From an uncultured candidate division Zixibacteria bacterium (GTDB lineage Bacteria; Zixibacteria; MSB-5A5; UBA10806): 64,000 bases of DNA. Below, one piece after another: positions 1-64,000 of the stretch; within the stretch, counting starts at the first letter, position 1; each line of letters starts with the position of its first letter. Below the pieces are notes generated by a model. It worked only from the letters and a program-made list of their open reading frames with translations. It ran no database searches and was not told the DNA's origin. The stretch spans positions 64,001 through 128,000 of the forward strand of contig CAWDFP010000006.1 in the NCBI GenBank assembly GCA_963801605.1, read 5' to 3'. The translations under genes were made by a program, and so were the position numbers.

Positions 1-9
1 TGGTGACAT
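1..9 (-). CDS. Possible start of a gene running off the window edge, divergent from TetR
   Basis: Minus strand reads GGAGA-CTTT-ATG TCA CCA (SD-like motif plus ATG at 9). Only three codons are visible. Confidence 0.35.
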
Positions 10-208
10 AAAGTCTCCAAGCTGATTTAACCATAGTTCGAGGGATTTTTAATAATCATCGATTTGTAATTTTCGCCATTACTTATTTTATGGTACCTTG
101 GTAATTTTTTCTGGTAAATCTATTACCTCTTGGCCTATACTTATTGAAGATTATTGCTTTTAATAGAATTAAACAGGTGGTAATTAAAAACGAAGAGGCC
201 CCTATCTT

Positions 209-832
209 ATGCACAAAGATAAATCCATAACCAGGGAAAAGATCATTTCCGCGGTAGGCAAGGTCTTAATAAATTCGGGAATGCGTGAAATTGGGATAAA
301 TTCGATTGCCAGGCAAGCGGGGGTAGATAAGGTTCTTATCTACAGGTATTTTGGAAGCCTCGAAGAGTTACTGCGCGCATTTGTTCAGGAAACCAATCTT
401 TGGCCAACTTCAGCCGAACTTTTAGGCGAAAAAGCTGTTATTCGACGCACCAGTGACATTAGGGATGTAATAAGTAGTCTTTTAATTAATCAATTGGCTG
501 AAATCAGACGTCGTAAGCCCACCCAAGAAATTCTTCGGTGGGAGACAATTGAGGAGAACGAGCTTACTCAGTCGCTGGCTGCTGCCAGGGCAAAACAGGC
601 TTCGGATATTGTCAGCGGTTTTTACCTGACCCAACAACCATCAAAGGATATTGAAGCATTGCTGGCGCTCATTAATGCTGGAATCACCTACTTAGTGCTA
701 CGATCGAAAATAACGGATAAACACCTGGGAATCGACCTGCATTCAAACTATGGCTGGCAACGACTTTCAAAACTTATTAATGAGCTCGTGGCCGATTATT
801 TGAAAACCGCTGACGGAAGTGCTACAAAGTAA
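209..832 (+). CDS. TetR/AcrR family transcriptional regulator
   Basis: N-terminal HTH 'GINSIARQAGVDKVLIYRYFGSLEEL', 207 aa. Confidence 0.92.
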   Translation: MHKDKSITREKIISAVGKVLINSGMREIGINSIARQAGVDKVLIYRYFGSLEELLRAFVQETNLWPTSAELLGEKAVIRRTSDIRDVISSLLINQLAEIRRRKPTQEILRWETIEENELTQSLAAARAKQASDIVSGFYLTQQPSKDIEALLALINAGITYLVLRSKITDKHLGIDLHSNYGWQRLSKLINELVADYLKTADGSATK

Positions 833-1021
833 AATTATGCCGCATATTTATTTTCGCTGAATTGTCGAAACCTTCGAATTTCTTAGCTAATGTATCAAAT
901 TACGGCTTATTCTATGTATAAAGGCTTTCACTTTCAATAAGCTCAATAAAACTCGAATATATTGAATCAACTCTCCATCGATGTTTTTCTAACATTTTTT
1001 TAACATAACACGCCGTAATAC

Positions 1022-1103
1022 GGGACAAAATGGGACAATATCGGAAAAGACGACATGGTGTAAGTCTTTGCCCTTGTCGTCTTTTATTGTTCGGTATTGT
1101 CCC
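1022..1103. repeat. Imperfect inverted repeat with short direct repeats
   Basis: GGGACAATA (1032-1040) pairs with TATTGTCCC (1095-1103), AAAAGACGACA pairs with TGTCGTCTTTT, and GGGACAA occurs at 1022 and 1032. Confidence 0.6.
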
Positions 1104-1359
1104 GTGATAGGGGGCTGCATCTAACTTATAACCCGAAGGTCCAAAATATATTGATGTGGGCACGAAAAAACTGGCGAGCGTCTCAAAATATAACCCCACT
1201 TCCTTAATATTGAATGATTTTTATGGTGCCCAAAATGTGACCCAAAAAGTTCAGCGTTATTCTATATTATTCAAGGATATAGCAGTTTAACCATTGGGAC
1301 GGGGAGAACAATACCCCAACCCCAACGATAACTTATTGTCAGGTAATTACTTATAAATC

Positions 1360-1719
1360 TGGAGGCGGGGGGAATCGAACCCCCGTCCGAAGATACCTCG
1401 GAAAAACCATCTACGCGCATAGGTTGTCTATTTGAGTCTCGGTCGTCAGTGTCGCCGATAACCAGGCTATCCGACAACCTATCCTTCTATTATTTCGCGA
1501 CCCAACCGAAGGCGTGAAGGGCCGCTATCTTATCTGAGTCGACGCTCTATTCCGAAGCCGATAAGCAGGCTCAGATAGAACGAGCCACCAGTGTCTTAGG
1601 CGGCCAGTGCGTACGAATAATCGTTGGCACTTAAAGTGTTCCCAGTTGATTAACGAGGCAAACTGGAACCTCGGCGCGCAAGTTTAACGTCAGCCATCCC
1701 GTCGAAACCTGTCGCCCCC
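1360..1719 (-). ncRNA. ssrA: tmRNA (transfer-messenger RNA)
   Basis: 5' end GGGGGCGACAGGTTTCGACG, 3' T-arm GGTTCGATTCCCCCCGCCTCCA, internal tag ORF 1628-1596 encoding ANDYSYALAA-stop. Confidence 0.97.
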
Positions 1720-1950
1720 ATGAAATTTTCAAAGAACCAAGAGAAGTAATATAATCATTGTGAAACTTTATCGCAATTGCTCGCTAATAATATATTACTC
1801 TTTTGCCCATAATAGTGTTCCCCCCTATCGGCAATCATAGACAATTTCAATGCTTTACAGCCGTCTATTATACTCCCCCGGATATTTCTTCTTGATAATG
1901 TCATGACGGGAGTATATGCTTAATCAGTAATTTTGCGAAAGGGCTCGGAT

Positions 1951-2916
1951 ATGGCATTGGATGATTCTGTCTTAAATTGGCTATTAGAAGATGAGAATCC
2001 GTCGGTTAAGTATTTAACAATGACTACAATTTTGGAAGAACCCGAAGATTCTAAATTCGCGAAAAAAACGAGAGCGCTGATAGCCAAATCACCATTCATT
2101 CTCGCTTTGTTCAACGGGCAGCAAAGGGATGGCAATTTCGGCTGTAATGTTTACGACAAATGGATGGGCGCTCATTGGCGGCTTCGATCCATTGTGGATT
2201 TAGCCATTCCCGAAGGCGACAAGCGGGCCATTAAGGCCGCTGATCAGGTTCTTCGTTGGCTCGAAAGCCCGGAGCATAAAAAGTATATCAGGCTTATCAA
2301 TGGCCTGACTCGGCGGTGTGCCTCGCAGGAAGGGAACGCCCTGGTGGCATGTTGCCGGCTCGGTATGGCGGACGACCCGCGCGTTCGAAATCTGGCTAAA
2401 TCTTTAATATCATGGCAATGGCCCGATGGCGGCTGGAATTGTGATAAGGAGATTACGGCGCACCACTCATCGTTTTATGAAAGCGTGATACCGATGTGGG
2501 GGCTTATGGAGTATCACCGTACAACGGGTGATAGGGCGGCGCTTTCTGCCGCAAATAGAACCGGAGATTTCATTCTACGTCATCGCCTTTTCCGTTCGGA
2601 AAAAACGGGAGAGATAATAAATTCAAACTGGCTTCGGTTACGCTACCCTCATTACTGGCATTATAATATTTTGCAGGGGTTATCGGCGCTCGCGATGCTC
2701 GGCAAGGTTAAAGATTCGCGCTGCTGCGAAGCGGTTGATATCATAGAGAAGAAACGTCGACCGGATGGCCGTTGGAAAGCAGACGGTTATCATTGGAAAT
2801 ATCCAATAGAGGGCGAAAGATATGGCTCGCCTGTCGATTGGTGGCGCGGCCAACCCAACAAGATGCTGACACTAAATGCACTTAGAGCCTTGAAGGCGGC
2901 GGGAAGACAGTTATGA
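1951..2916 (+). CDS. Prenyltransferase/squalene-cyclase-repeat-like (alpha/alpha barrel) protein of unknown function
   Basis: QW-type repeats 'QQRDGNF', 'QWPDGGWNC', 'RRPDGRW'. ATG at 1951 preferred over TTG at 1933. Confidence 0.7.
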   Translation: MALDDSVLNWLLEDENPSVKYLTMTTILEEPEDSKFAKKTRALIAKSPFILALFNGQQRDGNFGCNVYDKWMGAHWRLRSIVDLAIPEGDKRAIKAADQVLRWLESPEHKKYIRLINGLTRRCASQEGNALVACCRLGMADDPRVRNLAKSLISWQWPDGGWNCDKEITAHHSSFYESVIPMWGLMEYHRTTGDRAALSAANRTGDFILRHRLFRSEKTGEIINSNWLRLRYPHYWHYNILQGLSALAMLGKVKDSRCCEAVDIIEKKRRPDGRWKADGYHWKYPIEGERYGSPVDWWRGQPNKMLTLNALRALKAAGRQL

Positions 2917-3707
2917 TTGAAGAGATGCGCAAAATAAATATCAATGTAGCTGATATAAGAAACAAGCCCAGATTCAAATCCGAAAGGATAACGCAGGCCC
3001 TCTATAACGAATCGGTTGAAATTCTCAAAAGGGGCGAAGACTATTACCATGTAAAACTTCAAGACGGCTACAAAGGATATGTTAAAAAACTCTTCCTTTC
3101 AAAAGATGATGCGGAAAGCGGACAAAATTTTATAATCAAATCCCCGTTGGCCGCGGTTTACGCCAAACCCGATGAGCACTCCTCAGTATTGACCATGCTT
3201 CCATTCGCGGCTGAACTCAAGGCTCAAAGCGAAAATGAACATTTCATGTCCGCGCATTCTCATCGTTATGGCGATATCTTCATAAAAAGCCCGGATCTTC
3301 TCCCAATCGCTAAGAGGCCCAGACTGACCAAAGAAAATATCCCGCTAATGCTTGATATAGCGCGCCAATTTATGGGAGTCCCTTATCTCTGGGGCGGTAG
3401 ATCGTATTTTGGGGTCGATTGCTCGGGTTATGTGAATGTGATCCTGAAGTATTTCGGAATCATGATGCCCAGAAAAACGAAGGATCAGGTCAAGTTCGGG
3501 AAGAAAGTCCCTTATGGAGAGATCGAGGTTGGCGATCTGCTTTTTTTTAGAATTCATGTCGGGATTGCTCTTAATAAGACCGATTATATCCACTCCAGCC
3601 TTTCACAGGGCGGCGTGCACATAAATTCTCTTGATCCGGAATCGAATAAATACCTTCGCTTTCGAGACCTGAGCCTAAGAGCAGTTAGGCGATTTACGAC
3701 TGATTAG
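2913..3707 (+). CDS. NlpC/P60 (C40) peptidase with N-terminal SH3-like domains (YkfC-like)
   Basis: 'PYLWGGRSYFGVDCSG' catalytic Cys, 'HVGI' and 'IHSS' His motifs, N-terminal 'ERITQALYNE'. Confidence 0.9.
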   Translation: MIEEMRKININVADIRNKPRFKSERITQALYNESVEILKRGEDYYHVKLQDGYKGYVKKLFLSKDDAESGQNFIIKSPLAAVYAKPDEHSSVLTMLPFAAELKAQSENEHFMSAHSHRYGDIFIKSPDLLPIAKRPRLTKENIPLMLDIARQFMGVPYLWGGRSYFGVDCSGYVNVILKYFGIMMPRKTKDQVKFGKKVPYGEIEVGDLLFFRIHVGIALNKTDYIHSSLSQGGVHINSLDPESNKYLRFRDLSLRAVRRFTTD

Positions 3708-3864
3708 AATATTTGCAATTTGTTGTCCAATTGCCCGCAAAATAATATTATTTTTAAGCAACTAAAACCGAAACCGGACAGGCGTTATCATAGTTTCATA
3801 GGAGTAGCATTGTTGCGGGTTTGATTATTGGATTTAATTAAATAAAGAAATGAGGAAGGAATAA

Positions 3865-4429
3865 ATGATTCAGATTGGAAAAACGATTCCGAATTTTGAG
3901 ATCGAGGCTTATCACGATGATGAAATCAAGAAAATTGAACTTTCTGATTATCGAGGCAGATGGCTGGTGATGCTGTTCTATCCGGCTGATTTTACTTTTA
4001 TCTGCCCAACAGAACTCGAGGAAGCCGCCTTACTATATGACCGTTTTAAGTTAGAAGGCGCCGAGATTATAAGTGTCAGTACCGATACCGTATTCACCCA
4101 TAAAGCCTGGCATGATTCGTCAAAATCTATAGGTAAAATCAAGTATCCGATGGCTGCCGACCCGACTGGAAGGCTCTGCCGTACGCTGGGTACTTATATC
4201 GAATCTGAGGGAGTTTCTCTTCGGGCCAGCTTAATAATTGATCCCGATGGCGTATTGAAGGCTGTCGATATTCATGATAACAGCATCGGGCGGAACGCTA
4301 ATGAGATTCTTGCGTAAACTTCAAGCTGCCAGATTCGTGCGCGAAAACGAAGGATTAGTCTGCCCGGCCAGTTGGTCCCCCGGTAAAGATACCATGCGTC
4401 CCGGATTAGGATTGGTGGGGAAAATTTAA
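3865..4429 (+). CDS. ahpC: 2-Cys peroxiredoxin AhpC (one-base frameshift near 4312, probably an error)
   Basis: 'FYPADFTFICPTE'. The +1 frame continues RKLQAARFVRENEGLVCPASWSPG...GKI to TAA at 4429 and carries the resolving VCP. Confidence 0.88.
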
Positions 4430-4557
4430 GATCTCCGATTAATTATCATATAAATGCCCGCAATCATAGATGTTTGCGGGCATTCTTATATTGGGGAGAT
4501 GATTTAGAAAGCCGGGCACAGGAGTTGAATTCCAGTATAATAGTCCATAACCGGTAA

Positions 4558-6027
4558 CTACTTTTCAATATCGGCTTTTGCCTGGCGGGCCAGTTGTAGA
4601 ATTTCCCAATACGGCGGACGGTACCCTTGGTTCGATTGAAAATCCACAGCAAGTTCCAGCGTCTTATCTCTTATTTTATCATGTCTGGCAGTATAGCTTT
4701 TATTTCTCAGGGCGCCCTCTGCACTCATACCCTCAGGGACCGGCCCCACCGCTCCGAAGCGATTAATAATCCAACTATAAAGCTTGGCAATCCTCGCCAG
4801 CGGCAACATGAAGATATTGTAGGATAAATCGTCACCCCTCTCAGCACCTTCGAGCATAGCGTCAGTGACGGCATTATCGATGTGATCTTTGTAAAGCGTT
4901 TCGATATCGCGCCACTCCGCCACAACCGTAAGCTTCGGATCATATTCCAGATCGGATGGCTCCTGTGTTTCGAAGTGGGTGACTCCAAAATATGAGAGCC
5001 AGCGAACCACGCCCGGCGATGAGATAGACGATTTCTTTGCCCAGAGCTGAACACCAGCCCCGGCATAAGGATCAAGTACAACCTCGGAGCAGAACTGGCG
5101 CGAATTATCTTGCGAATCCATCTCAAAATCGTAAGCAATGTGCCGACTTTTAGCCTCGTCCAAAGCCGCTTTTGCTACTCTGTGTGGAAGCATGGGATCG
5201 GCGACCATCTGCGGCAGGTCATGGCGAAGCCGCAATATCATCACTCGAAGCTTTTTATCTTTAAGGTAGCTTTCAAGCGATGATATGGTTACTCCTCGTT
5301 CGATATGAGATTCTATAATCGAAGCCAGGTTAGTCTGGGGATCGACATAGACCAGCGCCGCATGAGAGAAGTTGCCCTGATAATTGCTGCCCCGAGCTAT
5401 CAACGCTGATGTGGCCGCTCCTCCTCGCGATATAAGGATATCGCCACTGTGTATGGTGGCGCCCAAAATTCTCGTGAAGGGAGTCGACGAAGGCTCCTCA
5501 TTGCAGGCAAGGAGTGGCGTGAGGGTGTCCGATGCAACCTGCAGCATGATCTCCTCGAGCGCCCCCCTGGCTCCATAAAGCAGACGATAAGTGGTTTCCT
5601 GCGCGAGATCGCTGCTTATATCCCAATTAATTGACTGCTTCTTAATTGAATTCCTGAGTTTGACGGTAAGCGTTTGGAAATCGCCCAGGTAATTGGGGCA
5701 GATCGCTACCATTATGGCCAGGTTGAACAGGTTATTTTCGAGGTGATGGTAAATCGGAGAATCGGGATTATATTCTGTTAAGGAGAGCAGATCAAGCAAA
5801 CTATCTTCACTATGAAAATCGTCGGTAATTCGGGGCAAAAGGCTGGGGCATCCTACAGCTCTGGCTTGTTTGAAATTTCGTTCGAGCAGTAACCAGTGAT
5901 CGTCCTGGCTCCAGGCAAATGGCTTTTTATAATCGTTTTGAACTTTGGGAGTTGAATCGGGAATTAGAAGCAGGGCATAGAATAAAGTCAATAAAATCAA
6001 AGCGATAAAGGCTCTTTTCTTAGTCAT
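4558..6027 (-). CDS. Permuted papain-like amidase (YiiX/YebB-type NlpC/P60) with N-terminal membrane anchor
   Basis: 'GDILISRG...FSHAAL' His precedes 'YDF...FCSEV' Cys. Hydrophobic N-terminus, ATG at 6027. Confidence 0.8.
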   Translation of the reverse strand: MTKKRAFIALILLTLFYALLLIPDSTPKVQNDYKKPFAWSQDDHWLLLERNFKQARAVGCPSLLPRITDDFHSEDSLLDLLSLTEYNPDSPIYHHLENNLFNLAIMVAICPNYLGDFQTLTVKLRNSIKKQSINWDISSDLAQETTYRLLYGARGALEEIMLQVASDTLTPLLACNEEPSSTPFTRILGATIHSGDILISRGGAATSALIARGSNYQGNFSHAALVYVDPQTNLASIIESHIERGVTISSLESYLKDKKLRVMILRLRHDLPQMVADPMLPHRVAKAALDEAKSRHIAYDFEMDSQDNSRQFCSEVVLDPYAGAGVQLWAKKSSISSPGVVRWLSYFGVTHFETQEPSDLEYDPKLTVVAEWRDIETLYKDHIDNAVTDAMLEGAERGDDLSYNIFMLPLARIAKLYSWIINRFGAVGPVPEGMSAEGALRNKSYTARHDKIRDKTLELAVDFQSNQGYRPPYWEILQLARQAKADIEK

Positions 6028-6232
6028 TATTTTAACTCCACTTAACGATGCCCTGAACCATAACAAGCTCTAATTAAGGCGTAGCGATGATTAAAGCAAT
6101 CAATTTCGGGCCAAAATCTGTTTTGAGGTTTCAAAATTATAATATTATTACACTTGATAATTTTATTCGATTATACCATCATAATATAAGTAAAACAATC
6201 GAACAGGTTTAAATAGCATCGGGGCGGGAATT

Positions 6233-7012
6233 ATGGATATCTACAAGGAAATTGCGGAGCGTCTTGAACAGGGCAAGCCATTTGTGCTGGCAACTCTTAT
6301 CCACACTTCAGGGTCAGTGCCAAGGGATCCGGGCGCCAAAATGCTGGTTTTTCCGGATGGCACCATTTCGGGCACAATTGGCGGTGGCAAATTCGAAAAA
6401 ATGATTATAGATGATTGCTTAGCCATGTTTGCCGATAATTCAACAAACCAGCTAAAAAGTTATCTTCTGCAGGACTCCGGACCAGATGCCATAGGCATGT
6501 ATTGCGGCGGCAAAGCCGAGGTTTTCCTTGAAAGGTTTTCCCGTCCCGAGACACTGTATATTTTCGGAGGGGGACATATCGGGCGAGACCTGGCAAAAAT
6601 TGCTCTCGGTTTGAATTTTAGAATCATTGTAATCGATGACAGGCAGGACATACTATCGCAATATCAGAGCCCGGTTGAGACTATCCTTACAGATACCAGT
6701 TTCGATCTGGATTTCCCTCAGATAAGTGACGACAGTTATGTGGTTATCGTGACACATGGGCATAAAGGCGATCGCGACGTGCTTTCGAAAGTGATAAATA
6801 CCAGCTGCGCTTATATCGGAATGATCGGTTCAAAAACCAAGATTGCCAAGACTTTTGCATCGCTGGAGGAAGCTGGAATTGATCGAGAAAAATTATCTCG
6901 GGTGCATAGTCCCATCGGCCTCGATATTGGCGCCGAGGGGCCGTACGAGATTGCAGTGGCAATAGCGGCTGAAATAATTGCGGCCAAACGGAAACAAGCA
7001 GCCAAAAAATAA
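6233..7012 (+). CDS. XdhC/CoxI-family molybdoenzyme maturation factor
   Basis: 'GSVPRDPGAKM','GTIGGG','GMYCGG','FGGGHIG','YIGMIGS','SPIGLDIGA..PYEIAVAIAAEI'. Confidence 0.93.
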   Translation: MDIYKEIAERLEQGKPFVLATLIHTSGSVPRDPGAKMLVFPDGTISGTIGGGKFEKMIIDDCLAMFADNSTNQLKSYLLQDSGPDAIGMYCGGKAEVFLERFSRPETLYIFGGGHIGRDLAKIALGLNFRIIVIDDRQDILSQYQSPVETILTDTSFDLDFPQISDDSYVVIVTHGHKGDRDVLSKVINTSCAYIGMIGSKTKIAKTFASLEEAGIDREKLSRVHSPIGLDIGAEGPYEIAVAIAAEIIAAKRKQAAKK

Positions 7013-7027
7013 CAGATATTTATTGGG

Positions 7028-7045
7028 GTCATAACAAATTATGAC
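7028..7045. repeat. Palindrome GTCATAA-N4-TTATGAC (copy 1)
   Basis: Perfect 7-bp arms. The same arms recur at 35306-35323. Confidence 0.7.
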
Positions 7046-7202
7046 ATCCAATTAGATTTTTGTTGGGTTTCTCGTCCGGGAAATCGCAATACGCCTACAC
7101 CAAAGAAATATGATAATATATATGATTGAGCAACTGCCTTTATCAACATCCCCTGAATTGTGTCGCTACGGAATTTAATAAACGAATCCTACACCAAAGA
7201 AA

Positions 7203-7235
7203 GGATGTGGTCACATTTAATTGTGACACACATCC
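7203..7235. repeat. Imperfect palindrome, possible terminator between convergent genes
   Basis: GGATGTG-GTCACA-tttaat-TGTGAC-a-CACATCC. Confidence 0.55.
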
Positions 7236-7255
7236 TTGGCTACTTAGTATTAAAA

Positions 7256-8308
7256 TTATTCTATGATTTCCCAGTTTGGCTGGTATTTATCGAGTTCGAT
7301 TCGGGTACGCTCGTCCAGGGGATGAGGACGCTCGGGTATTTCGACATGCTTATCGACTCCACACAGCGGAGTAGAAAAATAACGCTGGCCGGTATCGTTA
7401 ATCATGGTAACGATCCGTTTCAGTTGCGGATGTTTCTTGGCGAGCTTGATGGCCGCGGCGATATTAGAGCCCGATGATATTCCGCAGAATATGCCCTCCA
7501 TACGAGCCATCTTTCTGGCCATCTCTAAGGCTTCGGATGTGGTGGTAGTGATAATGCCATGCAGAAGTGAAACATCGAGATTGATCGGTACAAAGCCATC
7601 GCCGATACCCTCGATACCGTGCGGACCCCAGGCTCGCTTTGAAAGGAGCGGGCACTCCGCGGGTTCGATCGCATAAAGTTTGGTTTTCCCTTTTTGTTTG
7701 CGGATATATTTTCCAACGCCGGTTAAGGTGCCACCGGTGCCCTGCGTGGCGATGAAAGCGTCGAGCCTGCCACCAGTCTGCTCCCAAATTTCGGGGCCGG
7801 TGGTCTTGAAATGAGCGGCCACGTTATCGGCGTTATCAAACTGCGCCGGCACCCAATATTTCTTTGGATTTTGAGAGCGGATTAGCGCAAGCTTCTCAAG
7901 CGCCAAATCAACGTCGCTCTCCCCGCCCGGCGTATAGACCATTTGAGTGCCATAGGCGATATCGAGCATCTTACGTTCCTCGGACATGCCCTCAGGCATA
8001 ACAATAATGCAGGGATATCCCTTAACTGCGGCGACAAATGAACAACCAATACCGGCGTTGCCGGTGGAACATTCCAAAACAGTCATGCCGGGTTTAAGCT
8101 CGCCTCGCTTTTCGGCCAGATTGAACATATTGAGGTAGATGCGATCTTTAAGGCTGCCCGACGGCGAAAAATATTCGACCTTGCCCAATATCTCGCATTC
8201 TACGCCCATCGATTTCGGAATTTTATTCAATTTAACAAGCGGCGTTCTGCCGATAGTATCGAAAATGTTTTTGGAAATACGTTTGTTGCTGTCCCATTTG
8301 ACTGGCAT
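7256..8308 (-). CDS. PLP-dependent cysteine synthase-family (fold type II) enzyme
   Basis: 'IGRTPLVKL','SPSGSLKDR' (PLP Lys),'STGNAG','GTGGT','HGIEGIG','GISSG','DTGQRYFST'. Confidence 0.9.
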   Translation of the reverse strand: MPVKWDSNKRISKNIFDTIGRTPLVKLNKIPKSMGVECEILGKVEYFSPSGSLKDRIYLNMFNLAEKRGELKPGMTVLECSTGNAGIGCSFVAAVKGYPCIIVMPEGMSEERKMLDIAYGTQMVYTPGGESDVDLALEKLALIRSQNPKKYWVPAQFDNADNVAAHFKTTGPEIWEQTGGRLDAFIATQGTGGTLTGVGKYIRKQKGKTKLYAIEPAECPLLSKRAWGPHGIEGIGDGFVPINLDVSLLHGIITTTTSEALEMARKMARMEGIFCGISSGSNIAAAIKLAKKHPQLKRIVTMINDTGQRYFSTPLCGVDKHVEIPERPHPLDERTRIELDKYQPNWEIIE

Positions 8309-8319
8309 GTTAGTCTCTC

Positions 8320-9573
8320 CTATTTGAAAAGCTTTCTTATTCTCCGTTCGATTGCACCGATATCGGGATCAACCAGTTCGATATCAGATGAGATATTCGT
8401 CGCGGCGGCCTCGATATCCTTTAAGCCGTGCCCGGTAAAAAGAACTACGGTTGTTTCATCCCTATCTATCTGGCCAGATTCCACGAGATTTAGAAGTCCG
8501 GCGTATGAGGCGGCGGCCGCAGGCTCAACGAAAATTCCTCCCTGCCGGGCGATTATCTTTTGCGCCGAGAGAATCTCATCCTCGCCAACTGCGATCATGG
8601 CACCCTGAGTGGTCCTCACGGCTCGAAGCGCCTTAAAGCTATCCCTGGGGTAACCGACCGAGATTGAATCGGCAATGGTTTCGGTGGCACTTAAGAGGAT
8701 CGGCTCGCCATCCATCATAAAAGCTGAAACCAGCGGGCTGGCCCCTTTGGCCTGGATTCCATAAAGGCGCGGCATTTTATCTATCAAGCCCAAACCCAAC
8801 AAATCGGAAAAACCTTTGTAAAGTCCGCCAATAATGCAGCCATCGCCGACCGGACAGATGACAGAATCAGGCGCTTTACCGAGGTCTCGCGCCATTTCAA
8901 GCGCGGCGCTTTTTTTGCCCTCTCCCGTGTAGGGATTAACTGCGGTATTACGATTGTACCATCCGAATTTTTGGCAAGCCTCCTGGCAAAAATCGAAAGC
9001 GTGATCGTAGTCGCAGTCAAGTTTGATGATATGCGCACCGTGTATTGCGATTTGCACCATTTTGGGACGAGGAGCGTTTTTCGGGACAAAGACTATAGTC
9101 TCAAGCGATGTCGCAGCGGCCAGCGTGGCCAATGATGAAGCGGCATTTCCGGTGGACGCAGTTGCGATCACCTTAGCCCCCGCTTCCTGCGCCATGGCAA
9201 TTGCCACGGCCGAGGCACGATCTTTGAATGACGCCGATGGGTTTCTACCATCGTCTTTAACCCAGAGTTCTTTCATTTTAGCTGCTTTAGCCAATTTAAT
9301 GGATTTGAACTGTGGGGTCTGGCCAACCGGTATCGGAGGCAGGTTTTCTCTGGATTTAAATGGGAAAATATCCTCAAGGGATTCAAATACCGGCTTGCAA
9401 CGATGCAGAAGCTGAAGCGCTTTGTATTTGCTTTTTAGTTTCTCTAAGGGATAGATAACATCGAGGGTGCCGCGAAAGGGGCTACAGTTGGGACAGGTAT
9501 ATACATCGGAATCTTCCGCAAATTCGCGTTCGCAATTAACACATCTAAGCTTAAATTTCAAATTCTCTCCCAT
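8320..9573 (-). CDS. Threonine synthase-like PLP enzyme
   Basis: N-terminal CxxC..CxxC, 'NPSASFKDR','ASTGNAA','PVGDG','EPAAAA','TGHGLKD'. Confidence 0.88.
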   Translation of the reverse strand: MGENLKFKLRCVNCEREFAEDSDVYTCPNCSPFRGTLDVIYPLEKLKSKYKALQLLHRCKPVFESLEDIFPFKSRENLPPIPVGQTPQFKSIKLAKAAKMKELWVKDDGRNPSASFKDRASAVAIAMAQEAGAKVIATASTGNAASSLATLAAATSLETIVFVPKNAPRPKMVQIAIHGAHIIKLDCDYDHAFDFCQEACQKFGWYNRNTAVNPYTGEGKKSAALEMARDLGKAPDSVICPVGDGCIIGGLYKGFSDLLGLGLIDKMPRLYGIQAKGASPLVSAFMMDGEPILLSATETIADSISVGYPRDSFKALRAVRTTQGAMIAVGEDEILSAQKIIARQGGIFVEPAAAASYAGLLNLVESGQIDRDETTVVLFTGHGLKDIEAAATNISSDIELVDPDIGAIERRIRKLFK

Positions 9574-10886
9574 AACGATTTAGCTAATTTTCCGGCTTCA
9601 GACAGCATGCCGTCATAATCGAATCTTTCAAATTTGCCGCCGGATAATATTTTAGAACCCCCGATCCAAACTGAATCGGCAGACAGATCGCAAAGGCCAT
9701 AGAGATAATGCCCGATAATATTGGCGGCGTTAAGCGGTGTGGGCGGATTGTATCGCCAGAGGACCAGATCGGCGGGATAGCCCGGCGCAATCCGACCGAC
9801 TCTCATTCCGGTGATCTTTTCAAAGATGGATGGATTTCGCTCGAGCAGCATTTCTCCAATTTGACCGAAACCGAAATCGGGGTCTTCCTTTTCATGCCTC
9901 GATAAATAGAGAGCCGCTTTAGCCTCATGTAGCATATCGGAGGCGATACCATCCGTGCCCAAGCCGATGGAAAGACGATCATAATCCCACCAAGGTGCGA
10001 ATCCGACAGCATTATTCTGATTGGATCGAGCGCACAACGCCAGGTTGGTTTTAGTTGAACTTAATTTTGAAATTTCATTTGTATCGAGATGGACTCCGTG
10101 CACAGCCAGGCTGCGTTCATTAAGCAAACCATAGTTGGCGAAACGTTCAGCGGCTTTGTGTCCATATTTTTCAAGCGATATTTTTTGATCGATCCGATCC
10201 TCAGCCAAATGAAAATGGTAACCCGAAGAATATTGTTTGGTGGTATCGGCAATAGCTTTTAGATTTTCATTCGATAGAGTCATCGAGGCGTGCAGGCCAA
10301 CCATTGCAGTTAGATTGCTTTTCACGCCACCATAGGGCCATTTGCTGAGCGCATCAACTGACTCATTAATTCCGAGGTTGAAAGCTTTTTCCCCGGCGCG
10401 ATTAGACAGTTCAAAGCATAGCGAGCCGCGCAAGCCGATAGTTTCGAATGCAAGGGCGATTTTATCCAGAGAGCCTTTAATCGTACGCTGGCTGGAATGG
10501 TGATCGACGACCGATGTCACACCCGAAAGAATAGACCGGCTGAGGCCAACGAGGGCGGAATAGTAGATATCATCAAGATTAAGACCTTCATCAAGGGGCC
10601 ACCAGATGCGCTCCAGGATTTCCTTGAAATTAGATGGGGGTAATGATTTCGGAATCCAGCCGCGCGCAAATGATGAGTAAAGGTGATGGTGAAGATTAAC
10701 CAGCCCCGGTGCAAGTAATCCCTGACCAATATTCTCAAGGGGAACTTTGGGATTGTCATGTTTGATCTTTTCTACAGGACCAATCTCGCGAATAATCCCG
10801 TCTTCAATAAGAACCGCGCCTTTTTCGAAGAAAGCGTCAGGCTTATCATTGCTGAAAATTGAAGAACCGGTTAAGATTGTTTTCAT
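9558..10886 (-). CDS. ssnA: SsnA-like metal-dependent amidohydrolase
   Basis: 'PGLVNLHHHLYSSFARG','GVTSVVDHHSS','GLHASMTLS','HFHLAE','GTDG'. Confidence 0.85.
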   Translation of the reverse strand: MKTILTGSSIFSNDKPDAFFEKGAVLIEDGIIREIGPVEKIKHDNPKVPLENIGQGLLAPGLVNLHHHLYSSFARGWIPKSLPPSNFKEILERIWWPLDEGLNLDDIYYSALVGLSRSILSGVTSVVDHHSSQRTIKGSLDKIALAFETIGLRGSLCFELSNRAGEKAFNLGINESVDALSKWPYGGVKSNLTAMVGLHASMTLSNENLKAIADTTKQYSSGYHFHLAEDRIDQKISLEKYGHKAAERFANYGLLNERSLAVHGVHLDTNEISKLSSTKTNLALCARSNQNNAVGFAPWWDYDRLSIGLGTDGIASDMLHEAKAALYLSRHEKEDPDFGFGQIGEMLLERNPSIFEKITGMRVGRIAPGYPADLVLWRYNPPTPLNAANIIGHYLYGLCDLSADSVWIGGSKILSGGKFERFDYDGMLSEAGKLAKSLWERI

Positions 10887-10889
10887 AGT

Positions 10890-12095
10890 CTAAACTTGAC
10901 GAAGCTCCAGGCATCCGGATACAGGTTGAGTCAGAAGGCACAATCCGCACCCGACACATTTATCATGAGAAATAGACGGTTTTCTTTTTGCAGAATCCCA
11001 TTCAATCGCTTCGTGGCCGCCATCGCGACAGGCGACATAGCATCGTCCACACCCGATACATTTCTCATCGACCACATTGCTTCGAACCTGTTGACGAGGA
11101 AGAGCGTCATGATCGACCAGATGCGGCAGGGCACGGCCGACCAAATCGGTTACGGAATTGAAATTTTTATCTGCCAAGTATCTATCGAGACCGCTGGTCA
11201 GGTCCTGGATAATATCAAACCCATAAAGCATAACAGCGGTACATATCTGCACGTTGGATGCTCCTACTGCGAGAAGCTCCACGGAATCTCGCCAGTTGGA
11301 AATGCCGCCGTTGCCGGAAATAGTTATATCGGGGATGTGACGAGCAATTTCAGCTACGGTTCGCAGCGTAATCGGTTTGATGGCCGGGCCGGTTAAGCCG
11401 GAATAGGTAGAATAGTTTGCTACGCCCGGAACGGGAGTAAGCGTATCGATATCGATTCCCATAAGGGCGGGAACCGAGTTTGAGGCGGTAACGCCATCGC
11501 AACCGGCACGCTGGATTGCCTTGACAATTGTGACAATATCCGTGACCTGCGGAGTAATCTTGATGAGCACCGGAAGCGATCCGGCGGCTTCCTTGACCCA
11601 ACTGGCCGCTCTTTCGGTAGCCGTTTCGCTTTGAGCCAGCATTTTACCGGGGTCCTCTCCGATATTCCCTTGTGGGCAGGAGAAACTGCATTCGATTAGA
11701 TCAACTCCGGCATCTTTAAGCGCTTTCACCAGCGTTTGCCACCCCTCTTTTGAGCCTGACATGATCGAGGCGGCAATCATCTTTGAAGGGAATTCTTTTT
11801 TAAGGGTAGAAACACGCTTTGATATTTCGTCAATATGGTATGCGCTGATAAGATCGATATTCCCCATTCCGATGGTTTTATCATCGCTTACGATTGAGCT
11901 CATCATGGGATAAGCAAGATCGACTTTGGTGTCGAGCGCCGAGGTAGTCTTCAGTATCAAGCCAGCCCAGCCGGCTTCGAGTCCTCTCCTCGCAATCGAA
12001 AGCTCATCTGTAGAGGGGGCCGCCGAAAGGATGAACGGATTTTCAAGGCGGATTCCGAGGAAATCGTAACTTAATCTGGATGATGTCAAAGTCAT
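10890..12095 (-). CDS. preA: Dihydropyrimidine dehydrogenase-like FMN subunit (PreA) with C-terminal ferredoxin domain
   Basis: 'ENPFILSAAP','FSCPQG','KITP','GLTGPAIKP','GNGGISNWRD','VQICTAVM', two ferredoxin-type motifs. Confidence 0.88.
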   Translation of the reverse strand: MTLTSSRLSYDFLGIRLENPFILSAAPSTDELSIARRGLEAGWAGLILKTTSALDTKVDLAYPMMSSIVSDDKTIGMGNIDLISAYHIDEISKRVSTLKKEFPSKMIAASIMSGSKEGWQTLVKALKDAGVDLIECSFSCPQGNIGEDPGKMLAQSETATERAASWVKEAAGSLPVLIKITPQVTDIVTIVKAIQRAGCDGVTASNSVPALMGIDIDTLTPVPGVANYSTYSGLTGPAIKPITLRTVAEIARHIPDITISGNGGISNWRDSVELLAVGASNVQICTAVMLYGFDIIQDLTSGLDRYLADKNFNSVTDLVGRALPHLVDHDALPRQQVRSNVVDEKCIGCGRCYVACRDGGHEAIEWDSAKRKPSISHDKCVGCGLCLLTQPVSGCLELRQV

Positions 12096-13339
12096 TTTGC
12101 CTCCAGATAGCTGATAATCGCGGCAGCCACAGACTTACCGTCCCGAACAGCTTCAACGATTGTTCCCTCGCCTCTGGCCCAATCGCCGGCGGCGAATATT
12201 CCGGGAATCGAGGTTGTAAGATCGGGATTGATTTCTATATCCCTCATATATTCCGACGCTAAACCGACGGCGGTGATTACCATCTCGGTCATCATCATAA
12301 ATTCGCTTCCCCTGATCTGGCGCGGAATTCGTCTGCCGGAGGCATCACACTTATCATCAAGCTGAATTCTGGTACAATTGACAGCTTCGATATTCCCACC
12401 TTCACCCATTATCTCGACCGGCGCAATAAGATATTCGATAATTATTCCCCTCTTTTGCGCTTCCCGCAGCTCCGAGCGCCAGACTTTCATCTCAGCGGGG
12501 CCTCGGCGATAAAGCAAACGAACTTCCGAAGCGCCGAGACTGGCGGCAGTGGAAGCCACGTCAAGGGAGACATTTCCTCCGCCAACCACAACAACCTTTT
12601 TGCCTGCGATATCGTTAATTTTGCCCAAACGCGCTTTCCGGAGAAAGCTGATGGCGTCTATAACGTCGGGGAGGTGTTCACCGGGAATTTCGAGACGTTT
12701 TCCGGTTTCGAGACCTGAGGCAATCAGGACCGCGCTAAATTCTTTCAGCAAGCTTTGCGGATCATCTATTTCCTGATTTAACTTAAATTCTATTCCAAAG
12801 CTTTTGGCATAATTAAGATCAAGATTAATTTCATCATCGGACAATCTAAAGCCGGGAATACTGACGGCGGGGACTCCGCCGGTTTGGGAGTCTTTATCGA
12901 AAATCGTGATACGATATCCGGCCTTGGATAGTTTTATCGCCGCGCTTAAGCCCGCGGGACCAGCGCCGATAATCGCGACTTTGCCTGTTTGAGCCGGCGC
13001 CGTAATTTCGGTTTTACTCTCTTTATGCGATGCGAAGCTATGAAGATTCCTGATTTTAATCGGCTGGTCGATTTTACCCCTGGTGCAGGCGCTCTGACAG
13101 AAAACCTCCTGAGGACAAACGGAGCCGCAAATTGCCGCCATCGGGTTGGCCTCACGGACCAATAATGAGGCTCTATAAAGATTACCGCTATTAATCGATC
13201 TTATAAATTCGGGAATGGGAATTCCGGCAGGGCACGCTTTTTGACAGGGAGGATCGAAACACGACAAACAACGCTGTGCCTCGGTCTTTACCCATTCATC
13301 TTTATTAGATTTTACATCCGATGGAATTAAAACGGGCAT
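12092..13339 (-). CDS. preT: PreT/GltD-like FAD/NAD(P)H Fe-S oxidoreductase subunit
   Basis: 'EAQRCLSCFDPPCQKACP','CGSVCP','GAGPAG','GGGNV','AAGD...TIVEAV'. ATG 13339 follows GAGG. Confidence 0.85.
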   Translation of the reverse strand: MPVLIPSDVKSNKDEWVKTEAQRCLSCFDPPCQKACPAGIPIPEFIRSINSGNLYRASLLVREANPMAAICGSVCPQEVFCQSACTRGKIDQPIKIRNLHSFASHKESKTEITAPAQTGKVAIIGAGPAGLSAAIKLSKAGYRITIFDKDSQTGGVPAVSIPGFRLSDDEINLDLNYAKSFGIEFKLNQEIDDPQSLLKEFSAVLIASGLETGKRLEIPGEHLPDVIDAISFLRKARLGKINDIAGKKVVVVGGGNVSLDVASTAASLGASEVRLLYRRGPAEMKVWRSELREAQKRGIIIEYLIAPVEIMGEGGNIEAVNCTRIQLDDKCDASGRRIPRQIRGSEFMMMTEMVITAVGLASEYMRDIEINPDLTTSIPGIFAAGDWARGEGTIVEAVRDGKSVAAAIISYLEAK

Positions 13340-13350
13340 TGATAAAACCT

Positions 13351-13881
13351 CTAAACAATAAATTTCTTCAAATCGTTTTCCGTTATTATTAGTGCCGCCT
13401 TCCTGACAGCATCGAGTATTTGAATATAGCCGGTACATCGGCAAAGATTGCCCGCAAGGGCCTGTTTGATTTTGACATCATCGGGATTATGGTCTTTCAA
13501 AAATAGCGCAATCGTAGACATGATCATTCCGGGCGAGCAGAAACCGCAATGGACTGCATCGCAATCCACATACGCCTTTTGTATCGGATGAAGATCAGCG
13601 GCCCCCGACGATGCTACTCCTTCTATTGTCCAGATACTGGCTCCATCTATCTGCGGCGCTAACAGCAGACAGGCGTTGACGGCATTACCGTTGAAGAGCA
13701 CCGTGCACGCCCCGCATTCACCAACCTCGCAGCCGCACTTGACACCGAGATACCCCAAACCGTCGCGGAGAAACCGAAGCAGGGTCCATCCAACAGGAGC
13801 ATCCTTGTTAAAAGGAATACCGTTCAGCCGAAAACTGATTTCAACAGTCGGTTCGCCGATGCCAAAGCCTAACGAATTCAT
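13351..13881 (-). CDS. Xanthine dehydrogenase-family 2Fe-2S subunit (set A)
   Basis: 'GCEVGECGACTV','CGFCSPG','GNLCRCTGY'. Confidence 0.93.
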   Translation of the reverse strand: MNSLGFGIGEPTVEISFRLNGIPFNKDAPVGWTLLRFLRDGLGYLGVKCGCEVGECGACTVLFNGNAVNACLLLAPQIDGASIWTIEGVASSGAADLHPIQKAYVDCDAVHCGFCSPGMIMSTIALFLKDHNPDDVKIKQALAGNLCRCTGYIQILDAVRKAALIITENDLKKFIV

Positions 13882-13882
13882 T

Positions 13883-14737
13883 TTAAATAACGCTCATCCC
13901 GGACGCTTCGTGAAGCGCTCTTTTCATCAGTCCGATTAATACAGGTTTTTTGTAAGGGGTTGACCACCTGTAGCCGCTTTCCTTTAACATTAATTCCGCA
14001 GCAAAATTGGCCGCATCTTCAAACAGTTTCTCGGATATTTTCTGGCCATTCAATAACTTTTCCAAATCATTCATTCGTGAAGGCGCCGGGAAGATTGATC
14101 CTCCCGCGATGATGGCGTTTTTAATGATTCCCTTATCATCCCGCATTATCGTGGCGGCCAGAGTCATTCTGGAGATGTTTACTGCCTGACGTCGTCCAAG
14201 CTTGATATAGGATGACCCGGAGGGGCCGACGGCTTTATGGCATCTGATCGAATAAAGCAGTTCATCGGGATTAATCAGCGTTTTATATGGGCCGATTACA
14301 AATTGGCCGAGGCTTATAGTTCTTTTTCCCTTACGAGAAAGCAATGTCAGTTCGGCGTCATAATTAAGCAAGGCCGGCACGGAATCGGCACATGGCGAGG
14401 CGTTTATAATATTTCCACCAACGGTACCGCGATTTCTTATTTGCCAGGAGCCAACCAAACTGGTAGCACGGCTTACCAGCGGCAAATTTTCCTTAATCAT
14501 ATTATTCGTTGATAAGATTGTATGAGTGCAAGCAGCACCAATTTCTATAAAGTTGTTATCATCATTAATAAATGACATTCCTAAACGAGATATATCAAGT
14601 AACTGGCTTGGTTTTCCGCCGCGCAGTTGAGGAATCAAGTCTGTTCCGCCGGCAATAGGGATAAATTCGCCTGAGGATAGCAGGTCAAGCGCTTCGTTAG
14701 GCGTTTCCGGTTTGCGATATGAAGTAACGCTAATCAA
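13883..14737 (-). CDS. Xanthine dehydrogenase-family FAD subunit (set A)
   Basis: 'AGGTDL','IRNRGTVGGNI.NASPCAD'. Confidence 0.92.
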   Translation of the reverse strand: MISVTSYRKPETPNEALDLLSSGEFIPIAGGTDLIPQLRGGKPSQLLDISRLGMSFINDDNNFIEIGAACTHTILSTNNMIKENLPLVSRATSLVGSWQIRNRGTVGGNIINASPCADSVPALLNYDAELTLLSRKGKRTISLGQFVIGPYKTLINPDELLYSIRCHKAVGPSGSSYIKLGRRQAVNISRMTLAATIMRDDKGIIKNAIIAGGSIFPAPSRMNDLEKLLNGQKISEKLFEDAANFAAELMLKESGYRWSTPYKKPVLIGLMKRALHEASGMSVI

Positions 14738-17080
14738 TTTCGCTGGCTCCTCGAAGCGGTTGAGCCACGCTTTTCGCCGCGAACCAGAGTCTTGCCCAGT
14801 AATACTCGTTCCAGCGTCAAGGGCAAGTCTCTCACACGCTTGCCAATTGCGTTAGCCACCGCGTTGACAATCGCCGGTGCGGCCAGTTCGCAAGCCGGTT
14901 CGCCAAGCGATTTGGCCCCAAAGGGACCGATGCTATCCGGATTTTCGATAAAGGTAACGTCAACTTCAGGTAGATCGCAAATAGTCGGAAGCAAGTACTC
15001 GTCGAAATTTTGGAGTGACGGCAAACCGTTTTCTTCGGAATAATCTTCAAGCAGAGCATATCCCAAACCCATCGCCACACCGCCGTAGACTTGTCCCTTG
15101 GCTCCGTTCAGATTAAGAGTGCGACCGATGTCATGCGAGCTCGCAAACTTCACTACCTTCACCTGCCCGGTAACAATATCAACTTCCACTTCCGCTAAAT
15201 TGGCTCCGTAAACATAAGTGAAGTAAGCATCACCCTGGCCGGTATGCTCATCCCAGGTAGTGGATGGCGCTTTATACCAACCGTGAGCAAATAAAGAAAT
15301 ACCTTTGCGGAAACACTCGGCTGCCAATTCGCCGAAACTTAGCGTCTTATTAATCTCTACCGTAGAACAGATTTGATTATCCTTAAAAATCAAAGATGGT
15401 TCCGGACAACCAAGCATTTCCGCCGCTACAGGCTTAATCCTTTTAAGTAGCTCAGCGGCGCCAATCCTGGCGGCGTTACCGGCCATGAGGCTGGTTCTCG
15501 ATGCAACGGTTGGCCCGGAATCAGGGATACTGGTTGTGTCAGCATTGAGGAACCTGATACGGTCAACAGTGACGCCAAGCTCTTCGGCCGCAACTATCGA
15601 GATCGTTGTTCCCGCTCCCTGGCCCATATCAACCAAGCCGCAAGAAAGTACAATTGAGCCATCGGTTTGTATCGAGATCCCGACGCCGGCGGCGTCAGTA
15701 CCCTCGGCCCCCAGCGAAACGCCGCGGTAGCTGCAGGAGATTCCGATTCCCTTCATTATGCCATTCCTGCACTGCTGAGCGCGATTCGCTTTCCATATAG
15801 CGCCGAAATCGATTCCCTTAGTAACATTCGATAAGGCCTCGCCAACACTAACCTTGTGCTGCAAGGTCTGACCGGTTGCGGTCACACAGTTATCCTTCAG
15901 GATATTTTTCAAGCGCAGTTCCAGACGGATCGATACTGAGCGTCTCGGCTATTTCATCCATCAGGGATTCGGCTGCAAAACAGATCTGGGGCGATCCGAA
16001 GCCGCGCATGGCGCTGGTGTAGCAATTGTTGGTGTAAGCAGCAAAGACATCGGTTTTGACATTGGGGACGATATAAGGTCCGGTGGCCTGCACAACAGAT
16101 CGCCAGGTAACGAACGGCGACATGGCGGAATAAGCGCCGGCATCAGCGTGGATAGCGATTTCCATTGCCTGCAATAATCCGGTTTTGGTAACGCCGACTT
16201 TATATTTCAATTTATAAGGATGACGCTTGTAAGATTCGCGCATGGAGTCTTCGCGGCTATTTACCATTTTGACCGGCCTGCCGGCAGCAAGCGCCAGGAG
16301 CGCCGCCCGGCAACAAATAGAGCTCATAACTTCATCTTTACCGCCGAATGAACCGCCAAGAGTAGCTTGAATGAGATGGATTCGATTTAATGGCAACTGG
16401 GTGACACGCGATATGGCCCGTCTGATATTGTAAAGATTTTGCAAAGTGCCTGTGATGGTCACTCCGCCATTCTCACCAGGCTCAGCAAGAACCGCTTCAG
16501 GTTCAATATAGGAATGCTCAATTCGCTGGGTGGAGTATTCACGTTCCAGAACAATTTCGGACTGGGCAAATCCGGTTTCAATATCGCCTTTTCGAACCTT
16601 ATGATGGATGCACAAGTTGCCGTTGTCATGAACGAGGGGCGAATCAGGAGATAACGCCTCGATTGGATCTGTCACCACGGGAAGCGGTTTATAATCGATT
16701 TCAATAAGATTAACCGCACGCTCGGCAATTTCGGGTGTTTCCGCGGCCACGATAGCAACAACATCACCGTAAAAACGGACCTTATCGGAACAGAGAACCA
16801 TCTGATGAGTCTGGATCGCCCCAAATCCCTTTTCGCCGGGGATATCGACATGAGTCAAAACGGCGCGAACGCCGTTCAGGGCCTTCGCTTTGGTTGTGTC
16901 GATTCGGATAATTTTCGCATGAGGATATTCAGCATATTTGGATGCTCCGAAAAGCTGCCCGGCACAATTAAAATCGGCTCCATATTTAGCGCGACCGGTA
17001 ACTTTGTCGATCGCGTCGACACGCGGTACCGCGGTGCCAATCAGATTGAATTTATTTTCACCCGGATTTTGTTCAGGCAT
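14734..17080 (-). CDS. Xanthine dehydrogenase-family molybdopterin subunit (set A), frameshift near 15925
   Basis: 'KVTGRAKY','GGSFGGK','AMRGFG','GPTVASR','GAKSLGE'. Removing one base restores IDPLELRLKN. Confidence 0.9.
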
Positions 17081-17920
17081 TATAATTCCATAATTCCGGT
17101 AAGCCCGCGCTTTAAGAGGACTCCCACCATCTCTTTTCTATAGAGAGCATTGGAACGGATATCATCGATTGGCCGGGCTTCTTCTTTTACAATATTGGCA
17201 GCTTCGGCGATAAGCTTCCGGGTTAGTACGTTTCCGAGCAAGTATTCTTCGGTTTTAATGGCTCTGATAACCGTAGGCGCCACAGCCCCAAGGGCAATTT
17301 TAACTGAATCAATCTTACCATTATTAATATTCAAACTGGCAGCCACCGAAAGTTTGCTGATGGCCAATGCCTTGCGCGTTAGCCAGACGCAGGAAAAATC
17401 CATGATTAGTTAACCTGGGCAATTTAATAGCAGTTATCAATTCGTTCGATTTCAAGATCGTTGCGCCCGGACCCTTAAAAAAGATATCAATAGGAACAGA
17501 TCGTTTCACGTTACTTGATTCCAGCGCCAGCGTCGCGCCAAGAGCGTAAAGCGGAGGAATGAGATCGCCCGCGGGGGAGCCATTGGCGATATTGCCTCCG
17601 ATAGTGGCTCGATTTCGAATCTGCACTGAACCTGCCAGCGAAGCCGCCTCCACAAGCTGAGGAGCATGAGTTCGTAAAAGCTCTGATTCCTCGATCTCAG
17701 CGAATGTCACCAGCGGCCCGATTGAAATCTCTTTGGGGGTAATTGTAATCTTGTGAAGCGCTTTAATATGATCCAGAACGAGAAGCTTGGGCCAGGGCTG
17801 ACGGTCATGCAACTTGACCAGGATATCAGTTCCTCCGGCCACAGCTACAACGCTGGGACGAGCCATTGCTTTCAAAGCCTCGGACAGTGATGATGGAATT
17901 ATGGTTTCGGCCGCGTTCAT
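17080..17920 (-). CDS. Xanthine dehydrogenase-family FAD subunit (set B), frameshift near 17380
   Basis: 'AGGTD','QIRNRATIGGNIANGSPAGD'. The second frame gives 'RKALAIS...GAVAPT...PIDDIRS..YR'. Confidence 0.88.
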
Positions 17921-18378
17921 TTTCTTTTCGATACCGAATTTTTCGAGGCCAACTCAACTGCCTCAATTATTTTCTCATATCCGGTGCAGCGGCAGAGATT
18001 ACCCGACAAAGCGTGTTTTATCTCTTCTCTCGATGGCCTTTTATTTTTGGCAAGAAGCGCTGTAGCCGAAAGGATCGCACCCGGCGAACAAAAACCACAT
18101 TGCACCGCCCCCGTGGCTGTAAAGGCTTCCTGCACTTGACTGCCCATAACTCCCTCGATAGTGGTTACCTCTCGTCCAACAAGCTGGGCGGAAATCATCA
18201 GGCAAGACGAAACTGGACGACCGTCAAGCAGAATGGTGCAAGCCCCGCATTCTCCTTTGCCACATCCCTCTTTGGTGCCGACGAGCTCCAGAGTATCGCG
18301 CAAAAGATCGATGACACGTTCGCTTCCGGCGACATCAAGCGATACATCTTTGCCATTAAGCTTAAATTTGATCTTCAT
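17917..18378 (-). CDS. Xanthine dehydrogenase-family 2Fe-2S subunit (set B)
   Basis: 'GTKEGCGKGECGACT','QCGFCSPG','GNLCRCTGY'. Confidence 0.94.
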   Translation of the reverse strand: MKIKFKLNGKDVSLDVAGSERVIDLLRDTLELVGTKEGCGKGECGACTILLDGRPVSSCLMISAQLVGREVTTIEGVMGSQVQEAFTATGAVQCGFCSPGAILSATALLAKNKRPSREEIKHALSGNLCRCTGYEKIIEAVELASKNSVSKRK

Positions 18379-20618
18379 TTGTTAAGCCCCGCCCAAACTT
18401 TTTCAGGAGTTATAGGAAGCTCTCTGACTCGAACGCCACAGGCGTTATAAACAGCGTTAGCTATCGCCGGAGCCAGCCCCATAAGCGGCTGTTCCCCGAA
18501 TCCCTTGGCTCCGTGCGGTCCCCAGGGATAGGGATGCTCGACGATGATCGGTACGATTTCGGGTTGATCCTCGGCAGTTGGAATAATATATGTCGAAAAT
18601 TCGGAGTTTCTAATGGCGCCATTCTTATCGGCGGTCATATCTTCCATTAAGGCATAGCCGATTCCCTGCAGAGTGCCACCCTCGATCTGGCCCTCGGCAG
18701 ATGCCGGATTGATGGCTTTGCCGATATCATGCGCGGTCCAGACTTTGAGAACCGTAACCTCGCCAGTCTCTTTATCGACTTTCACTTTCACCAGATTGCT
18801 GGCCCAGGCATAGACGATATAAGCATCACCCTGTCCGGTGCTATCATCCCAGCTTGTAGGAGGTGAAATTACCCAACCCTCGGCGGATAGAGGCTTTCGT
18901 TTATAGCTACATGATTTAATGACATCCATTAATGGAATTGTCTTATCGCCAGTAATGACTTTGCCATCGTCGAAATTAATATCGGATATCGGCAAACCAA
19001 GCATCTCGCCGGCTTCTTCAAGGAGAACGCTCTTAATTTTAAGGCAGGCATCCATAAGAGCGTTACCGGACATAAGAGTAGATCGCGAAGCCACGGTTGG
19101 CCCGGAATCCGGAACACGGCTGGTATCGGGCGGAAGCATTCCCACCGCTTCAAGCGGCAAACCAAGCTCATCGGCCACGATTTGTGAAAGGACCGTAGTC
19201 ATCCCCTGCCCGATCTCCGTTGTGCCCACAGAAAATATAACCGAGCCATCGGCATGAAGGATCACCCTGGCACCGGTGCGAGCCAGCAATTTGCCGCCCG
19301 CGCCAAGTCCGACTCCGTAGAAAATGGTCGATAGTCCGAAGCCTACACCGTCTTCTTTGGGTGCTTGGGGCGACCAGCCGGAAACCTGCACCACTTTATC
19401 AAGTGTTTCTGCCAAACCGACGCTGTTTTCAAGTTTCTGGCCGGTGGTGGTCGTATCGCCAAGCTTTAGAATATTTTTCTTTCGAAATTCAAGAGAATTC
19501 ATTCCAATTTTTTCCGCCAATTGATCGATCTGGGATTCAACAGCGAATAAAATTTGCGGTGAACCGAATCCTCTGAAAGCGCCGGTGGGGACTTTGTTGG
19601 TGGCAACAGCATAACTTTCGACTTTAACATTTTCGCAGCGATACGGACCGACCGAATGAGCGGTACCTCTAAAAAGCACGACCGCCGATAACGTGGCATA
19701 AGCACCGCCATCGATCACATATTCGGCTTTAACCGCTCGAAGGATTCCATCTTTGGTGGCGCCGGATTTATAGTATACCCAGGCCGGGTGGCGTTTGGAG
19801 GTAACGATCATATCTTCGTTGCGGTCATAGACGAGTTTGATCGGTCGCTTAAGTTTCCACGCAGGCAGGGCAACCTGGCAGGCCAACAGCGAAGGCACAT
19901 CCTCTTTGCCGCCGAAGGCGCCGCCGGTGGCACATTGAATAACCCGCACTTTACTCTCGGGTAGGCCCAATATTGTAGTGATAGCTTTTCTAACATAAAA
20001 TGGGCATTGCATCGAACCGCGAATTTCGATACTGCCATCAGGGTAAGGAATGGCGATCATCGCCTGTGGTTCGATATAGGCATGTTCCTGATAGGGAGTG
20101 CGGTATTCGTTTTCGACGATGGCATCGCAACCGGCAAACGCTTTATCGGCATCACCCCTGATAACTCTCATCTTCTTAAAAATATTATCATTTCCGAAAA
20201 GATGAATGTCGGGATGATTACGGGCTTCAAGTGGATCCAACAGCGGTGTCAGCGGTTTGATTTTAAGCTCGATCTTTTTGGCGGCTGCACGGGCGGTTTG
20301 ACGATCATCGGCGATAACCACCGCAATCGGTTCGCCGATATAATTGACGAATTTTTCTGCAAGGAAAGGTTGGTCGTCGATTACGATCGGGATGCAGTTT
20401 TTGCCGGGGATATCCTTACAAGTGAAAACGCCTTTGACGCCAATTTGCCTCGAAACGTTTTCAGTTTCGATTTTTTTAATTTCGCCTCTGGCAATCGGGG
20501 AGCGCACTACGGCGGCGTGAAGCATTCCATGATATTTATAATCGTCGGTGAACAGGCCGGCGCCCTTCACCCTATCGGCTGCCTCGGAACGGATCACTCT
20601 TTTTCCGACGACGCTCAT
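18375..20618 (-). CDS. Xanthine dehydrogenase-family molybdopterin subunit (set B)
   Basis: 'QEHAYIEP','GGAFGGK','AFRGFG','GPTVASR','GQIEGG','GAKGFGE', intact 747 aa. Confidence 0.95.
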   Translation of the reverse strand: MSVVGKRVIRSEAADRVKGAGLFTDDYKYHGMLHAAVVRSPIARGEIKKIETENVSRQIGVKGVFTCKDIPGKNCIPIVIDDQPFLAEKFVNYIGEPIAVVIADDRQTARAAAKKIELKIKPLTPLLDPLEARNHPDIHLFGNDNIFKKMRVIRGDADKAFAGCDAIVENEYRTPYQEHAYIEPQAMIAIPYPDGSIEIRGSMQCPFYVRKAITTILGLPESKVRVIQCATGGAFGGKEDVPSLLACQVALPAWKLKRPIKLVYDRNEDMIVTSKRHPAWVYYKSGATKDGILRAVKAEYVIDGGAYATLSAVVLFRGTAHSVGPYRCENVKVESYAVATNKVPTGAFRGFGSPQILFAVESQIDQLAEKIGMNSLEFRKKNILKLGDTTTTGQKLENSVGLAETLDKVVQVSGWSPQAPKEDGVGFGLSTIFYGVGLGAGGKLLARTGARVILHADGSVIFSVGTTEIGQGMTTVLSQIVADELGLPLEAVGMLPPDTSRVPDSGPTVASRSTLMSGNALMDACLKIKSVLLEEAGEMLGLPISDINFDDGKVITGDKTIPLMDVIKSCSYKRKPLSAEGWVISPPTSWDDSTGQGDAYIVYAWASNLVKVKVDKETGEVTVLKVWTAHDIGKAINPASAEGQIEGGTLQGIGYALMEDMTADKNGAIRNSEFSTYIIPTAEDQPEIVPIIVEHPYPWGPHGAKGFGEQPLMGLAPAIANAVYNACGVRVRELPITPEKVWAGLNK

Positions 20619-21232
20619 TCTTTTCGAGCCCTCTCCAGATCATCCCTGGTATCGATATCTTTAAGTACTCCGGGGTCTTCGCAGCGGAATTGTATAACCA
20701 TCGATTCATGATTTTTTATTATGTCGCGGAGAGTGGTTTCTTCTGACGATTCAATTATCTGCCTGATGATTTCCGCGGGGATTAATATGGGATGACCCCG
20801 TTTGTAATTGTAAACGGGAATAATAATTCTTTTGGGAAATTTAGCGAAAGCCTCTTTCATCAGTCGATAGGTTTCGGGGGCCACAAAGGGGTGATCGACC
20901 AGCGTGATAAATGTACCGCAGATATCGCTTTTAACATTCGACAATCCGGCTTTAAGCGATGAAAACTGGCCCTTTTTCCAATCGGTATTAATCGCATAAT
21001 TTATTTGAAGCCTGGTTGCTTCCCCGATGATAGCATCCGCGTCACGCCCCCCGACAACAATAACAGGTTCACAATCGATAGCTTTCAAGCGTCCGGTGAT
21101 TACCTCAAGAAAGGTTTCGCCGTCGAGCTTAGCCATCGCCTTGCACTCTCCGAAGCGTCGCCCCTCGCCTGCCGCCAGAATGACAGCGGCAATTCTTTCA
21201 CAGGGGGTCGTCTTCATTGCCTTAGATACCAC
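20615..21232 (-). CDS. mocA: Molybdenum cofactor cytidylyltransferase (MocA/YgfJ-like)
   Basis: 'ILAAGEGRRFG..K','GQFSSLKAG','LVDHP','GHP','DIDTRDD'. Confidence 0.85.
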   Translation of the reverse strand: MVSKAMKTTPCERIAAVILAAGEGRRFGECKAMAKLDGETFLEVITGRLKAIDCEPVIVVGGRDADAIIGEATRLQINYAINTDWKKGQFSSLKAGLSNVKSDICGTFITLVDHPFVAPETYRLMKEAFAKFPKRIIIPVYNYKRGHPILIPAEIIRQIIESSEETTLRDIIKNHESMVIQFRCEDPGVLKDIDTRDDLERARKE

Positions 21233-22211
21233 CCATCGTCATCGCCATGATAGCTTTGCAGGTATGAAGCCTGTTTTCAGCCTCTTGATACACCACCGAT
21301 TGCGGGCCATCGATAACTTCATCGGTTACTTCGTTACCGCGATCAGCTGGCAGGCAATGCATATAGATTGCATCCTTTTTAGCATGAGCCATCATCTTTT
21401 TATCGCAAATCCAGTTTTTGTAATTAGCAGCCAGCTTCAGGGCTTCATCGGGTTTGCCGAATAGCTCCAGAATACCCCAGCTCTTGGGATACACCACATC
21501 GGCGCCCTCGAATGCTTCCTCCATAGAATTAGCGATTTCAAATTTTCCGCCACCGGAGGCTGCATTCTTTTTGGCGAGCTCAATCTGATCCGGCATCAAC
21601 TTAAATTCCGGGGGATGAGCCAAGGTTACATCCATACCATATCTGGTCATAAGGGTGATCAGGCCCTGCGGCACAGATAGAGGTTTGGCATAACTGGGCG
21701 CATAAGCCCAACTGACGGCTATTTTCTTACCGCGTAGATCATTGCCAAATTTTTCGCGGATAGTCATCAGATCGGCAAGCGTTTGGAAGGGGTGATCGAT
21801 ATCGCATTGCATGTTGAATACCGGCACGCTGGCATATTGGGCAACTTCGCGCATGTAACTGTTCCCTTCGCCGGGGACAAGGTCGTGCCTGATTGCGATA
21901 CCCTCGCCATAGGTTGAAAGGATAATCCCCATATCCTTGGGGCTTTCGCCGTGGGCTATCTGAGACGTTGAAGCATCGATAAAGTGGGCATGCCCTCCAA
22001 GCTGGGTGATGCCGGCCTCGAAGGAGTTGCGAGTTCGGGTTGATTTATCGAAGAAGAATAAAAATACGGTTTTATCGACTAAAAGCCTGTGGGGAATCCC
22101 CTTATGCTTCTTATCTTTGAGTTCAGATGAAAGGCGCAGGGCCTGTTCAAGTTCATCTTTGGACCATTCCTGAGTGGTGATATAATCTCGTCCCAAAAAG
22201 TTGTTCGACAT
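21222..22211 (-). CDS. YgeW-like carbamoyltransferase (ATCase/OTCase family)
   Basis: 'DKSTRTR','QIAHGES','QCDIDHPFQ','WAYAPSYAKPLSVPQG','HCLP','EAENR'. Confidence 0.88.
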   Translation of the reverse strand: MSNNFLGRDYITTQEWSKDELEQALRLSSELKDKKHKGIPHRLLVDKTVFLFFFDKSTRTRNSFEAGITQLGGHAHFIDASTSQIAHGESPKDMGIILSTYGEGIAIRHDLVPGEGNSYMREVAQYASVPVFNMQCDIDHPFQTLADLMTIREKFGNDLRGKKIAVSWAYAPSYAKPLSVPQGLITLMTRYGMDVTLAHPPEFKLMPDQIELAKKNAASGGGKFEIANSMEEAFEGADVVYPKSWGILELFGKPDEALKLAANYKNWICDKKMMAHAKKDAIYMHCLPADRGNEVTDEVIDGPQSVVYQEAENRLHTCKAIMAMTMGGI

Positions 22212-22356
22212 CTGAAACTATTATCCTTTCTTTAAGGCGCCTTTATAAGGCCTACATTCGTTACAATATATAAAATAATACTTGAATTTGCTACCTAATG
22301 GCAAGGCAATTTAGCCCTTACAAGCGCAACTCTAAAATCCTAAACGAAGTAATCAA

Positions 22357-23747
22357 TCAGTCCGGTTTGATACTTTTTCCCCTTTTCAGAAACCTGCCAT
22401 GCCCCGCCTTGGCGACAAATTTTCCATTTTCAGCTACAATCTCACCGCGGCTTATTGTCAATACCGGATATCCCTGCAATTTGAATCCCTCATAAGGTGA
22501 CCAGTCGCATTTTGTTTGAAGGCGTCGATGCGAAATCGTCACCCTCTGATTGTGGATTGAATATTACCAGGTCAGCATCGGAGCCAAGAGAGATTGTTCC
22601 TTTTTGAGGATAAAGACCGAAAAGCCTGGCGGGATTGACGCAGAGGAGTTCAATCATTTTCGATGAGGAAAGCCTCCCCTTACCTACGCCATAAGTGTAT
22701 AGCAGCGGAAGCAGCGTCTCAACGCCGGGCAGACCATAGGGTATCTTTGTGAAATCGCCGCCCCAGCGCGCTTTTTGTTTGCTTCGAAAATGTGCAGTTA
22801 TCGGTGGCTACGACAGAGATAGTGCCATCCGACAGCCCATTCCAAAGCGCTATAGAATCGGCTTTTTTCTTTATTTGGGGACAGGTGGCATAGAGATAGC
22901 CATTAGGTTTCTTAAAAACTGAATCGTCAAATAATAGATAATGCGGGCAAGTCTCAGCATAAACATTTACGCCGCGCCGCTTGGCCTGCCTGACGATTTC
23001 AACTCCCTCCTGCGTGGAAAGATGAACGATATAAAGCCTGCCTCCCGTGGCCTCAGCCCAGGTGACTGCTCGTTGGACCGCTTCGGCCTCGATGAAATTG
23101 GGACGAGATAGCACGTGGCAGTAAGCGCCGAACCGCTTCATATCCTCTTTATTGTGATAGCGGTCAACTAGTAAATCCAGTACTCCGGCCGATTCGGCGT
23201 GGACTGTCACCATGCCACCGTATTTGGATGATTCCTCAAGAGCGGAGAATATGGCGGAATCACTGCTCATCAGCCCGGCTTTGGCATAGATCATATACAT
23301 TTTGAATGATGTAACACCGTTAGCAGCGATCTTTCCCATTTCGATTTTAGTTTTATCATTCCAGTCAGTTGGCACGGCATGAAGAGCATAATCGATTGCG
23401 ACTTGGCTATCGGCTTCTTGGCGCCTATCGCGAATTGCCTGTGATAGCGTTTTCCCTTTTTCCTGGATGGCAAAATCGATCACTGTCGTTACGCCGCCAC
23501 AGGCTGCCGCCCGCGTACCGCTGGCAAAATCCTCGGCTGTTATCGTTCCACCTGCCGGAAGCTGGAAATGAACATGGGCATCGATTATGCCCGGGAAAAT
23601 GAGCATCCCTTTAGCATCGATGATGGTCCTGGCATCGACTTGCAGATTACGTTTAATCGCCTTAATAATGCCCTTATCAATGGCGATATTGGCGACAAAA
23701 GACTTATTAGCCGTGACGATTTTGCCGTTTTGAATTAAGAGATCCAT
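22357..23747 (-). CDS. hydA: Dihydropyrimidinase/hydantoinase (HydA/HyuA-like), frameshift near 22778
   Basis: 'PGIIDAHVH','GGVTT','SFKMYM','VHAE','ETCPHYL'. The next frame gives 'GDFTKIPYGLPGVE...NPARLFGLYP.KG.I..G.DAD...DWSPYEG'. Confidence 0.88.
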
Positions 23748-23760
23748 AAATTTTTAATCA

Positions 23761-23877
23761 TCATTGCGAATCGGTTGTATCGCTCGACGAAGCAATCTAA
23801 ATGCCTTTATAGGAAAGTATTCTTGCGCATAGATTCAGATTGCTTCGCCCCGATGAATCATCGGGACTCGCAATGAC
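23761..23877. repeat. REP-like nested palindromic element
   Basis: TCATTGCGA...TCGCAATGA outer arms and CGAAGCAATCT...AGATTGCTTCG inner arms, plus a CCCGATGA-a-TCATCGGG hairpin. Confidence 0.8.
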
Positions 23878-23882
23878 TACGC

Positions 23883-26247
23883 TCACTTACCTTCCTTCTT
23901 TTTGATCTCGCCTAGCGCCAGGGCGATTTTTTCCGCGGTTATAGGCATCGATTTTATCCTGAGGCCTAGAGCATCTTCAACCGCGTTAGCGACAATCGGC
24001 GCGGCGGGAATCATCGTATGTTCGCCCATTCCTCGCGCCCCAAATGGGCCATCCGGCTGAGCGACCTCGACTAAAATCGGGACCACTTCATCGGGGATAT
24101 CCATTGCTGTGGGAATTTTGTAGTCGGTGAAATTGGCATTGAGGATTTTGCCCTTATCGTTAAATTTCATATCCTCGAAAAGCACGGTCGCTATTCCCTG
24201 CAAGAGGCCCCCGGCAATCTGCCCTTTAACCAAATCGGGATTAATTGCTTTCCCCAGATCAACCGCCAAGGCAACTTTAGGGATATGCATTTTGCCGGTT
24301 TCCTTATCAATTTCAAGGATAATTCCTGCCGCGCCTACCGTGTAATGTACATTGGGGTGACCACCCTGGCTTGTTTCGGGATCGCTAAGCGCCGATGCGA
24401 ACTCCGGCATGAACATCCCTCGTCCGACAATCGGGCCGCCACGGAAAGTGCCATCGGGTTGAGGAATTCCGCCGATGACAATATCCTTGAGCGGAATCGA
24501 AAAGCCCGGCTCGACCTGCGATTTCACCTGCTCATCCTCAAGATATAGCGAGGCCCGATCCTTGCACAAGCCGCGTTCAACAACATCGAATATCTGTTCT
24601 CTGGCGTCAGTAGCCGCCCGTTCAACAGCGGTGCCACATCCCCAAGTAATATGGGAGGCCACGGTCTGCCACTCGTAGGGATTGCGATCTGTATCGGGAA
24701 GCTCCACTCTGATTTTCTCCGGCGGAACCGTTAAAACCTCAGCGGCAATCTGTGCCATGACAGTCAGAAATCCCTGCCCGATTTCCATCGCGGAAACCAT
24801 GATATTGAGACTGCCATCCTCGTTGAATTTGAGAAACGCAGTCGAGGCCGCGTTGGGCGGCATGGCCGGAGCTTTCCAGAATAAGGCAAAACCCTTTGCC
24901 AATTGCCTTTTTGGGATTATTGGATTTTACTTTTTTGCCCCATTCAATTTCATGTGACACTTTATCAATGGCCTCGAATTAATCCGTTGGGATTCATTTC
25001 AGCCCCATAAGCCAGGGAGTCGCCTCTCGCGAATGGCGTTTTTCCGGCGGAACTCCACCGGATCGATACCCAGCTTCTTGGAGACCTCGTTGATATGAGA
25101 TTCCAATCCGAATAGAAATTCGGAATATCCAAACCCGCGATAAGGACCTCCGGGAGGAAGATTGGTATATACACAAACAGAATCAATGACTACATTCGGC
25201 ACGCGATATGGTCCTGTGGCGGAAAGCCCCGCGGCGTTGACCACGTTAGCGCCGTACTCGACATAAGCGCCGGCATCCCAATGAAGAATCTGCTCCAACG
25301 CGGTGATGGTGCCGTCACGTTTGACGCCGATTTTTATTCTGGCATCTAGTCCCTGTCGTTGATAGGTATTATAAAACTCCTGAGAGCGCGACCAAAGAAT
25401 CTTGACCGGATTTCCGCGAACAGCGGTCGCCAACGCAGCAGCCAGGATTTCCATCGAAACTCCGGCCTTGCCGCCGAAACCGCCGCCAACATAAGGCGAG
25501 ATCACTCGGATATCTTTATGAGTCAATCCCAGCGGTTCGAGAGCCTGGGCAAAGAGATGCCGTTGCGTAAACGGTGATTGCGAGGCGGTGTAGACTGTCA
25601 ACCGACCGGAATAATCGTAATGACCCGACCGCGCCGTGAGTCTCGATTGCGCAATGGGCGTAACGCGGGACAGTATAGTTATCCTCCAGAACGAGATCGG
25701 CTTCGGCAAATCCGCGCTCGATATCCCCTTTGCGCACTTTTCGCCAGTGGGCGATATTGGTACCCGCCTTGGGGAAAAACCAGGGGACATGAGAATAGCT
25801 GCCAAGATCCGGATGAATAAGCGTCGGATTTTTGCCAAGCGCAGTCTTGGACGGATAAGTACCGGCGGCAGCGGCTCATAATCAATTTTCACCAGTTGAG
25901 CAGCGCTTCTTAGCAGTTCGAGCATCGCGCGCGATTACCGCCGCCACCTGTTCGCCGACAAAGCGGACTCGATCCTGGGCGAAAATATAGCGGTCGTGCA
26001 TATAGAGGCCGAATCTATAGGGAAAATCTTTGCCGGTTACAACTTTGACTACACCCGGTACTTTTTCCGCTTTGGATTTATCGATTTTTTTAATTAACGC
26101 GTGCGGATGAGGGCTTTCGACAATTTCGGCGTAAAGCAGATTTGCGGCCAAAATCGAGATCATCGATAAACTGCGCCGCGCCGGTGATCTTGACTTTGCC
26201 GTCGATACCGGGCACTGGATTGGCCAACATATTTTAGATTCGTTCAT
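23883..26247 (-). CDS. Xanthine dehydrogenase-family molybdopterin subunit (set C), multiple frameshifts
   Basis: Fragments 'SPHPHALIKKID','GGGFGGKAG','PYRGFG','EIGQG','QTVASH','GARGMGEH'. ATG 26247 follows GGGGAG. Confidence 0.85.
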
Positions 26248-26724
26248 CGATTTTCTCCCCCTGTCCAGGCTCGGTGATGGCATCGATAATGGGACGAATA
26301 CCCGGTACAGCGGCAGAGATTGCCGGAAAGCGCCTCTTGATTCTCGCTGTATTCGGCGGGCGGTTTTTCTCTCAAGAAGTTCGGTCGCCGAAAGAATCAT
26401 TCCCGGCGCGCAAAAACCGCACTGGAATGAATTTCTGCGCCAGAAATGATTCCTGAAGCGGTGTCAGATTGCCATCCTCCATCAATCCCTTCAATGGTGG
26501 TAATCTCAGCGCCGTCGATCTCGATTGCCAGTATCAGGCAACTGCGCACGGTTTTACCATCGAGCATGAACAGTGCAGGTGCCGCAATCTCCGCGATTGC
26601 AGCCGCATTTGGGGCTATTTCACTCCCAGCCGGTCGCGAAGCATTTCGAGTAAGGATTTCGTACGGCTCAACATCGAGAGAATATTGCTCTGGCCGTTGA
26701 GCTTGAAATTATTATCTTTCAATG
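26244..26724 (-). CDS. Xanthine dehydrogenase-family 2Fe-2S subunit (set C), heavily frameshifted, ends approximate
   Basis: Minus-strand remnants encoding GCNRGDCG(T/A)CTV, TTIEG and GNLCRC between the FAD and Mo genes. Confidence 0.7.
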
Positions 26725-27641
26725 CTACACCTCCGATAGTCTCAACAACATTTTCGCCATACTCCGGACCATTCCGTCTAAGACGAGCGCCGCGCGCTTA
26801 CGAGAGCCGCGTTCGAACATTACCTGACACATGTGCAAACGGTATTCCTTCGATGGCTCTGATATCGGTAATCGGGAATGACAATTCCGGGTATCAGCGC
26901 ATTGGGCATGCTCGATAAGCAGATCATCCGGTTCTTGCCGTAAAGCAACTTCTCGATATTTCATAAGCGCGAATGGGAATAGGCCCTACTGAACCGAAGG
27001 CAATTCGATAAGCTGCGATCAGCGCAATGCCAGATCACTAGAACACTGGCCTGCGCCAGGTCTTCGCCGGAGTATCTGCCAAGCTTGGCGTAACAACCGC
27101 CATGCTTTTTCTTCGGAATTGGAATTTCGATTGCCGTTACAATCTCGCCCTTTTTCAGAGACGGTATTCCGGGGACCACGAAACCAATCAGCTATCGGGA
27201 TTTTTCTTTTGACCTTTGAGACCCTGAACCATGACGATAGCCTCATAGGAGCAGAGCAGCGGCCCGCGAATCCATACAGGGTACTGCAGAACAGATATTG
27301 CCGACCATGGTTGCCCTGTTTCGAATGCCAACCGAGCCAACTGTTCTGGCAACTTCAATAAATAGAGGCAGGCGCTTTTTGATGACGGCGGATTCTATGA
27401 TATCAGAAAAAGTAACCAAAGAGCCAAGTGTTAGCTTACCGTTTTTTACTTCTATCTTTTTAAGGGATGACAAACCTTTGATATCGATAAGCGCCGATGG
27501 TTTGGCCGCACCTTCTTTTATTTCGTTGATGATATCGGTTCCGCCCGCAAGAATAGCGGCATTCCTTTGTTTCGAAAGAAGCTTGAGCGCCTCGGACAAG
27601 GTTGCAGGCTTAAAATATTCGAAATCATGCACAATCGGCAT
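26725..27641 (-). CDS. Xanthine dehydrogenase-family FAD subunit (set C), multiple frameshifts
   Basis: 'FEYFKPATL','AGGTD','IRNRATMVGNICSAVPC','KLGRYSGEDLA'. Confidence 0.82.
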
Positions 27642-27651
27642 AAAATCCCCC

Positions 27652-28477
27652 TTACTTTCCGGGCGGCATAAAGGCCACGATTCGGCACATCGACGATTCC
27701 AGTTCGATTCCGCTTGAGCGGGAAACAACCGATCCAGGCCCGCTTGTTGGACAGCTTGTCTATATCTCCGCCAAGATTTTCAGCATGGACAATTTTTTTC
27801 GGGAAAAGATTCAAATGCATCACCTGGTAGTACTCGTCCGGAGGGAAACATCTCGTCCCAGGACCTGGCCATATTTGATCTGAAGTTTTTCCTCGGCTTC
27901 GATAAAAAGATCGGGATGCCATTTGCGAATGATCGTGTTCATGGGATGGTCGGCGCTGCCGCAATCGACACCAATCCATTTGATTTTCATCTTGGCTACC
28001 CACTTGTGAAAGCCCGGCCCCGGTCCCGGATGCTTGACAAAATAGCGCATTTCGTCGGATTTTTTCTGATCCCAGGCATATTTGTGATAACCGGTGTTGA
28101 TAATCAGGATATCGCCTTTTTGGATATCGACTCTTTCGGTCAGCATTTCGGGAGTGTAAAGATCGTAATCATCGACTGCAGTCCGAAATATCGACTACTG
28201 CGCCCGGGCCGATCCATTCCTCTATCGGTACCTGGCCTATGGATCGTCCTGAGGCATGGAAATGAATTTCGCCATCCATGTGGGTACCGACGTGATTACT
28301 GGTAGTGATAATCTGGCCGTTAGCTCCCTGTCCCATGTGCGCCCCGGCGATTCGCTTGAAATACTGTATCCCGAGCGGCGCGTAGCTTGGCCAGGGAGGC
28401 GTATGGATACTGAGCCGCTGTGTCAGGTCATAGACCTTGATTTCATCCATGAATTTGAGGAACTGATTAATTTTCAT
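27652..28477 (-). CDS. Cyclase / kynurenine-formamidase-family metal hydrolase, frameshifted
   Basis: 'HVGTHMDGEIHF' (HxGTHxD),'GDILIINTG','IGVDCGSADHP','HAENLGG'. Confidence 0.85.
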
Positions 28478-29886
28478 CTTCCAGGCTCCTTCATATTTTC
28501 CAAAATTTTTGCCAACCCATCATAAGCCCGACCGAACGGTTCGCCCGGCGCGTTTAGCACTCCGGCTCCGATCTGACCGACACCGGCATCTTTGTGCGCT
28601 ACGCCGGTATCGATAAAGGGCAACACGTTATTTTCGACAACCTTGATGACATCGATCCCTGTCGGGGTTCCGCGGAAATCAAGATATGGTATCTGATACG
28701 CTTTATTCTCCGAGGACGTTATCTCGTACATTTCCAGAGTATAGTTTTGGGCATCCTTAGCGCTGCCACCCACAAAACCCACAATAGCGGGCGCGGAGGC
28801 AATCGCAAATCCGCCCAGCCCATAAGTTTCAGTGATAGCGCTATCGCCGATATCGGGGTTGGCATCGTTTTTAGAGAAACCCGCAAAATATAGGGCGTCA
28901 GGAATTGGCGCGGGGCCGGTGAACCACTGATTTCCGGTACCGGCCAGCTGTACTCCGAAATCAACACCATTTCGGGCCATCGTCACAACCACGCTGCTAA
29001 GCTCAATGTTTCTGGCAGCGTCAAGCGAAACTTTAGCGGCCGCCATCGATAGGTTCAGGAAGAAATGATCGTTGGAATTGATGAACTCCATCACCCTGGC
29101 TGCTGTCTCACTATCGGAACAAGTCCTCATAATGGCGGGGGCAATAATCCTAAAGAGAAGCGATGTTGCCGCACGATTCCTGTTATGAAGCTCGTCGCCC
29201 ATGTGAAGTGCCTGAGCGATGATACTCTTGAGATCGATCTGGCCGATTTTCTCAATCGCGCTTTGAAGAACAGGATATAGCGTATCATTCATCCACTTGA
29301 GGCGCACTATAACATCATCGCTATAAGCGCCATAACGAAGGACCTTACCTAAACCTTCATTCATCGTAGTAAACGCGAGATTGCCAAAGGTCTCGTTCTT
29401 AATGATAAAGACCGGCATTGACGGTGATATGATACCGGCCATCGGACCTACCGAGGCGTGTTCGTGGCAAGGGGAATATTCAATTTTCGGAGCCAGTTGC
29501 TCGGCCTCGGTGCGATTTGACGCCATCCCCTCATATATCAGCGCGCCGATTACGGCTCCCTTCATGGGGCCGCACATTCTATTCCAGGTGATAGGCGGAC
29601 CGGCATGAAGGATCATGTTATTCTTCATATCCGGGATTACATCAATCGCTTTGGCCAGGCCGATTAGAACAGGCTTACCGTCAATAATCTTTTTTACGGC
29701 ATTTTGATTGGCTGATTCGATTATCCGGCGATTGGATTTAATTATCTGACGTGAATTTTCAGCAACAATGATTGGCGGGCGCCAATCGAGTTGAATCGAT
29801 TCGATATTATTGATATCCAGGGGCTGCTTGAAACTCTCCAAACCCATATTTATGATTTTTAGCTCTTTTCCGAATAGCTCTTTCAT
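28474..29886 (-). CDS. DUF1116 (YlbE/YahG-like) protein
   Basis: 'ILHAGPP','PCHEH.SVGPMAG','NEGLGKVLRYGA','MGDELHNRN','DIGDSAITE','TGVAHK'. Confidence 0.9.
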   Translation of the reverse strand: MKELFGKELKIINMGLESFKQPLDINNIESIQLDWRPPIIVAENSRQIIKSNRRIIESANQNAVKKIIDGKPVLIGLAKAIDVIPDMKNNMILHAGPPITWNRMCGPMKGAVIGALIYEGMASNRTEAEQLAPKIEYSPCHEHASVGPMAGIISPSMPVFIIKNETFGNLAFTTMNEGLGKVLRYGAYSDDVIVRLKWMNDTLYPVLQSAIEKIGQIDLKSIIAQALHMGDELHNRNRAATSLLFRIIAPAIMRTCSDSETAARVMEFINSNDHFFLNLSMAAAKVSLDAARNIELSSVVVTMARNGVDFGVQLAGTGNQWFTGPAPIPDALYFAGFSKNDANPDIGDSAITETYGLGGFAIASAPAIVGFVGGSAKDAQNYTLEMYEITSSENKAYQIPYLDFRGTPTGIDVIKVVENNVLPFIDTGVAHKDAGVGQIGAGVLNAPGEPFGRAYDGLAKILENMKEPGR

Positions 29887-31442
29887 GAGAGTTCCTTCGC
29901 AATGAAACCAGCCAGACGGCTGGCAGCGGCGTTTGATTCCTTGACGATAACGCCAATTTTACTCAATCCCTCGACAACCATAGATCGATTTTGAGGGTCT
30001 TTATCGGTGCCGGTCACAGAACAGATAAAAGAAAGCTGCCGTCCAGATTTTTGGGCGATTGACATAGCTTCCTCAATAGCAGGAGCGATCTCCTCAAGCG
30101 GATTCATATTGGCGCCGAATCCCAGGACGATATCAAATAGGATTACGGCCGTTTCGGGATCATCAGATTCTTGAATGATTCGTTTTTTTCTGAGCGTGAA
30201 ATCTATCATCGGGTGAAGCCGTCCGAGAGTAAACTCGTCAGCGCCCATATCGATAAAGGTATGCTTTTCGCTTTTGAGAACATCGTTTAAATCATTGTTA
30301 TCCTTGATCGGAGAATTGGAATAAATATTATTCAACATGCCTTTTAACAATACCTGTGTCTCATAGCAGTACGTACCGCCACTGAAAAGTCCCCTTATAT
30401 ATTTTTGGCCAGGCGCCATACCGGTGGTTTGGGTTTTGGCAAGTTCGATAAGCTTGGCATCAGAACCTATAAATTGATTTGGCTTTTCGCCTTTCGATAA
30501 GGCAACCGCAGCCAGGGCACCTTCCTCAAGTGATTTTGCATAATAGATACGGCTGTTTGATTTTAAGTTTTCAGCGCCGAGAAATATCGCCACCAGCGGT
30601 TTGGTTACATCTTTCAAAACCGATTCAATCTTCTCAAGTGTCTCCGGCGCCGGTGGCTTGGAAACAAGAAGAATAACCTTGGTATTATCATCCGCCGCAA
30701 GCGCCTTGAGGCTTTGGATAAACATCATCCCGCGCAGATCGCGCCCGATATCACGGCTTCCGGTGCCGATTGCCTGTGAGATACCATATCCGGCATTAGA
30801 AATAATACAGCTAACCTCCTGCAGGCCGGTCCCGGATGCAGCCACAATTCCGATATCCCCGTGGTTGACGGCATTGGCAAATCCAAGGGGAATACCATTT
30901 ATAATCGCCGTACCACAATCGGGACCCATTACCAGCAAACCCTGTGATGCCGCATAATGCTTAAGTTCAATCTCCTTTTCGAGCGGGACATTATCGGAAA
31001 AAAGCATCACGTGGAGTCCTGATTTGAGAGCGCGCATAGCCTCATCACCGGCAAAACGGCCCGCCACCGAAATAATGACGAGATTAGCGTCAGGCATTAC
31101 ATTTAAAGCGGAGTCTATCGTCCGGGGAACGCCTACCGATCCCTTTTTATCCGTGGCTTTTAAGGATGATAATAATTTATCGATTTCATTGGGTAATCGT
31201 TTAGCGAGGTCTTCGTTTTCGGTTTTAAGAACAATCAGAAGATCGTTATCGCAGGAATCTCGAAGCTTGTCGTTCATCATACCCGCCGACTCCAGTATCG
31301 CTTTGTTGCTGTCGCTTCCCATAATGGCGGCGGAATCAAGCACGCCGGGAAGCTCTCCGAGCTTCTGAGCCAGACGCATCAACGTTACAGAATCGTAATA
31401 TTCGCCCTTGCGAACAACTCCATTTATAAAATGACTGTTCAT
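29883..31442 (-). CDS. fdrA: FdrA/YahF-like acyl-CoA synthetase alpha-like protein
   Basis: 'YYDSVTLM','HVMLFSDNV','MGPDCGTA','ASGTGLQEV','GLFSGGT','GRLHPMID'. Confidence 0.9.
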   Translation of the reverse strand: MNSHFINGVVRKGEYYDSVTLMRLAQKLGELPGVLDSAAIMGSDSNKAILESAGMMNDKLRDSCDNDLLIVLKTENEDLAKRLPNEIDKLLSSLKATDKKGSVGVPRTIDSALNVMPDANLVIISVAGRFAGDEAMRALKSGLHVMLFSDNVPLEKEIELKHYAASQGLLVMGPDCGTAIINGIPLGFANAVNHGDIGIVAASGTGLQEVSCIISNAGYGISQAIGTGSRDIGRDLRGMMFIQSLKALAADDNTKVILLVSKPPAPETLEKIESVLKDVTKPLVAIFLGAENLKSNSRIYYAKSLEEGALAAVALSKGEKPNQFIGSDAKLIELAKTQTTGMAPGQKYIRGLFSGGTYCYETQVLLKGMLNNIYSNSPIKDNNDLNDVLKSEKHTFIDMGADEFTLGRLHPMIDFTLRKKRIIQESDDPETAVILFDIVLGFGANMNPLEEIAPAIEEAMSIAQKSGRQLSFICSVTGTDKDPQNRSMVVEGLSKIGVIVKESNAAASRLAGFIAKELS

Positions 31443-31449
31443 CTCAGAC

Positions 31450-32271
31450 TTAAATTCGATTAAATGTTAAAAACACACCAACTCCCCAATCGGCGCCGGA
31501 TGTTTCGCCTATTTGGCATAATTGCTTGGTACAAGAATCGATTTTATCATTCGACTCAAAAATGAGAGCCATGAGTAGCGCCTTTTGATGTTCGGTATAG
31601 CAGCCATCCCTGGCACATTTAAGAAAGGCGTTACTCAGAAGATTCTTTCCGATGGCATTGGCATAAATATCATTAACCAGACCCGAATAATCCCGTCCGA
31701 AAACTTTCTCGGCGGCTTTGTAGGCGGCTATCATACCTGTGTTGAAATCGTCTCCGCTGGGAGTCAAGCCGATCCCCAGCCCGCGCATCATACGCACACC
31801 GATTATGGTTTGTCCCTGTTGCATATACCTTGAGGCGCTTTTGGACTGCGCAAACATCATTATTTCCCGGGCTCCCCGGAGATCAGTAAGGTATCCTGGT
31901 TCGATCAATACGGCCAGGCTCTTGGGAGGGGAATAAGCAATTAGAGCATCTTTAAAAGTTTGAAGATTAGAAAATAATACTAAAGGTTCAGGTTCTTCAA
32001 AAAAGACCAGTTCCGAATGAAAGCGCGTTCGACCATCACAGGGAAATTCGTTATCATCTATAAACAAGCGGCATTCATCAATTTCAAGAGCTTGCACCGC
32101 ATCGAAATTAATCCCTCGCGCTACCAGATTGATTGGGCCCGAGCCGACATCCTCCGTCACGACGGCGATCAACTCGCCATTACACTCAAAGTTTGCGGCT
32201 TTCGAGAACCTCGAATGAACCCGGTATCGCCCGGGAACTAATTTATCTCCGATGCTCAGGACTTCAATCAT
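31450..32271 (-). CDS. DUF2877 (YlbF/YahE-like) protein
   Basis: 'VHSRF','GLGIGLTPSGDDF','GETSGADW'. Confidence 0.88.
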   Translation of the reverse strand: MIEVLSIGDKLVPGRYRVHSRFSKAANFECNGELIAVVTEDVGSGPINLVARGINFDAVQALEIDECRLFIDDNEFPCDGRTRFHSELVFFEEPEPLVLFSNLQTFKDALIAYSPPKSLAVLIEPGYLTDLRGAREIMMFAQSKSASRYMQQGQTIIGVRMMRGLGIGLTPSGDDFNTGMIAAYKAAEKVFGRDYSGLVNDIYANAIGKNLLSNAFLKCARDGCYTEHQKALLMALIFESNDKIDSCTKQLCQIGETSGADWGVGVFLTFNRI

Positions 32272-32615
32272 GCCTTAAAGAATACCATCCCCATATATTC
32301 GTTGTACTCATCCCGACGGACAACCTGCACTTTGCCGCGGACTTTCATCCCCATTTGAGGATTTTCGATATCGAGCTGCCCGGTAATACGGTTGCCATCG
32401 GAAAGTTCGACGATCCCTAAACCGAGTGTTACAGTTTCAAAATCCGGAGGCAAAGTATAGAGAGTGGTATAAGTAAGAAGCTTCCCCTCTTTAGGAAGCG
32501 GCACGATGTCGAATTCGTTGTGGTCGTTCTTATGACAGTTGCAGCAGATAGTTCGATACGGATATTGCACATGGCCGCACTTTTTGCATTTGTAAGCGTA
32601 TATGTTCATTTCCAT
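32268..32615 (-). CDS. DUF35 Zn-ribbon/OB-fold thiolase partner
   Basis: 'CKKCG...YP...CCNC','GKLLTYT','GIVEL..G.RITGQL'. Confidence 0.9.
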   Translation of the reverse strand: MEMNIYAYKCKKCGHVQYPYRTICCNCHKNDHNEFDIVPLPKEGKLLTYTTLYTLPPDFETVTLGLGIVELSDGNRITGQLDIENPQMGMKVRGKVQVVRRDEYNEYMGMVFFKA

Positions 32616-32618
32616 AAA

Positions 32619-33794
32619 CTAATTCTCCCTGACAAATGTGAGACAAACCACATTGTTGCCGAAACCGCCGAAATTGCAGGTAAATCCTACTCTGGCATTT
32701 TTAACCTGACGCTTGTCGGCCTCACCGCGAAGCTGCTGTACAATTTCATGCGCCTGCCCCACTCCGGTCGCTCCGACCGGATGACCCTTGGCTTTGAGGC
32801 CGCCGGAAGTGTTAATCGGAAGCTTACCGCCAAGTTTAGTTACTCCTTTTTCCAGCGCGATATGGCCTTGACCTTTGGGGAAAAATCCTACCTCTTCGCT
32901 TTCGGCGATTTCGAGGATCGTAAAGGCATCATGCAACTCGGCAACATTGACATCCTGAGGCGTTAGTTTCGCCATGGCGAATGATTGCCGGGCGGCTTCC
33001 CGGACCGCTAATAGCTCAGTTGGATCTTTACGATCATGCACAGAATGCGTATCGGTGGCCTGGCCTACTCCTGCCAAACGAACCAAAGGTTTGCCAGTCT
33101 TTTTGGCAACATCGGCGCTTGTTAAGATCAGGCAGGCGGCGCCATCAGACACCGGGCAACAATCGAAAAATCTGAGCGGATCGGCAACATAAGGATTGTT
33201 GGTGGAAGCCTCTGGCGAGTCGAGTATGCCCTCGATAGTAATCGGTTCGTGCAAATGCGCAAACGGATTTAGCATGGCGTTGGTATGATTTTTAACGGCC
33301 ACCATCGCCAGATGCCTGGATGTAACTCCATATTTATTCATATACAGCCGAGCGAACATTCCTGCGAGCGATGGCAGCGTTACGCCATAAATATATTCCG
33401 CTAATGGATGAGTGAGCGTAGCCACAAATTCAGTAGCCTCAAGATTGTTTACCTCGCGCATCTTTTCGGCACCAACCACCATGACGACATCATGCATACC
33501 GGAGGCGACCGCCAGGAATCCCTGCTTGATCGCCGAGGCTCCGGATGCCGGTCCGTTTTCGATTCCATCGGCGCCGGCAGGTGTCAGGCTAAGATTATCG
33601 ATTACGGCGCTGGCCAGCCCGGTTTGATGGTTGAGTCTGGCTGCGCCCATGTTGGCCACATAGAGATGATCGATTTTATCCAAGCCCGAATCTCGAAGAG
33701 CCATTAGAGCCGGATAAGCGGCGATTTCAATTAAAGGATATTCCAGGCGAGTGAAGCTTGTTATGCCAATCCCAGCTACATAAACCTCTCGCAT
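32619..33794 (-). CDS. Thiolase-superfamily (SCP-x/archaeal-type) protein lacking the nucleophile Cys
   Basis: 'GAEKM','KNH.NA..NP.AH','DCCPVSDGA','ELHDAFT','INTSGGLKAKGHPVGATG'. The CASG site reads ENGPASG. Confidence 0.88.
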   Translation of the reverse strand: MREVYVAGIGITSFTRLEYPLIEIAAYPALMALRDSGLDKIDHLYVANMGAARLNHQTGLASAVIDNLSLTPAGADGIENGPASGASAIKQGFLAVASGMHDVVMVVGAEKMREVNNLEATEFVATLTHPLAEYIYGVTLPSLAGMFARLYMNKYGVTSRHLAMVAVKNHTNAMLNPFAHLHEPITIEGILDSPEASTNNPYVADPLRFFDCCPVSDGAACLILTSADVAKKTGKPLVRLAGVGQATDTHSVHDRKDPTELLAVREAARQSFAMAKLTPQDVNVAELHDAFTILEIAESEEVGFFPKGQGHIALEKGVTKLGGKLPINTSGGLKAKGHPVGATGVGQAHEIVQQLRGEADKRQVKNARVGFTCNFGGFGNNVVCLTFVREN

Positions 33795-33795
33795 T

Positions 33796-34542
33796 TTAAT
33801 TCCCTCCCAACCTGCGGCGCTGTTCAATCAGAGCGGTGGCAGTAGAATCGTATAGCGAACGGGTAGCAGCCAAAAGATCGATGGGGGGCGTGGGCGGATC
33901 GCTTGGAGGCATTATCGCCTCTTTAGCTTTGATCAGAAGATGTCCCGGTACGGGACGGCGTCCCACCACCAGGCTAGTGCGGGCTTTTTCGAAAATCTCC
34001 TTTGTAAGAGACCAGGACGGCACGCCGCCAAGTTCGTGGGGGATATCAAATCGTTTTTCCAGCTTATATTCAATCATCCAGCGACGGAACCCGATTGGTG
34101 ATTCGGCCACAATCAGCACTTCCTTTTGCCCCAGGATATCCAGATGATACTCCATCTTGGCGGCGAAGGCATGCGCCCCAATCCGGAGCCCTCGTCTGAG
34201 AGCCAGCGTATGATACGACATGCCAATATCGGCGCTCACTCTTCTGCCGTTAACGATGGCGGCCAGTTCACCGTCGATCTGGGCGGCAAGGACGTACTCA
34301 TCCTGAACCCGGTAGGTATAGTAACCCAGCAGTTCGGCGTAAACCCGAGCGGCAACAATATGGTAATAATCGCGCTCGACATGCATCAGCTTTTCGACAT
34401 GCGGCAGGATATCGGGAATCTCATCGCGGCTTACCTGCCTGATAATCATCTCCTCGCCGCCCGCAAGAGTCATAAGTTTGGGCGGAAACTCGGGCATCGG
34501 CGTATCCACAGGGCGAAGAATCTTCTCCAGGTCAACGGCCAT
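33796..34542 (-). CDS. Hypothetical protein, possible GNAT-like acyltransferase fold
   Basis: 248 aa with strong SD (AGGAGG). 'HTLALRRGLRIGAH' resembles GNAT motif A. The fold call is inference. Confidence 0.6.
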   Translation of the reverse strand: MAVDLEKILRPVDTPMPEFPPKLMTLAGGEEMIIRQVSRDEIPDILPHVEKLMHVERDYYHIVAARVYAELLGYYTYRVQDEYVLAAQIDGELAAIVNGRRVSADIGMSYHTLALRRGLRIGAHAFAAKMEYHLDILGQKEVLIVAESPIGFRRWMIEYKLEKRFDIPHELGGVPSWSLTKEIFEKARTSLVVGRRPVPGHLLIKAKEAIMPPSDPPTPPIDLLAATRSLYDSTATALIEQRRRLGGN

Positions 34543-34722
34543 TTTACCTCCTAAAACAATTATTAACTTTAACGATAATTTCTAAAGAACAGCGTTAATA
34601 AATACTCCCGACCGTTTCCGAATATTAAACAGTCACGATGTTACAATATATATTATTGGACCGATTATTTTCAATCGATATTGTAGCCCGTCTGATAAGA
34701 TGGCCGACAGGGTTAAAAAAGG

Positions 34723-35190
34723 CTAAAGCTCTTCCAGGACCGTAAGGACATAGTCAGTTTGCGGGGGCTTTTGTCCCTGCTCCCGGATAAGGCGATTGAT
34801 TTGCGCCCGATGGCCAATGGAGTGGTAGTTTATCTGAAGAATTATATCGCGGAGTTTGATCCTCATGCTTTTGCTATCGGATGGCCTCTTAAATACGATA
34901 TAATTTTCAAGGATGGCCTCATCGCTTTCATTCAAAAACCTGAGCCACTTGGTGACGCTTGAGTCCCATCGAGTTTCAAGCTCTTCCATGGGGATTGTTG
35001 GGCCCGTCCAGGAGTGAGCACCATCGTCAGCCTCTTTGGTAACCCGATTTAGCCATCTGTCTTGCGCTGCTATTAGATGGCCAAGAAGTCTCACTACCTC
35101 GTCTTTTTCAGGCAGCGTCACAATCGATTTAAGCAATTGGCGAAAGGCCCAATCGTTGTAGCGGAAAAAATCTAGAAAATATTGTTTCAT
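34723..35190 (-). CDS. DinB/YfiT family protein
   Basis: 'YNDWA','HLIAAQDRWL','HSIGHRAQI'. Confidence 0.85.
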   Translation of the reverse strand: MKQYFLDFFRYNDWAFRQLLKSIVTLPEKDEVVRLLGHLIAAQDRWLNRVTKEADDGAHSWTGPTIPMEELETRWDSSVTKWLRFLNESDEAILENYIVFKRPSDSKSMRIKLRDIILQINYHSIGHRAQINRLIREQGQKPPQTDYVLTVLEEL

Positions 35191-35245
35191 ATTATAAGTA
35201 TAGCATTATTAACGGTGAAATTGGTAGAAAATTTTTAGTTTTAAT

Positions 35246-35326
35246 TGTCGGGTTTCTCATTCGCAGGGCTCACTCGGAACCCGACCTAGGCTTTCAGGCT
35301 TTGGTGTCATAATAAATTATGACACC
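35246..35326. repeat. REP-like hairpin plus GTCATAA-N4-TTATGAC palindrome (copy 2)
   Basis: GTCGGGTT...AACCCGAC-CTAG (35247-35289) and GGTGTCATAA-taaa-TTATGACACC (35303-35326). Confidence 0.7.
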
Positions 35327-35342
35327 CGAGGTTAAGCGCTAT

Positions 35343-37337
35343 CTACTTCAATAAAAGCATTTTTATGGAGGAGGCGTTATCGCCTGAAAGCCTGGCGAAA
35401 TAGATGCCGGCAGAAACGGGAATGCCTTTTAAGTCGGTGCCGTCCCAAACGGGATTATTACCGTTGGCATGAAGCTTTTTAACAAGTCTGCCGGTAGTAT
35501 CATAAATAAGAATGATACTGTTTTGATGCAGTTGGCCATCGAGTTGAATTATGGTTGAGCTATTAAATGGGTTGGGGTAGTTGGCTTTTATCGATAGAAC
35601 CTGAGGTAAAACGGGAGAATCAACCGCTCCGGTAGTTTGATCACCTAAGACGACAATGATATGTCTGTGCGCAGACCAGCCATCGGCGGCAAGTTCGATA
35701 TTAAATATTACGGTATCGCCGGAATTCAGTTCATTCGAAAAATGAACGGTCCATCCCATAACGGCGGAGGTATCGTCATGAGCCAGAGGACCGAAGGCGA
35801 TATCGCCGGAGAGAATCTGAACATTGGGATTTGTAGATGTCAGGTGGGCTGAGGCGTTTGCCGCGGCTGCACCGAGATTATTAATCACGATATTAAAATC
35901 AAGTGTAGCACCGGGAAATATAATGGGATCGGAAGAGTTCTCGGAAACTATCGTTATAAACGGATTGTCGGGAGTCGGCATATAATCGATTGCTCTTAAA
36001 ATATTGATCAGACCCCAGCCGTAATTATTATCCTCGCCGGGCGTTCCCAGATCGAGAGCAGAATTCATCAGCGCTTGCTTGATCTCTGATGGAGTGGCCT
36101 CTGGATTGTATTGCCTCAGTATGGCAACAGCTCCAGCGACATGAGGGGCGGCCATCGAGGTACCCGACATAACAGCATAGCCGCCGGTTCGGCTGGTGGA
36201 ACGGATCCCGACTCCGGGTGCAGTAACCTCGGGCTTGATGCTGACATTATCGCAGGCCGATGGGCCGCGGCTGGAGAAATCAGCGACCTGAAAATCGGGA
36301 GTGCCGGCATTAATAGCGCCAACCGAAAAGGAATTAAAATTGGTCGTAACGCGATCTGCCGGGATACGGATTGTGCTGGGGTTGGAACCCTCATTTCCAG
36401 CGGCGAAAATGCAAACCACTCCGGCGGCTTCGAGATTATCTATGGCCTCCCAGAAAGTGGCCTCACAGGCGGGATAATATCCCAACGGAATTCCCCAGGA
36501 GTTGTTGACAACGTCGGGGACATCATCAGTAGTAGCGGGGTCACCATCGGGATCGGCCGCCCACTGGAATGCGGCCAGGATGTCGGAGATAGTCCTTTGA
36601 ATGCCGGCTCCCCTATCAACCACTGCGGCTGCGATCCACTGCGCGCCAGGAGCGACGCCGACCGTGTCATTTCCCTCGGAGCCGACCATGGTCCCCATAG
36701 TGTGAGTGCCATGGCCGTTGTTATCGAAAGGAGTCTGGGTGTTCGTATAAGAGTCGAACCAACAGGCATCAGGCGTACCGCCGTTGTTGCCTCGGTATTT
36801 AGATGCTAACGCTCCATGAGCGCCATATACGCCAGTATCGAAATTGCAAACCAGGCTACCGGAACCATCAAGACCGATTCTCCAGGCATCAGGAGCTTTG
36901 ATCGCAAAGAGACTGCTGTCGGGACCGTTGCTCAGGATGGTTGTTTCATGCTGCTCAACTGGAGCAATCAATTCGATGGGGTAATCTTCGGATATTGATT
37001 GGACATCGGGACGGGCAGCCAGTGCCTCGAGAGCGGCGGAATCGCCGGTGACCTTAACGATATTGGCAATCCAAAAACGCTCGTAGCTTACAATTTTTCC
37101 GGATTCGACTGCATTGAGAGCGCCGACGAAATCGCTTTGAGATACGGTTGAAGTCGTTCTCAGATTTTCAACTATGGACTTATGACCAAGCTTTTTATTT
37201 CCCGCAAAATTGGCAGCGATTGATGGAGGGGTGTCATTTATAATTTGGAAAAGAATGGTCCTTTCGGAAGCCAGACACAGACTGGGGAAGATCGATAAGA
37301 TTGATATAATTGAAAGCAGATTTCGGTATTTTCTCAA
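35343..37337 (-). CDS. Secreted S8 serine peptidase (bacillopeptidase F-like) with NYPNPFN C-terminal domain
   Basis: Signal peptide, triad motifs 'FDTG','HGTHTMG','GTSMAAPH', C-terminal 'NYPNPFN...GIYF...KMLLLK'. TTG start after AAGGAGG. Confidence 0.92.
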   Translation of the reverse strand: MRKYRNLLSIISILSIFPSLCLASERTILFQIINDTPPSIAANFAGNKKLGHKSIVENLRTTSTVSQSDFVGALNAVESGKIVSYERFWIANIVKVTGDSAALEALAARPDVQSISEDYPIELIAPVEQHETTILSNGPDSSLFAIKAPDAWRIGLDGSGSLVCNFDTGVYGAHGALASKYRGNNGGTPDACWFDSYTNTQTPFDNNGHGTHTMGTMVGSEGNDTVGVAPGAQWIAAAVVDRGAGIQRTISDILAAFQWAADPDGDPATTDDVPDVVNNSWGIPLGYYPACEATFWEAIDNLEAAGVVCIFAAGNEGSNPSTIRIPADRVTTNFNSFSVGAINAGTPDFQVADFSSRGPSACDNVSIKPEVTAPGVGIRSTSRTGGYAVMSGTSMAAPHVAGAVAILRQYNPEATPSEIKQALMNSALDLGTPGEDNNYGWGLINILRAIDYMPTPDNPFITIVSENSSDPIIFPGATLDFNIVINNLGAAAANASAHLTSTNPNVQILSGDIAFGPLAHDDTSAVMGWTVHFSNELNSGDTVIFNIELAADGWSAHRHIIVVLGDQTTGAVDSPVLPQVLSIKANYPNPFNSSTIIQLDGQLHQNSIILIYDTTGRLVKKLHANGNNPVWDGTDLKGIPVSAGIYFARLSGDNASSIKMLLLK

Positions 37338-37535
37338 AGTCCCTCCTTGTTGGCTAAGAATAGGTCAAATGCCATGCCACGAGATGCATATAGTTGGGAC
37401 TGACGATGCCTACATAACTTATTCAATATTAATATGTTAAGGCGCGGTTTCAGGCTTTATCAAAAACAACCAGATACCATATTAAGCGTTATGTGCAGGA
37501 TAATGCAGATATACTGTAAATGAGGGGCTTGAATT

Positions 37536-37571
37536 AAAAAAAGCCTCCAGGCCGTTGAAAGCCTGGAGGCT
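37536..37571 (-). terminator. Rho-independent terminator
   Basis: AGCCTCCAGGC/GCCTGGAGGCT stem followed by a T-run on the minus strand. Confidence 0.85.
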
Positions 37572-37595
37572 AAGGATTTTGAGTAATCCTAAATC

Positions 37596-39449
37596 TTACT
37601 TAAGCAGAAGCATCTTCTTGGTTTCGACCGAATTGCCGACGCTTAAGCGATAGAAATAGACACCTGAGGCCTTGTCGGAGGCGTTCCAGGTGATGACGTT
37701 GCTACCGGCAGGATAGTTACCGGAGATCTTTTCGACCAACTGCCCGGTGATTGAGTAGATGCTGATGTTAACATCGGATGGTTTTGTCAGCGAGAAGCGG
37801 ATATTAGTTTGGGCGTTGAACGGATTAGGATAATTCTGTGAAAGGCTGAAGGCTTTTGGTGTAGCGCCTTCGTCAACCGACTGAACACCCTGAATAGCAT
37901 TGAGCCTAAACATGATGTTGGAAACTGAGCGGTTACGATCGGGAGCCATACCGCCAGTATATTCCCAGCCTCTATTGGATAGCGGAACTGTGTTATCCAT
38001 ACCAAACGCAACTGTATTTTGGAGGGCATGGAGAGCCACAAAATAGAATCTCTCGTCGGCCTGGAAGTTGAGATGCGCATAGGTGAAATCGACGTTGACC
38101 CAACCCGTATCGGATACCTGGACGGTATCACCAGCCAGTGGGGTAGCCAGATTCGGGTGACCGGTACCATCATCGCCGAATATCCAGGCCCAAACAGCTC
38201 CGGGAGCGGTTACGCTATAAACAAAGAATCGTCCGGTAGTAATGCCGACCGCTTCTGGAAGCTGGAATTCCTGACCAAACCCGGAGGAATCGCCTGTCCA
38301 GCTACGGCCATCATCAACTAATCCATCATCATATTTCAATTCCTGAGGGAATCTGTAGGAAACGATCTGAGATGTAATGCTGTTGTTGCCGGGAACAGCG
38401 TCGCGAAGCATAGTGCTGGACCAGGTTGCTTTGAAAATGGTGCGATTTGAATCGCAGGTGAATGAACCCGGGAAATCAATCCACTGCTGGAGGCCGGGAT
38501 CCAAAAATTCGATGGTATCGGCCTGATTGTAAAGCGATGTCGAACCGCGTCTGATCTGAGCACGTCCAACGATATTGGTATCCGGTCGATTTCCAAAATT
38601 CTTGAAGAGAGCACGGGGAGTGATCGAGCTGGAAGTTGGAATAAAGATTGCCTGGGAACCTTCGTTAAATGCCTGAACAACGCCGGCATCCTTAACCGCA
38701 TAGTTGGGGTTCGGGATGGGATGGAAGCGGATAGCGAGGCCATCATGCCACATATGGTTAGCTGGCAGGTTGCGGCGCAGGTACTGCAGGCCTACTGTTC
38801 CAGTTACATTCTCAATTCCGATGACAGTCATGGTGCTGTCTGAGGAATCAAGGAAACGGCCATGATTTGCCCCGTACTGATATGTGATGGATGAGTCGGC
38901 CGCATTGAGGATTAACTGGAAGGTATGAGTTGAATCGATGAAGCCATATTCACCGACGTTAATCCAGGAGACGACAAACGAATCGGCATGAGAATAATAG
39001 TAGCAGGATGCGTTACCGCGGGAAAAATCAAGGTCGCCGGTAAGGCAGGACATGTAATTGTTCGGCGGAGCAGCAGCCGGGATATCAGCAAAAGGATGGG
39101 CAAAGTTGTAATTATTGTCAAATTCGATATAGCCGTTGGAGCCGACCCAGCAACGGTTAACTGTATACCAATAGTAAGGGAAGTTGAAACCGATCGGTAT
39201 CGGGCCGATGTTGTTATCGTCCGTTAATCCGAGGACACGAGTTCCAATGGTTGAGATATCAACCCAGTTGTAAGGAACGGGACCACCGTTATCGTTGTCA
39301 ACCCAGTTATAACCGTAAGCATCACGGGTGGTGCTGCTATCGAACGGAATCGGGGGCTCAAAGTTCGCAGGATTGAAACCGTTATTGGCAGCAAAGGCCA
39401 ACTGGGCACTCAACAACAACAAAACCAACATCAATAGTAATCTTTTCAT
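37596..39449 (-). CDS. Secreted beta-rich protein with T9SS-type-A-like C-terminal domain
   Basis: Signal peptide, 'DAYGYNW','PIGFNFPYY','SNGYI','QNYPNPFN...SGVYFYRL...KKMLLLK'. Confidence 0.85.
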   Translation of the reverse strand: MKRLLLMLVLLLLSAQLAFAANNGFNPANFEPPIPFDSSTTRDAYGYNWVDNDNGGPVPYNWVDISTIGTRVLGLTDDNNIGPIPIGFNFPYYWYTVNRCWVGSNGYIEFDNNYNFAHPFADIPAAAPPNNYMSCLTGDLDFSRGNASCYYYSHADSFVVSWINVGEYGFIDSTHTFQLILNAADSSITYQYGANHGRFLDSSDSTMTVIGIENVTGTVGLQYLRRNLPANHMWHDGLAIRFHPIPNPNYAVKDAGVVQAFNEGSQAIFIPTSSSITPRALFKNFGNRPDTNIVGRAQIRRGSTSLYNQADTIEFLDPGLQQWIDFPGSFTCDSNRTIFKATWSSTMLRDAVPGNNSITSQIVSYRFPQELKYDDGLVDDGRSWTGDSSGFGQEFQLPEAVGITTGRFFVYSVTAPGAVWAWIFGDDGTGHPNLATPLAGDTVQVSDTGWVNVDFTYAHLNFQADERFYFVALHALQNTVAFGMDNTVPLSNRGWEYTGGMAPDRNRSVSNIMFRLNAIQGVQSVDEGATPKAFSLSQNYPNPFNAQTNIRFSLTKPSDVNISIYSITGQLVEKISGNYPAGSNVITWNASDKASGVYFYRLSVGNSVETKKMLLLK

Positions 39450-39555
39450 TCATTCCTCCTTAAAGTTTATCGAAAATCTACGATCAGATTAATTCTACTA
39501 AAATTTCACCTCCTTGGCAATGAATCATTTCTTTTCTTTAATAGTGAATTTGAAT

Positions 39556-42500
39556 TTATTTTAATAAAATCATCCTCTTAGTTGAAACGGCTCCGGATGT
39601 TTCCAGCCTATAGAAGTACAGCCCCGATGTTACAGTTTTGCCCAGATCATCAACGCCATTCCAGGTAATTTGATGTATCCCGGCGCCAAGGATTCCGTTT
39701 GCTCAATAACTTGATTCGCCGTCCCAATAGATCGTAAACAGCGAGATTAACATCCTGATCGGAAGGAAGTGAAAAAGAGATAACTGTACTGGCGTTGAAT
39801 GGATTGGGATAGTTCTGGGAAAGCTCGAAGGTGTTCGGTAGATCACCCTTATCGTTAATTCCCGTATCGAAGTGACCATAATAACCGGTGCGAGCCAAAT
39901 CTTTTCCGAAAACCGGCCAGGGGAAAATCTGGTTGGGCAGATCGGTCCTGTAATCTATGACGTCGAGATTATTGCCCGAGGTCTTAACGCCGACGACGAT
40001 TTCGCAATGGTTATCACCATCAAAATCGCTTAGCGCGGCGGCAGCAGAAATCGGTCCGCCAATACTGGCAGCCATCGGAAAGTTGCGTAACATCTGTCCG
40101 TGATGATTGACCGCATAAATGACGCCATCATAAGCACCAAAGACGATATCGGGGAAACCGTCACCGTCAACGTCACCCTCAACAGGTGAGGCGGTGATCA
40201 TAGCTCCAGCCTGAACAGGGAAACCTTCCTGCGGTTGGCCGTTGGCGCGAAAAACGTAAAGACGGGAATCGTTACATCCGACGGCTATTTCGAGATGCCC
40301 GTCATTGTCGATATCGCATAGAGACGGCGATGATGCCAGGGCTCCTCCCGCCATTGCCGGCCATCCGGGCATGGTCGCGCCATTGTAGTCGAGGGCGTAG
40401 AGGCTTCCGGCAGTCGTGCCAACGATCACATTGAGATGGCCATCACCATCGATATCAGCCACACACGGGGTGGTTTTAATTTGCCCGCCAATCCTTCTGG
40501 GAAATCCTGCGACCTCGCTCTTGTCAGCGTTCAAGGCGTGAACTGTTGAATCCATATCGCCGTAGATAACTTCGGGCAGGCCGTCAGCATCGAGATCTGC
40601 CAAAGCCACTGAACCCATAATATTGCCAGTACCCTGGAATGGCCAGGTTTCAAGATCGGCGCCGGTATTGGTTATGACGTAAATCCGCCTGGTGGCAAAC
40701 ATGCCAACCACGATCTCCAGCAGCGAATCGCCATTGATATCTCCAAGGACAGGAGTCGAAAAGGTGAGGGTACCGCAATTGCGCGGGAAATTTGGCAGGG
40801 TGTTACCATCGGGGCCCCAGGCATAAATATTGCCGTCACGGGACATCCCAACGATATCGAGATTGCCGTTATGGCCTAAATCGCCTGCGGCCGCGCCGCC
40901 GGGCGTTTCGCTGGTAACCGCCCTGGGCCATCCAGGTGTGATTGAACCGTTGGCTTCGAAGGAATAATAGTTGGCATTGCTGGCACTTATCAAAATTTCC
41001 CTGGCGCCATCAGCGTCGGTATCAACAATAAGCGGAGGGGAATCAATATTGCCGGGAGTATTAGCGGGGAATCCAGCTTGTTCCAAGGTTACGTCAACAT
41101 TCAAAGTAATAGTGGTATGATAACTGGTGTTGGACGTAAGATAGAGCGTAAAAGTATGGCTGCCCATACTGACATCGGAATTAACTCTGACGTCAAAAGG
41201 ATTGGATGTATTATTACCGGTGCCTGTCGGGCCGGAGATATTGCCAAAATCGGCAATTGAATCGAGGACGGTAAATTGGCCGTCAGAACGAAGCGTACCG
41301 ACTACGTTCGTAGCATTTGACCATATATTGGCCAGATCAACTACCAGCGAAAATCTTTCATTGGGATTGAGCCTGCCATCGCCGTCATCCTCGGTCAAAG
41401 TCAAAGTGCTATCGATCATTTTAAGACGGGGATAAATGTATCGTCCCACGGCGGCGGCGGCATTAACTCTGCCAGCGCCCATCATACCGCGTCGAGTTGG
41501 GTTGAGGTAATCGATTGTATCGGCAGTGGCGGTTAATCTGGTACGAACCTGATCTACCGTAAATGTTGGATTAGCGGCCCGAATAAGGCAGACGACGCCT
41601 GCGGTTATAGGAGATGCCATGGAAGTGCCGTCAAGCGCAGTATAGCTATTATGATCCCAGGTGGAATTGACGCCCTCGCCGGGCGCCGAAACGGTGATCC
41701 AGTTTCCATAGTTGGAAAATGATGCCAATTGGTCGGTGGAGCCAACGGCGGCTACCGCTATAACGTGGGCATAACCGGCCGGGTAAAATCTCGTCGATAC
41801 TCCGTCATTACCGGCGGCTCCGACTATTACCACTCCGGCATTATAAGCAGCCGTAATAATATTCTGTTCATATTGAGAAAAGTAGCTGCTTCCCCAGCTT
41901 AAATTTATGACCGTGGCGCCGTTGTCGGCAGCGTAGGTGATGCCGACAAATCCGTTATAAATATGTTCGGGGTCGTTATCCCTGGCGACTTTAACCGCCA
42001 TAAGCCTCGCGCCCCAGGCAACAGCAGCTCCCCCCTGGCCATTATCGCAAGCCATACTGGCGCATCCGGCCACATGGGTCCCGTGAGTGGGAACCGGCTC
42101 GAATGGAATAGGATCGTTTTGAGCGATATCATATCCGACAACGTCATCAATATAATCGTTACCGTCATCGTCAATGCCATTAATGTCGGTTCTGTGTAAA
42201 TCGTCCGTCGCCGTCGATATCCTCACCGCGATTGATCCACATATTGGGCTCAAGGTCAGGGTGATCGTAATATACACCGGAATCCACGATACCCAGGACC
42301 GGACGGCTGGTGGAATCGCCTCGAATAAAATCCCAAGCCAGGTAAGCCTCAGTGGTTCTCAATTGATACCAGGAGCCGATGAGCGGATCGTTAGGAACAT
42401 AAGTCAAATGCTGCATGCGATAAGGCTCTGAGGTTTCGATATGGGAATCGCCGGCAAAAGCGGTAATTGCCGAACTCAGATTACCGCCGTTACCCACGGT

Positions 42501-42797
42501 GACTACATAAAGACGCTTGACGACGTCGCGCAGGATTTCGTTTTTTATCCGAGCAGGGTAAAATTCTTCGACGGCCGTAATATTTTCTCTCGAAATAATC
42601 TGATCTATAGTGGCATAGCCGGTGGTGGTGTTAATTTGCCTGGCATTGTCAAATGGAGTCAATACGACGCCCTTTTGAACAGAGATAACAAATTGATCGA
42701 CTCGGTAATCGACTCCGGGGACTCCCTCCAATGCCGAAGCACAGGGGGCGAGGATCGCCAGCGTCAACAGAGAAATAAATAGGGAATACAACTTCAT
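39556..42797 (-). CDS. Secreted S8 peptidase with FG-GAP-like repeats and C-terminal domain (frameshifts near 42190 and 39700)
   Basis: 'IVDSG','HGTHVAG','GTSMASP', repeats GD(I/L)DxDG..EI / G(W/F)P, 'QNYPNPFN'. The shifted frame ends 'TKRMILLK*' at 39556. Confidence 0.88.
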
Positions 42798-43031
42798 ACC
42801 GTTTCTCCCTGATAATTCCAATTAATTAAAAACTAAAGACATATAATCTTAGCGCGATCTTTGGTGTAACAAGATCTGGGTCCACATCTCATTTCCCGGC
42901 ATTGATTGCCCGCACACCTAAGATTAAGAAAGTATGAGGTTAATTGTCAAGCAAAATACGACTTTTTACCCCTCTTAAAAAAAGCCAAAAAGACTATGAT
43001 GGGCCAGCTAAAAGACTTTCGTTTTTCGCAC

Positions 43032-43065
43032 AAAAAAAACCGCCCGAGAATTGGGACTCGGGCGG
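43032..43065 (-). terminator. Rho-independent terminator
   Basis: CCGCCCGAG/CTCGGGCGG stem with a T8 tail on the minus strand. Confidence 0.85.
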
Positions 43066-43094
43066 GAATAAATCTGTTAACCAAGTGTATAATC

Positions 43095-46000
43095 CTACTT
43101 AAGCATAACCATACGCTTAATAAGAGTACCCTCACCACTATCCAGACGGTAGAAGTAAACGCCCGATGTGACCGTAGCGCCTGATTCATCGGTGCCGTTC
43201 CACGTAAAGGTATGCTCACCAGCGGATATCCGTCCAGACTGAAGGAGCTTGACTCTCCGGCCAAGGATATCGAATATCGTTAAGTTGGCTTCGCCATCAT
43301 TCTGCAGCGCAAAGCTGATGTTAGTGGAGGCATTGAACGGGTTCGGGTAGTTTTGCTGAAGATCGAAGGCAACGGGCATGGCAGGTTGTTCGGAAACACC
43401 CACTAATGCGGTCTGGGCGTTATTAGTGCGATACCAATCACGTCCGAAATTCGGCCATTTGAGGTCTCCCACTAAAGCTTGTACTCTATAATCGTAGACT
43501 ACGAGGTTGGCGCCGGTAGCCTTGATTGGCACTACAATCTCCATACGGCCGTCGTGATCGAGATCGCCTAAAGCGACGGTGCCGGCAATTTGACGTGAGC
43601 TTGAGCCGAGAATCGGGAAATTACCAAGCGTCGCGCCAGTTCTATCGACACCATAGAGATTACCGCCAGTGGTGCCCACGACGATATCGGGTAAGCGATC
43701 CCCGGTAATATCGCCGACTACGGGGGTCCCAAAGACGCTATTTCCGACTGCGACTGGGAATCCGGTTAGATCGGTTCCATCGATTTTGAGGGCCCGCAAA
43801 TTGCCGTCGGAAGTGCCGAAAATAATCTCAAGATTGTTATCATTATTGAGATCGACCAATGCTGGGGTCGAACGCAACGAAGTGGAATAGCTCACGGGGA
43901 AACCGGTCATTATCTGACCGAGGTGATCTATGAGATAAACTTTACCCGGCGAATAAGTCGCTACAACGATTTCCAGGTGAGTATCGTTGTTAAGATCACC
44001 CACGGACGGTGCACACCAAACCTGCCCGGCCAGACGCACCGGGAAGCCTGCTACTTCGCTGCCATCAGCATTCCAAACATGAAGAGTGGAATCAAAACCT
44101 GCATAAATTATTTCGGGAAGTCCGTCTTCATCGATATCACCGGCGGAGGCGGAACCATACCATTTATTTATCGCAGCAGAAGGCCAACCAGCCAAGTCGC
44201 TGCCATCGGATTTAACGACATAAACCTTATTATCCGAGAATGAACCGGCGATAATTTCCAGATTCTGATCGCCATTAATGTCGGCTAAAAGCGCTCCGGA
44301 ATAGAATGTGCCGTTTTTACTCACGGGGAAATTGGTAACGGCGGCTCCGTTGGCATGCCAGGCGTAAAATTTACCATCTTTGCTGACTTCGACAATTTCG
44401 TTTGAGCCATCATGATCGATATCGCCAATGGCCGGACCGGTGATAGGATCTCCGGTAACGGCTTGAGGCCAGCCGGCGCTATTTGTGCCATTTGGCTCGA
44501 TGGCATAGACGTTACGGTCGTTAGCCGAGAACACGAGTTCGTTGTCTCCATCACGATCAAAATCGAAGATGATCGGGCTTGATTCGATATTTCCGGGAAT
44601 ATCCATCGGAAAACCGATCTGATCCATAGAGACGGTAACGGTAATGGTATCATCCTTGGAATAAGTTGAATCGGCGGCGATGTGTATCATTATGGGCTGG
44701 ATGCCGGGAACTAAATCCCGGTGCGCGGTGAGAAGAAGGGGATCGCCGGTATTAGTAGACTGCTGATTATGCAGAATATTGCCAAACGAAGCTGTGGAAT
44801 CGGTGATATCGAATCCGGCGCTCCTGATGGTAACGTTAACGTTATTAGCATCGGCCCACATATTGCCAAGAGTAAGAGTCAGATTGAAAGATTCACCGGG
44901 ATTGATCTTGCCATCGCCATCATCATTGGTGATAGTCGCCCAGCTTGAATCGACTGTAATGTTCGGGAAGGAGGACGAACCAAGGGCGGTGAATGCGTTT
45001 ATGCGGCCGCTGCCAAGCTGTCCAACATAGGATGGATTGAGGGCGTCGATATTATCGGTGGTGTTGACAATGCAATCGACGATATCCTGATTGGTCCAGC
45101 CGGGATGAGCAGCTCTGAGCAGAGCGGCGAGGCCGGCGGTTATGGGGGAAGCCATCGAGGTGCCATCGAGGCTCATCATGGCATTCGAGCTCCAGGTTGA
45201 ATAAACGCCCACGCCCGGCGCGCTGACATCAACCCAGGTTCCATAACTGGAGAAATCCGGTTTATGATCGGTGCTATTTAGAGCCGCCACGGAAAGCACA
45301 TTATTGTATGCGCCGGGATAGATACGCGTACTATTATAGTTGTTGCCGGCGGCAGCGACTATAACCACGCCAGAACCCCAAATGGTGTTGACGATATTTT
45401 GATAGCCCTGGTTGAAGGTCGTTGATCCCCAGGAACAATTAATGATATTGGTATAATTATCGGCGGCGTAGGTCATGCCCTGGTAAACTGTCGTAAGGGT
45501 GTCATGCCTGGCGCCTTTGACTGCCATGATACGGGCCTTGAAACCAATTCCAGCGCCGTTAAGGTTGTTATCGGTTGCTTCGGATGCGCATCCGGAAACG
45601 TGAGTGCCATGAATCGGGGCATCTTCCCTGGGATCACGATCATTGAATCCAAGGTCCCAACCAATGACATCGTCTATATAACCGTTGCCATCGTCATCAA
45701 CGCCGTTGATATCGCCGGTATCCATAGTACCGTTAGCATTGATATCCTCCGCCTCGTTAACCCACATATTGGGAGCTAAATCGGGATGGGCCCAATACAC
45801 ACCGGTATCGACTATACTGACAATGGCAGTGCGGGTGGTATCGCCGCGAAATAGATCCCAGGCCTCATAAGCATGGATTCTGGTGAGGTGCCATTGACTG
45901 GTACGCTGAGGATCGTTGGGAAAATAGAAAAGCTGAGGAATGTCGTAGCTATCGGAGCATTCGACATCGGGGCTGGTTCTGAAGGCGTCACGGGCAGCCA

Positions 46001-46328
46001 GCACATCGGTGCCAGGCGCTACATGGAAGATATACATCCTTGTAACCAGGTCCCGTAGTGCCTCGTTTCTAACAGGCGCCGGATACCAGGGTTCAATTTG
46101 GGTAACGTTTTGCAGATAGCAAAGATTATCTATCGAAGGGATTCCTGAAAGCGCCCGGCCCGAGGAAGCTTTGCCAATCTCCAATGGCGCCACTCCAGTA
46201 TAGGTCGTGACGATAAAGCAATCAGCAAGGTACTGACTGCCGTCAGGCCTGGAGGCGATTTGCAAATCGGCCGCCATGAGAGATGCCGGAATCAAGCATA
46301 ATACCGCCAAAACTATTAATTTTTTCAT
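43095..46328 (-). CDS. Secreted S8 peptidase with FG-GAP-like repeats and C-terminal domain
   Basis: 'IVDTG','HGTHVSG','GTSMASP', repeated GD(I/L)xxDG..EI, 'QNYPNPFN...SGVYFYRL...KRMVMLK'. Confidence 0.93.
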   Translation of the reverse strand: MKKLIVLAVLCLIPASLMAADLQIASRPDGSQYLADCFIVTTYTGVAPLEIGKASSGRALSGIPSIDNLCYLQNVTQIEPWYPAPVRNEALRDLVTRMYIFHVAPGTDVLAARDAFRTSPDVECSDSYDIPQLFYFPNDPQRTSQWHLTRIHAYEAWDLFRGDTTRTAIVSIVDTGVYWAHPDLAPNMWVNEAEDINANGTMDTGDINGVDDDGNGYIDDVIGWDLGFNDRDPREDAPIHGTHVSGCASEATDNNLNGAGIGFKARIMAVKGARHDTLTTVYQGMTYAADNYTNIINCSWGSTTFNQGYQNIVNTIWGSGVVIVAAAGNNYNSTRIYPGAYNNVLSVAALNSTDHKPDFSSYGTWVDVSAPGVGVYSTWSSNAMMSLDGTSMASPITAGLAALLRAAHPGWTNQDIVDCIVNTTDNIDALNPSYVGQLGSGRINAFTALGSSSFPNITVDSSWATITNDDGDGKINPGESFNLTLTLGNMWADANNVNVTIRSAGFDITDSTASFGNILHNQQSTNTGDPLLLTAHRDLVPGIQPIMIHIAADSTYSKDDTITVTVSMDQIGFPMDIPGNIESSPIIFDFDRDGDNELVFSANDRNVYAIEPNGTNSAGWPQAVTGDPITGPAIGDIDHDGSNEIVEVSKDGKFYAWHANGAAVTNFPVSKNGTFYSGALLADINGDQNLEIIAGSFSDNKVYVVKSDGSDLAGWPSAAINKWYGSASAGDIDEDGLPEIIYAGFDSTLHVWNADGSEVAGFPVRLAGQVWCAPSVGDLNNDTHLEIVVATYSPGKVYLIDHLGQIMTGFPVSYSTSLRSTPALVDLNNDNNLEIIFGTSDGNLRALKIDGTDLTGFPVAVGNSVFGTPVVGDITGDRLPDIVVGTTGGNLYGVDRTGATLGNFPILGSSSRQIAGTVALGDLDHDGRMEIVVPIKATGANLVVYDYRVQALVGDLKWPNFGRDWYRTNNAQTALVGVSEQPAMPVAFDLQQNYPNPFNASTNISFALQNDGEANLTIFDILGRRVKLLQSGRISAGEHTFTWNGTDESGATVTSGVYFYRLDSGEGTLIKRMVMLK

Positions 46329-46553
46329 CAAGGGCTCCTCTTTAGTTCTATTTTAAGATTAACTTTAAACGGCTTTCCGGGTCAATAAGCATAATGGGAA
46401 ATAATTAATACACATTCCATGTTAAAATCAAGTAAAAATACTTTTTAATCAATTTATAGATAGGCATTACTGCTTTCACGATCAGACGATAGAGATAAGG
46501 CCATAAATACAAACATCTTGCACAATCGCCTCATCTGTTTTATCATCTTAAGA

Positions 46554-48863
46554 ATGAAACGCTTGAATTCCAAAGAGATCTGGGCTATAGGGATCTTCTG
46601 CCTGGCGTTATTGGTGCGGTTGATTTACTTCTTTCAGGTAAAAGCAAATTTCCCCGGATGGGATACCCCAACCATCGACCCGCTCTATCATGATCTCTGG
46701 GCCAAACAGATTGCCGGGGGAGATTTACTCGGCTCCGGTCCCTTCTTTAGAGCGCCATTTTATGCCTATTTTTTGGGACTGATATACGCTATTTTTGGGC
46801 CATCGCTTACAATTGCAAAAATTATCCAGCATATAATCGGCGCGGCTGGATGCTCGCTCCTTTTTCTTTTCGCCGATAAATATTTTAACCGTAAAATTGC
46901 CGTTACCGCCGGATTAATTGCGGCACTTAACTGGGTATTCATTTACCACGAAGATGAACTTCTGCTCGATTCGCTGTTGGTGGTTTTTGGGGTAATCCTG
47001 GTTTGGTCGCTTTTCAGAGCCGCCGAGAAACCATCCAATAAAAACTTTTTATATTCGGGCCTGATATTGGGGCTAACATGTATTACTCGTCCCAATTACT
47101 TAGCATTTTTACCGGTGATACTTCTATGGCTTGTTATGATTTTCAAAGGCGAAGCACTGCGAGCAGCCAAGAGCTTTCTTTGGGTATTATTGGGAACGGC
47201 AATACTTATCTTTCCGGTGGCGCTTCGAAATTTGGTGGTGGGACATGATGCCGTTCTGATCGCGTCGCAAGGCGGAATTAACTTTTATATCGGAAATAAC
47301 TCCCGCGCTGATGGCGCCAGCGCGACTATACCGGAGTTTGGCCCCACCTGGCAATATTCCGATGCTGAATTTCTGGCCAGAAAAGAAAGCGGCAAGCTGA
47401 ATTCGGAGATGAAACAATCGGAGGTATCGTCGTTTTATTACAGCAAAGGTCTCAAGTATATTATCGGAAATCCCGTAGCCTGGCTGGGACTGACTATTAA
47501 GAAACTCGATTATTTTTGGAATACGTTTGAAATTTCGAACAATCAGGACCTTTATTTTTACCGTCGCTTCGCCTGGATTACCAGGATTTTGCCGTCACTA
47601 TTTTTTATAATTTCCCCTCTTTCTTTAATCGGGTTGGCGTTGATATTCAGACACGAAAGAAAATATCATATCATTCCGTATTTCGTGATCGTTTATATGC
47701 TGACGGTGGTGGCGTTTTTCGTCAACAGCCGTTTCAGGCTTCCGGTGCTTCCATTCCTGATACTACTGGCCAGTTTCGCTTTTTGGAAAGGAGTGGAGTT
47801 TATTCGAACGCGGGACAGAAAACAGATTATCGTAATGGCTGTATCGTTGGTTCTGCTGATACCGCTGACCAATATCGATTTTTACGGCATTTCAAATGAG
47901 TCGTTTGCGATGTCGTATTTTTCGCTTGGCAATGTTTATCTGAAAAAAGGTCTGACCGATAAAGCGCTGGCCGAATACGATACCGCCTTGAGTATGGCTC
48001 CCTGCGTACCAAAAGCGCATCTCAATCGCGGGGTTATCTATTTTGGACAGGGAGATTGCAGGCAGGCCGAAAAGGAATTCTGGCTGGAATTGATCGCAAT
48101 GTCATTCATCACCTGAGGCCGATAATAATCTCTCGGTACTTTACAGGCTGGAGGGATATTTCGAAACCCTCGCTTGATCACGCGCAGAAAGCAGTTTTTG
48201 AAAAACCTCAGTATCTCGAAGCTTATATCAATGTGATTCTGGCTTATAGAGCGTTGAACGATAATAACAGCGCCAAGGCAGTGGCTGACACGCTGACTTC
48301 ATTTTATCCGGATTATATGCCGGGACGATATTTCGAGGGCAAGATACTTTCCGAATACGGCCAAAATCGAAAAGGCGCGGGAGGAATTTGGCCGGGTGCT
48401 CCAAATGAAGCCTGCAGATATCGTGGAGAGATACGATTTATCGACGATATACACATCACAAGCGGGATATGGTTATAGCCCCGATAAAATTAAGGGATTG
48501 GCCAATTATGAGATGGGACTATTAGAAGTCAGAGCGGGAAGACCCGATTCGGCTTTGGTTTATTTCGGAGAGGCAACCAAGCTTCTCCCCCGATACGCCG
48601 ACGCCTGGATAAATCTGGCATTGGCCTACGATCATCAGAAGATGTACAAAGAGGCGATAGGCGCGTTTAAGACCGCCAGCGATCTCGATCCCGAAAATGC
48701 GTTGATATACTACGATGCCGGATTGACGTTGGGAAAGATTGGGAAGATCAGGGAAGCGGCGGATTTTTTCAGACAGGCGCTGGAATTGAAACCCGATTTC
48801 CCGGAAGCCAAAGAGAAGCTAAAATTATCGGAATCAATTTTGAATTCTACCGCTAAGAAGTAG
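46554..48863 (+). CDS. GT-C (PMT/ArnT-like) membrane glycosyltransferase with C-terminal TPRs, frameshifts near 48100 and 48380
   Basis: 'DPLYHD.WA','FFRAPFY..FLG','RPN','GGINFYIGNN','RFRLP', TPR repeats across three frames. Confidence 0.8.
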
Positions 48864-49850
48864 CTCCGCCGCCTCGATAATTTTTTCAGGCAATAATTCT
48901 TTCATACAGCGAAAATGACCCTGAGGGCATTCTTTGGAACCATGCCTGGTGCAGGGACGGCAATATAAATTCCCGATATCAATCACCCGGGATTTTTGGG
49001 AATAAGGCGCAAATCCAAATGACGGCACGGTGGGGCCAAAGATGGCGATTCCCGGAGTTCCCACAGCGGCGGCGATATGAGCCGGGGCGGAATCGTTGGT
49101 AATAGCAAGGATTGCTTTTGAGATGATGGCAGCCGAAAGCAGCAGATCGGTTTTGCCGGATAAATCGACAGGCGGATAAGTACACGATTTGGCAAGCTCG
49201 GCACAAAGAAAGCGATCATCCGGTCCGCCAAGAAGCACAATCGGCAGATTGAATCTTTCGCTTAAAAGGTCGATCAGTTTGCCATATTGGCTATATCGTT
49301 TGGTAAACCAAACCGAGCCCGGGGCCAGGGCGATGAATTTTCCCTTAACATTATTTAATTCAAGCCCCAGCTTAGCATCGCCAAGAGTTTTATCATCAAA
49401 ATATATTTTAGGACTGTATTTACCATCCTTATTATCTACGCCAACAAGATCGAGACAGCGCTCAACCTCGTGGATATTTTCACGATATATGACCCTGGTC
49501 GTATAAAGCAGATGGGCGCTTGAGTTATTGTATCCGATTCGTTTGGGAATTTTGGCGAAAACCGGAATAAGCGCAGAGCGCAGGTGACGTTGAACCAGGA
49601 TCGCCTGATTGAATCCCTTGAGCTTTGAGGCGACTCTCATGATTCCCGTCAGGCCTTTGTCAGCGCCATATTTATCGAATATAATGATTTCATCGATATA
49701 GGGATTGTTGCGAAGCAAACAAGCCGATTCCGGCCTAACGACCGCCGCGAGGTGACATCCGGGCTCACTATCTTTCAAAGCTTCATAGAGGGGAATTGAA
49801 AGGATAACATCACCCGGAAAAGCGGTCTGAATTATGGCGGTCCTGGTCAT
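48834..49850 (-). CDS. waaF: LPS heptosyltransferase II (GT9)
   Basis: 'QTAFPGDV','APGSVWFTKR','TNDSAPAHIAAA','FGPT','CRPC..HG...CP.GHF.CM'. Confidence 0.85.
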   Translation of the reverse strand: MTRTAIIQTAFPGDVILSIPLYEALKDSEPGCHLAAVVRPESACLLRNNPYIDEIIIFDKYGADKGLTGIMRVASKLKGFNQAILVQRHLRSALIPVFAKIPKRIGYNNSSAHLLYTTRVIYRENIHEVERCLDLVGVDNKDGKYSPKIYFDDKTLGDAKLGLELNNVKGKFIALAPGSVWFTKRYSQYGKLIDLLSERFNLPIVLLGGPDDRFLCAELAKSCTYPPVDLSGKTDLLLSAAIISKAILAITNDSAPAHIAAAVGTPGIAIFGPTVPSFGFAPYSQKSRVIDIGNLYCRPCTRHGSKECPQGHFRCMKELLPEKIIEAAELLLSGRIQN

Positions 49851-51412
49851 TTCTTTCTATTAAGGAGCGCTTTGAGATGGCCGAACTCTTCAACTTTCAA
49901 AATAGCGCAGATCGTAAAATAAATGATAACACAAGCCAGCGCCGAAAGGATTGTCGCGGCCGCTGAACCTTTAATACCTCCAAAACCATTGGCCCCCATG
50001 AAAAATCTTGAAACGCCATAAGCGCCAAAGCCCGCAACTGCTGACGCCATCAGAATGGTAATAGAGTATTTGGCCAAACCGAATTTGTCGGGGGTCGGGG
50101 CTTTACGATGCGAGTAAAAGTAGAGAAGCGAAAAGTTTACAATCGCCGCAATCGATGTTGCCAGCGCCAGGGCGGCGAATTTTAGAGCGTTGAGCAATAA
50201 CAAGCTTAAGATGATATTGGTTGCCACTGCCACCAGCGAAATAAGCACCGGAGTTCGAGTATCTTTGTAAGCATAGAATACCTGAGCTGTCACTCTCACC
50301 AAACCGAAAAATACCAGCCCGATTCCATAGGCCCGCAGGGCGAGAGAGACATCGATAGTATCTGTCCAGGTGAAGTGGCCGTGCTGATAAGCAAGCGCCA
50401 CTATCGCCTCCGCAGCTCCGAAAAAGTAAGCTACCGATGGCAGGAGCAGAAAGATAACCATCCTTGAGGAATACCGTTGGGCAGCGCCCACCCCGGTATG
50501 GTCTCCGGAGGAAACCAAATGGGACATCTCAGGAAGCGAGACTACGGCCAGCGCCACTCCAAAAATACCCAGCGGAAAATGAATAAGACGCAGGGCATAG
50601 TAGAGACTGGAAATGCTACCCGTTTCAAGATGGGATGCGATCCAGGTGCCCACTACGACATTGACCTGCCAGGCAGCGCCTCCCAGCGCAGCGGGTAAGA
50701 TTAACTTAAGGATTCGTCTGACTGCCTCGTCCTTGAACGGCAGCCGGAATTGGAACTTAAATCCCGCACGAATAAGCTGCGGCAGCTGAACGGCAAATTG
50801 GCCGAGCCCTCCTATAACAACTCCAACGGCCAATACCAGAATAGGCGGATTGAAGAACTGCGAAAAACATACCGCTATAATAATCGTGATAATATTGAAT
50901 GCCGCGGGAGCTACAGCAGGGATTCCGAATTTTCCCAGAGCATTGAGGGTTCCCATGCTGGCAACCGCCAACGCCACCAGCAGGAGGAACGGAAACATGA
51001 TCTGCGAAAGCTGAACTGTTAGATTGAGCTTGGCAGGATCGCCGGAAAAACCAGAAACATAAAGCTTCACGAAATATGGCGCCAGAATAATACCCAGGAC
51101 GACAATTGCGCCGACAACTACCACTAATATAGAGAGGACGGCTGAGGTCAGCTTAAATGCTTCATCTTTGCCGTCATTTTTCAGTTTTTCGATAAAGGTG
51201 GGCACATAGGCGGCTGAGAGGGCGCCCTCGGCGAAAAGATCACGCAAGAGGTTGGGGATACGGAAGGCGGCCACGAAAGCATCCATACTGCCGGAGGCTC
51301 CAAAGAGGGCCGCCAGGGTGGTTTCGCGCAGCAGGCCAGTCAGGCGCGAGATGATGGTGGCCAGGGAAAACCGGCCAGTTCTTCTGAGGAACGATGTTTT
51401 TTCGGTTGACAA
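49847..51412 (-). CDS. murJ: Lipid II flippase MurJ
   Basis: 'SRLTGLLRE','DAFVAAFRIPNLLRDLFAEGALSAAYVP','FYAYKDTRTPV'. Confidence 0.95.
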   Translation of the reverse strand: MSTEKTSFLRRTGRFSLATIISRLTGLLRETTLAALFGASGSMDAFVAAFRIPNLLRDLFAEGALSAAYVPTFIEKLKNDGKDEAFKLTSAVLSILVVVVGAIVVLGIILAPYFVKLYVSGFSGDPAKLNLTVQLSQIMFPFLLLVALAVASMGTLNALGKFGIPAVAPAAFNIITIIIAVCFSQFFNPPILVLAVGVVIGGLGQFAVQLPQLIRAGFKFQFRLPFKDEAVRRILKLILPAALGGAAWQVNVVVGTWIASHLETGSISSLYYALRLIHFPLGIFGVALAVVSLPEMSHLVSSGDHTGVGAAQRYSSRMVIFLLLPSVAYFFGAAEAIVALAYQHGHFTWTDTIDVSLALRAYGIGLVFFGLVRVTAQVFYAYKDTRTPVLISLVAVATNIILSLLLLNALKFAALALATSIAAIVNFSLLYFYSHRKAPTPDKFGLAKYSITILMASAVAGFGAYGVSRFFMGANGFGGIKGSAAATILSALACVIIYFTICAILKVEEFGHLKALLNRKK

Positions 51413-51463
51413 TGTTTACTGTGGAGTTATATTCGTTTTTTGAATATTTGAAAGGAGATTTAA

Positions 51464-51712
51464 TTGCCTACACACAAATCGGCGGCCAAGAGAATGAAGA
51501 CCGCGGAGAGAGACAGACTTAAAAATCGCACCACCAAGTCGAACTTGCGCAGCGCCATAAAGGATTTCAAAGACAGCAAGCCGGCGGATAAATCGGCGGC
51601 GCTCAAAGCAGTGTCCAGCAAGGCCGACACCGCGGCTCGCAAGCATGTCATTCATAAAAAGAAAGCTGCCCGGATTAAATCCAGGTTGGCCAAGAGTCTG
51701 AAAACCAAGTAA
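51464..51712 (+). CDS. rpsT: 30S ribosomal protein S20
   Basis: 'PTHKSAAKR','IHKKKAARIKSRL'. SD AAGGAG before a TTG start, divergent from murJ. Confidence 0.95.
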   Translation: MPTHKSAAKRMKTAERDRLKNRTTKSNLRSAIKDFKDSKPADKSAALKAVSSKADTAARKHVIHKKKAARIKSRLAKSLKTK

Positions 51713-51714
51713 GC

Positions 51715-52890
51715 TCATTTTGCTATTAGATGCCTCGCCATTCGTAATAGGCCCGGGTTTCTAAATATCAGTTTGAATATAATGTCTGGGACGTTAACGT
51801 CCCGGACTTTTTTTTGCGGGATAAGCTCGTCGATTTCTTTTATAATCTGCTCGAATTCCTGATCGGTCGTTCTTACGTATATCGATCTAAACAGTTTATA
51901 GGCGTAAAGTTCACGTTTTTTTAGCTTAAAAAACTCCTTAGGATAATCACTCAGTTGGCCCTGGCCAGCCACAAAGGCCGCCGCTGTTTTTCCAGCGATC
52001 GAGCCGGAGAGCAGAGCGTTGGCAATCCCCGCGCCCGATAGAGAATCGACCAATCTGGCCGCATCGCCGGTTAAAAGAAGATTGCCGTATTGAAGCGGCA
52101 AATTACGATTGAAAGCAGGAACCGCGCCCATTATGGTACCGAATTGTATATGGTTTGGGTATCGCTCTTTCACGAAATGATCGAGATAATCTTTGGCACT
52201 TCTCCCGTTGGCTCGCGCCGGACAAACTGCTATTCCGATATTGGCGGTATCTTTCGATTTAGGGAAAAGCCAGACATAGCCACCGGGGGCGATTTCGTTC
52301 CCGATTAATATCTGAACTATCCCCTCCTTAAAAGAGATGTTGCCGACATAGTATTGACAGGCGGAGTCGATATCGTCGAGCGGGATGGTGGTATCGATCC
52401 CGGACATATAAGCCAGGCGCGATTCAATACCATCGGCAGCAATGATAACCTTGCCTGTAACTTCTCTGCGACCGTCACCATTCGAAATAATCAGGCTTTC
52501 AATGTAGTTTTTGCCCCTAATATTAACAGCGATTGCCGGCGATGAAGTCGCAAGATCGACTCCGTTTTCGACAGCTAATTGGGCCAATCCGGCATCGAAA
52601 ATATCCCTATTAAGAACATAACCAGCCGCGGGGTGCAGGAAGGTCAGGGTCGTCCCGCGGGGACTCTCGACACTGGCACCCTCGATGGTCGTAGCTATCC
52701 ATTCAGGCCGGGGCTTAACGATTTGTTTAAGCCCTGAGGTAGTAATTCCCTCGGCGCAGCAGACCGGCATACCGACCTTCTCATGCTTTTCCAGAAGAAG
52801 AGTTTTAGCACCGCCACGGGCAGCGTTTAAGGCTGCTGTAGAACCGGCAGGCCCGGCTCCAACCACAATGACGTCATAAAGGCTATCCAT
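51715..52890 (-). CDS. Geranylgeranyl reductase-family flavoprotein (archaeal DGGR-like)
   Basis: 'GAGPAG','PVCCAEG','AADG','APGGYVWLFPK','GDAA...GAGI'. Confidence 0.88.
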   Translation of the reverse strand: MDSLYDVIVVGAGPAGSTAALNAARGGAKTLLLEKHEKVGMPVCCAEGITTSGLKQIVKPRPEWIATTIEGASVESPRGTTLTFLHPAAGYVLNRDIFDAGLAQLAVENGVDLATSSPAIAVNIRGKNYIESLIISNGDGRREVTGKVIIAADGIESRLAYMSGIDTTIPLDDIDSACQYYVGNISFKEGIVQILIGNEIAPGGYVWLFPKSKDTANIGIAVCPARANGRSAKDYLDHFVKERYPNHIQFGTIMGAVPAFNRNLPLQYGNLLLTGDAARLVDSLSGAGIANALLSGSIAGKTAAAFVAGQGQLSDYPKEFFKLKKRELYAYKLFRSIYVRTTDQEFEQIIKEIDELIPQKKVRDVNVPDIIFKLIFRNPGLLRMARHLIAK

Positions 52891-53080
52891 CGTTATCAAG
52901 CTCCAGAGCACCAACCGGGCAGGCTACCACACAGTCACCACAGGCGGTGCAGAGCTGTCTGTCAATTACCAGAGTTTGCGGGCTCAGATAGATAGCGTCG
53001 ACAGAGCAGACGGGGACGCAGCCTCCACAGCAACCGCAGAGGACATTGTCGACTCTGAGTTTTGGCGCGATCATGGTCAT
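52883..53080 (-). CDS. 2[4Fe-4S] ferredoxin (start uncertain)
   Basis: 'CGCCGGCVPVC' and 'CTACGDCVVACPVGAL', overlapping the reductase start. Confidence 0.85.
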   Translation of the reverse strand: MTMIAPKLRVDNVLCGCCGGCVPVCSVDAIYLSPQTLVIDRQLCTACGDCVVACPVGALELDNDG

Positions 53081-53407
53081 ATCCACCGTGAATTTTAGGC
53101 CGTTCGGAGCCGGGATTCAAGGGGAAATATAAGGTATGAAACTCAATTGATAAGGAAACGGTAGGGGTGGGATTAGCTGGAAAAGAGGTTCCAGAGCGAA
53201 AAAAGTGAAAAAAAAGCGTTTTTTCCTCTAAAAATCGCAAATTTTAGTTGAATTTCCTCATGCGTATCTCCTACAATTTCGCTCGCGGAATGCCAATCCT
53301 GGTAATTATAAGGAACGGGCGAGCCGATTTAGTCGAGCAAGTTTTAAAATGATATTGCTAATTTTTACGGAAAATAGCAGCCAATAACCCAAACCAAGGA
53401 GGCATAG

Positions 53408-53764
53408 ATGCCCGCAAAGAAAAAGGTCGCTAAAAAGAAAACCGCAAAGAAAGTAGTAAAGAAAGCAGCCAAGAAACCAGCTAAGAAAAAAGCAGCCAAG
53501 GGCGGCGGCAGAGGCAAATCGAATCCAGCTTTCATGAAACCGATGCAGCCGGATGCAGCGTTAGCAGCCGTAGTTGGCGATAAGCCGCAACCTCGTACCC
53601 AGATCACCAAGAAGGTATGGGATTATATCAAGGCCAGAGGCCTTCAAGATAAGGTCAACAGGCGAAACATCAATGCCGATGAGAATCTGCTCAAGGTTTT
53701 CGGCGGCAAGAAGCAAGTCAGCATGTTCGAAATGACCAAGCTGGTCAACAAGCACCTGCTCTAA
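53408..53764 (+). CDS. SWIB/MDM2-domain protein with histone-H1-like Lys/Ala N-terminal tail
   Basis: 'FMKPMQP..ALAAVVG..P.PRTQITKKVWDYIK...LQD','VSMFEMTKLVNKHL', SD AAGGAGG. Confidence 0.93.
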   Translation: MPAKKKVAKKKTAKKVVKKAAKKPAKKKAAKGGGRGKSNPAFMKPMQPDAALAAVVGDKPQPRTQITKKVWDYIKARGLQDKVNRRNINADENLLKVFGGKKQVSMFEMTKLVNKHLL

Positions 53765-53784
53765 AAACTGCTTTCTCTTTAAGA

Positions 53785-53816
53785 AAAAAGGCCCTCTGAT
53801 AAGAAGGGGGCCTTTT
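53785..53816 (+). terminator. Probable bidirectional terminator
   Basis: AAAAAGGCCC...GGGCCTTTT between convergent genes. Confidence 0.7.
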
Positions 53817-53864
53817 GAATTTTAAATTGCCGGACGAAACCTCCGGCTTATTATTTTCAGGGGG

Positions 53865-54758
53865 TTATTTTGGACGTTTAGTATCGAGCGTTTTTAATTT
53901 GGTGATAAGCTTGACCTTAACAATACGCTGACCTTCGACAAGCTCTACTACGAAAGTAACGTCATGATAACTTACGGTCCTTCCCTTTTCGGGAAGAGAG
54001 CCTACCAGATCGTAAATCAAACCTCCGACAGTCTCAAACTCCTCCTCGGGAAGCGTTAAGCCAATTTCATCATTAAGATCTGCGATTGTGACGAAACCGC
54101 TCACCAGATAGTTGCCGGCCGATTGTTTGATGATCGGCGGAGGCTCGCCGTCATATTCATCCTCGATCTCTCCGACTATTTCCTCGAGGATATCCTCCAT
54201 TGTGACCAGGCCGGCAGTTCCGCCGTATTCATCAACCACAATAGCGATATGCAGCCTTTTTTTCTTAAGTTCGCGTAAAAGCTCATCGACTTTTTTATTT
54301 TCGGGGATAAAATATGCTTTGCGGGCGACTTTGAGCGGATCCACCTCGCCGCCATCGAGAACGCGAAGAAGCAAGTCCTTGGAATAGAGGATACCCTTGA
54401 TATCATCGAGCGAATCCACATATAGCGGAAACCTGGAATGGCCGGTCTTCTTGATTATGCCGATAATCTCCTGAAGCGACGTTCCAACCTCGATACCCAC
54501 AATCTCCACTCTGGGAACCATGATCTCTTTAACCGCGGTCTCCCCCATCTCGACCACGCCGTGGATCATCTCGCGTTCGTCTGCTTCGAGCACGACCTGG
54601 CCGGACGGCAATTCCAATCCCATTTTCTCGATAGATTTATCGATAGCTTTTTCGCGCTCCTCCTCCGGCTTGAGATCGCTTTTGCTCAGGAATTTATGCC
54701 ACCAGCGCCGGCGCGTCGGTTGGTTACTTGAAGGTTTGTCTGCTTCCTCTTTAGCCAT
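53865..54758 (-). CDS. CBS-pair/CorC-HlyC domain protein (YbeX/CorC-like)
   Basis: 'EIMVPR','HSRFPLY','[30 protein letters not shown]','ETVGG'. Confidence 0.9.
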
Positions 54759-54763
54759 TGTAA

Positions 54764-55171
54764 TTAAAGATAACTCTCCTGCCGAGCCCACATCCTGGCG
54801 CGATTCTCCGGGGTATCATCCCGGTATCCCAACAGGTGCAGGACTCCATGGATAGTCAATCTTTTCACCTCCTCAAGATATGTAACATGATTGTCCCGGG
54901 CTTGTCGCCGGGCCATCTGCAAATTAACGTAAATTTCGCCCAAATGAATCTTCTGGCCGGGATCATCGAGATTAAATGCCAGCACATCGGTGCTACGTGA
55001 CTTGCCTTTGAAACGCAAATTGAGCGGTATGATTTCGCTATCGCGGCAATAGATAATATCGAACGACCATTGCGACGCCTTCTCGCGTAAGAGAATTTTC
55101 TTAACAAGCGCCGTCATGCTTTTTTTATCGAGCGCAAAACGTTTATCAGTTAAAATTATAGTTACCCTCAA
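54764..55171 (-). CDS. ybeY: rRNA maturation endoribonuclease YbeY
   Basis: 'LN..F.GK..STDVL','LGEIY','HGVLHLLGY'. Confidence 0.92.
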   Translation of the reverse strand: MRVTIILTDKRFALDKKSMTALVKKILLREKASQWSFDIIYCRDSEIIPLNLRFKGKSRSTDVLAFNLDDPGQKIHLGEIYVNLQMARRQARDNHVTYLEEVKRLTIHGVLHLLGYRDDTPENRARMWARQESYL

Positions 55172-57405
55172 GCTCCGACCTCGTGCGGCTCGGATTCAGG
55201 ATAAACAATCCGTCGATGGAATATGCCGGTCAGTACCCGTGCGAAACTCTCTTCGATAAGATGCAATTCGCGAAGGGTAATGTCGCAATCATCGAGCTCG
55301 CCGGATTCGAACTTGGTGGATATTATCCGATGTGCCAGATTTTTAATGCGCGCCGGCTTGGGGTCATCGAGGGTACGCGAAGCGGCCTCCACGGAATCAG
55401 CCAGCATGACGATTGCCACTTCCCTGCTTCTGGGCCTGGGGCCGGGATAACGATACTCGTTTATATCGACATCGTCTCCCTCGAGGGTTTTGGCTTTTTC
55501 ATAGAAATATGACATGACCGTGGTACCATGATGGCCGGTGATGAAATCGATGATGGAATCGGGCAGACCGTTTTTCTCGGCTAGTTCTCTGCCTTCCTTG
55601 ACGTGCGCTTCAAGAATGAGGGCCGACATCGATGGCGCCAGCCGCTCATGTTTATTTCGGGCGCCAACCTGGTTCTCCACAAAATATTCGGGTTTGAGCA
55701 TTTTACCAATATCATGATAATACGAACCAACTCTGGCCAGCAGCGAGTTAGCGCCGATAGCCTTGGCAGCGTCCTCGGCTAAAGTGCCGATCATAATCGA
55801 GTGATGGTATGTGCCGGGAGCCTCGATCGCGAGACGCTTGAGAAGCGGACGATTGAGATCGGAAAGCTCCAGCAGGGTGATATCGGTGGTAAGCTTGAAA
55901 GTCGTTTCAAAGAGCGGCAGCAAACCGATAGTAAGAATTGGCGAGATAAAACCGTTGATAGCCGCCAACCCGGTATGACGCCAGAGATCCGCATAGGGCG
56001 GTGAGCTTGAGCGATTCGATAATATAAACTAATCCGAAATAGACTAACGGCCAGATAAAAGATCGAGCGATAAAATTCGTGGCGATGGCGCACCTTGCGC
56101 ACTGAAAAAGCGGCCACCACTCCGGCTACGATCCCCACAAAGGCGATATCGATCTTAAAGCCGGAAAGGATTCCGATAAGCATCGCGGCGGTAAAGTTCA
56201 GGAAGATACCGGTCTCGAGATCGAATGCGATTGTAGACAGCATGGCGGCGATAGTAATAGGAACCAGATAGGGCGAGAGATAAGCCTGGAAACTGACGAT
56301 ATCGAGAATCATCACCAAGCCCTGCCAGAAGTATGGCAAAAAGTATTAAAGCTGAATTGGATGCAAATATATTCCGTCGGAAATGATGAAGATAGAACGC
56401 AAAAAAGAGTATCGGAAATGCCACGAAAAAGAGCCGTCCCAAAGGAGGCAGCAGAAATTGAACTACGTCACTCTGGATAAGCTTGGTTCTTTTGTATCGG
56501 GCGAGCGAAAGAAGTTTGTCGCGAATAAGCTTGGTAATTCTTTCGTTGGCCCGTACGATTTTTTGATCTTTATAAACCCAACCCTTTTCGGCTCGGATAC
56601 CTGTCAATTCCGAATTTTTACTGGATTCTGTCAGGCTTTTATCGAATACAAGATTGGGCTCCAGGAATTGCCAGCCGATTTCCCTGCCCGCCGGTCGCAA
56701 GGCGGGACGTCTTGAAAGGGCAGCGTCGGCCTGCACGGTGACATACCAGTGGGCCTTATCGAGATCGAAAATCTGTTCGCGCACTACGGTTTTGGTCTCT
56801 CCGCGTTTATCGACAATCACAATTCCGGATTCTTCAAGAGGCAGATTAACCAGGCTGGGATAAATGCCATCGAACATAAGCGTATCTAAAACCGGGATAG
56901 CAAACTCAGCCAGGGCATGAGCGGCTCGCGTATCATGAAGAGAGTTGATGGTGTTTTCAGACAGATTGGGATAGTTGGACCGCATTATCTGAAGGAAAGC
57001 CAGGGAATCGAGTTTCAGGGCATTAAGCGAATCGGCAGTTGAGAACAACCGTCGAATGCGTTCTCTGGCATTCTCCGCGATGGCAACATCATAAGAGAGC
57101 ACCGGCCGCAGATTAGCCAGGACGGATTCACGGTCTTTTTGCAATTCTTCATCGGATTTCAAGATCGGGAAATCAAAGGGAGCGATAATATCGCGCTCGG
57201 CGATCTCCCCTATCACGGGAATTTGAATCGGCTCGTATATTTTATCTATCGGATAAAGAAAGGTTATCCCAAAAATTAAAACAAAGCCCAATGCCACCCG
57301 GAACAAGATCTGATTGCTGCTTAAAGGCTCCTGGACACGATTGCCATTGCCGTTCTCAGTTCCTTTGGGAGCGGGGTTAATCTTTCTCTTAAAGGGATTT
57401 CTCAC
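55168..57405 (-). CDS. 7TM-HDIG membrane phosphohydrolase (PgpH-like), frameshifts near 56320 and 56000
   Basis: Extracytoplasmic domain, TM segments, then 'LLELSDLN.PLL..L..EAPGTYHHS','YYHDIGK','HHGT','YPGP.P','MLADSVEAA'. Confidence 0.88.
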
Positions 57406-58394
57406 TTACGACCACCACTGCTCTTGTTTTTCTGCGCTTCATTCACCTTAGCGTAAGCTTTAATAATATCCTGCACAAGTTTGTGCCGGACGACATCTTT
57501 TTCGGTCAAATATATAAATCCGATCCCCGGAATGTGCCCCAATATCCTCTTAACAGCCAAAAGACCGGAGCCCTTCCTATTTTCCAGATCGATTTGGGTG
57601 ACATCGCCGGTAATCACCGCTTTGGAACCCTCGCCAAGGCGAGTGAGAAACATAAACATCTGGCCCGAGGTAGTATTCTGGGCCTCGTCCAAAATCACAA
57701 AGGCATTATTAAGGGTGCGGCCGCGCATGAAAGCCAGGGGAGCAATTTCGATGACTCCCAGTTCCATGAGTTTTTTAACTTTGTCGAAAGCCAGCATTTC
57801 CTGAAGTGCGTCATAGAGCGGACGCAGGTAGGGATCGACCTTAGCCCTGATATCGCCGGGTAAAAAGCCCAGGCTCTCGCCGGCCTCGACAGCCGGCCTG
57901 GTCAAGATTATGCGCGACACTCGTTTTTGCTTAAAAGCCCGGACTGCCATAGCTACGGCCAAATAAGTTTTACCGGTACCGGCCGGGCCAATCGAGAAGA
58001 CAATATCTTTGGATTCGATAAGATCCACATAGTGCTTCTGACCGACCGTTTTAGGTTTGACCACTTTCTGAGTGGAGACGGCAGTAATCAGGCCGGTATT
58101 GATATCCATTTCCTGTGACGGCGGCCGGCCGTTTTCGCTGATAACTGCTATAGAATAGAGGATATATCGCTCGTTTAACTCTCCGGACGCTCTGACATGA
58201 TCGATGATATCGGAAATGACGCGCTCGGCCTTATCGACATTTTCGGATTCTCCGCGAATATTAATCCAGTCGCCGCGGGCCACTAATTCGACATCAAGCT
58301 CTTTTTCGATGAGATCGAGATGCGAATGATCTGTCCCGAACAACAGGCGCGGATCGATATCGCTAAGATTTATCGTTTTTTGGATTACTGACAC
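57402..58394 (-). CDS. phoH: PhoH-family ATPase (YbeZ-like)
   Basis: 'GPAGTGKT','RPAVEAGE.LGFLPG','APLAFMRGRT','DEAQN','VVRH'. Confidence 0.95.
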   Translation of the reverse strand: MSVIQKTINLSDIDPRLLFGTDHSHLDLIEKELDVELVARGDWINIRGESENVDKAERVISDIIDHVRASGELNERYILYSIAVISENGRPPSQEMDINTGLITAVSTQKVVKPKTVGQKHYVDLIESKDIVFSIGPAGTGKTYLAVAMAVRAFKQKRVSRIILTRPAVEAGESLGFLPGDIRAKVDPYLRPLYDALQEMLAFDKVKKLMELGVIEIAPLAFMRGRTLNNAFVILDEAQNTTSGQMFMFLTRLGEGSKAVITGDVTQIDLENRKGSGLLAVKRILGHIPGIGFIYLTEKDVVRHKLVQDIIKAYAKVNEAQKNKSSGGRK

Positions 58395-60225
58395 CTTTAT
58401 TATCCGTCTCCTTCAAGCATATTCCCAGTTCATCCAACTGCGCGGCATCAACCTCCGCTGGTGAACCGTCCATAAGCGACTGCGCCGCGGTCGTCTTGGG
58501 AAACGCGATGACATCCCGAATCGATTCGGAGTTGGTCATCAGCGCCACGATACGATCGAAACCCGGCGCAATGCCTCCATGCGGAGGAGCGCCATATTCC
58601 AGTGCCCGCAGAAGAAATCCGAACATCTTATCCGCCCGTTCGCTATCGATGCCCAGAACCGAGAGGACCTTCTCCTGCATTTCGCGGTTATGAATCCTGA
58701 TGCCGCCGGATGCAATCTCAACTCCATTCAGAACCAGATCGTATTGATTAGCCCTGATACCCGCCCAGGGATGATTAGGATCATCGAGAGAAAGGTTGGA
58801 TTTGAAGCCTAAATCGAGCTTGGAGATATCATCCGAAACAGGCGAGGTTACTATATTGTGCATGGCATCGAAACGACCTATATCCTTATTATACTCAAAC
58901 AAGGGGAATTCGCACACCCATAGGAACGCCCATTTGGGGCTCTCTTTTTCCAATATGGTTTTGCCCAATGAACGTCTTAGGAAGCCCAATGAATCGCAGA
59001 CAGTCTTCCATTTATCGGCCACGATAAGAAGAATATCACCGGTTTCAAGTCCGGTTTTCTTTATAGCCGAATCGATCTCCTGCTGGCTCAAATTCTTGGC
59101 AACCGATGAGCGGATACCGTCAGGAGTGAGAGCCAAATATGCAAGACCCTTAGCGCCCGCGGTTTTAGCAATTTCGGTAAGCCCATCAATCTGCTTTCGG
59201 GAGAGCGAGGCGCCTCCTTTAAGGTTGATACCTCGAACCACACCACCGTTGGCGATTGTATCGGAGAAGACCTTAAAGGCGCTGCTTTTAAAGATATCAC
59301 TCAACTCGATGATTTCAAGGCCATATCGCAAATCCGGTTTGTCGCTGCCGTAACGGTCCATGACATCCTGATAGGTATAACGCGGAAAAGGAATAGGAAT
59401 ATCGACATTCAATGTAGCCTTAAAGAGGTGTTTCATCATGCCCTCGACAACCCCGAAGATATCATCGATGGTAACGTAGGACATTTCCATGTCGATCTGA
59501 GTATGTTCGGGTTGACGATCGGCTCTAAGGTCTTCGTCTCTGAGACAGCGGGCAAGCTGGAAATAGCGGTCAAAACCTGAGACCATCAGGATCTGCTTGA
59601 AGAGTTGCGGAGATTGGGGCAATGCGTAAAATTTCCCGTTGTGCTCACGCGATGGCACGATGAAATCTCTGGCGCCCTCGGGAGTTGACCTTATTAGCAG
59701 GGGAGTTTCTATTTCGAGAAATCCCTGCGAATTGAGAAATTTTCTTATCTCCTGGGCAGCTTTATGCCGAAGAATCATTTTATCGCGAAGAACAGGACGC
59801 CGGAGATCGAGATAACGGTACTTTAGTCTGAGGTCCTCGGAGGCGTTGGTCTCATCCTCAACCATAAACGGAGGGGTCTTAGCCGGATTCAATATTTTAA
59901 AGGATTCAACTAAAACCTCGATATCCCCGGTGGGATTCTGCTTATTGTGCATGCCATCAGGACGGGAACGGACGAGACCCTTGATCTGCACCGAAAATTC
60001 ATAGCGTACCGCGCGGGCAGCTTCCATCTCATCTGAAGAAATGAGATTGGGATCGAATACCGCCTGCGTTATTCCCCAGCGGTCGCGTAAATCTATAAAG
60101 AGAAGGCCTCCCAAATCGCGATGGCCGTTAACCCATCCGCAGAGCACTACTTTTTTATCAATGCTATTTTGATTTAATTCGCCGCAGGTATGCGTGCGAA
60201 ATGACGTCGCCAAAATATTATCCAA
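58363..60225 (-). CDS. aspS: Aspartate--tRNA ligase
   Basis: 'RTHTCGEL','STPEGARDF','[11 protein letters not shown]','[12 protein letters not shown]','GAPPHGG','[10 protein letters not shown]'. Confidence 0.97.
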
Positions 60226-61502
60226 TTATCGCTCCAAAATCATCAGCGCTGGAAAGAGCATAAAGCTTTCCAAGCTCAATTTCCGTTTGTTTCGAATTTG
60301 TCATATTACGTACAAGCGCCAGCCCCTTTGCCATCTCATTATCCGCTAAAATTATGGCATAGGCAAACCGGCTCCGATCGGCCTGTTTCATCTGAGACTT
60401 CATGGACCGGCCCAAATAATCAATATCGGCAGGAAAGCCTATCTGCCTGAATCGGTTGGCAAGTTTGAACGCCTCCGGTTCGAAAGCCTTATTGGTGGTT
60501 ACTATGAATGCTCCCGGCCTGTGAGATTTCATCAACAGCCTCATTTTTAGGCATGGCCATGATGATGCGTTCGATCCCGGCGGCAAAACCTATAGCCGGA
60601 GTAGGCGAGCCGCCAAGTTCCTCAACCAAAAGGTCGTACCGTCCGCCGCCGGATAGCGAATCTTGCGAGCCGAGTTTATCGGATTTTATCTCCCAGGCAG
60701 TTCTGGTATAGTAGTCGAGGCCTCGAACCAGCCGTTTATCTATTATATAAGGAACCGCCGCGGCTTCAAGATATTCACAGACTTTATCGAAATGGACCCT
60801 GTTTTCATCGGTGAGATAATCCATGATGGTGGGAGCATCTTTTAGCAGTTGCTGGCAGGAGGATTCCTTGCAGTCGAACATCCGCAGCGGGTTTTGCTCG
60901 TAACGTTTACGGCAATCCGCGCAGAACTTATCAAGTTTCGGCTCCACAAATTGAGCAAATGCCTTCTTATGCGTTTTGCGATCCTCCGGCATTCCGATGG
61001 AGTTAATATGAATTTTGAGTTCAGTCAGACCGAGATCGCACAATATCCTGTAATTGAGACCGATAACCTCAGCGTCCAGCGCCGGGTCAAGCGACCCGAT
61101 AGCCTCCACTCCCAACTGGTAAAACTGACGGAGCCGTCCGGCCTGGGGGCGCTCCTGACGGAACATGGGGCCGACATACCATAATTTTACCAAACCTTCT
61201 TTGGCGCCTAATGAATGTTCGAGATAGGCGCGCACCACCGAAGCGGTACCTTCGGGTCTCAATGTCAGGGAACGCTGCCCCTGATCGCTGAAAGTATACA
61301 TTTCTTTGGAGACGATATCGGTAGTTTCGCCAATACCCCGGGCGAAGAGCTCGGTTGCCTCGAAAACGGGCGGCTGAATGAAGCTGTAATTGGCAGCAGC
61401 GGCAAGACGCGAAAGAGAGGAGATCACCTTTAAATAATATGGGTAATCATCCGGAAGGATATCGCGGGTGCCGTATATTGCCTTAAATTTTTTCTCTGAC
61501 AT
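60218..61502 (-). CDS. hisS: Histidine--tRNA ligase (frameshift near 60520, probably an error)
   Basis: 'KEMYTF','LRPEGTA','ERPQAGR.RQF','VRGLDYY','GGRYD'. The anticodon domain 'MKSQMKQAD' is in another frame. Confidence 0.93.
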
Positions 61503-61550
61503 ATAAGATTCTATCCTATAAATAATGATATAATGTCTTAGTTTTCAAGC

Positions 61551-61952
61551 TTATTTAATGTTTTCGACAGGCGCCTGGCGGAATGAAAGGCAAACGAATC
61601 TATGCTTTAGCCAAAGATATATCCCGGCTCCGGCGGCTCCACCCAGGATATCCGCCAGGGCATCAAAAGGATCGCAAACTCTGCCCGGAATATAAAGCTG
61701 ATGAAGCTCATCGATAATACCGTATGCTCCGCATATAATAACGGCGACCCAGAATAGCGGTCGGGGACGAGTCTTGGCCAATGCATAGGCCATAAAAAAT
61801 CCCAGGAAACTGTATTCGATAAAGTGCTCGACCTTATCGGACCAAGTGAACTGGAAGGGAGGCGGTCCGAGATACGGAATCGAGGAAACAGTAATGATAA
61901 GAACCGCCCAGACAATGACCGGGATATAATATTTCTTGTTTGTTGTACTCAT
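61551..61952 (-). CDS. VanZ-family membrane protein
   Basis: 'DKVEHFIEY..LG','YGIIDELHQ..IPGR..D..D..AD..G'. Confidence 0.9.
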   Translation of the reverse strand: MSTTNKKYYIPVIVWAVLIITVSSIPYLGPPPFQFTWSDKVEHFIEYSFLGFFMAYALAKTRPRPLFWVAVIICGAYGIIDELHQLYIPGRVCDPFDALADILGGAAGAGIYLWLKHRFVCLSFRQAPVENIK

Positions 61953-61992
61953 AAGGTCAACTACTATAATAAAATAAGGTTGAAATACCAAT

Positions 61993-62017
61993 AAAAAAAG
62001 TCCGCCTGAGGGCGGAC
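61993..62017 (-). terminator. Rho-independent terminator
   Basis: GTCCGCC-ctca-GGCGGAC stem followed by T7 on the minus strand. Confidence 0.85.
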
Positions 62018-62040
62018 CTTATAACAATATCGGAAGACTC

Positions 62041-62109
62041 TTACTTTTTGCCCTTCTTGGCGGCCTTCTTCGCGGGTTTCTTCTTAGCTGCTTTCTTTTT
62101 GGCTGGCAT
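62041..62109 (-). CDS. 22-aa Lys/Ala-rich histone-H1-like micropeptide MPAKKKAAKKKPAKKAAKKGKK
   Basis: ATG at 62109, TAA at 62043-62041, extended SD AGGAGGTGA (62122-62114), terminator just downstream. Absent from the ORF track. Confidence 0.75.
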   Translation of the reverse strand: MPAKKKAAKKKPAKKAAKKGKK

Positions 62110-62130
62110 AAATTCACCTCCTCTCGCGTC

Positions 62131-62526
62131 TCAACGTTCGACGGTTCTAATCTCCAAGATGTCCTTGGAAAAGTTGATTATAAGCCCCAATTTCATTCGA
62201 TTAGCTTTGAGAATGCTCTTTAGTTTGGATTCATCCATATCAGTAAGATGGTCACCGGTTTGAACCGCAACCACCAAGGCGCCCTCGACTACAAAATCAA
62301 GCCGGTATTCGCCAGCGACCGAACCCTTGTAAGCAAGCTGGATAATCTTATCTCTTTCGAATTCGATATTTTCCAATCCGAATTCGTAGGCTAAGGCATG
62401 GCAATATTCCTCACGACCGAACCCCAGGCCCATATTTTTATGGACTTCGAGTGCAACGTCCATAACGCGGGCTTGAACTTCTCGTTCAACTTGGTTGGGT
62501 TTTGTCGCTAACTTCTGATCTCTCAT
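62131..62526 (-). CDS. GxxExxY-family (PD-(D/E)xK fold) protein, degenerate
   Basis: 'ALEVHKNMGLGF..EEY..AL..E','YKG..VAGEYRLDFVVE','GLIINF'. Confidence 0.8.
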   Translation of the reverse strand: MRDQKLATKPNQVEREVQARVMDVALEVHKNMGLGFGREEYCHALAYEFGLENIEFERDKIIQLAYKGSVAGEYRLDFVVEGALVVAVQTGDHLTDMDESKLKSILKANRMKLGLIINFSKDILEIRTVER

Positions 62527-62550
62527 ACAATTTACCGTAAGTTATTTAGC

Positions 62551-62565
62551 GCAAAATCCGTGCCA
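62551..62565 (-). promoter_or_regulatory. Sigma54 (-24/-12) promoter
   Basis: Minus strand TGGCACGGATTTTGC matches the consensus TGGCACG-N4-TTGC exactly. Confidence 0.85.
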
Positions 62566-62661
62566 ATAATTCAATAATTTTGAAATATCTTATAACTGAG
62601 TGTATTATATGAGGTTATCTATAAGAGTCGAAATCCTGTTATGTTTCAATAAGATATGGTT

Positions 62662-62749
62662 TCGAGACAATGCTGTCGCAATTTTTATATAATAGTTAGC
62701 TAATTTGACCCTCTTCCCTATGAAAACTGCTGCGACCGAAGTGTCTCGA
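62662..62749. promoter_or_regulatory. Candidate enhancer (UAS) pair for a sigma54 activator
   Basis: TCGAGACA-atgct-GTCGCA (62662-62680) and inverted copy TGCGAC-cgaag-TGTCTCGA (62731-62749). Confidence 0.6.
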
Positions 62750-62777
62750 TTTTGAGGAAAAAAATTATAAAATTTGA

Positions 62778-64000
62778 TTATTTTTCTTTGTCAGGCTTAA
62801 TTTCGGCACTCAAATTGTTTCGCTTCAAAATCCGCTGAAGCTGCTTGCGATGCAGGCCTCCCAAACGGGCAGCCTCGGAGATATTGTGGTCACTCCTGTC
62901 CAGTAGATTTCTGGCAAATTCGGTTTCCAGGGGCGATATGACCTCGCGCCAGAGCCGTCGTTTGAGTTCCTCGAGCTCCTTGCCGTTGGCGGGAAGTTCA
63001 GTTTTATCGGAGCCACCGCGACGCTTGATCGAATCAGAAAGTTCATTGGCCGTGAGGGTATCCCCTTTGCAGAGAACCACAGCGCGTTCGATTACATTTT
63101 CAAGTTCGCGTACATTCCCGGGGAACGTATATCCTTTTAGATAGGACATCGCCAGAGCATCGATTCCGATAATATTTTTGCTATTCTTAAGCGAATATTT
63201 TTTTATGAAATGAGATACCAGAAGCTCGATTTCGCCGGTGCGCTCCATCAGCGGCGGAAGCTTGATCGCAATAACATTGATGCGATAGAAAAGATCATCG
63301 CGGAATTCTTCGGTTTCAACCATTTTGGCGAGATCTTTTTTAGTGGCGGAGATAATCCGCACGTCAGCCATCTTCACACCGGTTGATCCCAGCGGTTCAA
63401 ATTCGTGGGACTGTAAAAATCTTAGCAGCTTAACCTGCAATAGCGGCGGGAGTTCGCCGATCTCATCCAAAAAAATCGTGCCGCCGTTGGCTTGTTCAAC
63501 CCGTCCGGGTTTTCGTCCCACGGCGCCGGTGAAAGCGCCTTTTTCGTAACCGAAAAGCTCCGACTCCAACAGCGTTTCCGGGATGGCGGCGCAGTTGATC
63601 GTAACGAAAGGGCTGTCTTTGCGTTTGGAATTAAAATGCAGGGCGCGCGCCAGCAGCTCTTTGCCCGTACCGGATTCACCCTCGATAAGAACCGCGCTAT
63701 CGGATTCGGCAACGTCAGCGACGACCGAGAGGACTCTGGCCATCTCAGGAGAGTTGCCGATGATCTCGTCAAACTTGCATTTGCCGCGCAAATCAACCAT
63801 GAGGCTTTCGCCTTCGGAAATAAGATTCGATGAGTTGAGCGCCGGTTTGAGAGTCTGCCAGATTTGTTCGGATAAAATTTTGAGAAGTTCCATATCGGCT
63901 TTGGTGAAAGCGCTTTTGATTCGGACGGCGTGCAAAAGCCCGGTGACTTCATCTCCCGATTTCAACGGCACGCAAACGGTGCATCCCATCTCGGAGTCGT
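62778..64000 (-). CDS. Sigma54-dependent enhancer-binding protein (GAF-like, AAA+, Fis HTH), 5' end beyond the window
   Basis: 'GESGTGKEL','ESELFG','GAFTGA','FLDEIGE','FRDDLFYR','PGNVRELEN','NISEAARLGG'. Confidence 0.95.
   Translation of the reverse strand, partial: DSEMGCTVCVPLKSGDEVTGLLHAVRIKSAFTKADMELLKILSEQIWQTLKPALNSSNLISEGESLMVDLRGKCKFDEIIGNSPEMARVLSVVADVAESDSAVLIEGESGTGKELLARALHFNSKRKDSPFVTINCAAIPETLLESELFGYEKGAFTGAVGRKPGRVEQANGGTIFLDEIGELPPLLQVKLLRFLQSHEFEPLGSTGVKMADVRIISATKKDLAKMVETEEFRDDLFYRINVIAIKLPPLMERTGEIELLVSHFIKKYSLKNSKNIIGIDALAMSYLKGYTFPGNVRELENVIERAVVLCKGDTLTANELSDSIKRRGGSDKTELPANGKELEELKRRLWREVISPLETEFARNLLDRSDHNISEAARLGGLHRKQLQRILKRNNLSAEIKPDKEK

Follow-up and report, generated by a model that had tools for sequence, protein, structure and literature searches.

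Origin of the question

A long co-oriented gene run in an uncultured Zixibacteria bacterium raises the question of whether it encodes one rewired route for anaerobic nucleobase degradation or separate routes lying side by side. The original prediction, made on the window (the whole 64,000-nucleotide stretch of DNA analysed), proposed a single rewired relative of the urate-degradation cluster of gut bacteria, in which canonical genes are missing and extra enzymes are present. The analysis presented here indicates that the region very probably comprises two gene modules side by side, each with a distribution of its own, and not one pathway. The full explanation, in which module A would be purine-reductive and module B pyrimidine-oxidative, carries moderate confidence, every substrate assigned to it being a prediction.

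Layout of the locus

Twenty-four minus-strand genes, all co-oriented, run from 34542 down to 7256. They are faced by the gene of an XdhC-family molybdenum-cofactor chaperone (6233..7012, plus strand; Pfam XdhC_C and XdhC_CoxI), which keeps the same convergent position in relatives. This arrangement had been described correctly, as had the three Xdh sets and the MocA, SsnA-like, hydantoinase, YgeW-like, PreT/PreA, AllF/AllG/AllH (FdrA/DUF1116/DUF2877) and cyclase families. The ThrC-like, CysK-like, thiolase, DUF35 OB-fold and GNAT-fold orphan proteins had gone unlisted, as had 34 frameshifts in 7 genes. Overlaps or gaps of at most 22 bp characterise 21 of the 23 junctions among the 24 genes, and the two wider gaps, of 135 and 145 bp, lie on either side of the hydantoinase gene. 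GC content is uniform throughout (0.49-0.50).

Module A (7256-23747), to which the convergent xdhC is assigned, is an operon kept in 14 of 60 relatives, SsnA likewise being present in 14 of 60. Module B (23883-34542) comprises the GNAT-fold protein, thiolase, DUF35, AllHFG, cyclase and third Xdh. The junction is occupied by a REP-like element (23748..23882, no strand), a long palindrome whose hairpin has an energy of -49.6 kcal/mol and of which 5 partial copies occur at other places in the genome. Additionally, a putative promoter-like site matching 10 of 12 consensus positions (22275..22304, minus strand) precedes the ygeW-like gene, and TTG-type hexamers resembling it were seen by eye upstream of ygeW in relatives.

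Module B and its proposed substrate

Module B opens with a 248-aa orphan of predicted GNAT fold (33796..34542), which belongs to a large conserved family and has no Pfam match. It is followed by a thiolase-fold protein (32619..33794), in which Pro replaces the acyl-accepting Cys in 17 of 17 aligned sequences, and by its partner, a DUF35/ChsH2 zinc-ribbon OB-fold protein (32268..32615). The thiolase fold, the HDAF and GHP histidines and the DUF35 partner are shared with archaeal-type thiolase/DUF35 pairs (7yvy, 6esq) and with the Ltp2-ChsH2 aldolase (6ok1); the module B set differs from these in its Pro for Cys and in having a GNAT-fold protein, not HMG-CoA synthase, as neighbour. The AllHFG set (28474..32271; AllH 31450-32271, AllF/FdrA 29883-31442, AllG 28474-29886) is a candidate acyl-urea phosphorylase. 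A cyclase-family (kynurenine-formamidase-like) metal hydrolase (27664..28477, 4 frameshifts) is a candidate barbiturase analogue. Xdh set X3 (23883..27641; FAD 26744-27641, Fe-S about 26240-26730, Mo 23883-26243) is a candidate uracil/thymine dehydrogenase; the XDH-type Glu and Arg, common to X2 and R. capsulatus XDH, are missing from it.

The Rhodococcus oxidative pyrimidine pathway consists of uracil/thymine dehydrogenase, barbiturase and ureidomalonase, and module B resembles it in holding an Xdh-family hydroxylase and a slot for a ring-opening hydrolase. It seems fairly probable that module B oxidises uracil or thymine through barbiturate, with release of carbamoyl phosphate. X3 would form barbiturate, the cyclase would open its ring to ureidomalonate, the next homologue of oxalurate, and AllHFG would turn ureidomalonate and phosphate into carbamoyl phosphate and malonamate. 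In the weakest step, the remaining C3 unit may be converted by the GNAT/thiolase/DUF35 trio to CO2 and either acetyl-CoA or acetate. Differences from Rhodococcus are a cyclase-family hydrolase instead of barbiturase, predicted phosphorolysis by AllHFG instead of hydrolysis to urea, and the additional trio with its Cys-less thiolase.

In metagenomes, 79 loci carrying the GNAT gene were compared: the thiolase is found in 75, DUF35 in 58, the X3 Mo subunit in 31, AllF in 22 and a uracil-permease-like gene in 17. The cyclase occurs in 9 and a barbiturase in 8, never together, many of the loci being too short to reveal either hydrolase. Barbiturase takes the cyclase's place in these 8 of 79 loci, which are 90-100% alike and thus effectively one lineage; its score is 531 bits to the barbiturase structure 5hwe, and no cyanuric acid hydrolase exceeds 307. 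This alternative arrangement, with its true barbiturase and uracil-permease-like genes, is a further likeness to the Rhodococcus pathway.

A different N-heterocycle or a ureide, such as a pyridine, oxalurate, parabanate or a hydantoin derived from purines, would be an alternative substrate of module B, AllHFG then working as a plain oxamate carbamoyltransferase; this appears unlikely, if conceivable. In E. coli the same three gene families make up the oxamate carbamoyltransferase AllFGH and its paralogues YahEFG, the latter uncharacterised. In purified form, AllFGH catalyses the reversible conversion of oxalurate to oxamate and carbamoyl phosphate, and oxalurate is its only characterised substrate (PMC11326118). 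Moreover, the cyclase matches its family weakly and unspecifically, and the nearest solved relatives of X3 act on varied rings, the best match among solved structures being 4-hydroxybenzoyl-CoA reductase. Against this stand the flanking barbiturase and uracil-permease-like genes elsewhere and the YahEFG-like character of the set, which has H-F-G order and is nearer YahFG (41% and 48%) than FdrA and YlbE (38% and 45%). Its carbamate kinase is unlinked, and no allantoin genes accompany it, homologues of allA, allC, allD and allE having been found nowhere in the genome.

Module A as a probable variant of the reductive urate pathway

The first gene of the conserved module A operon encodes a short YgeW-like carbamoyltransferase (21222..22211; 41% to E. 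coli YgeW), which keeps the WAYxPSYxKPLSVPQG loop. A hydantoinase/dihydropyrimidinase gene with a predicted HyuA role (22357..23747, low end approximate) lies directly 5' of ygeW in 2 of the 6 relatives with this stretch visible. The SsnA-like amidohydrolase (9558..10886), predicted to open the six-membered ring, was recognised by motifs, 33.5% identity to E. coli SsnA and 421 bits to PRK07203 (cut-off 444). SsnA, YgeW and the hydantoinase, whose ORF is shortened by two frameshifts, all fall below NCBIfam cut-offs. Between them lie a MocA-like molybdenum cofactor cytidylyltransferase (20615..21232), a PreA/UacX-type FMN reductase (10890..12095), its PreT-type FAD/Fe-S subunit (12092..13336, the likely ATG; ORF finder start 13444) and two Xdh sets. 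X1 (13351..17080; Mo 14734-17080, FAD 13883-14737, Fe-S 13351-13881) is a candidate urate reductase, and X2 (17080..20618; Mo 18375-20618, Fe-S 17917-18378, FAD 17080-17920) keeps the XDH-type Glu and Arg. Because X1 and X2 share just 29-31% identity with XdhD and XdhA of E. coli, and every Xdh set scores far below the selenium-XDH cut-off, the X1 and X2 roles are guesses.

The reductive urate pathway of E. coli, C. sporogenes and C. difficile comprises xdhD-ygfM or xdhAC, ygfK or uacX, ssnA, hyuA, ygeW, yqeA, ygeY and ygeX (10.1101/2025.05.19.654654, 10.1101/2025.04.24.650524, PMC12990295). Here, too, SsnA, hydantoinase, YgeW-like, Xdh, MocA and XdhC genes form one operon, although YgeW is shorter and the two three-subunit Xdh sets match neither XdhA nor XdhD. 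A PydA/PreA-type swap for YgfK is already published as UacX of C. difficile (10.1101/2025.05.19.654654); here PreTA similarly stands at YgfK's place, although UacX has no counterpart of the PreT subunit.

The canonical genes said to be missing are indeed absent from the cluster, but some lie elsewhere in the genome, a further likeness to the urate pathway. A ygeY at C6:614785 (490 bits, cut-off 321) is away from the cluster, an unlinked carbamate kinase at C6:1309096 and selD at C6:1295444 are over their cut-offs, and adenine deaminase at C8:12051 is 77% identical to the copy within relatives' operons (at least 9 of 12). In contrast, ygeX, full-length ygfK, yqeB, yqeC and an NCS2 permease were not found in this 87%-complete genome; a guanine/hypoxanthine-permease-like gene lies within the operon of 5 relatives. 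YqeBC and SelD occur in all cluster-bearing gut strains, whereas yqeC was found in 0 of 15 and yqeB in 0 of 5 genomes examined here, selD being over cut-off in 14 of 15. The absence of YqeBC suggests a selenium-independent first step.

Kinship with the gut cluster and anaerobic nucleobase catabolism are supported, and module A likely represents a genuine variant form of the 2,8-dioxopurine (reductive urate) pathway that does without ygeX, ygfK and yqeBC. Anaerobic purine degradation by such a 2,8-dioxopurine-type reductive route is predicted with good confidence, all steps being inferred from homology and context. X2 would oxidise hypoxanthine or xanthine to urate, which X1 would reduce to 2,8-dioxopurine; the cofactor, matured by XdhC and MocA, would be of the sulfur rather than the selenium type. 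PreTA would perform ring reduction, SsnA and the hydantoinase would open the two rings, and the YgeW-like enzyme would yield carbamoyl phosphate. The unlinked YgeY would free 2,3-diaminopropionate, and the unlinked carbamate kinase would make ATP from the carbamoyl phosphate that both modules release.

It is rather improbable that PreTA, the hydantoinase, and the YgeW-like enzyme or YgeY mainly carry out reductive pyrimidine degradation, from uracil through dihydrouracil to beta-alanine, whether in addition to purine ring reduction or in place of it. PreA does exceed the dihydropyrimidine dehydrogenase cut-off (PRK08318, 412 vs 335), dihydropyrimidinase is the best family of the hydantoinase, and in one relative (G011) a second preA neighbours the hydantoinase gene most similar to this one (66%). 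The substrate-loop Asn of PreA has a role in uracil binding. However, all 12 operon copies carry Ser there (SFSCPQG where NFSCPQ is expected) and PreA lies at most two genes from ssnA in all 12 loci spanning both, and the UacX precedent (10.1101/2025.05.19.654654) also counts against a pyrimidine role.

A PLP enzyme pair where YgeX would be expected

Where the urate pathway has YgeX, module A has two other PLP enzymes. The ThrC-like enzyme (8320..9573), a candidate YgeX substitute, reads NP[FY]TGEGKK in 12 of 12 operon copies; the corresponding motif of three solved threonine synthases is NPxRxEGQK, whose Arg and Gln it lacks. The CysK-like enzyme (7256..8308), with an altered substrate loop (ECSTGNAG), is a candidate second lyase or beta-replacement enzyme. 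The former would eliminate ammonia to give pyruvate, and the latter may act on the other enantiomer or convert the C3 unit by beta-replacement.

The order ssnA-thrC-cysK is kept in 12 of 13 mapped relatives, the 13th contig stopping at ssnA. Outside this genus ygeY is the last gene of the operon, directly after cysK (11 of 11 evaluable relatives; 0 of 2 inside the genus). Across 251 phylum genomes the pair tracks SsnA (13 of 13): SsnA occurs in 13 and the ThrC-like and CysK-like proteins in 14 each, the same genomes plus one fragmented genome. The YgeX family is matched in 85 of the 251 genomes, yet in none of the 26 belonging to the three families with the pair, an exclusion that runs along family lines and hence among non-independent kin; all 7 YgeX loci checked in other families lacked nearby purine genes.

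The pair might alternatively be biosynthetic, or the CysK-like enzyme might supply sulfide for the molybdenum cofactor instead of the selenium machinery, which is a poor prospect. The names of both fold families point to biosynthesis, the ThrC-like protein exceeds the TIGR00260 thrC cut-off (209 vs 167), the CysK-like protein nearly reaches that of cysK (342 vs 351), and yqeBC is missing. Nevertheless, the two genes hold a fixed place between ssnA and ygeY, only SsnA carriers have them, each enzyme has an altered substrate loop, and this genome has two further CysK-family genes. Homoserine dehydrogenase was found in 0 of 5 carriers tested; cysE, present in 2 of 5 carriers, was not found in this genome.

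Separate modules and frameshifted genes

A single integrated pathway, with AllHFG, the cyclase and X3 standing in for the ygeX, ygeY and carbamate kinase steps, is very improbable: despite 24 co-oriented genes of uniform GC and one metagenome locus of 79 (L079) with the modules adjacent and a carbamate kinase, the genome does hold ygeY and carbamate kinase, a REP-like hairpin and a promoter-like site set the blocks apart, G019 carries the modules on different contigs, and 10 of 12 other SsnA-positive genomes of the phylum sample lack a GNAT match. Of 250 phylum genomes, just 2 have module B, vs 12 with SsnA, but the module is conserved across metagenomes. The extra genes are strongly conserved, though as a cluster of their own, and the idea of one rewired pathway is not supported.

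The 34 frameshifts (28 of +1, 4 of +2 and 2 of -1) include 26 in X3, one near 15922 in the X1 Mo subunit and one near 17377 in the X2 FAD subunit. They look like assembly errors: most are +1 shifts, no in-frame stops were found in the frameshifted genes, and identity to intact homologues is 67-84%. Frame switches also affect 17 of 98 sampled genes elsewhere, patchily (a few possibly paralogue overlaps), and the HisRS gene is likewise split. That 30 of the 34 fall within 4.6 kb, far above a sampled background of about 0.2 per kb, would fit decay of the cyclase and X3, the distal half of module B, into pseudogenes, which is nonetheless highly unlikely.

Implications

Neither module A nor module B turned up in literature searches. 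The module B route, if real, would be undescribed for uracil and would recover ATP.

Gene Layout and Division of the Region

The assembly that holds the window comprises 3.06 Mb in 14 contigs and is 87% complete, the window corresponding to G000:C6:64001-128000 in this genome. Family scans upheld most of the gene set that the original prediction had read between 6233 and 34542, with a total of 24 genes on the minus strand and a convergent plus-strand xdhC after them. In transcription order, module B (23883-34542) comes first and runs from a 248-aa orphan gene (33796-34542) through thiolase, DUF35, AllH, AllF, AllG and cyclase genes to the Xdh-family set X3 (FAD, Fe-S and Mo subunits). Module A (7256-23747) follows, with genes for hydantoinase, YgeW-like protein, MocA, the Xdh sets X2 (Mo, Fe-S, FAD) and X1 (Mo, FAD, Fe-S), PreT, PreA, SsnA-like protein and a pair of putative PLP enzymes, ThrC-like (8320-9573) and CysK-like (7256-8308). 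The genes are tightly coupled throughout, save for gaps of 135 and 145 bp that flank the hydantoinase gene. A REP-like hairpin lies in the first of these gaps. In the second there is a promoter-like site, which is weak alone (7 such sites found vs 3.4 expected).

The proposal that the whole region forms a single rewired pathway is not supported. Module B is a separate block. In a relative genome, G019, the orphan heads the same ten-gene block, with no purine genes in the 25 kb of contig read, and of 250 genomes from the phylum only 2 carry the orphan.

A candidate regulon signal, an 11-mer common to the sequences upstream of the ygeW-like and orphan genes, was rejected, having five copies in the genome and being unseen in relatives. 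An Rfam search returned only the tmRNA gene (1357-1719). Dispersed short repeats lie at 7013-7255, in the xdhC-cysK gap where relatives carry ygeY (7 other partial genome matches), and at 35191-35342, upstream of a DinB gene (27 other partial matches). Next to the region, at 35343-46331, a tandem array encodes four large secreted proteins that have FG-GAP repeats and C-terminal domains of the T9SS/FlgD type. Three of the four are S8 peptidases, and the set might serve a lifestyle of protein scavenging.

Frameshifts in the Region

Seven genes contain 34 frame changes (28 of +1, 4 of +2 and 2 of -1), 30 of which fall in the cyclase and X3 genes. The frameshifted genes contain no in-frame stops and retain 67-84% identity to intact homologues. 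As a background sample, 280 proteins of relatives were used as queries; among the 98 genes outside the region that passed identity and coverage filters, 17 showed frame switches, in a patchy distribution. This pattern suggests errors in the long-read consensus where coverage was poor. The X1 Mo gene, which is split here, can be read as frameshifted because it is a single gene in relatives. Elsewhere, the genes for histidyl-tRNA synthetase (60218-61502) and a 7TM-HD protein (55168-57405) are each split into two open reading frames, consistent with assembly indels, and selB at C6:1298401 also contains a frame switch.

Module A as a Probable Variant of the Reductive Urate Pathway

Judged from sequence comparison, module A is probably a variant, and a new one, of the known reductive urate (2,8-dioxopurine) pathway. 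SsnA was found in 14 of 60 relatives, and all 14 loci were mapped. As far as their contigs extend, these loci share one gene arrangement, ygeW-mocA-X2-X1-(permease)-preT-preA-(adenine deaminase)-ssnA-thrC-cysK-ygeY, with xdhC convergent to it. In two relatives mocA is missing from its usual operon spot, and hydantoinase lies upstream of ygeW in 2 of 6. The ygeY gene closes the operon in all 11 evaluable relatives outside the genus and is relocated away from it in this genome and both congeners.

The SsnA-like protein scores just under the cut-offs of PRK07203 (421 vs 444) and TIGR03314 (390 vs 455) and shares motifs with E. coli SsnA. The frameshifted hydantoinase gene aligns with HyuA in three pieces of 35-51% identity that cover residues 1-459, while the YgeW-like protein has 41% identity to E. 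coli YgeW and keeps its signature loop (282 bits vs a cut-off of 453).

The region had been described as lacking ygeX, ygeY, ygfK, carbamate kinase, a nucleobase permease and yqeC/selD. Genome-wide searches with E. coli proteins and family models bear this out in part: ygeY, carbamate kinase and selD were each found over cut-off elsewhere in the genome, and ygeX, ygfK, yqeC and an NCS2 permease were not found. For ygfK, none of 16 genomes gave a match over the TIGR03315 cut-off, with matches to GltD-like domains only; ygeX was found in 0 of 15 genomes, yqeC in 0 of 15 and yqeB in 0 of 5, with positive search controls for the latter two. The NCS2 permease result refers to this genome at 87% completeness. 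Carbamate kinase is matched in all 16 module A carriers and, where its position could be seen, is distant from the operon or placed on a different contig. Its only copy here (G000:C6:1307678-1310031, L006:6679-9035) is coupled to a 454-aa gene that has no NCBIfam match at E 1e-20. An adenine deaminase is also encoded elsewhere in the genome; it shares 77% identity with the copy in the operons of relatives, and that operon copy scores over the family cut-off.

In place of YgfK, a PydA/PreA homologue adjoins ssnA, and it may be likened to UacX by its family and by the published description. According to Li et al. (10.1101/2025.05.19.654654), the PydA homologue UacX takes YgfK's place in C. difficile, so that substitution of PreTA for YgfK already has a precedent. 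In all 12 copies of the operon PreA, the Asn of the substrate loop is replaced by Ser.

X1 and X2 have 29-31% identity to XdhD and XdhA and fall under the TIGR03311 cut-off. X2 keeps the Glu and Arg that align with R. capsulatus XDH, X1 carries Asp in place of this Glu in 5 of 5 copies, and X3 has neither residue. We infer that X2 might serve purine oxidation and X1 urate reduction. According to Liu et al. (10.1101/2025.04.24.650524), the first enzyme of C. sporogenes requires SelD, and YqeBC is present in all cluster-bearing gut strains. In contrast to these gut strains, YqeBC was not found in the genomes searched of the lineage that carries the module A operon, which represents a departure.

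A PLP Pair in the Position of YgeX

Among 251 phylum genomes, SsnA is present in 13, the ThrC-like gene in 14 and the CysK-like gene in 14; these are the same genomes plus one fragment. The YgeX family is matched in 85 of the 251 (81 over cut-off) and in none of the three families with the PLP pair, an exclusion confounded by kinship. None of the seven YgeX loci inspected (L164-L170) has a gene of the purine cluster in the surrounding 10 kb or so.

Both proteins of the pair resemble amino acid biosynthesis enzymes. Scoring 209 vs 167, the ThrC-like protein exceeds the TIGR00260 threshold for thrC, but the Arg and Gln of NPxRxEGQK, the motif of solved threonine synthases, are missing from it; that Arg has a phosphate-binding role. 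Homoserine dehydrogenase was not found in any of the five carriers tested. The CysK-like protein has STGNAG instead of the TSGNTG loop in 12 of 12 copies and scores 342 bits against a cysteine synthase A cut-off of 351. This genome carries two other CysK-family genes, and cysE was not found in it. In a tree, the ThrC-like and CysK-like proteins each form their own supported clade apart from YgeX, and a long-branch warning concerns the deep join only.

Relatives of the ThrC-like gene in other phyla have xdh or amidohydrolase genes nearby in 8 of 16 loci, with matches at the level of true SsnA at two of the 16 (L039 and L049). As none of these 16 loci contains a close copy of the CysK-like gene, sequence comparison favours the ThrC-like protein as the core substitute for YgeX. 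Weak "ssnA" matches (25-29%) beside ThrC-like genes in Desulfobulbales were left uncounted, since both of those checked were not SsnA by motif. At L042, L044-L048, L052 (Desulfobulbales-type) and L049, with one Planctomycetota locus among them, the partner of the ThrC-like subfamily is another PLP enzyme of greater length, and amidohydrolase and xdhABC genes are often adjacent.

Module B as a Candidate Uracil-Oxidation Block

The orphan has 2868 homologues in an unnamed family. Its modelled structure (pLDDT 80) matches 1yre best, with a Z score of 14.1 and an rmsd of 2.9 over 164 residues, and a GNAT superfamily fold is predicted. In a quick-mode tree of this family, the window protein stands apart from two other same-phylum copies, which hints that it may have been acquired separately from them.

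The gene neighbourhood of the orphan was followed in 79 metagenome loci, many on short contigs. In this set, drawn from the 80 top-ranking of 108 matches that had been confirmed, the orphan is followed by thiolase in 75 loci and is accompanied by DUF35 in 58, X3 in 31 and AllF in 22. Two arrangements occur among the 79, with either the cyclase (9 loci) or a genuine barbiturase (8 loci that are 90-100% alike) and never both. Uracil-permease-like genes, whose best named match is uracil permease at a score under the cut-off, occur in 17 of the 79. One locus, L079, contains a second orphan paralogue (12509-13237, 40% identical) inside module B.

Checked through this barbiturase and permease context, module B likely resembles oxidative pyrimidine degradation in its operation. 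Barbiturase is part of that pathway, whereas none was found in this genome by tblastn with an intact barbiturase; PF09663 gave 0 of 5, with a blank control. No ureidomalonase was found among the annotated open reading frames of module B. X3 has no close relative in the plasmid collection (best 36%), no uracil/thymine dehydrogenase reference sequence was found in the PDB or that collection, and two actinobacterial barbiturase loci from it contain no X3-type gene. In an Embleya locus (L138:8956-11095), the gene immediately upstream of barbiturase encodes a carbamate kinase, which again connects the opening of barbiturate with carbamoyl phosphate.

The three subunits AllH, AllF and AllG are encoded adjacently. 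In E. coli, AllFGH catalyses the reversible conversion of oxalurate to oxamate plus carbamoyl phosphate (PMC11326118). No matches to allC, allE or allD, which would supply oxalurate, were found in this 87% complete genome. Since ureidomalonate equals oxalurate plus one methylene, the simplest reading is that AllHFG would cleave ureidomalonate phosphorolytically to malonamate and carbamoyl phosphate. The thiolase has Pro82 at the position of the acyl-accepting Cys in 17 of 17 copies, so it would lack acyl-enzyme capacity, and both histidine motifs are kept. As a conjecture, these features would fit an enzyme that decarboxylates a malonyl-type CoA ester or cleaves a C-C bond in it by hydrolysis.

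Possible Coupling of the Two Modules

At least one metagenome contig of unrelated origin shows modules A and B paired again: at L079, one of the 79 loci, module B adjoins genes for hydantoinase, carbamate kinase, PreT/PreA, SsnA and the ThrC-like protein. Electron coupling of the modules is plausible because urate reduction uses electrons and uracil oxidation supplies them, although two cases of adjacency do not demonstrate selection. An extended version, which we regard as rather improbable, is a Stickland-like nucleobase fermentation, in which an oxygen-independent uracil route would donate electrons to selenium-independent urate reduction and the carbamoyl phosphate of both would reach one carbamate kinase. 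The uracil route would then consist of a Mo hydroxylase, a cyclase-type barbiturase, AllHFG acting by phosphorolysis and a step in which the Cys-less thiolase, DUF35 and GNAT proteins yield acetyl-CoA, and the urate route would terminate in two new PLP lyases.

Significance

The literature searched, which excluded most subscription journals, contained no description of module B and did not mention the PLP substitution or the lineage studied here. Such variants could be included in the supplementary lists of cluster-bearing MAGs of 10.1101/2025.05.19.654654 and 10.1101/2025.04.24.650524.

The pathway to which module A is related was first described in 2025, and the module supplies candidates that can be tested at two of its points: a urate-reducing Mo enzyme, possibly independent of selenium, and a final step carried out by non-orthologous enzymes. 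YgeX was scored by PF00291 in Li et al. (10.1101/2025.05.19.654654), and such a count would lump this last step with YgeX. Ureido order and stereochemistry, which Percudani gives as open questions (PMC12990295), are further points on which the PLP pair may shed light. A selenium-free version, if true, would be relevant to engineered urate-degrading probiotics. The proposed role of module B, if true, would provide a substrate for YahEFG-type trios and a function for the 2868-member unnamed family, and it would mean ATP-yielding anaerobic use of uracil by sediment bacteria recycling nucleic acids.

Follow-up and report, generated by a model that had tools for sequence, protein, structure and literature searches.

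We describe a three-gene module, conserved in a gene cluster common to many bacterial phyla, that encodes an orphan protein of the GNAT fold, a thiolase-fold protein whose nucleophile cysteine is replaced by proline (Pro-thiolase) and a DUF35 protein. Judged by gene context, the cluster very probably specifies an oxidative pyrimidine pathway (uracil or thymine via barbiturate), and there are fair grounds for thinking that the trio acts on malonamate. Our working model, which we put forward tentatively, is that the three proteins constitute a coupled 'malonamate:CoA lyase': the GNAT, running in reverse, would convert the amide bond to a CoA thioester with no ATP spent, and decarboxylation by Pro-thiolase would pull this step. 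Such an enzyme would complete an oxygen-independent route from uracil to carbamoyl phosphate and acetyl-CoA in many uncultured phyla, including gut bacteria.

The genes were found in a 64,000-nucleotide stretch of DNA (the window) whose assembly contains numerous frameshifts (Table 1). A single nucleotide lies between the orphan GNAT reading frame and the thiolase ATG; 3 nt separate the thiolase from the DUF35 gene, which thus follows directly, as originally predicted; and the DUF35 stop codon is overlapped by the ATG of the AllH-like gene. The thiolase likely starts at the ATG at 33794 rather than at the TTG at 33827. In a Pfam search the DUF35 protein scored above the cut-off for PF01796 and slightly below that for PF12172. 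The 2Fe-2S gene of the Mo hydroxylase is present in relatives but is not resolved in the window assembly. Promoter counts showed no excess over shuffled sequences (25 versus 20.8 +/- 4.6); terminator-like sites were somewhat more numerous (29 versus 18.0 +/- 4.4) and were put to no use.

Table 1. Features of the operon in the window
Feature	Positions	Strand	Remarks
Orphan GNAT-fold gene	33796..34542	minus	248 aa; first gene of operon; no Pfam/NCBIfam match, fold from model
Pro-thiolase (archaeal/SCP2-type fold)	32619..33794	minus	391 aa; Pro82 replaces nucleophile Cys; His288 (HDAF) and His338 (GHP) kept
Pro82 codon CCG	33549..33551	minus	nucleophile position of thiolase
DUF35 (zinc ribbon + OB fold)	32268..32615	minus	115 aa; four invariant Cys; PF01796
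AllH-like (DUF2877) subunit	31450..32271	minus	PF11392
AllF/FdrA-like subunit, CoA-binding + CoA-ligase domains	29883..31442	minus	NF004760 above cut-off
AllG-like (DUF1116) subunit	28474..29886	minus	PF06545
Cyclase-family hydrolase	27820..28477	minus	split by frameshifts; whole in relatives, about 272 aa
Xanthine-dehydrogenase-type Mo hydroxylase genes	23883..27728	minus	frameshifted; FAD + Mo pieces identified

The original prediction stated that the thiolase reads ENGPASG where ExxCASG is normal, retains ELHDAF and GHPVGATG, and is not an ordinary thiolase. All of this was borne out. The motifs are present in the open reading frame, the proline being encoded by CCG (33551-33549) and aligning with the Cys of EAACASG in the solved thiolases 7YVY and 6ESQ. 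ENGPASG occurs in 120/120 of the closest homologs, among which all four proline codons are used, so that a sequencing error can be rejected. The same proline is found in every distinct full-length sequence of two clades that are ~55-60% identical (75/75 and 46/46); the nucleophile Cys or Ser of the CxS loop is thus missing from all 121. The acid/base Cys (CxG or HDCF) is absent too, LHDAF being invariant in the family and Cys373 missing in 46/46 clade-B sequences, but this loss alone is not disabling because 7YVY also has HDAF. His338 and His288 are kept in 120/121 sequences, and identity across phyla is 72-87%. Of the two oxyanion holes of thiolases, one relies on the main-chain NH of the nucleophile Cys, the second on the GHP His (PMC6790690). 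Pro82 costs the enzyme both its nucleophile and this NH while His338 and His288 stay, a pattern that suits an enzyme stabilising an enolate with no acyl-enzyme formed. AlphaFold modelled the thiolase poorly (pLDDT 62, with loop 49-82 below 50); the model was unfit for geometry and was left unused.

Databases label the protein 'acetyl-CoA acetyltransferase'; Thiolase_N, Thiolase_C and Thiolase_C_1 of Pfam score above cut-off, and the best NCBIfam score is 406 against a cut-off of 420. An ordinary acetoacetyl-CoA thiolase with a displaced nucleophile, as the database name would have it, is nevertheless extremely improbable. It could appeal to the nearly invariant Cys213 and to the Ser-His-His arrangement of haloarchaeal thiolases (PMC7137286). 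However, proline is incapable of acting as a nucleophile, the counterpart of Cys213 is a Ser in both 7YVY and 6ESQ and a second Cys in the nucleophile-bearing SCP2 thiolase 6HSJ, and Cys221, Cys373 and Cys384 are lacking in all 46 clade-B sequences. A displaced nucleophile Cys was ruled out by this conservation across clades, not by structure. The genome also encodes a canonical thiolase (ESACASG), in an HMG-CoA synthase-thiolase-DUF35 cluster elsewhere on the same contig, whereas the Pro-thiolase gene, as had been noted, has no HMG-CoA synthase gene beside it: the neighbours in the window are the GNAT and AllH-like genes, and none occurs among the conserved neighbours either.

The closest solved relatives are 7YVY (276 bits) and the archaeal acetoacetyl-CoA thiolase/DUF35/HMG-CoA synthase complex (6ESQ/6ET9; 223 bits for 6ESQ), with which the Pro-thiolase shares the HDxF and GHP motifs, a DUF35 partner and a third enzyme encoded alongside. 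The archaeal complex reportedly couples an uphill step to a downhill one. Our module differs from it in having proline for the nucleophile Cys, GNAT for HMG-CoA synthase, and a catabolic context. The steroid side-chain aldolases Ltp2-ChsH2 and Sal-Shy likewise pair DUF35 with a thiolase-fold protein that lacks the nucleophile Cys (it is Gly in Sal), and perform CoA-thioester enolate chemistry in which the Tyr of YDHF/YDCY is required as base (PMC12329534). The Pro-thiolase, in contrast, is less similar to these (114 bits for 6OK1), has no steroid or hydratase context, and places His288 of its invariant LHDAF at the Tyr position. The original prediction of CoA-dependent cleavage of a heterocycle-derived intermediate by an Ltp2-type retro-aldolase therefore needs dividing. 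Its first part likely holds, the gene context suggesting malonamate derived from uracil or thymine via barbiturate; the retro-aldolase label fails the motif test, and no 3-hydroxyacyl-CoA arises along the pathway proposed here. Haloarchaeal BktB/PhaA also combine a Cys-less thiolase subunit with an OB-fold subunit and retain two His (PMC7137286). In 4YZO the nucleophile position is occupied by Ser, which unlike Pro can still act as a nucleophile.

In the 80 genome loci with the GNAT, the thiolase is found in 78, DUF35 in 72, AllG in 48 and a permease in 21, and AllG was located elsewhere in 29/32 genomes whose locus lacked or cut it. The trio travels with the xanthine-dehydrogenase-type hydroxylase and AllFGH, and the same module recurs in 80 metagenome loci of the second clade. 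In the window's phylum AllG is present in 5/285 genomes, including all 4 that have a close GNAT. As ring-opener, 25/80 loci have the cyclase and 12/80 a barbiturase, and none has both; the cyclase is likely a stand-in for barbiturase. The cyclase marker occurs in 32/251 sampled Elusimicrobiota. The barbiturase-type ring-openers, which belong to related loci and not to the window, have barbiturase 5HWE as their best PDB match (532 bits); against cyanuric acid hydrolases they score no higher than 311. All ten full-length copies carry the Bar signature as Asn/His/Lys/Val/Ala (Asn/His/Lys/Val/Ser-or-Ala in PMC3758960), by which cyanuric acid was ruled out as substrate. The best equivalog match of the permease is uracil permease, below cut-off. 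The C-half of the operon's Mo subunit is 68-70% identical to that of the barbiturase loci (29-38% for the window's two other Mo subunits), and the Mo hydroxylase is likely a uracil/thymine dehydrogenase.

Might the cyclase-type cluster instead handle a purine-derived or other heterocycle, the trio acting on a different ureide product? The substrate of the cyclase is predicted from context, AllFG is also paired with a cyanuric-acid-hydrolase-type gene at one locus (L190), and genes like those of a purine/pyrimidine catabolic island lie downstream in the window. These island-like genes are, however, outside the conserved cluster, and the Mo subunit, GNAT and thiolase of the cyclase-type cluster are 68-75% identical to their barbiturase-locus counterparts. 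Furthermore, pyrimidine salvage-like genes flank the cyclase in other Elusimicrobiota: a uridine-phosphorylase-like gene after it (5 loci) and a cytosine-deaminase-like gene before it (2 loci), both slightly below cut-off. We consider another ring decidedly improbable.

The cluster resembles the known oxidative route of pyrimidine breakdown, which runs from uracil via barbiturate and ureidomalonate to malonate and urea, in its barbiturase (12 loci), Mo hydroxylase and uracil-type permease. It departs from that route in that the cyclase replaces barbiturase in most phyla and that AllFGH and the trio take the place of the terminal ureidomalonase (PMC3758960). From the company that the trio keeps (Mo hydroxylase, AllFGH, and cyclase or barbiturase) we infer a route that would lead from uracil via barbiturate and ureidomalonate to malonamate and carbamoyl phosphate. 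The Mo hydroxylase would turn uracil into barbiturate; the cyclase (barbiturase in Actinomycetota) would open the ring to ureidomalonate; and AllFGH with phosphate would split the latter into malonamate and carbamoyl phosphate, from which carbamate kinase would make ATP. This third step is modelled on E. coli AllFGH, which acts on the one-carbon-shorter oxalurate. The E. coli oxamic transcarbamylase (PMC11326118) has the same three subunit families encoded adjacently and a co-occurring carbamate kinase, but the conserved cluster described here is without allantoin genes. In the fourth step the GNAT would reverse an N-acyl transfer (malonamate + CoA -> malonyl-CoA + NH3), and in the fifth Pro-thiolase/DUF35 would decarboxylate malonyl-CoA, pulling the uphill step before it. 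The trio would thus convert malonamate to acetyl-CoA, CO2 and ammonia, and thymine, by the same route, would yield propionyl-CoA. The scheme is built on observed motifs, folds, linkage of genes and their co-occurrence; each of its reactions is inferred.

Carbamate kinase is encoded in 74/80 trio genomes (a raw count) and in the window's genome. Within loci, it is found in 0/80 of clade A and together with the trio in 8/80 of clade B. The absence from all 80 clade-A loci, and its presence beside 10/15 trio-less barbiturase loci, had given rise to the idea that the trio consumes carbamoyl phosphate; this was dropped in view of the kinases encoded elsewhere in those 74 genomes and of the eight clade-B loci that hold both.

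The trio is an optional downstream add-on of the cluster. The GNAT is missing from 13 further actinobacterial genomes that have a barbiturase, and such GNAT-less barbiturase neighbourhoods contain, besides the kinase just mentioned, AllG in 6/15 cases. Among Elusimicrobiota with a close cyclase the GNAT is missing in 19/23, and 13/20 trio-less neighbourhoods there have an omega-amidase-like carbon-nitrogen hydrolase gene, mostly placed between the Mo subunit and AllH; near the trio it has 1 distant match in 160 loci. Its closest NCBIfam model, below cut-off, is PRK10438, which we take to be YafV/omega-amidase. That the trio is optional and that trio-less clusters have this amidase-like gene suggests that the trio likely disposes of malonamate. 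The 20 genomes are kin, however, and 7 of the 20 neighbourhoods have no amidase. Nor is the amidase strictly exclusive: a 50-57% identical homolog is encoded elsewhere in 7/9 trio-bearing Elusimicrobiota genomes and a homolog in 4/50 other trio genomes, and in G023 the amidase lies with a CoA-transferase within the AllFGH operon, the trio being elsewhere in the genome. The passages on omega-amidase in PMC5485471 give dicarboxylic monoamides such as succinamate as substrates and do not mention malonamate. No biotin-dependent carboxyltransferase was found near 55 trio-less neighbourhoods (Actinomycetota, Elusimicrobiota, and the phylum of L077 and G225), so that gene replacement lends the decarboxylase role no support.

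The orphan GNAT matches no family in Pfam or NCBIfam and, by sequence, nothing in the PDB; its family comprises 2868 proteins at E<=0.001, and no homologs were found on plasmids. That it is GNAT-like, as first proposed, was confirmed by a confident structure model (pLDDT 86.6), which in Foldseek matched N-acetyltransferases (112 matches at E<=0.001). The best match had Z 12.9 and rmsd 3.1 A over 162 aligned residues, and identity was at most 18% among the matches listed. Invariant residues include S109-x-H111 ahead of an RRGLRIG loop, AES and HELGG. We know of no precedent for a GNAT thiolysing a primary amide. The division of labour proposed above, with the GNAT loading CoA and freeing ammonia and Pro-thiolase/DUF35 decarboxylating malonyl-CoA, has in our estimate somewhat less than an even chance.

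Quite unlikely, by comparison, are swapped roles, in which the GNAT would decarboxylate malonyl-CoA and Pro-thiolase/DUF35 would load CoA on malonamate, using the space that loss of the cysteine leaves free. Decarboxylases with the GNAT fold are known (human malonyl-CoA decarboxylase and the curacin GNAT), Ser109 and His111 are invariant, and a sister-clade GNAT adjoins the amidase in one genome (L277). On the other hand, the top 50 fold matches listed are all acyltransferases or putative acyltransferases, with no GNAT-fold malonyl-CoA decarboxylase among the matches listed, although decarboxylases are not thereby excluded; and Pro82 deletes the oxyanion-hole backbone NH (PMC6790690) that a tetrahedral intermediate would need.

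Complex prediction for the GNAT with thiolase/DUF35 gave a score of 0.52 against 0.02 for the best control; runs shared 79% or more of their contacts, and the partner pLDDT was 84. The mark used is reached by 116/157 solved complexes and 2/215 mismatches, but just 18 of the 157 complexes, as against both mismatches, reach it with a score of 0.60 or less; the prediction thus hints that the GNAT may bind thiolase/DUF35. This slight hint also suits a Pro-thiolase that is a non-catalytic, CoA-binding support for a GNAT doing the chemistry, as do the absence of both nucleophile and acid/base Cys and the existence of sister GNATs (35-51% identity) in 8 genomes that have no close ortholog of Pro-thiolase, which indicates that the GNAT family does not always depend on Pro-thiolase. 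Such a scaffold would hardly be expected to keep His288, His338, His129, Glu133, His250, Asn380 and others at least 97% conserved across both clades, nor its high identity across phyla, and we regard it as improbable.

The Pro-thiolase itself likely cleaves a C-C bond, for which decarboxylation is our best guess and retro-Claisen elimination the rival. In the latter, AllF or the GNAT would make malonamoyl-CoA, and Pro-thiolase would split it into acetyl-CoA and a carbamoyl unit, from which another carbamoyl phosphate would arise. Cys-less thiolase/DUF35 pairs (Ltp2, Sal) do carry out eliminative C-C cleavage (PMC12329534), AllF has CoA-binding and ligase domains, and the enolate-stabilising His pair is retained. 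The Tyr base of YDxF is missing, however; the lysate assay mix listed for E. coli AllFGH includes no CoA (PMC11326118); and an amidase in place of the trio suggests ammonia release, not carbamoyl recovery. On balance we think this elimination unlikely. As to decarboxylation, the thiolase-like T. brucei SCP2-thiolase-like protein (SLP; 5AB4) slowly decarboxylates malonyl-CoA (kcat 0.005/s; PMC12329534), but it has a YDCF motif and is weakly similar to Pro-thiolase (55 bits). In the same source CtSal has no malonyl-CoA decarboxylase activity and SLP is reinterpreted as an aldolase; both points count against a decarboxylase role for Pro-thiolase.

No description of the GNAT/Pro-thiolase/DUF35 module was found in the literature searched (titles and abstracts, most subscription journals lying outside it); an earlier mention of the barbiturase-AllFGH linkage may exist. 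Oxidative pyrimidine degradation has been described as rare (PMC3758960). If the proposal is true, this pathway would gain a branch that conserves energy and would reach into many uncultured lineages. With three small genes and substrates as simple as malonamate and malonyl-CoA, the proposal is cheap to test. It would also supply a substrate for a cyclase subfamily, for a large clade of AllFGH homologs and for an orphan GNAT family, and would set apart, among proteins now labelled acetyl-CoA acetyltransferase, thiolase/DUF35 enzymes of a new catalytic class.

As the original prediction claimed, the thiolase-fold protein has lost its nucleophilic cysteine (in alignments with 7YVY and 6ESQ, Pro82 falls on their nucleophile Cys) and has kept LHDAF and GHPVGATG, both of which can be read in its ORF. 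The suggested check of homologues bore this out: ENGPASG occurs in all of the 120 closest, the window's own protein included. Two sets of 80 loci contain it 78 and 66 times, and all four Pro codons are used. When duplicates and short ORFs had been taken out, Pro82 was present in 75/75 sequences of the clade drawn from genomes (clade A) and 46/46 of that drawn from metagenomes (clade B), and His288 and His338 each in 120 of these 121 sequences. The sole near-invariant Cys, Cys213, aligns with Ser in archaeal thiolases. In thiolases, according to PMC6790690, the nucleophile Cys contributes its backbone NH to one oxyanion hole and the other relies on the GHP His; Pro82 would therefore take away the nucleophile together with its backbone NH while sparing the His-based site. 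The predicted thiolase structure was of too low quality to bear out this active-site reading. That the protein serves as a scaffold is very unlikely in our estimate.

The protein shares the thiolase fold but lacks the thiolase nucleophile, and, unlike the haloarchaeal Ser-His-His thiolases described in PMC7137286, it offers no possible nucleophile. Nor does it fit the Ltp2/Sal aldolases, whose Tyr it lacks. The Pro-thiolase/DUF35 pair is a new variant form of the thiolase/DUF35 enzymes; a normal HMG-CoA synthase-thiolase-DUF35 cluster is present elsewhere in the same genome.

Features discussed in the text, by location
Feature	Location	Strand	Remarks
Orphan GNAT-fold gene	window 34542-33796	-
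Thiolase-fold ORF	window 33794-32619	-	391 aa; motifs ENGPASG, LHDAF, GHPVGATG
DUF35 gene	window 32615-32268	-
Cyclase and xanthine-dehydrogenase-type genes	window 23883-28477		many genes; frameshifts
Mevalonate HMG-CoA synthase-thiolase cluster	L081:3842-6114		same genome; frameshifts
Island after the operon	window 6233-23747		hydantoinase-like gene, carbamoyltransferase nearest YgeW, MobA/MocA-like gene, two further Mo hydroxylase sets, dihydropyrimidine-dehydrogenase-like pair, amidohydrolase, two PLP enzymes, XdhC
Run of large secreted-looking proteins	window 35343-46331		by eye: subtilisin-like motifs, C-terminal YPNPFN sorting-type tails
Sister-clade GNAT	L226:12333-13061		also L227, L276, L277, L278, L279, L087
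Gene between AllF and AllG	L272:8019-8993		324-343 aa; also L273, L274, L275
Amidase operon	L101:6648-11994		amidase, AllH, AllF, AllG, CoA-transferase subunit, cyclase, Mo enzyme; trio elsewhere in genome
Plasmid cluster	L190:3981-9073		FdrA, DUF1116, cyanuric-acid-hydrolase-type gene, carbamate kinase, allophanate hydrolase

In the window the GNAT, Pro-thiolase and DUF35 genes (the trio) are separated by 1 and 3 nt, DUF35 overlaps AllH by ATGA, and further downstream family profiles identify AllF/FdrA and AllG, followed by a cyclase and an enzyme of the xanthine-dehydrogenase type (Mo enzyme). Because the unrelated mevalonate thiolase cluster is frameshifted as well, the broken cyclase and Mo genes suggest assembly indels rather than decay. 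Close homologs bear the name candidate division Zixibacteria. The island after the operon resembles anaerobic purine/pyrimidine clusters and lies outside the conserved trio cluster.

Among the best 80 of 103 genome matches, two layouts recur: the window's own (GNAT-thiolase-DUF35-AllH-AllF-AllG-cyclase-Mo enzyme) and, in Actinomycetota, barbiturase-AllH-AllF-AllG-Mo enzyme-GNAT-thiolase-DUF35-permease. Cyclase occurs in 25 of these loci and barbiturase in 12, never both, many other loci being truncated or split. The second clade (best 80 of 196 metagenome matches) has the same genes in shuffled orders, with carbamate kinase in 8/80 loci; this kinase is found in 74/80 trio genomes, a figure that stands without a baseline. 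AllG was recovered in 29 of 32 genomes whose trio locus had it missing or cut off, and within the window's phylum 5/285 genomes carry it, the 4 that have a close GNAT all being among them. In L176, L177, L181, L182, L184 and L185, AllG is matched by single ORFs of 700-1040 aa, likely AllF-AllG fusions, and AllF has no gene of its own. Four Elusimicrobiota genomes carry a conserved gene between AllF and AllG; a scan of one copy gave no Pfam match.

Both its best PDB match and the specificity signature, present in 10/10 full-length copies, mark the ring-opener as barbiturase-type; the permease is of the NCS2 type, nearest to uracil permease; and the window's operon-proximal Mo subunit shares 68-70% identity with its counterparts in barbiturase loci, against 29-38% for the other two Mo subunits of the window. 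A ring substrate other than pyrimidine seems highly improbable. E. coli AllFGH is reported to interconvert oxalurate with oxamate and carbamoyl phosphate (PMC11326118). Ureidomalonate being the next homolog of oxalurate, malonamate would by analogy be the AllFGH product.

The orphan gene has no match in Pfam, NCBIfam or PDB sequences; in a language-model atlas it is labelled a putative N-acetyltransferase, and its model (pLDDT 86.6) matches GNAT acyltransferases at ≤18% identity. A three-chain prediction with thiolase/DUF35 scored 0.52 vs 0.02 for the best control (79% or more of contacts agreeing, partner pLDDT 84), hinting that GNAT may bind the pair; the score mark is reached by 116/157 solved complexes and 2/215 mismatches, of which only 18 of the 157, and both mismatches, score ≤0.60. 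In some genomes a sister clade (35-51% identity, motif like ATYESYNG) neighbors cyclase and uridine phosphorylase; one genome has it next to the amidase discussed below. Eight genomes carry such a GNAT without a close Pro-thiolase ortholog, which speaks against a strict need of the GNAT family for this partner.

We tentatively favor a division of labor in which GNAT would move the malonyl group from the amide of malonamate onto CoA, releasing ammonia, and Pro-thiolase/DUF35 would decarboxylate malonyl-CoA to acetyl-CoA. CoA loading of malonamate is uphill and malonyl-CoA decarboxylation downhill, and coupling the two would explain the tight linkage of the trio and the possible complex. T. brucei SLP reportedly decarboxylates malonyl-CoA slowly, and Sal is described as having no such activity (PMC12329534). 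We consider it unlikely that Pro-thiolase is instead a malonamoyl-CoA lyase, and distinctly unlikely that the roles of GNAT and Pro-thiolase/DUF35 are swapped.

The trio behaves as an optional downstream part of the pathway. Barbiturase-grade matches occur in 14/301 sampled Actinomycetota, and GNAT is absent from all 13 independently found actinobacterial barbiturase genomes. Trio-less Actinomycetota often have barbiturase-permease-carbamate kinase-AllHFG, with the kinase in 10 and AllG in 6 of 15 neighborhoods (two of them plasmid-collection records). Clusters of the form barbiturase-(permease)-carbamate kinase-AllH-AllF-(AllG) in L208, L211-L213 and L216-L218 are proposed, on gene content, to be a carbamoyl-phosphate-yielding alternative to ureidomalonase. 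The plasmid cluster in L190 suggests a possible further role for AllFG-type enzymes once a triazine ring has been opened.

A close cyclase is present in 23 of 251 Elusimicrobiota; 19 of the 23 are without GNAT, 2 carry the trio and 2 have only a distant GNAT. A carbon-nitrogen hydrolase lies within the cluster in 13/20 trio-less neighborhoods, the 20 genomes being kin rather than independent; its best NCBIfam match, below cut-off, is PRK10438, which we take to be the YafV omega-amidase family. Omega-amidases are described as acting on succinamate and related monoamides (PMC5485471). This amidase gives one distant match among 160 trio loci. Against a simple replacement, it occurs elsewhere in 7/9 trio-bearing Elusimicrobiota genomes and 4/50 other trio genomes, and one genome (G023) has both amidase system and trio. 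Biotin carboxyltransferase was not seen near 55 trio-less neighborhoods.

The known oxidative pyrimidine route is described as ending in ureidomalonase, which yields malonate and urea (PMC3758960). PMC12625717 ties AllFGH to biuret and purine genes, its accessible portion mentioning neither barbiturate nor thiolase, and a search of titles and abstracts found no description of the module. The trio module is real, strongly conserved and mis-annotated, and its cluster is likely a new branch of oxidative pyrimidine breakdown.

Follow-up and report, generated by a model that had tools for sequence, protein, structure and literature searches.

A conserved gene unit that joins a sigma54-type promoter and its upstream sites to a very short lysine-rich open reading frame (ORF) is present in a group of uncultured Zixibacteria, the phylum to which the names of homologous proteins point. 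It lies on the minus strand at one end of the window, the 64,000-nucleotide stretch of DNA that was analysed, at G000:C6:64001-128000, and its conservation in relatives, with sigma54 box, upstream sites and Lys-rich ORF, is confirmed. A preliminary description of this DNA had listed, in order, a GAFTGA-containing activator, paired candidate upstream activator sites, a consensus sigma54 promoter, a GxxExxY gene, a Shine–Dalgarno (SD) sequence, a micro-ORF and a terminator, and every one of these elements was found again on that strand and in that order. The genes vanZ, hisS and aspS lie downstream and are divided from the unit by a terminator-like hairpin.

The distribution of the unit was followed through the GxxExxY protein, referred to below as the partner. 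A first search covered 61 genomes, the source genome and 60 relatives. The 131-aa protein was matched in 27 of them, with 27 strong matches (E 6e-27 or better) and four weak paralogue matches. All 27 strong loci carry the sigma54 box together with a Lys-rich ORF preceded by an SD, and neither feature was seen at any of the three canonical paralogue loci that were fetched. A GTDB-wide scan, for which the query was a 22-sequence alignment, gave 48 loci that overlap the 61-genome set. Their titles name Zixibacteria, uncultured bacterium, uncultured Ignavibacteria and one Terriglobales, and all belong to one protein clade. The sigma54 box is present at 48/48 of these loci and an intact SD with Lys-rich ORF at 47/48; the peptide filter had caught 46, and one further locus (L046), in which the peptide lies further downstream, was added. 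At L061 the peptide start codon is out of register. The synteny check that the preliminary description had proposed, for a micro-ORF following the GxxExxY gene in relatives, was thus positive at 27/27 strong loci and 47/48 loci of the wider scan.

In a sample of 201 genomes from across the phylum, 37 contained the partner protein. These fall in families f1, f2, f3, f6, f8, f11, f12 and f16, and in the same sample the protein was not found in f4, f5, f7, f9 (0/73), f10, f13–f15 or f17–f19. The peptide-start pattern and strong matches to the activator track roughly the families that have the partner. No account of the unit was found in the literature searched, which took in few subscription papers; small-protein catalogues may list the peptides.

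The promoter (62551..62565, minus strand) reads TGGCAC-N5-TTGC, in agreement with the consensus sigma54 promoter claimed for this position, and the placing of its -24/-12 box puts the predicted +1 near 62539. The 3.06-Mb genome has 37 copies of this pattern, or about 0.001 per 150-nt strand window, and only one of these 37 sigma54-like boxes, that of the present unit, has a palindrome 60–230 nt upstream. The paired upstream sites that had been suggested are both palindromes: the distal predicted activator site is at 62732..62747 (about -182 from the promoter T) and the proximal one at 62664..62679 (about -114), some 70 bp apart. A G.RAC-N6-GTY.C palindrome was found 60–230 nt upstream of the box at all 48 loci against a mean of 0.37 in shuffled sequence, a comparison that is inflated because the pattern was generalised from those same 48 loci. 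No match to a strict IHF consensus turned up in the stretch that separates the promoter from the proximal site.

Upstream of these sites lies the 3′ part of a gene for a sigma54 enhancer-binding activator (62778..64000, minus strand). The full gene encodes 591 aa, with its stop at 62778 and its start beyond the window at G000:C6:128553. The protein has a long helical N-terminal region followed by a GAF domain (E 4e-12), an AAA+ domain with the GAFTGA loop and a Fis-type HTH. The ORF within the window matches the Pfam Sigma54_activat family (E 7e-71) and the AAA+ domain matches PF00158 (E 1.5e-70). The GAFTGA codons, one of the elements listed in the preliminary description, are at 63539–63522, and a comparison of 28 activator sequences showed GESGTGKE, DEIG and GAFTGA to be invariant or nearly so and the GAF domain to be poorly conserved. 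The C-terminus scores 18.9 against HTH_8, under the cut-off of 22. Judged by these sequence criteria, the activator is a bEBP. When the N-terminus was searched for in G001, G011, G017, G018 and G020 at E 1e-8, a search run with no positive control, no match was obtained.

Bound at upstream sites, bEBPs open sigma54-RNA polymerase. The activator gene adjoins the unit in 29/48 loci, and the two can be linked through their recognition elements. GAC-type palindromes are paired with a [K/R]Q recognition helix in 17/17 adjacent activators, and AAC-type palindromes with a [V/M/F]E helix in 12/12. In family f16 the activator orthologue sits elsewhere in the genome, and these unlinked activators read VE wherever the C-terminus is visible, matching AAC-type sites. 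The covariation of palindrome type with the HTH recognition helix (29/29 adjacent activators) therefore ties the activator to the promoter of the unit, although it may represent only one or two evolutionary events.

The gene for sigma54 itself, rpoN, was not found in the source assembly (G000, 86.9% complete) and was found in 30/30 relatives. As hpf and hprK were likewise not found in this assembly, and as it holds 12 GAFTGA-type motifs, the absence of rpoN is likely to be an assembly gap.

The last gene of the unit is the micro-ORF at 62041..62109, which has the 22 codons and 12 lysines described for it and no acidic residues. The length of 22 aa holds for this locus but is not fixed, since orthologues are repeats of 13–146 aa. 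Complete peptide ORFs (n = 45) have 15–146 aa with a median of 30, that at L023 has 13, and the length varies through in-frame repeats. The composition is 55% Lys, 17% Ala, 14% Thr and 7% Arg, with one acidic residue in 1623. Across codons 2–6 at 47 loci, bases that depart from the majority total 14 at the first codon position, 21 at the second and 89 at the third. The SD sequence AGGAGGTGA (62114..62122) is a 9-nt match to the 16S 3′ end of the same genome, with which it would pair, and at 46/46 loci the GxxExxY gene, even at its best, has a weaker SD than the peptide ORF (median -5.3 vs -16.9 kcal/mol). The ORF is followed by an intrinsic terminator-like hairpin with U7 (61993..62020; -20 kcal/mol, z -3.9 vs shuffles); the SD and terminator assigned earlier are thus both borne out. 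A terminator-like site is present 3′ of the peptide ORF in 45/45 loci, against a mean of 2.4 and a maximum of 5 in shuffled sequence, and there is none between the GxxExxY gene and the peptide ORF.

The third-position bias of the variation, the in-frame changes in length and the conserved SD and terminator support the reading of the micro-ORF, by sequence criteria, as a coding gene. It could conversely be an untranslated stretch, a non-coding repeat or 3′ UTR, and in favour of this none of ten peptides tested, including members of 62–146 aa, has an exact match in a collection of 15 billion proteins, from which short or low-complexity sequences may have been filtered; the neighbouring GxxExxY protein (P0001) is present there. 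We regard this alternative as barely credible in view of the codon-position bias, the in-frame repeat changes, the conserved perfect SD and the conserved start and stop codons. The same 0/10 result agrees with the earlier prediction that standard gene calling would miss the micro-ORF. The peptide (22 aa, of low complexity) has no domain match in Pfam or NCBIfam, the peptide pattern gave no matches in viral contigs, and Rfam returned only a sub-threshold match (25 vs 47 bits, E 0.41).

The two ORFs are bridged by contigs from RNA libraries of relatives at least about 90% identical, in three studies: X1 (62053–62298 and 62041–62244), X2 (62054–62298) and X3 (61983–62176). The runs were chosen by their match to this stretch and assembled contigs only were used; because such libraries can contain DNA, the bridging contigs fall short of proof of a single transcript.

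One contig ends at 62540, beside the predicted +1 at 62539, with a depth of 2.7 in one study, and there is no contig cover over vanZ and most of the activator; neither these observations nor the depths were counted as evidence. A good part of the contig depth over the peptide is due to unrelated Lys-codon repeats.

The first gene of the unit (62131..62526, minus strand, with a weak SD) encodes the 131-aa partner, which scores 90 bits against TIGR04256 (cut-off 35) and 82 bits against PF13366 (cut-off 22). Its assignment as a GxxExxY gene is upheld by the TIGR04256 score, but the namesake motif reads G-F-G-R-E-E-Y, with E replaced by R, and the ExK motif is gone. The structural model (pLDDT 88) has a restriction-endonuclease-like, PD-(D/E)XK fold, and the nearest known structure is that of Cas4 SSO0001 (Foldseek E 1.4e-4; Z 8.2, rmsd 2.9, 97 residues aligned). 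At the positions that, from knowledge of the family, we take to be catalytic, D77 is kept, E87 is replaced by A and K89 by Q, so that ExK reads A-V-Q. The ExK motif is kept in 0/120 close homologues, compared with 88/103 single-domain representatives of the wider family, and in all three canonical paralogues. With its predicted catalytic residues lost, the partner is a predicted pseudo-nuclease. Selection on it is nevertheless strongly purifying (median dN/dS of 0.033, from 41 non-independent pairs), and its Zixibacteria clade has an SH-aLRT of 99 in a quick tree. The ESM Atlas gave generic GxxExxY clusters only, and a literature search found no paper testing GxxExxY activity.

Could the partner nevertheless work as a nuclease, its active site rearranged, on a substrate that is shielded or presented by the peptide? 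D77 (or E) is kept in 120/120 close homologues, new conserved acidic residues appear at 98–99, and there are exceptions to the loss of ExK: E-I-K survives in P0154, a sequence placed within the clade, and the E in L023. The complete absence of ExK from the 120 close homologues, the change of E87 to non-acidic residues (M, A, L, S, T and I among those listed) and the frequent R or K at residue 38 make this explanation very improbable.

The relative importance of the two products is suggested by three relatives, G014, G019 and G022 (98, 92 and 95% complete), which gave no match to the partner. They keep the activator, palindromes, promoter, SD, peptide, terminator and vanZ, and no remnant of a GxxExxY gene was found in the 190–260-nt gap. 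The original wording of a two-gene unit therefore applies here, where both ORFs are present and no terminator separates them, but does not extend to these three genomes. As they keep all else, the peptide appears to be the core product common to all; the partner, lacking the predicted catalytic residues and absent from three relatives, would be an accessory.

This bears on a different arrangement, in which the pseudo-nuclease would be the regulatory centre and would bind either the activator, in feedback modelled on PspA or NifL, or the peptide, as antitoxin or chaperone, the pair forming a stasis switch. The low dN/dS despite the loss of ExK and the position of the partner gene as first in the unit are consistent with such a role. 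The loss of that gene while activator and peptide are kept is not, and we consider the arrangement unlikely. The partner core is also about neutral (median net charge -1), unlike an acidic chaperone, and a role of that type was set aside as unsupported.

In the reading that we prefer, to which we give about even chances, the peptide would be an inducible polycation, similar to an H1 tail or Hc2, that condenses nucleic acid. A signal read by the helical/GAF region at the N-terminus of the activator would allow the palindrome-bound activator to open sigma54-RNA polymerase and give a message of about 550 nt. Because its SD is the stronger, the peptide would be made in far larger amounts than the partner, which would be a catalytically dead, low-level accessory, either nucleic-acid binder or adaptor, dispensable in some lineages. 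The peptide, likely unstructured and strongly translated, would associate with DNA, and probably with RNA, through its charge and condense them, a role suggested by its composition. Under stress or at rest, neutralisation of phosphate backbones would compact or quieten the nucleoid, and the number of repeats would tune avidity. Among the points counted against this reading, no such unit turned up in most families of the phylum, and the Bordetella analogue BpH1 is reported as dispensable (PMC2848022). The shortest members (13–22 aa) may, moreover, bind weakly at cellular salt.

Composition cannot separate DNA from RNA or polyphosphate as the target. With the same switch, the peptide could thus have RNA or ribosomes as its chief target and, in a resting state, would damp translation or protect RNA. 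Polycations are blind to backbone type, and the very short members presumably resemble small basic ribosome-bound peptides. Hc2 has a higher affinity for RNA than Hc1 and is the stronger repressor of translation (PMC2848022). Repeat expansion from 13 to 146 aa misfits a fixed ribosomal pocket, however, and no ribosomal family in Pfam or NCBIfam was matched, so that this alternative has an appreciable but distinctly smaller chance than DNA or general nucleic-acid condensation. We are more doubtful still that the peptide, in the manner of the KPAA tail of AlgP, has a part in organising storage condensates of polyphosphate or another polyanion. That tail is similar in composition and must be present for polyphosphate granules to be evenly spaced (PMC9239181), but the Zixibacteria peptide has no granule-targeting domain and inspection of flanking ORFs showed no polyphosphate gene.

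Similar micro-genes exist outside the unit. The pattern of an SD followed by MPAKKK was found in at least 120 metagenome stretches, 80 of which were examined. In eight of these a dead GxxExxY gene lies upstream, and all eight have the sigma54 box. The remaining 72 include 65 with short ORFs that are purely Lys-rich; the box was found in 0/61 of those other stretches with enough upstream DNA, and the neighbours include ECF sigma factors with zf-HC2, response regulators, HARE-HTH, HTH_17 and HU. The absence of the box elsewhere (0/61) implies that the peptide type is general and its sigma54 packaging lineage-specific. It is conceivable, though we lean against it, that oligolysine micro-proteins as a class are widespread, unannotated, inducible protamine-like condensers, the Zixibacteria one being sigma54-switched, accompanied by a dead nuclease and part of a dormancy-chromatin program.

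That an ATP-dependent enhancer protein, with a pair of operators and a perfect ribosome-binding site, is devoted to a polycation of 13–146 residues would suit a tightly gated, high-dose effector. If the peptide does condense the nucleoid, it would be a minimal bacterial counterpart of the H1 tail or protamine with a defined on-switch; we know of no resting-state program in the Zixibacteria, an uncultured phylum. Gene collections appear to have a blind spot for such genes, since even the longer members were missing from the one searched and many other lineages have micro-genes of a similar kind. The ExK-less GxxExxY clade is, in addition, a conserved candidate pseudo-enzyme.

Each component can be compared with a known system. 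The partner resembles the GxxExxY family (TIGR04256; PF13366, PDDEXK_3) in scoring above the cut-offs and in its predicted fold, and differs from the wider family in forming an ExK-less Zixibacteria clade with a fixed regulatory context that is missing at the three paralogue loci. The activator is like NifA, FhlA and NorR in its GAF-AAA+-HTH architecture, its GAFTGA loop and its palindromes 90–200 bp upstream of a -24/-12 promoter. Unlike them it falls below every equivalog cut-off, carries a long helical stretch at its N-terminus and has a GAF domain of poor conservation; its predicted target, moreover, is no metabolic operon but a polycation micro-gene.

The peptide shares with the C-terminal tail of linker histone H1 and with the KPAA tails of AlgP and PhaF the character of a Lys/Ala/Pro(Thr) low-complexity polycation. 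KPAA peptides bind DNA in vitro (PMC9239181) and condensation by H1 tails is driven by charge density (PMC11331069); the peptide, at 55% Lys, compares with a mean of 35% for H1 tails (PMC11331069). Unlike H1 and AlgP, it is free-standing, with neither the globular winged-helix domain of H1 nor the N-terminal domain of AlgP. Closer in pattern are the chlamydial Hc2/HctB (PF07382), BpH1 and the Burkholderia proteins of NF038053, which also have Lys/Ala/Thr pentamer repeats, variable in number, and hardly any acidic residues; Hc2 itself is described as built of length-variable Lys pentamers and as condensing DNA (PMC2848022). Of eight long peptide members, one matches PF07382 (19.3, cut-off 40) and two match NF038053 (up to 24.9, cut-off 80). 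On sequence grounds, therefore, the peptide belongs to none of PF07382, NF038053 and H1, and its resemblance to Hc2 or an H1 tail is one of composition. It is shorter than the Hc2-like proteins (median 30 aa vs 165–237) and denser in charge (about three basic residues per five vs two per five). Like hctB, which is sigma28-driven (PMC12282069, PMC7482065), the micro-gene would be under the control of an alternative sigma factor; unlike hctB, which has no sigma54 promoter (PMC7482065), it would be served by a predicted sigma54 promoter and a dedicated enhancer protein.

At least 120 metagenome loci carry a Shine-Dalgarno site followed by an MPAKKK start, and 80 of them (L152-L231) were examined. 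Short, purely Lys-rich ORFs were found at 65 of the 72 loci that lack the dead GxxExxY gene, the predicted pseudo-nuclease; 41 of these 65 ORFs are distinct, and GC ranges from 0.35 to 0.73. The genes on their 5' side include those for an ECF sigma factor with zf-HC2, a response regulator, or a HARE-HTH or HTH_17 protein. At some loci an HU gene lies 3' of the Lys-rich ORF, and at some the pattern occurs as a tandem pair.

Three further basic micro-ORFs, each with an SD-like site, are present in the source assembly, G000: 20 aa at C6:376379-376441 (plus strand), 27 aa at C6:1130187-1130104 (minus) and 31 aa at C7:175182-175087 (minus). The last is immediately 3' of an HU gene, and a Pfam search with it gave no match.

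At L061 the Lys-rich frame is kept and the GTG is out of register by two bases compared with the relatives; either the gene is broken or the assembly is wrong at this point. In family f6, L074 has a second K/R repeat ORF (104 aa) between activator and promoter, some 780 nt before the GxxExxY-like gene begins, and at L143 another sigma54 box follows the activator orthologue.

No rpoN, hpf or hprK gene was found in the whole G000 assembly, even though motifs of the GAFTGA type occur there 12 times and it also has several AT-rich sigma54 boxes; the three genes are probably missing through an assembly gap. Within the window, hisS (61502-60218, minus strand) is split into two frames near codon 325 and is intact in relatives, possibly owing to an assembly indel. 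Assembly indels may also explain the three overlapping frames after phoH (57405-55168, minus), which we take to be a gene of the membrane HD-type family.

In the homologous proteins P0123, P0125 and P0126 two GxxExxY domains stand in tandem, and the second of them has no ExK. Degenerate GxxExxY copies thus exist as fusions too.

MPAKKK Lys-rich segments are also found fused to domains. The window encodes (53408-53764, plus) a 118-aa protein that begins with such a segment, as does the peptide of the main unit, and has a SWIB/MDM2 domain (E 4e-28). In X1 and X2, RNA-library contigs from relatives cover this gene, and a similar protein is encoded in the relative G040 (L110). In families f8, f12 and f16 (L079-L084, L090, L097-L099) such tails are joined to small CxxC...CC domains or, at L097, to a partial SWIB domain; among the CxxC...CC proteins, L098 matches Desulfoferrod_N.
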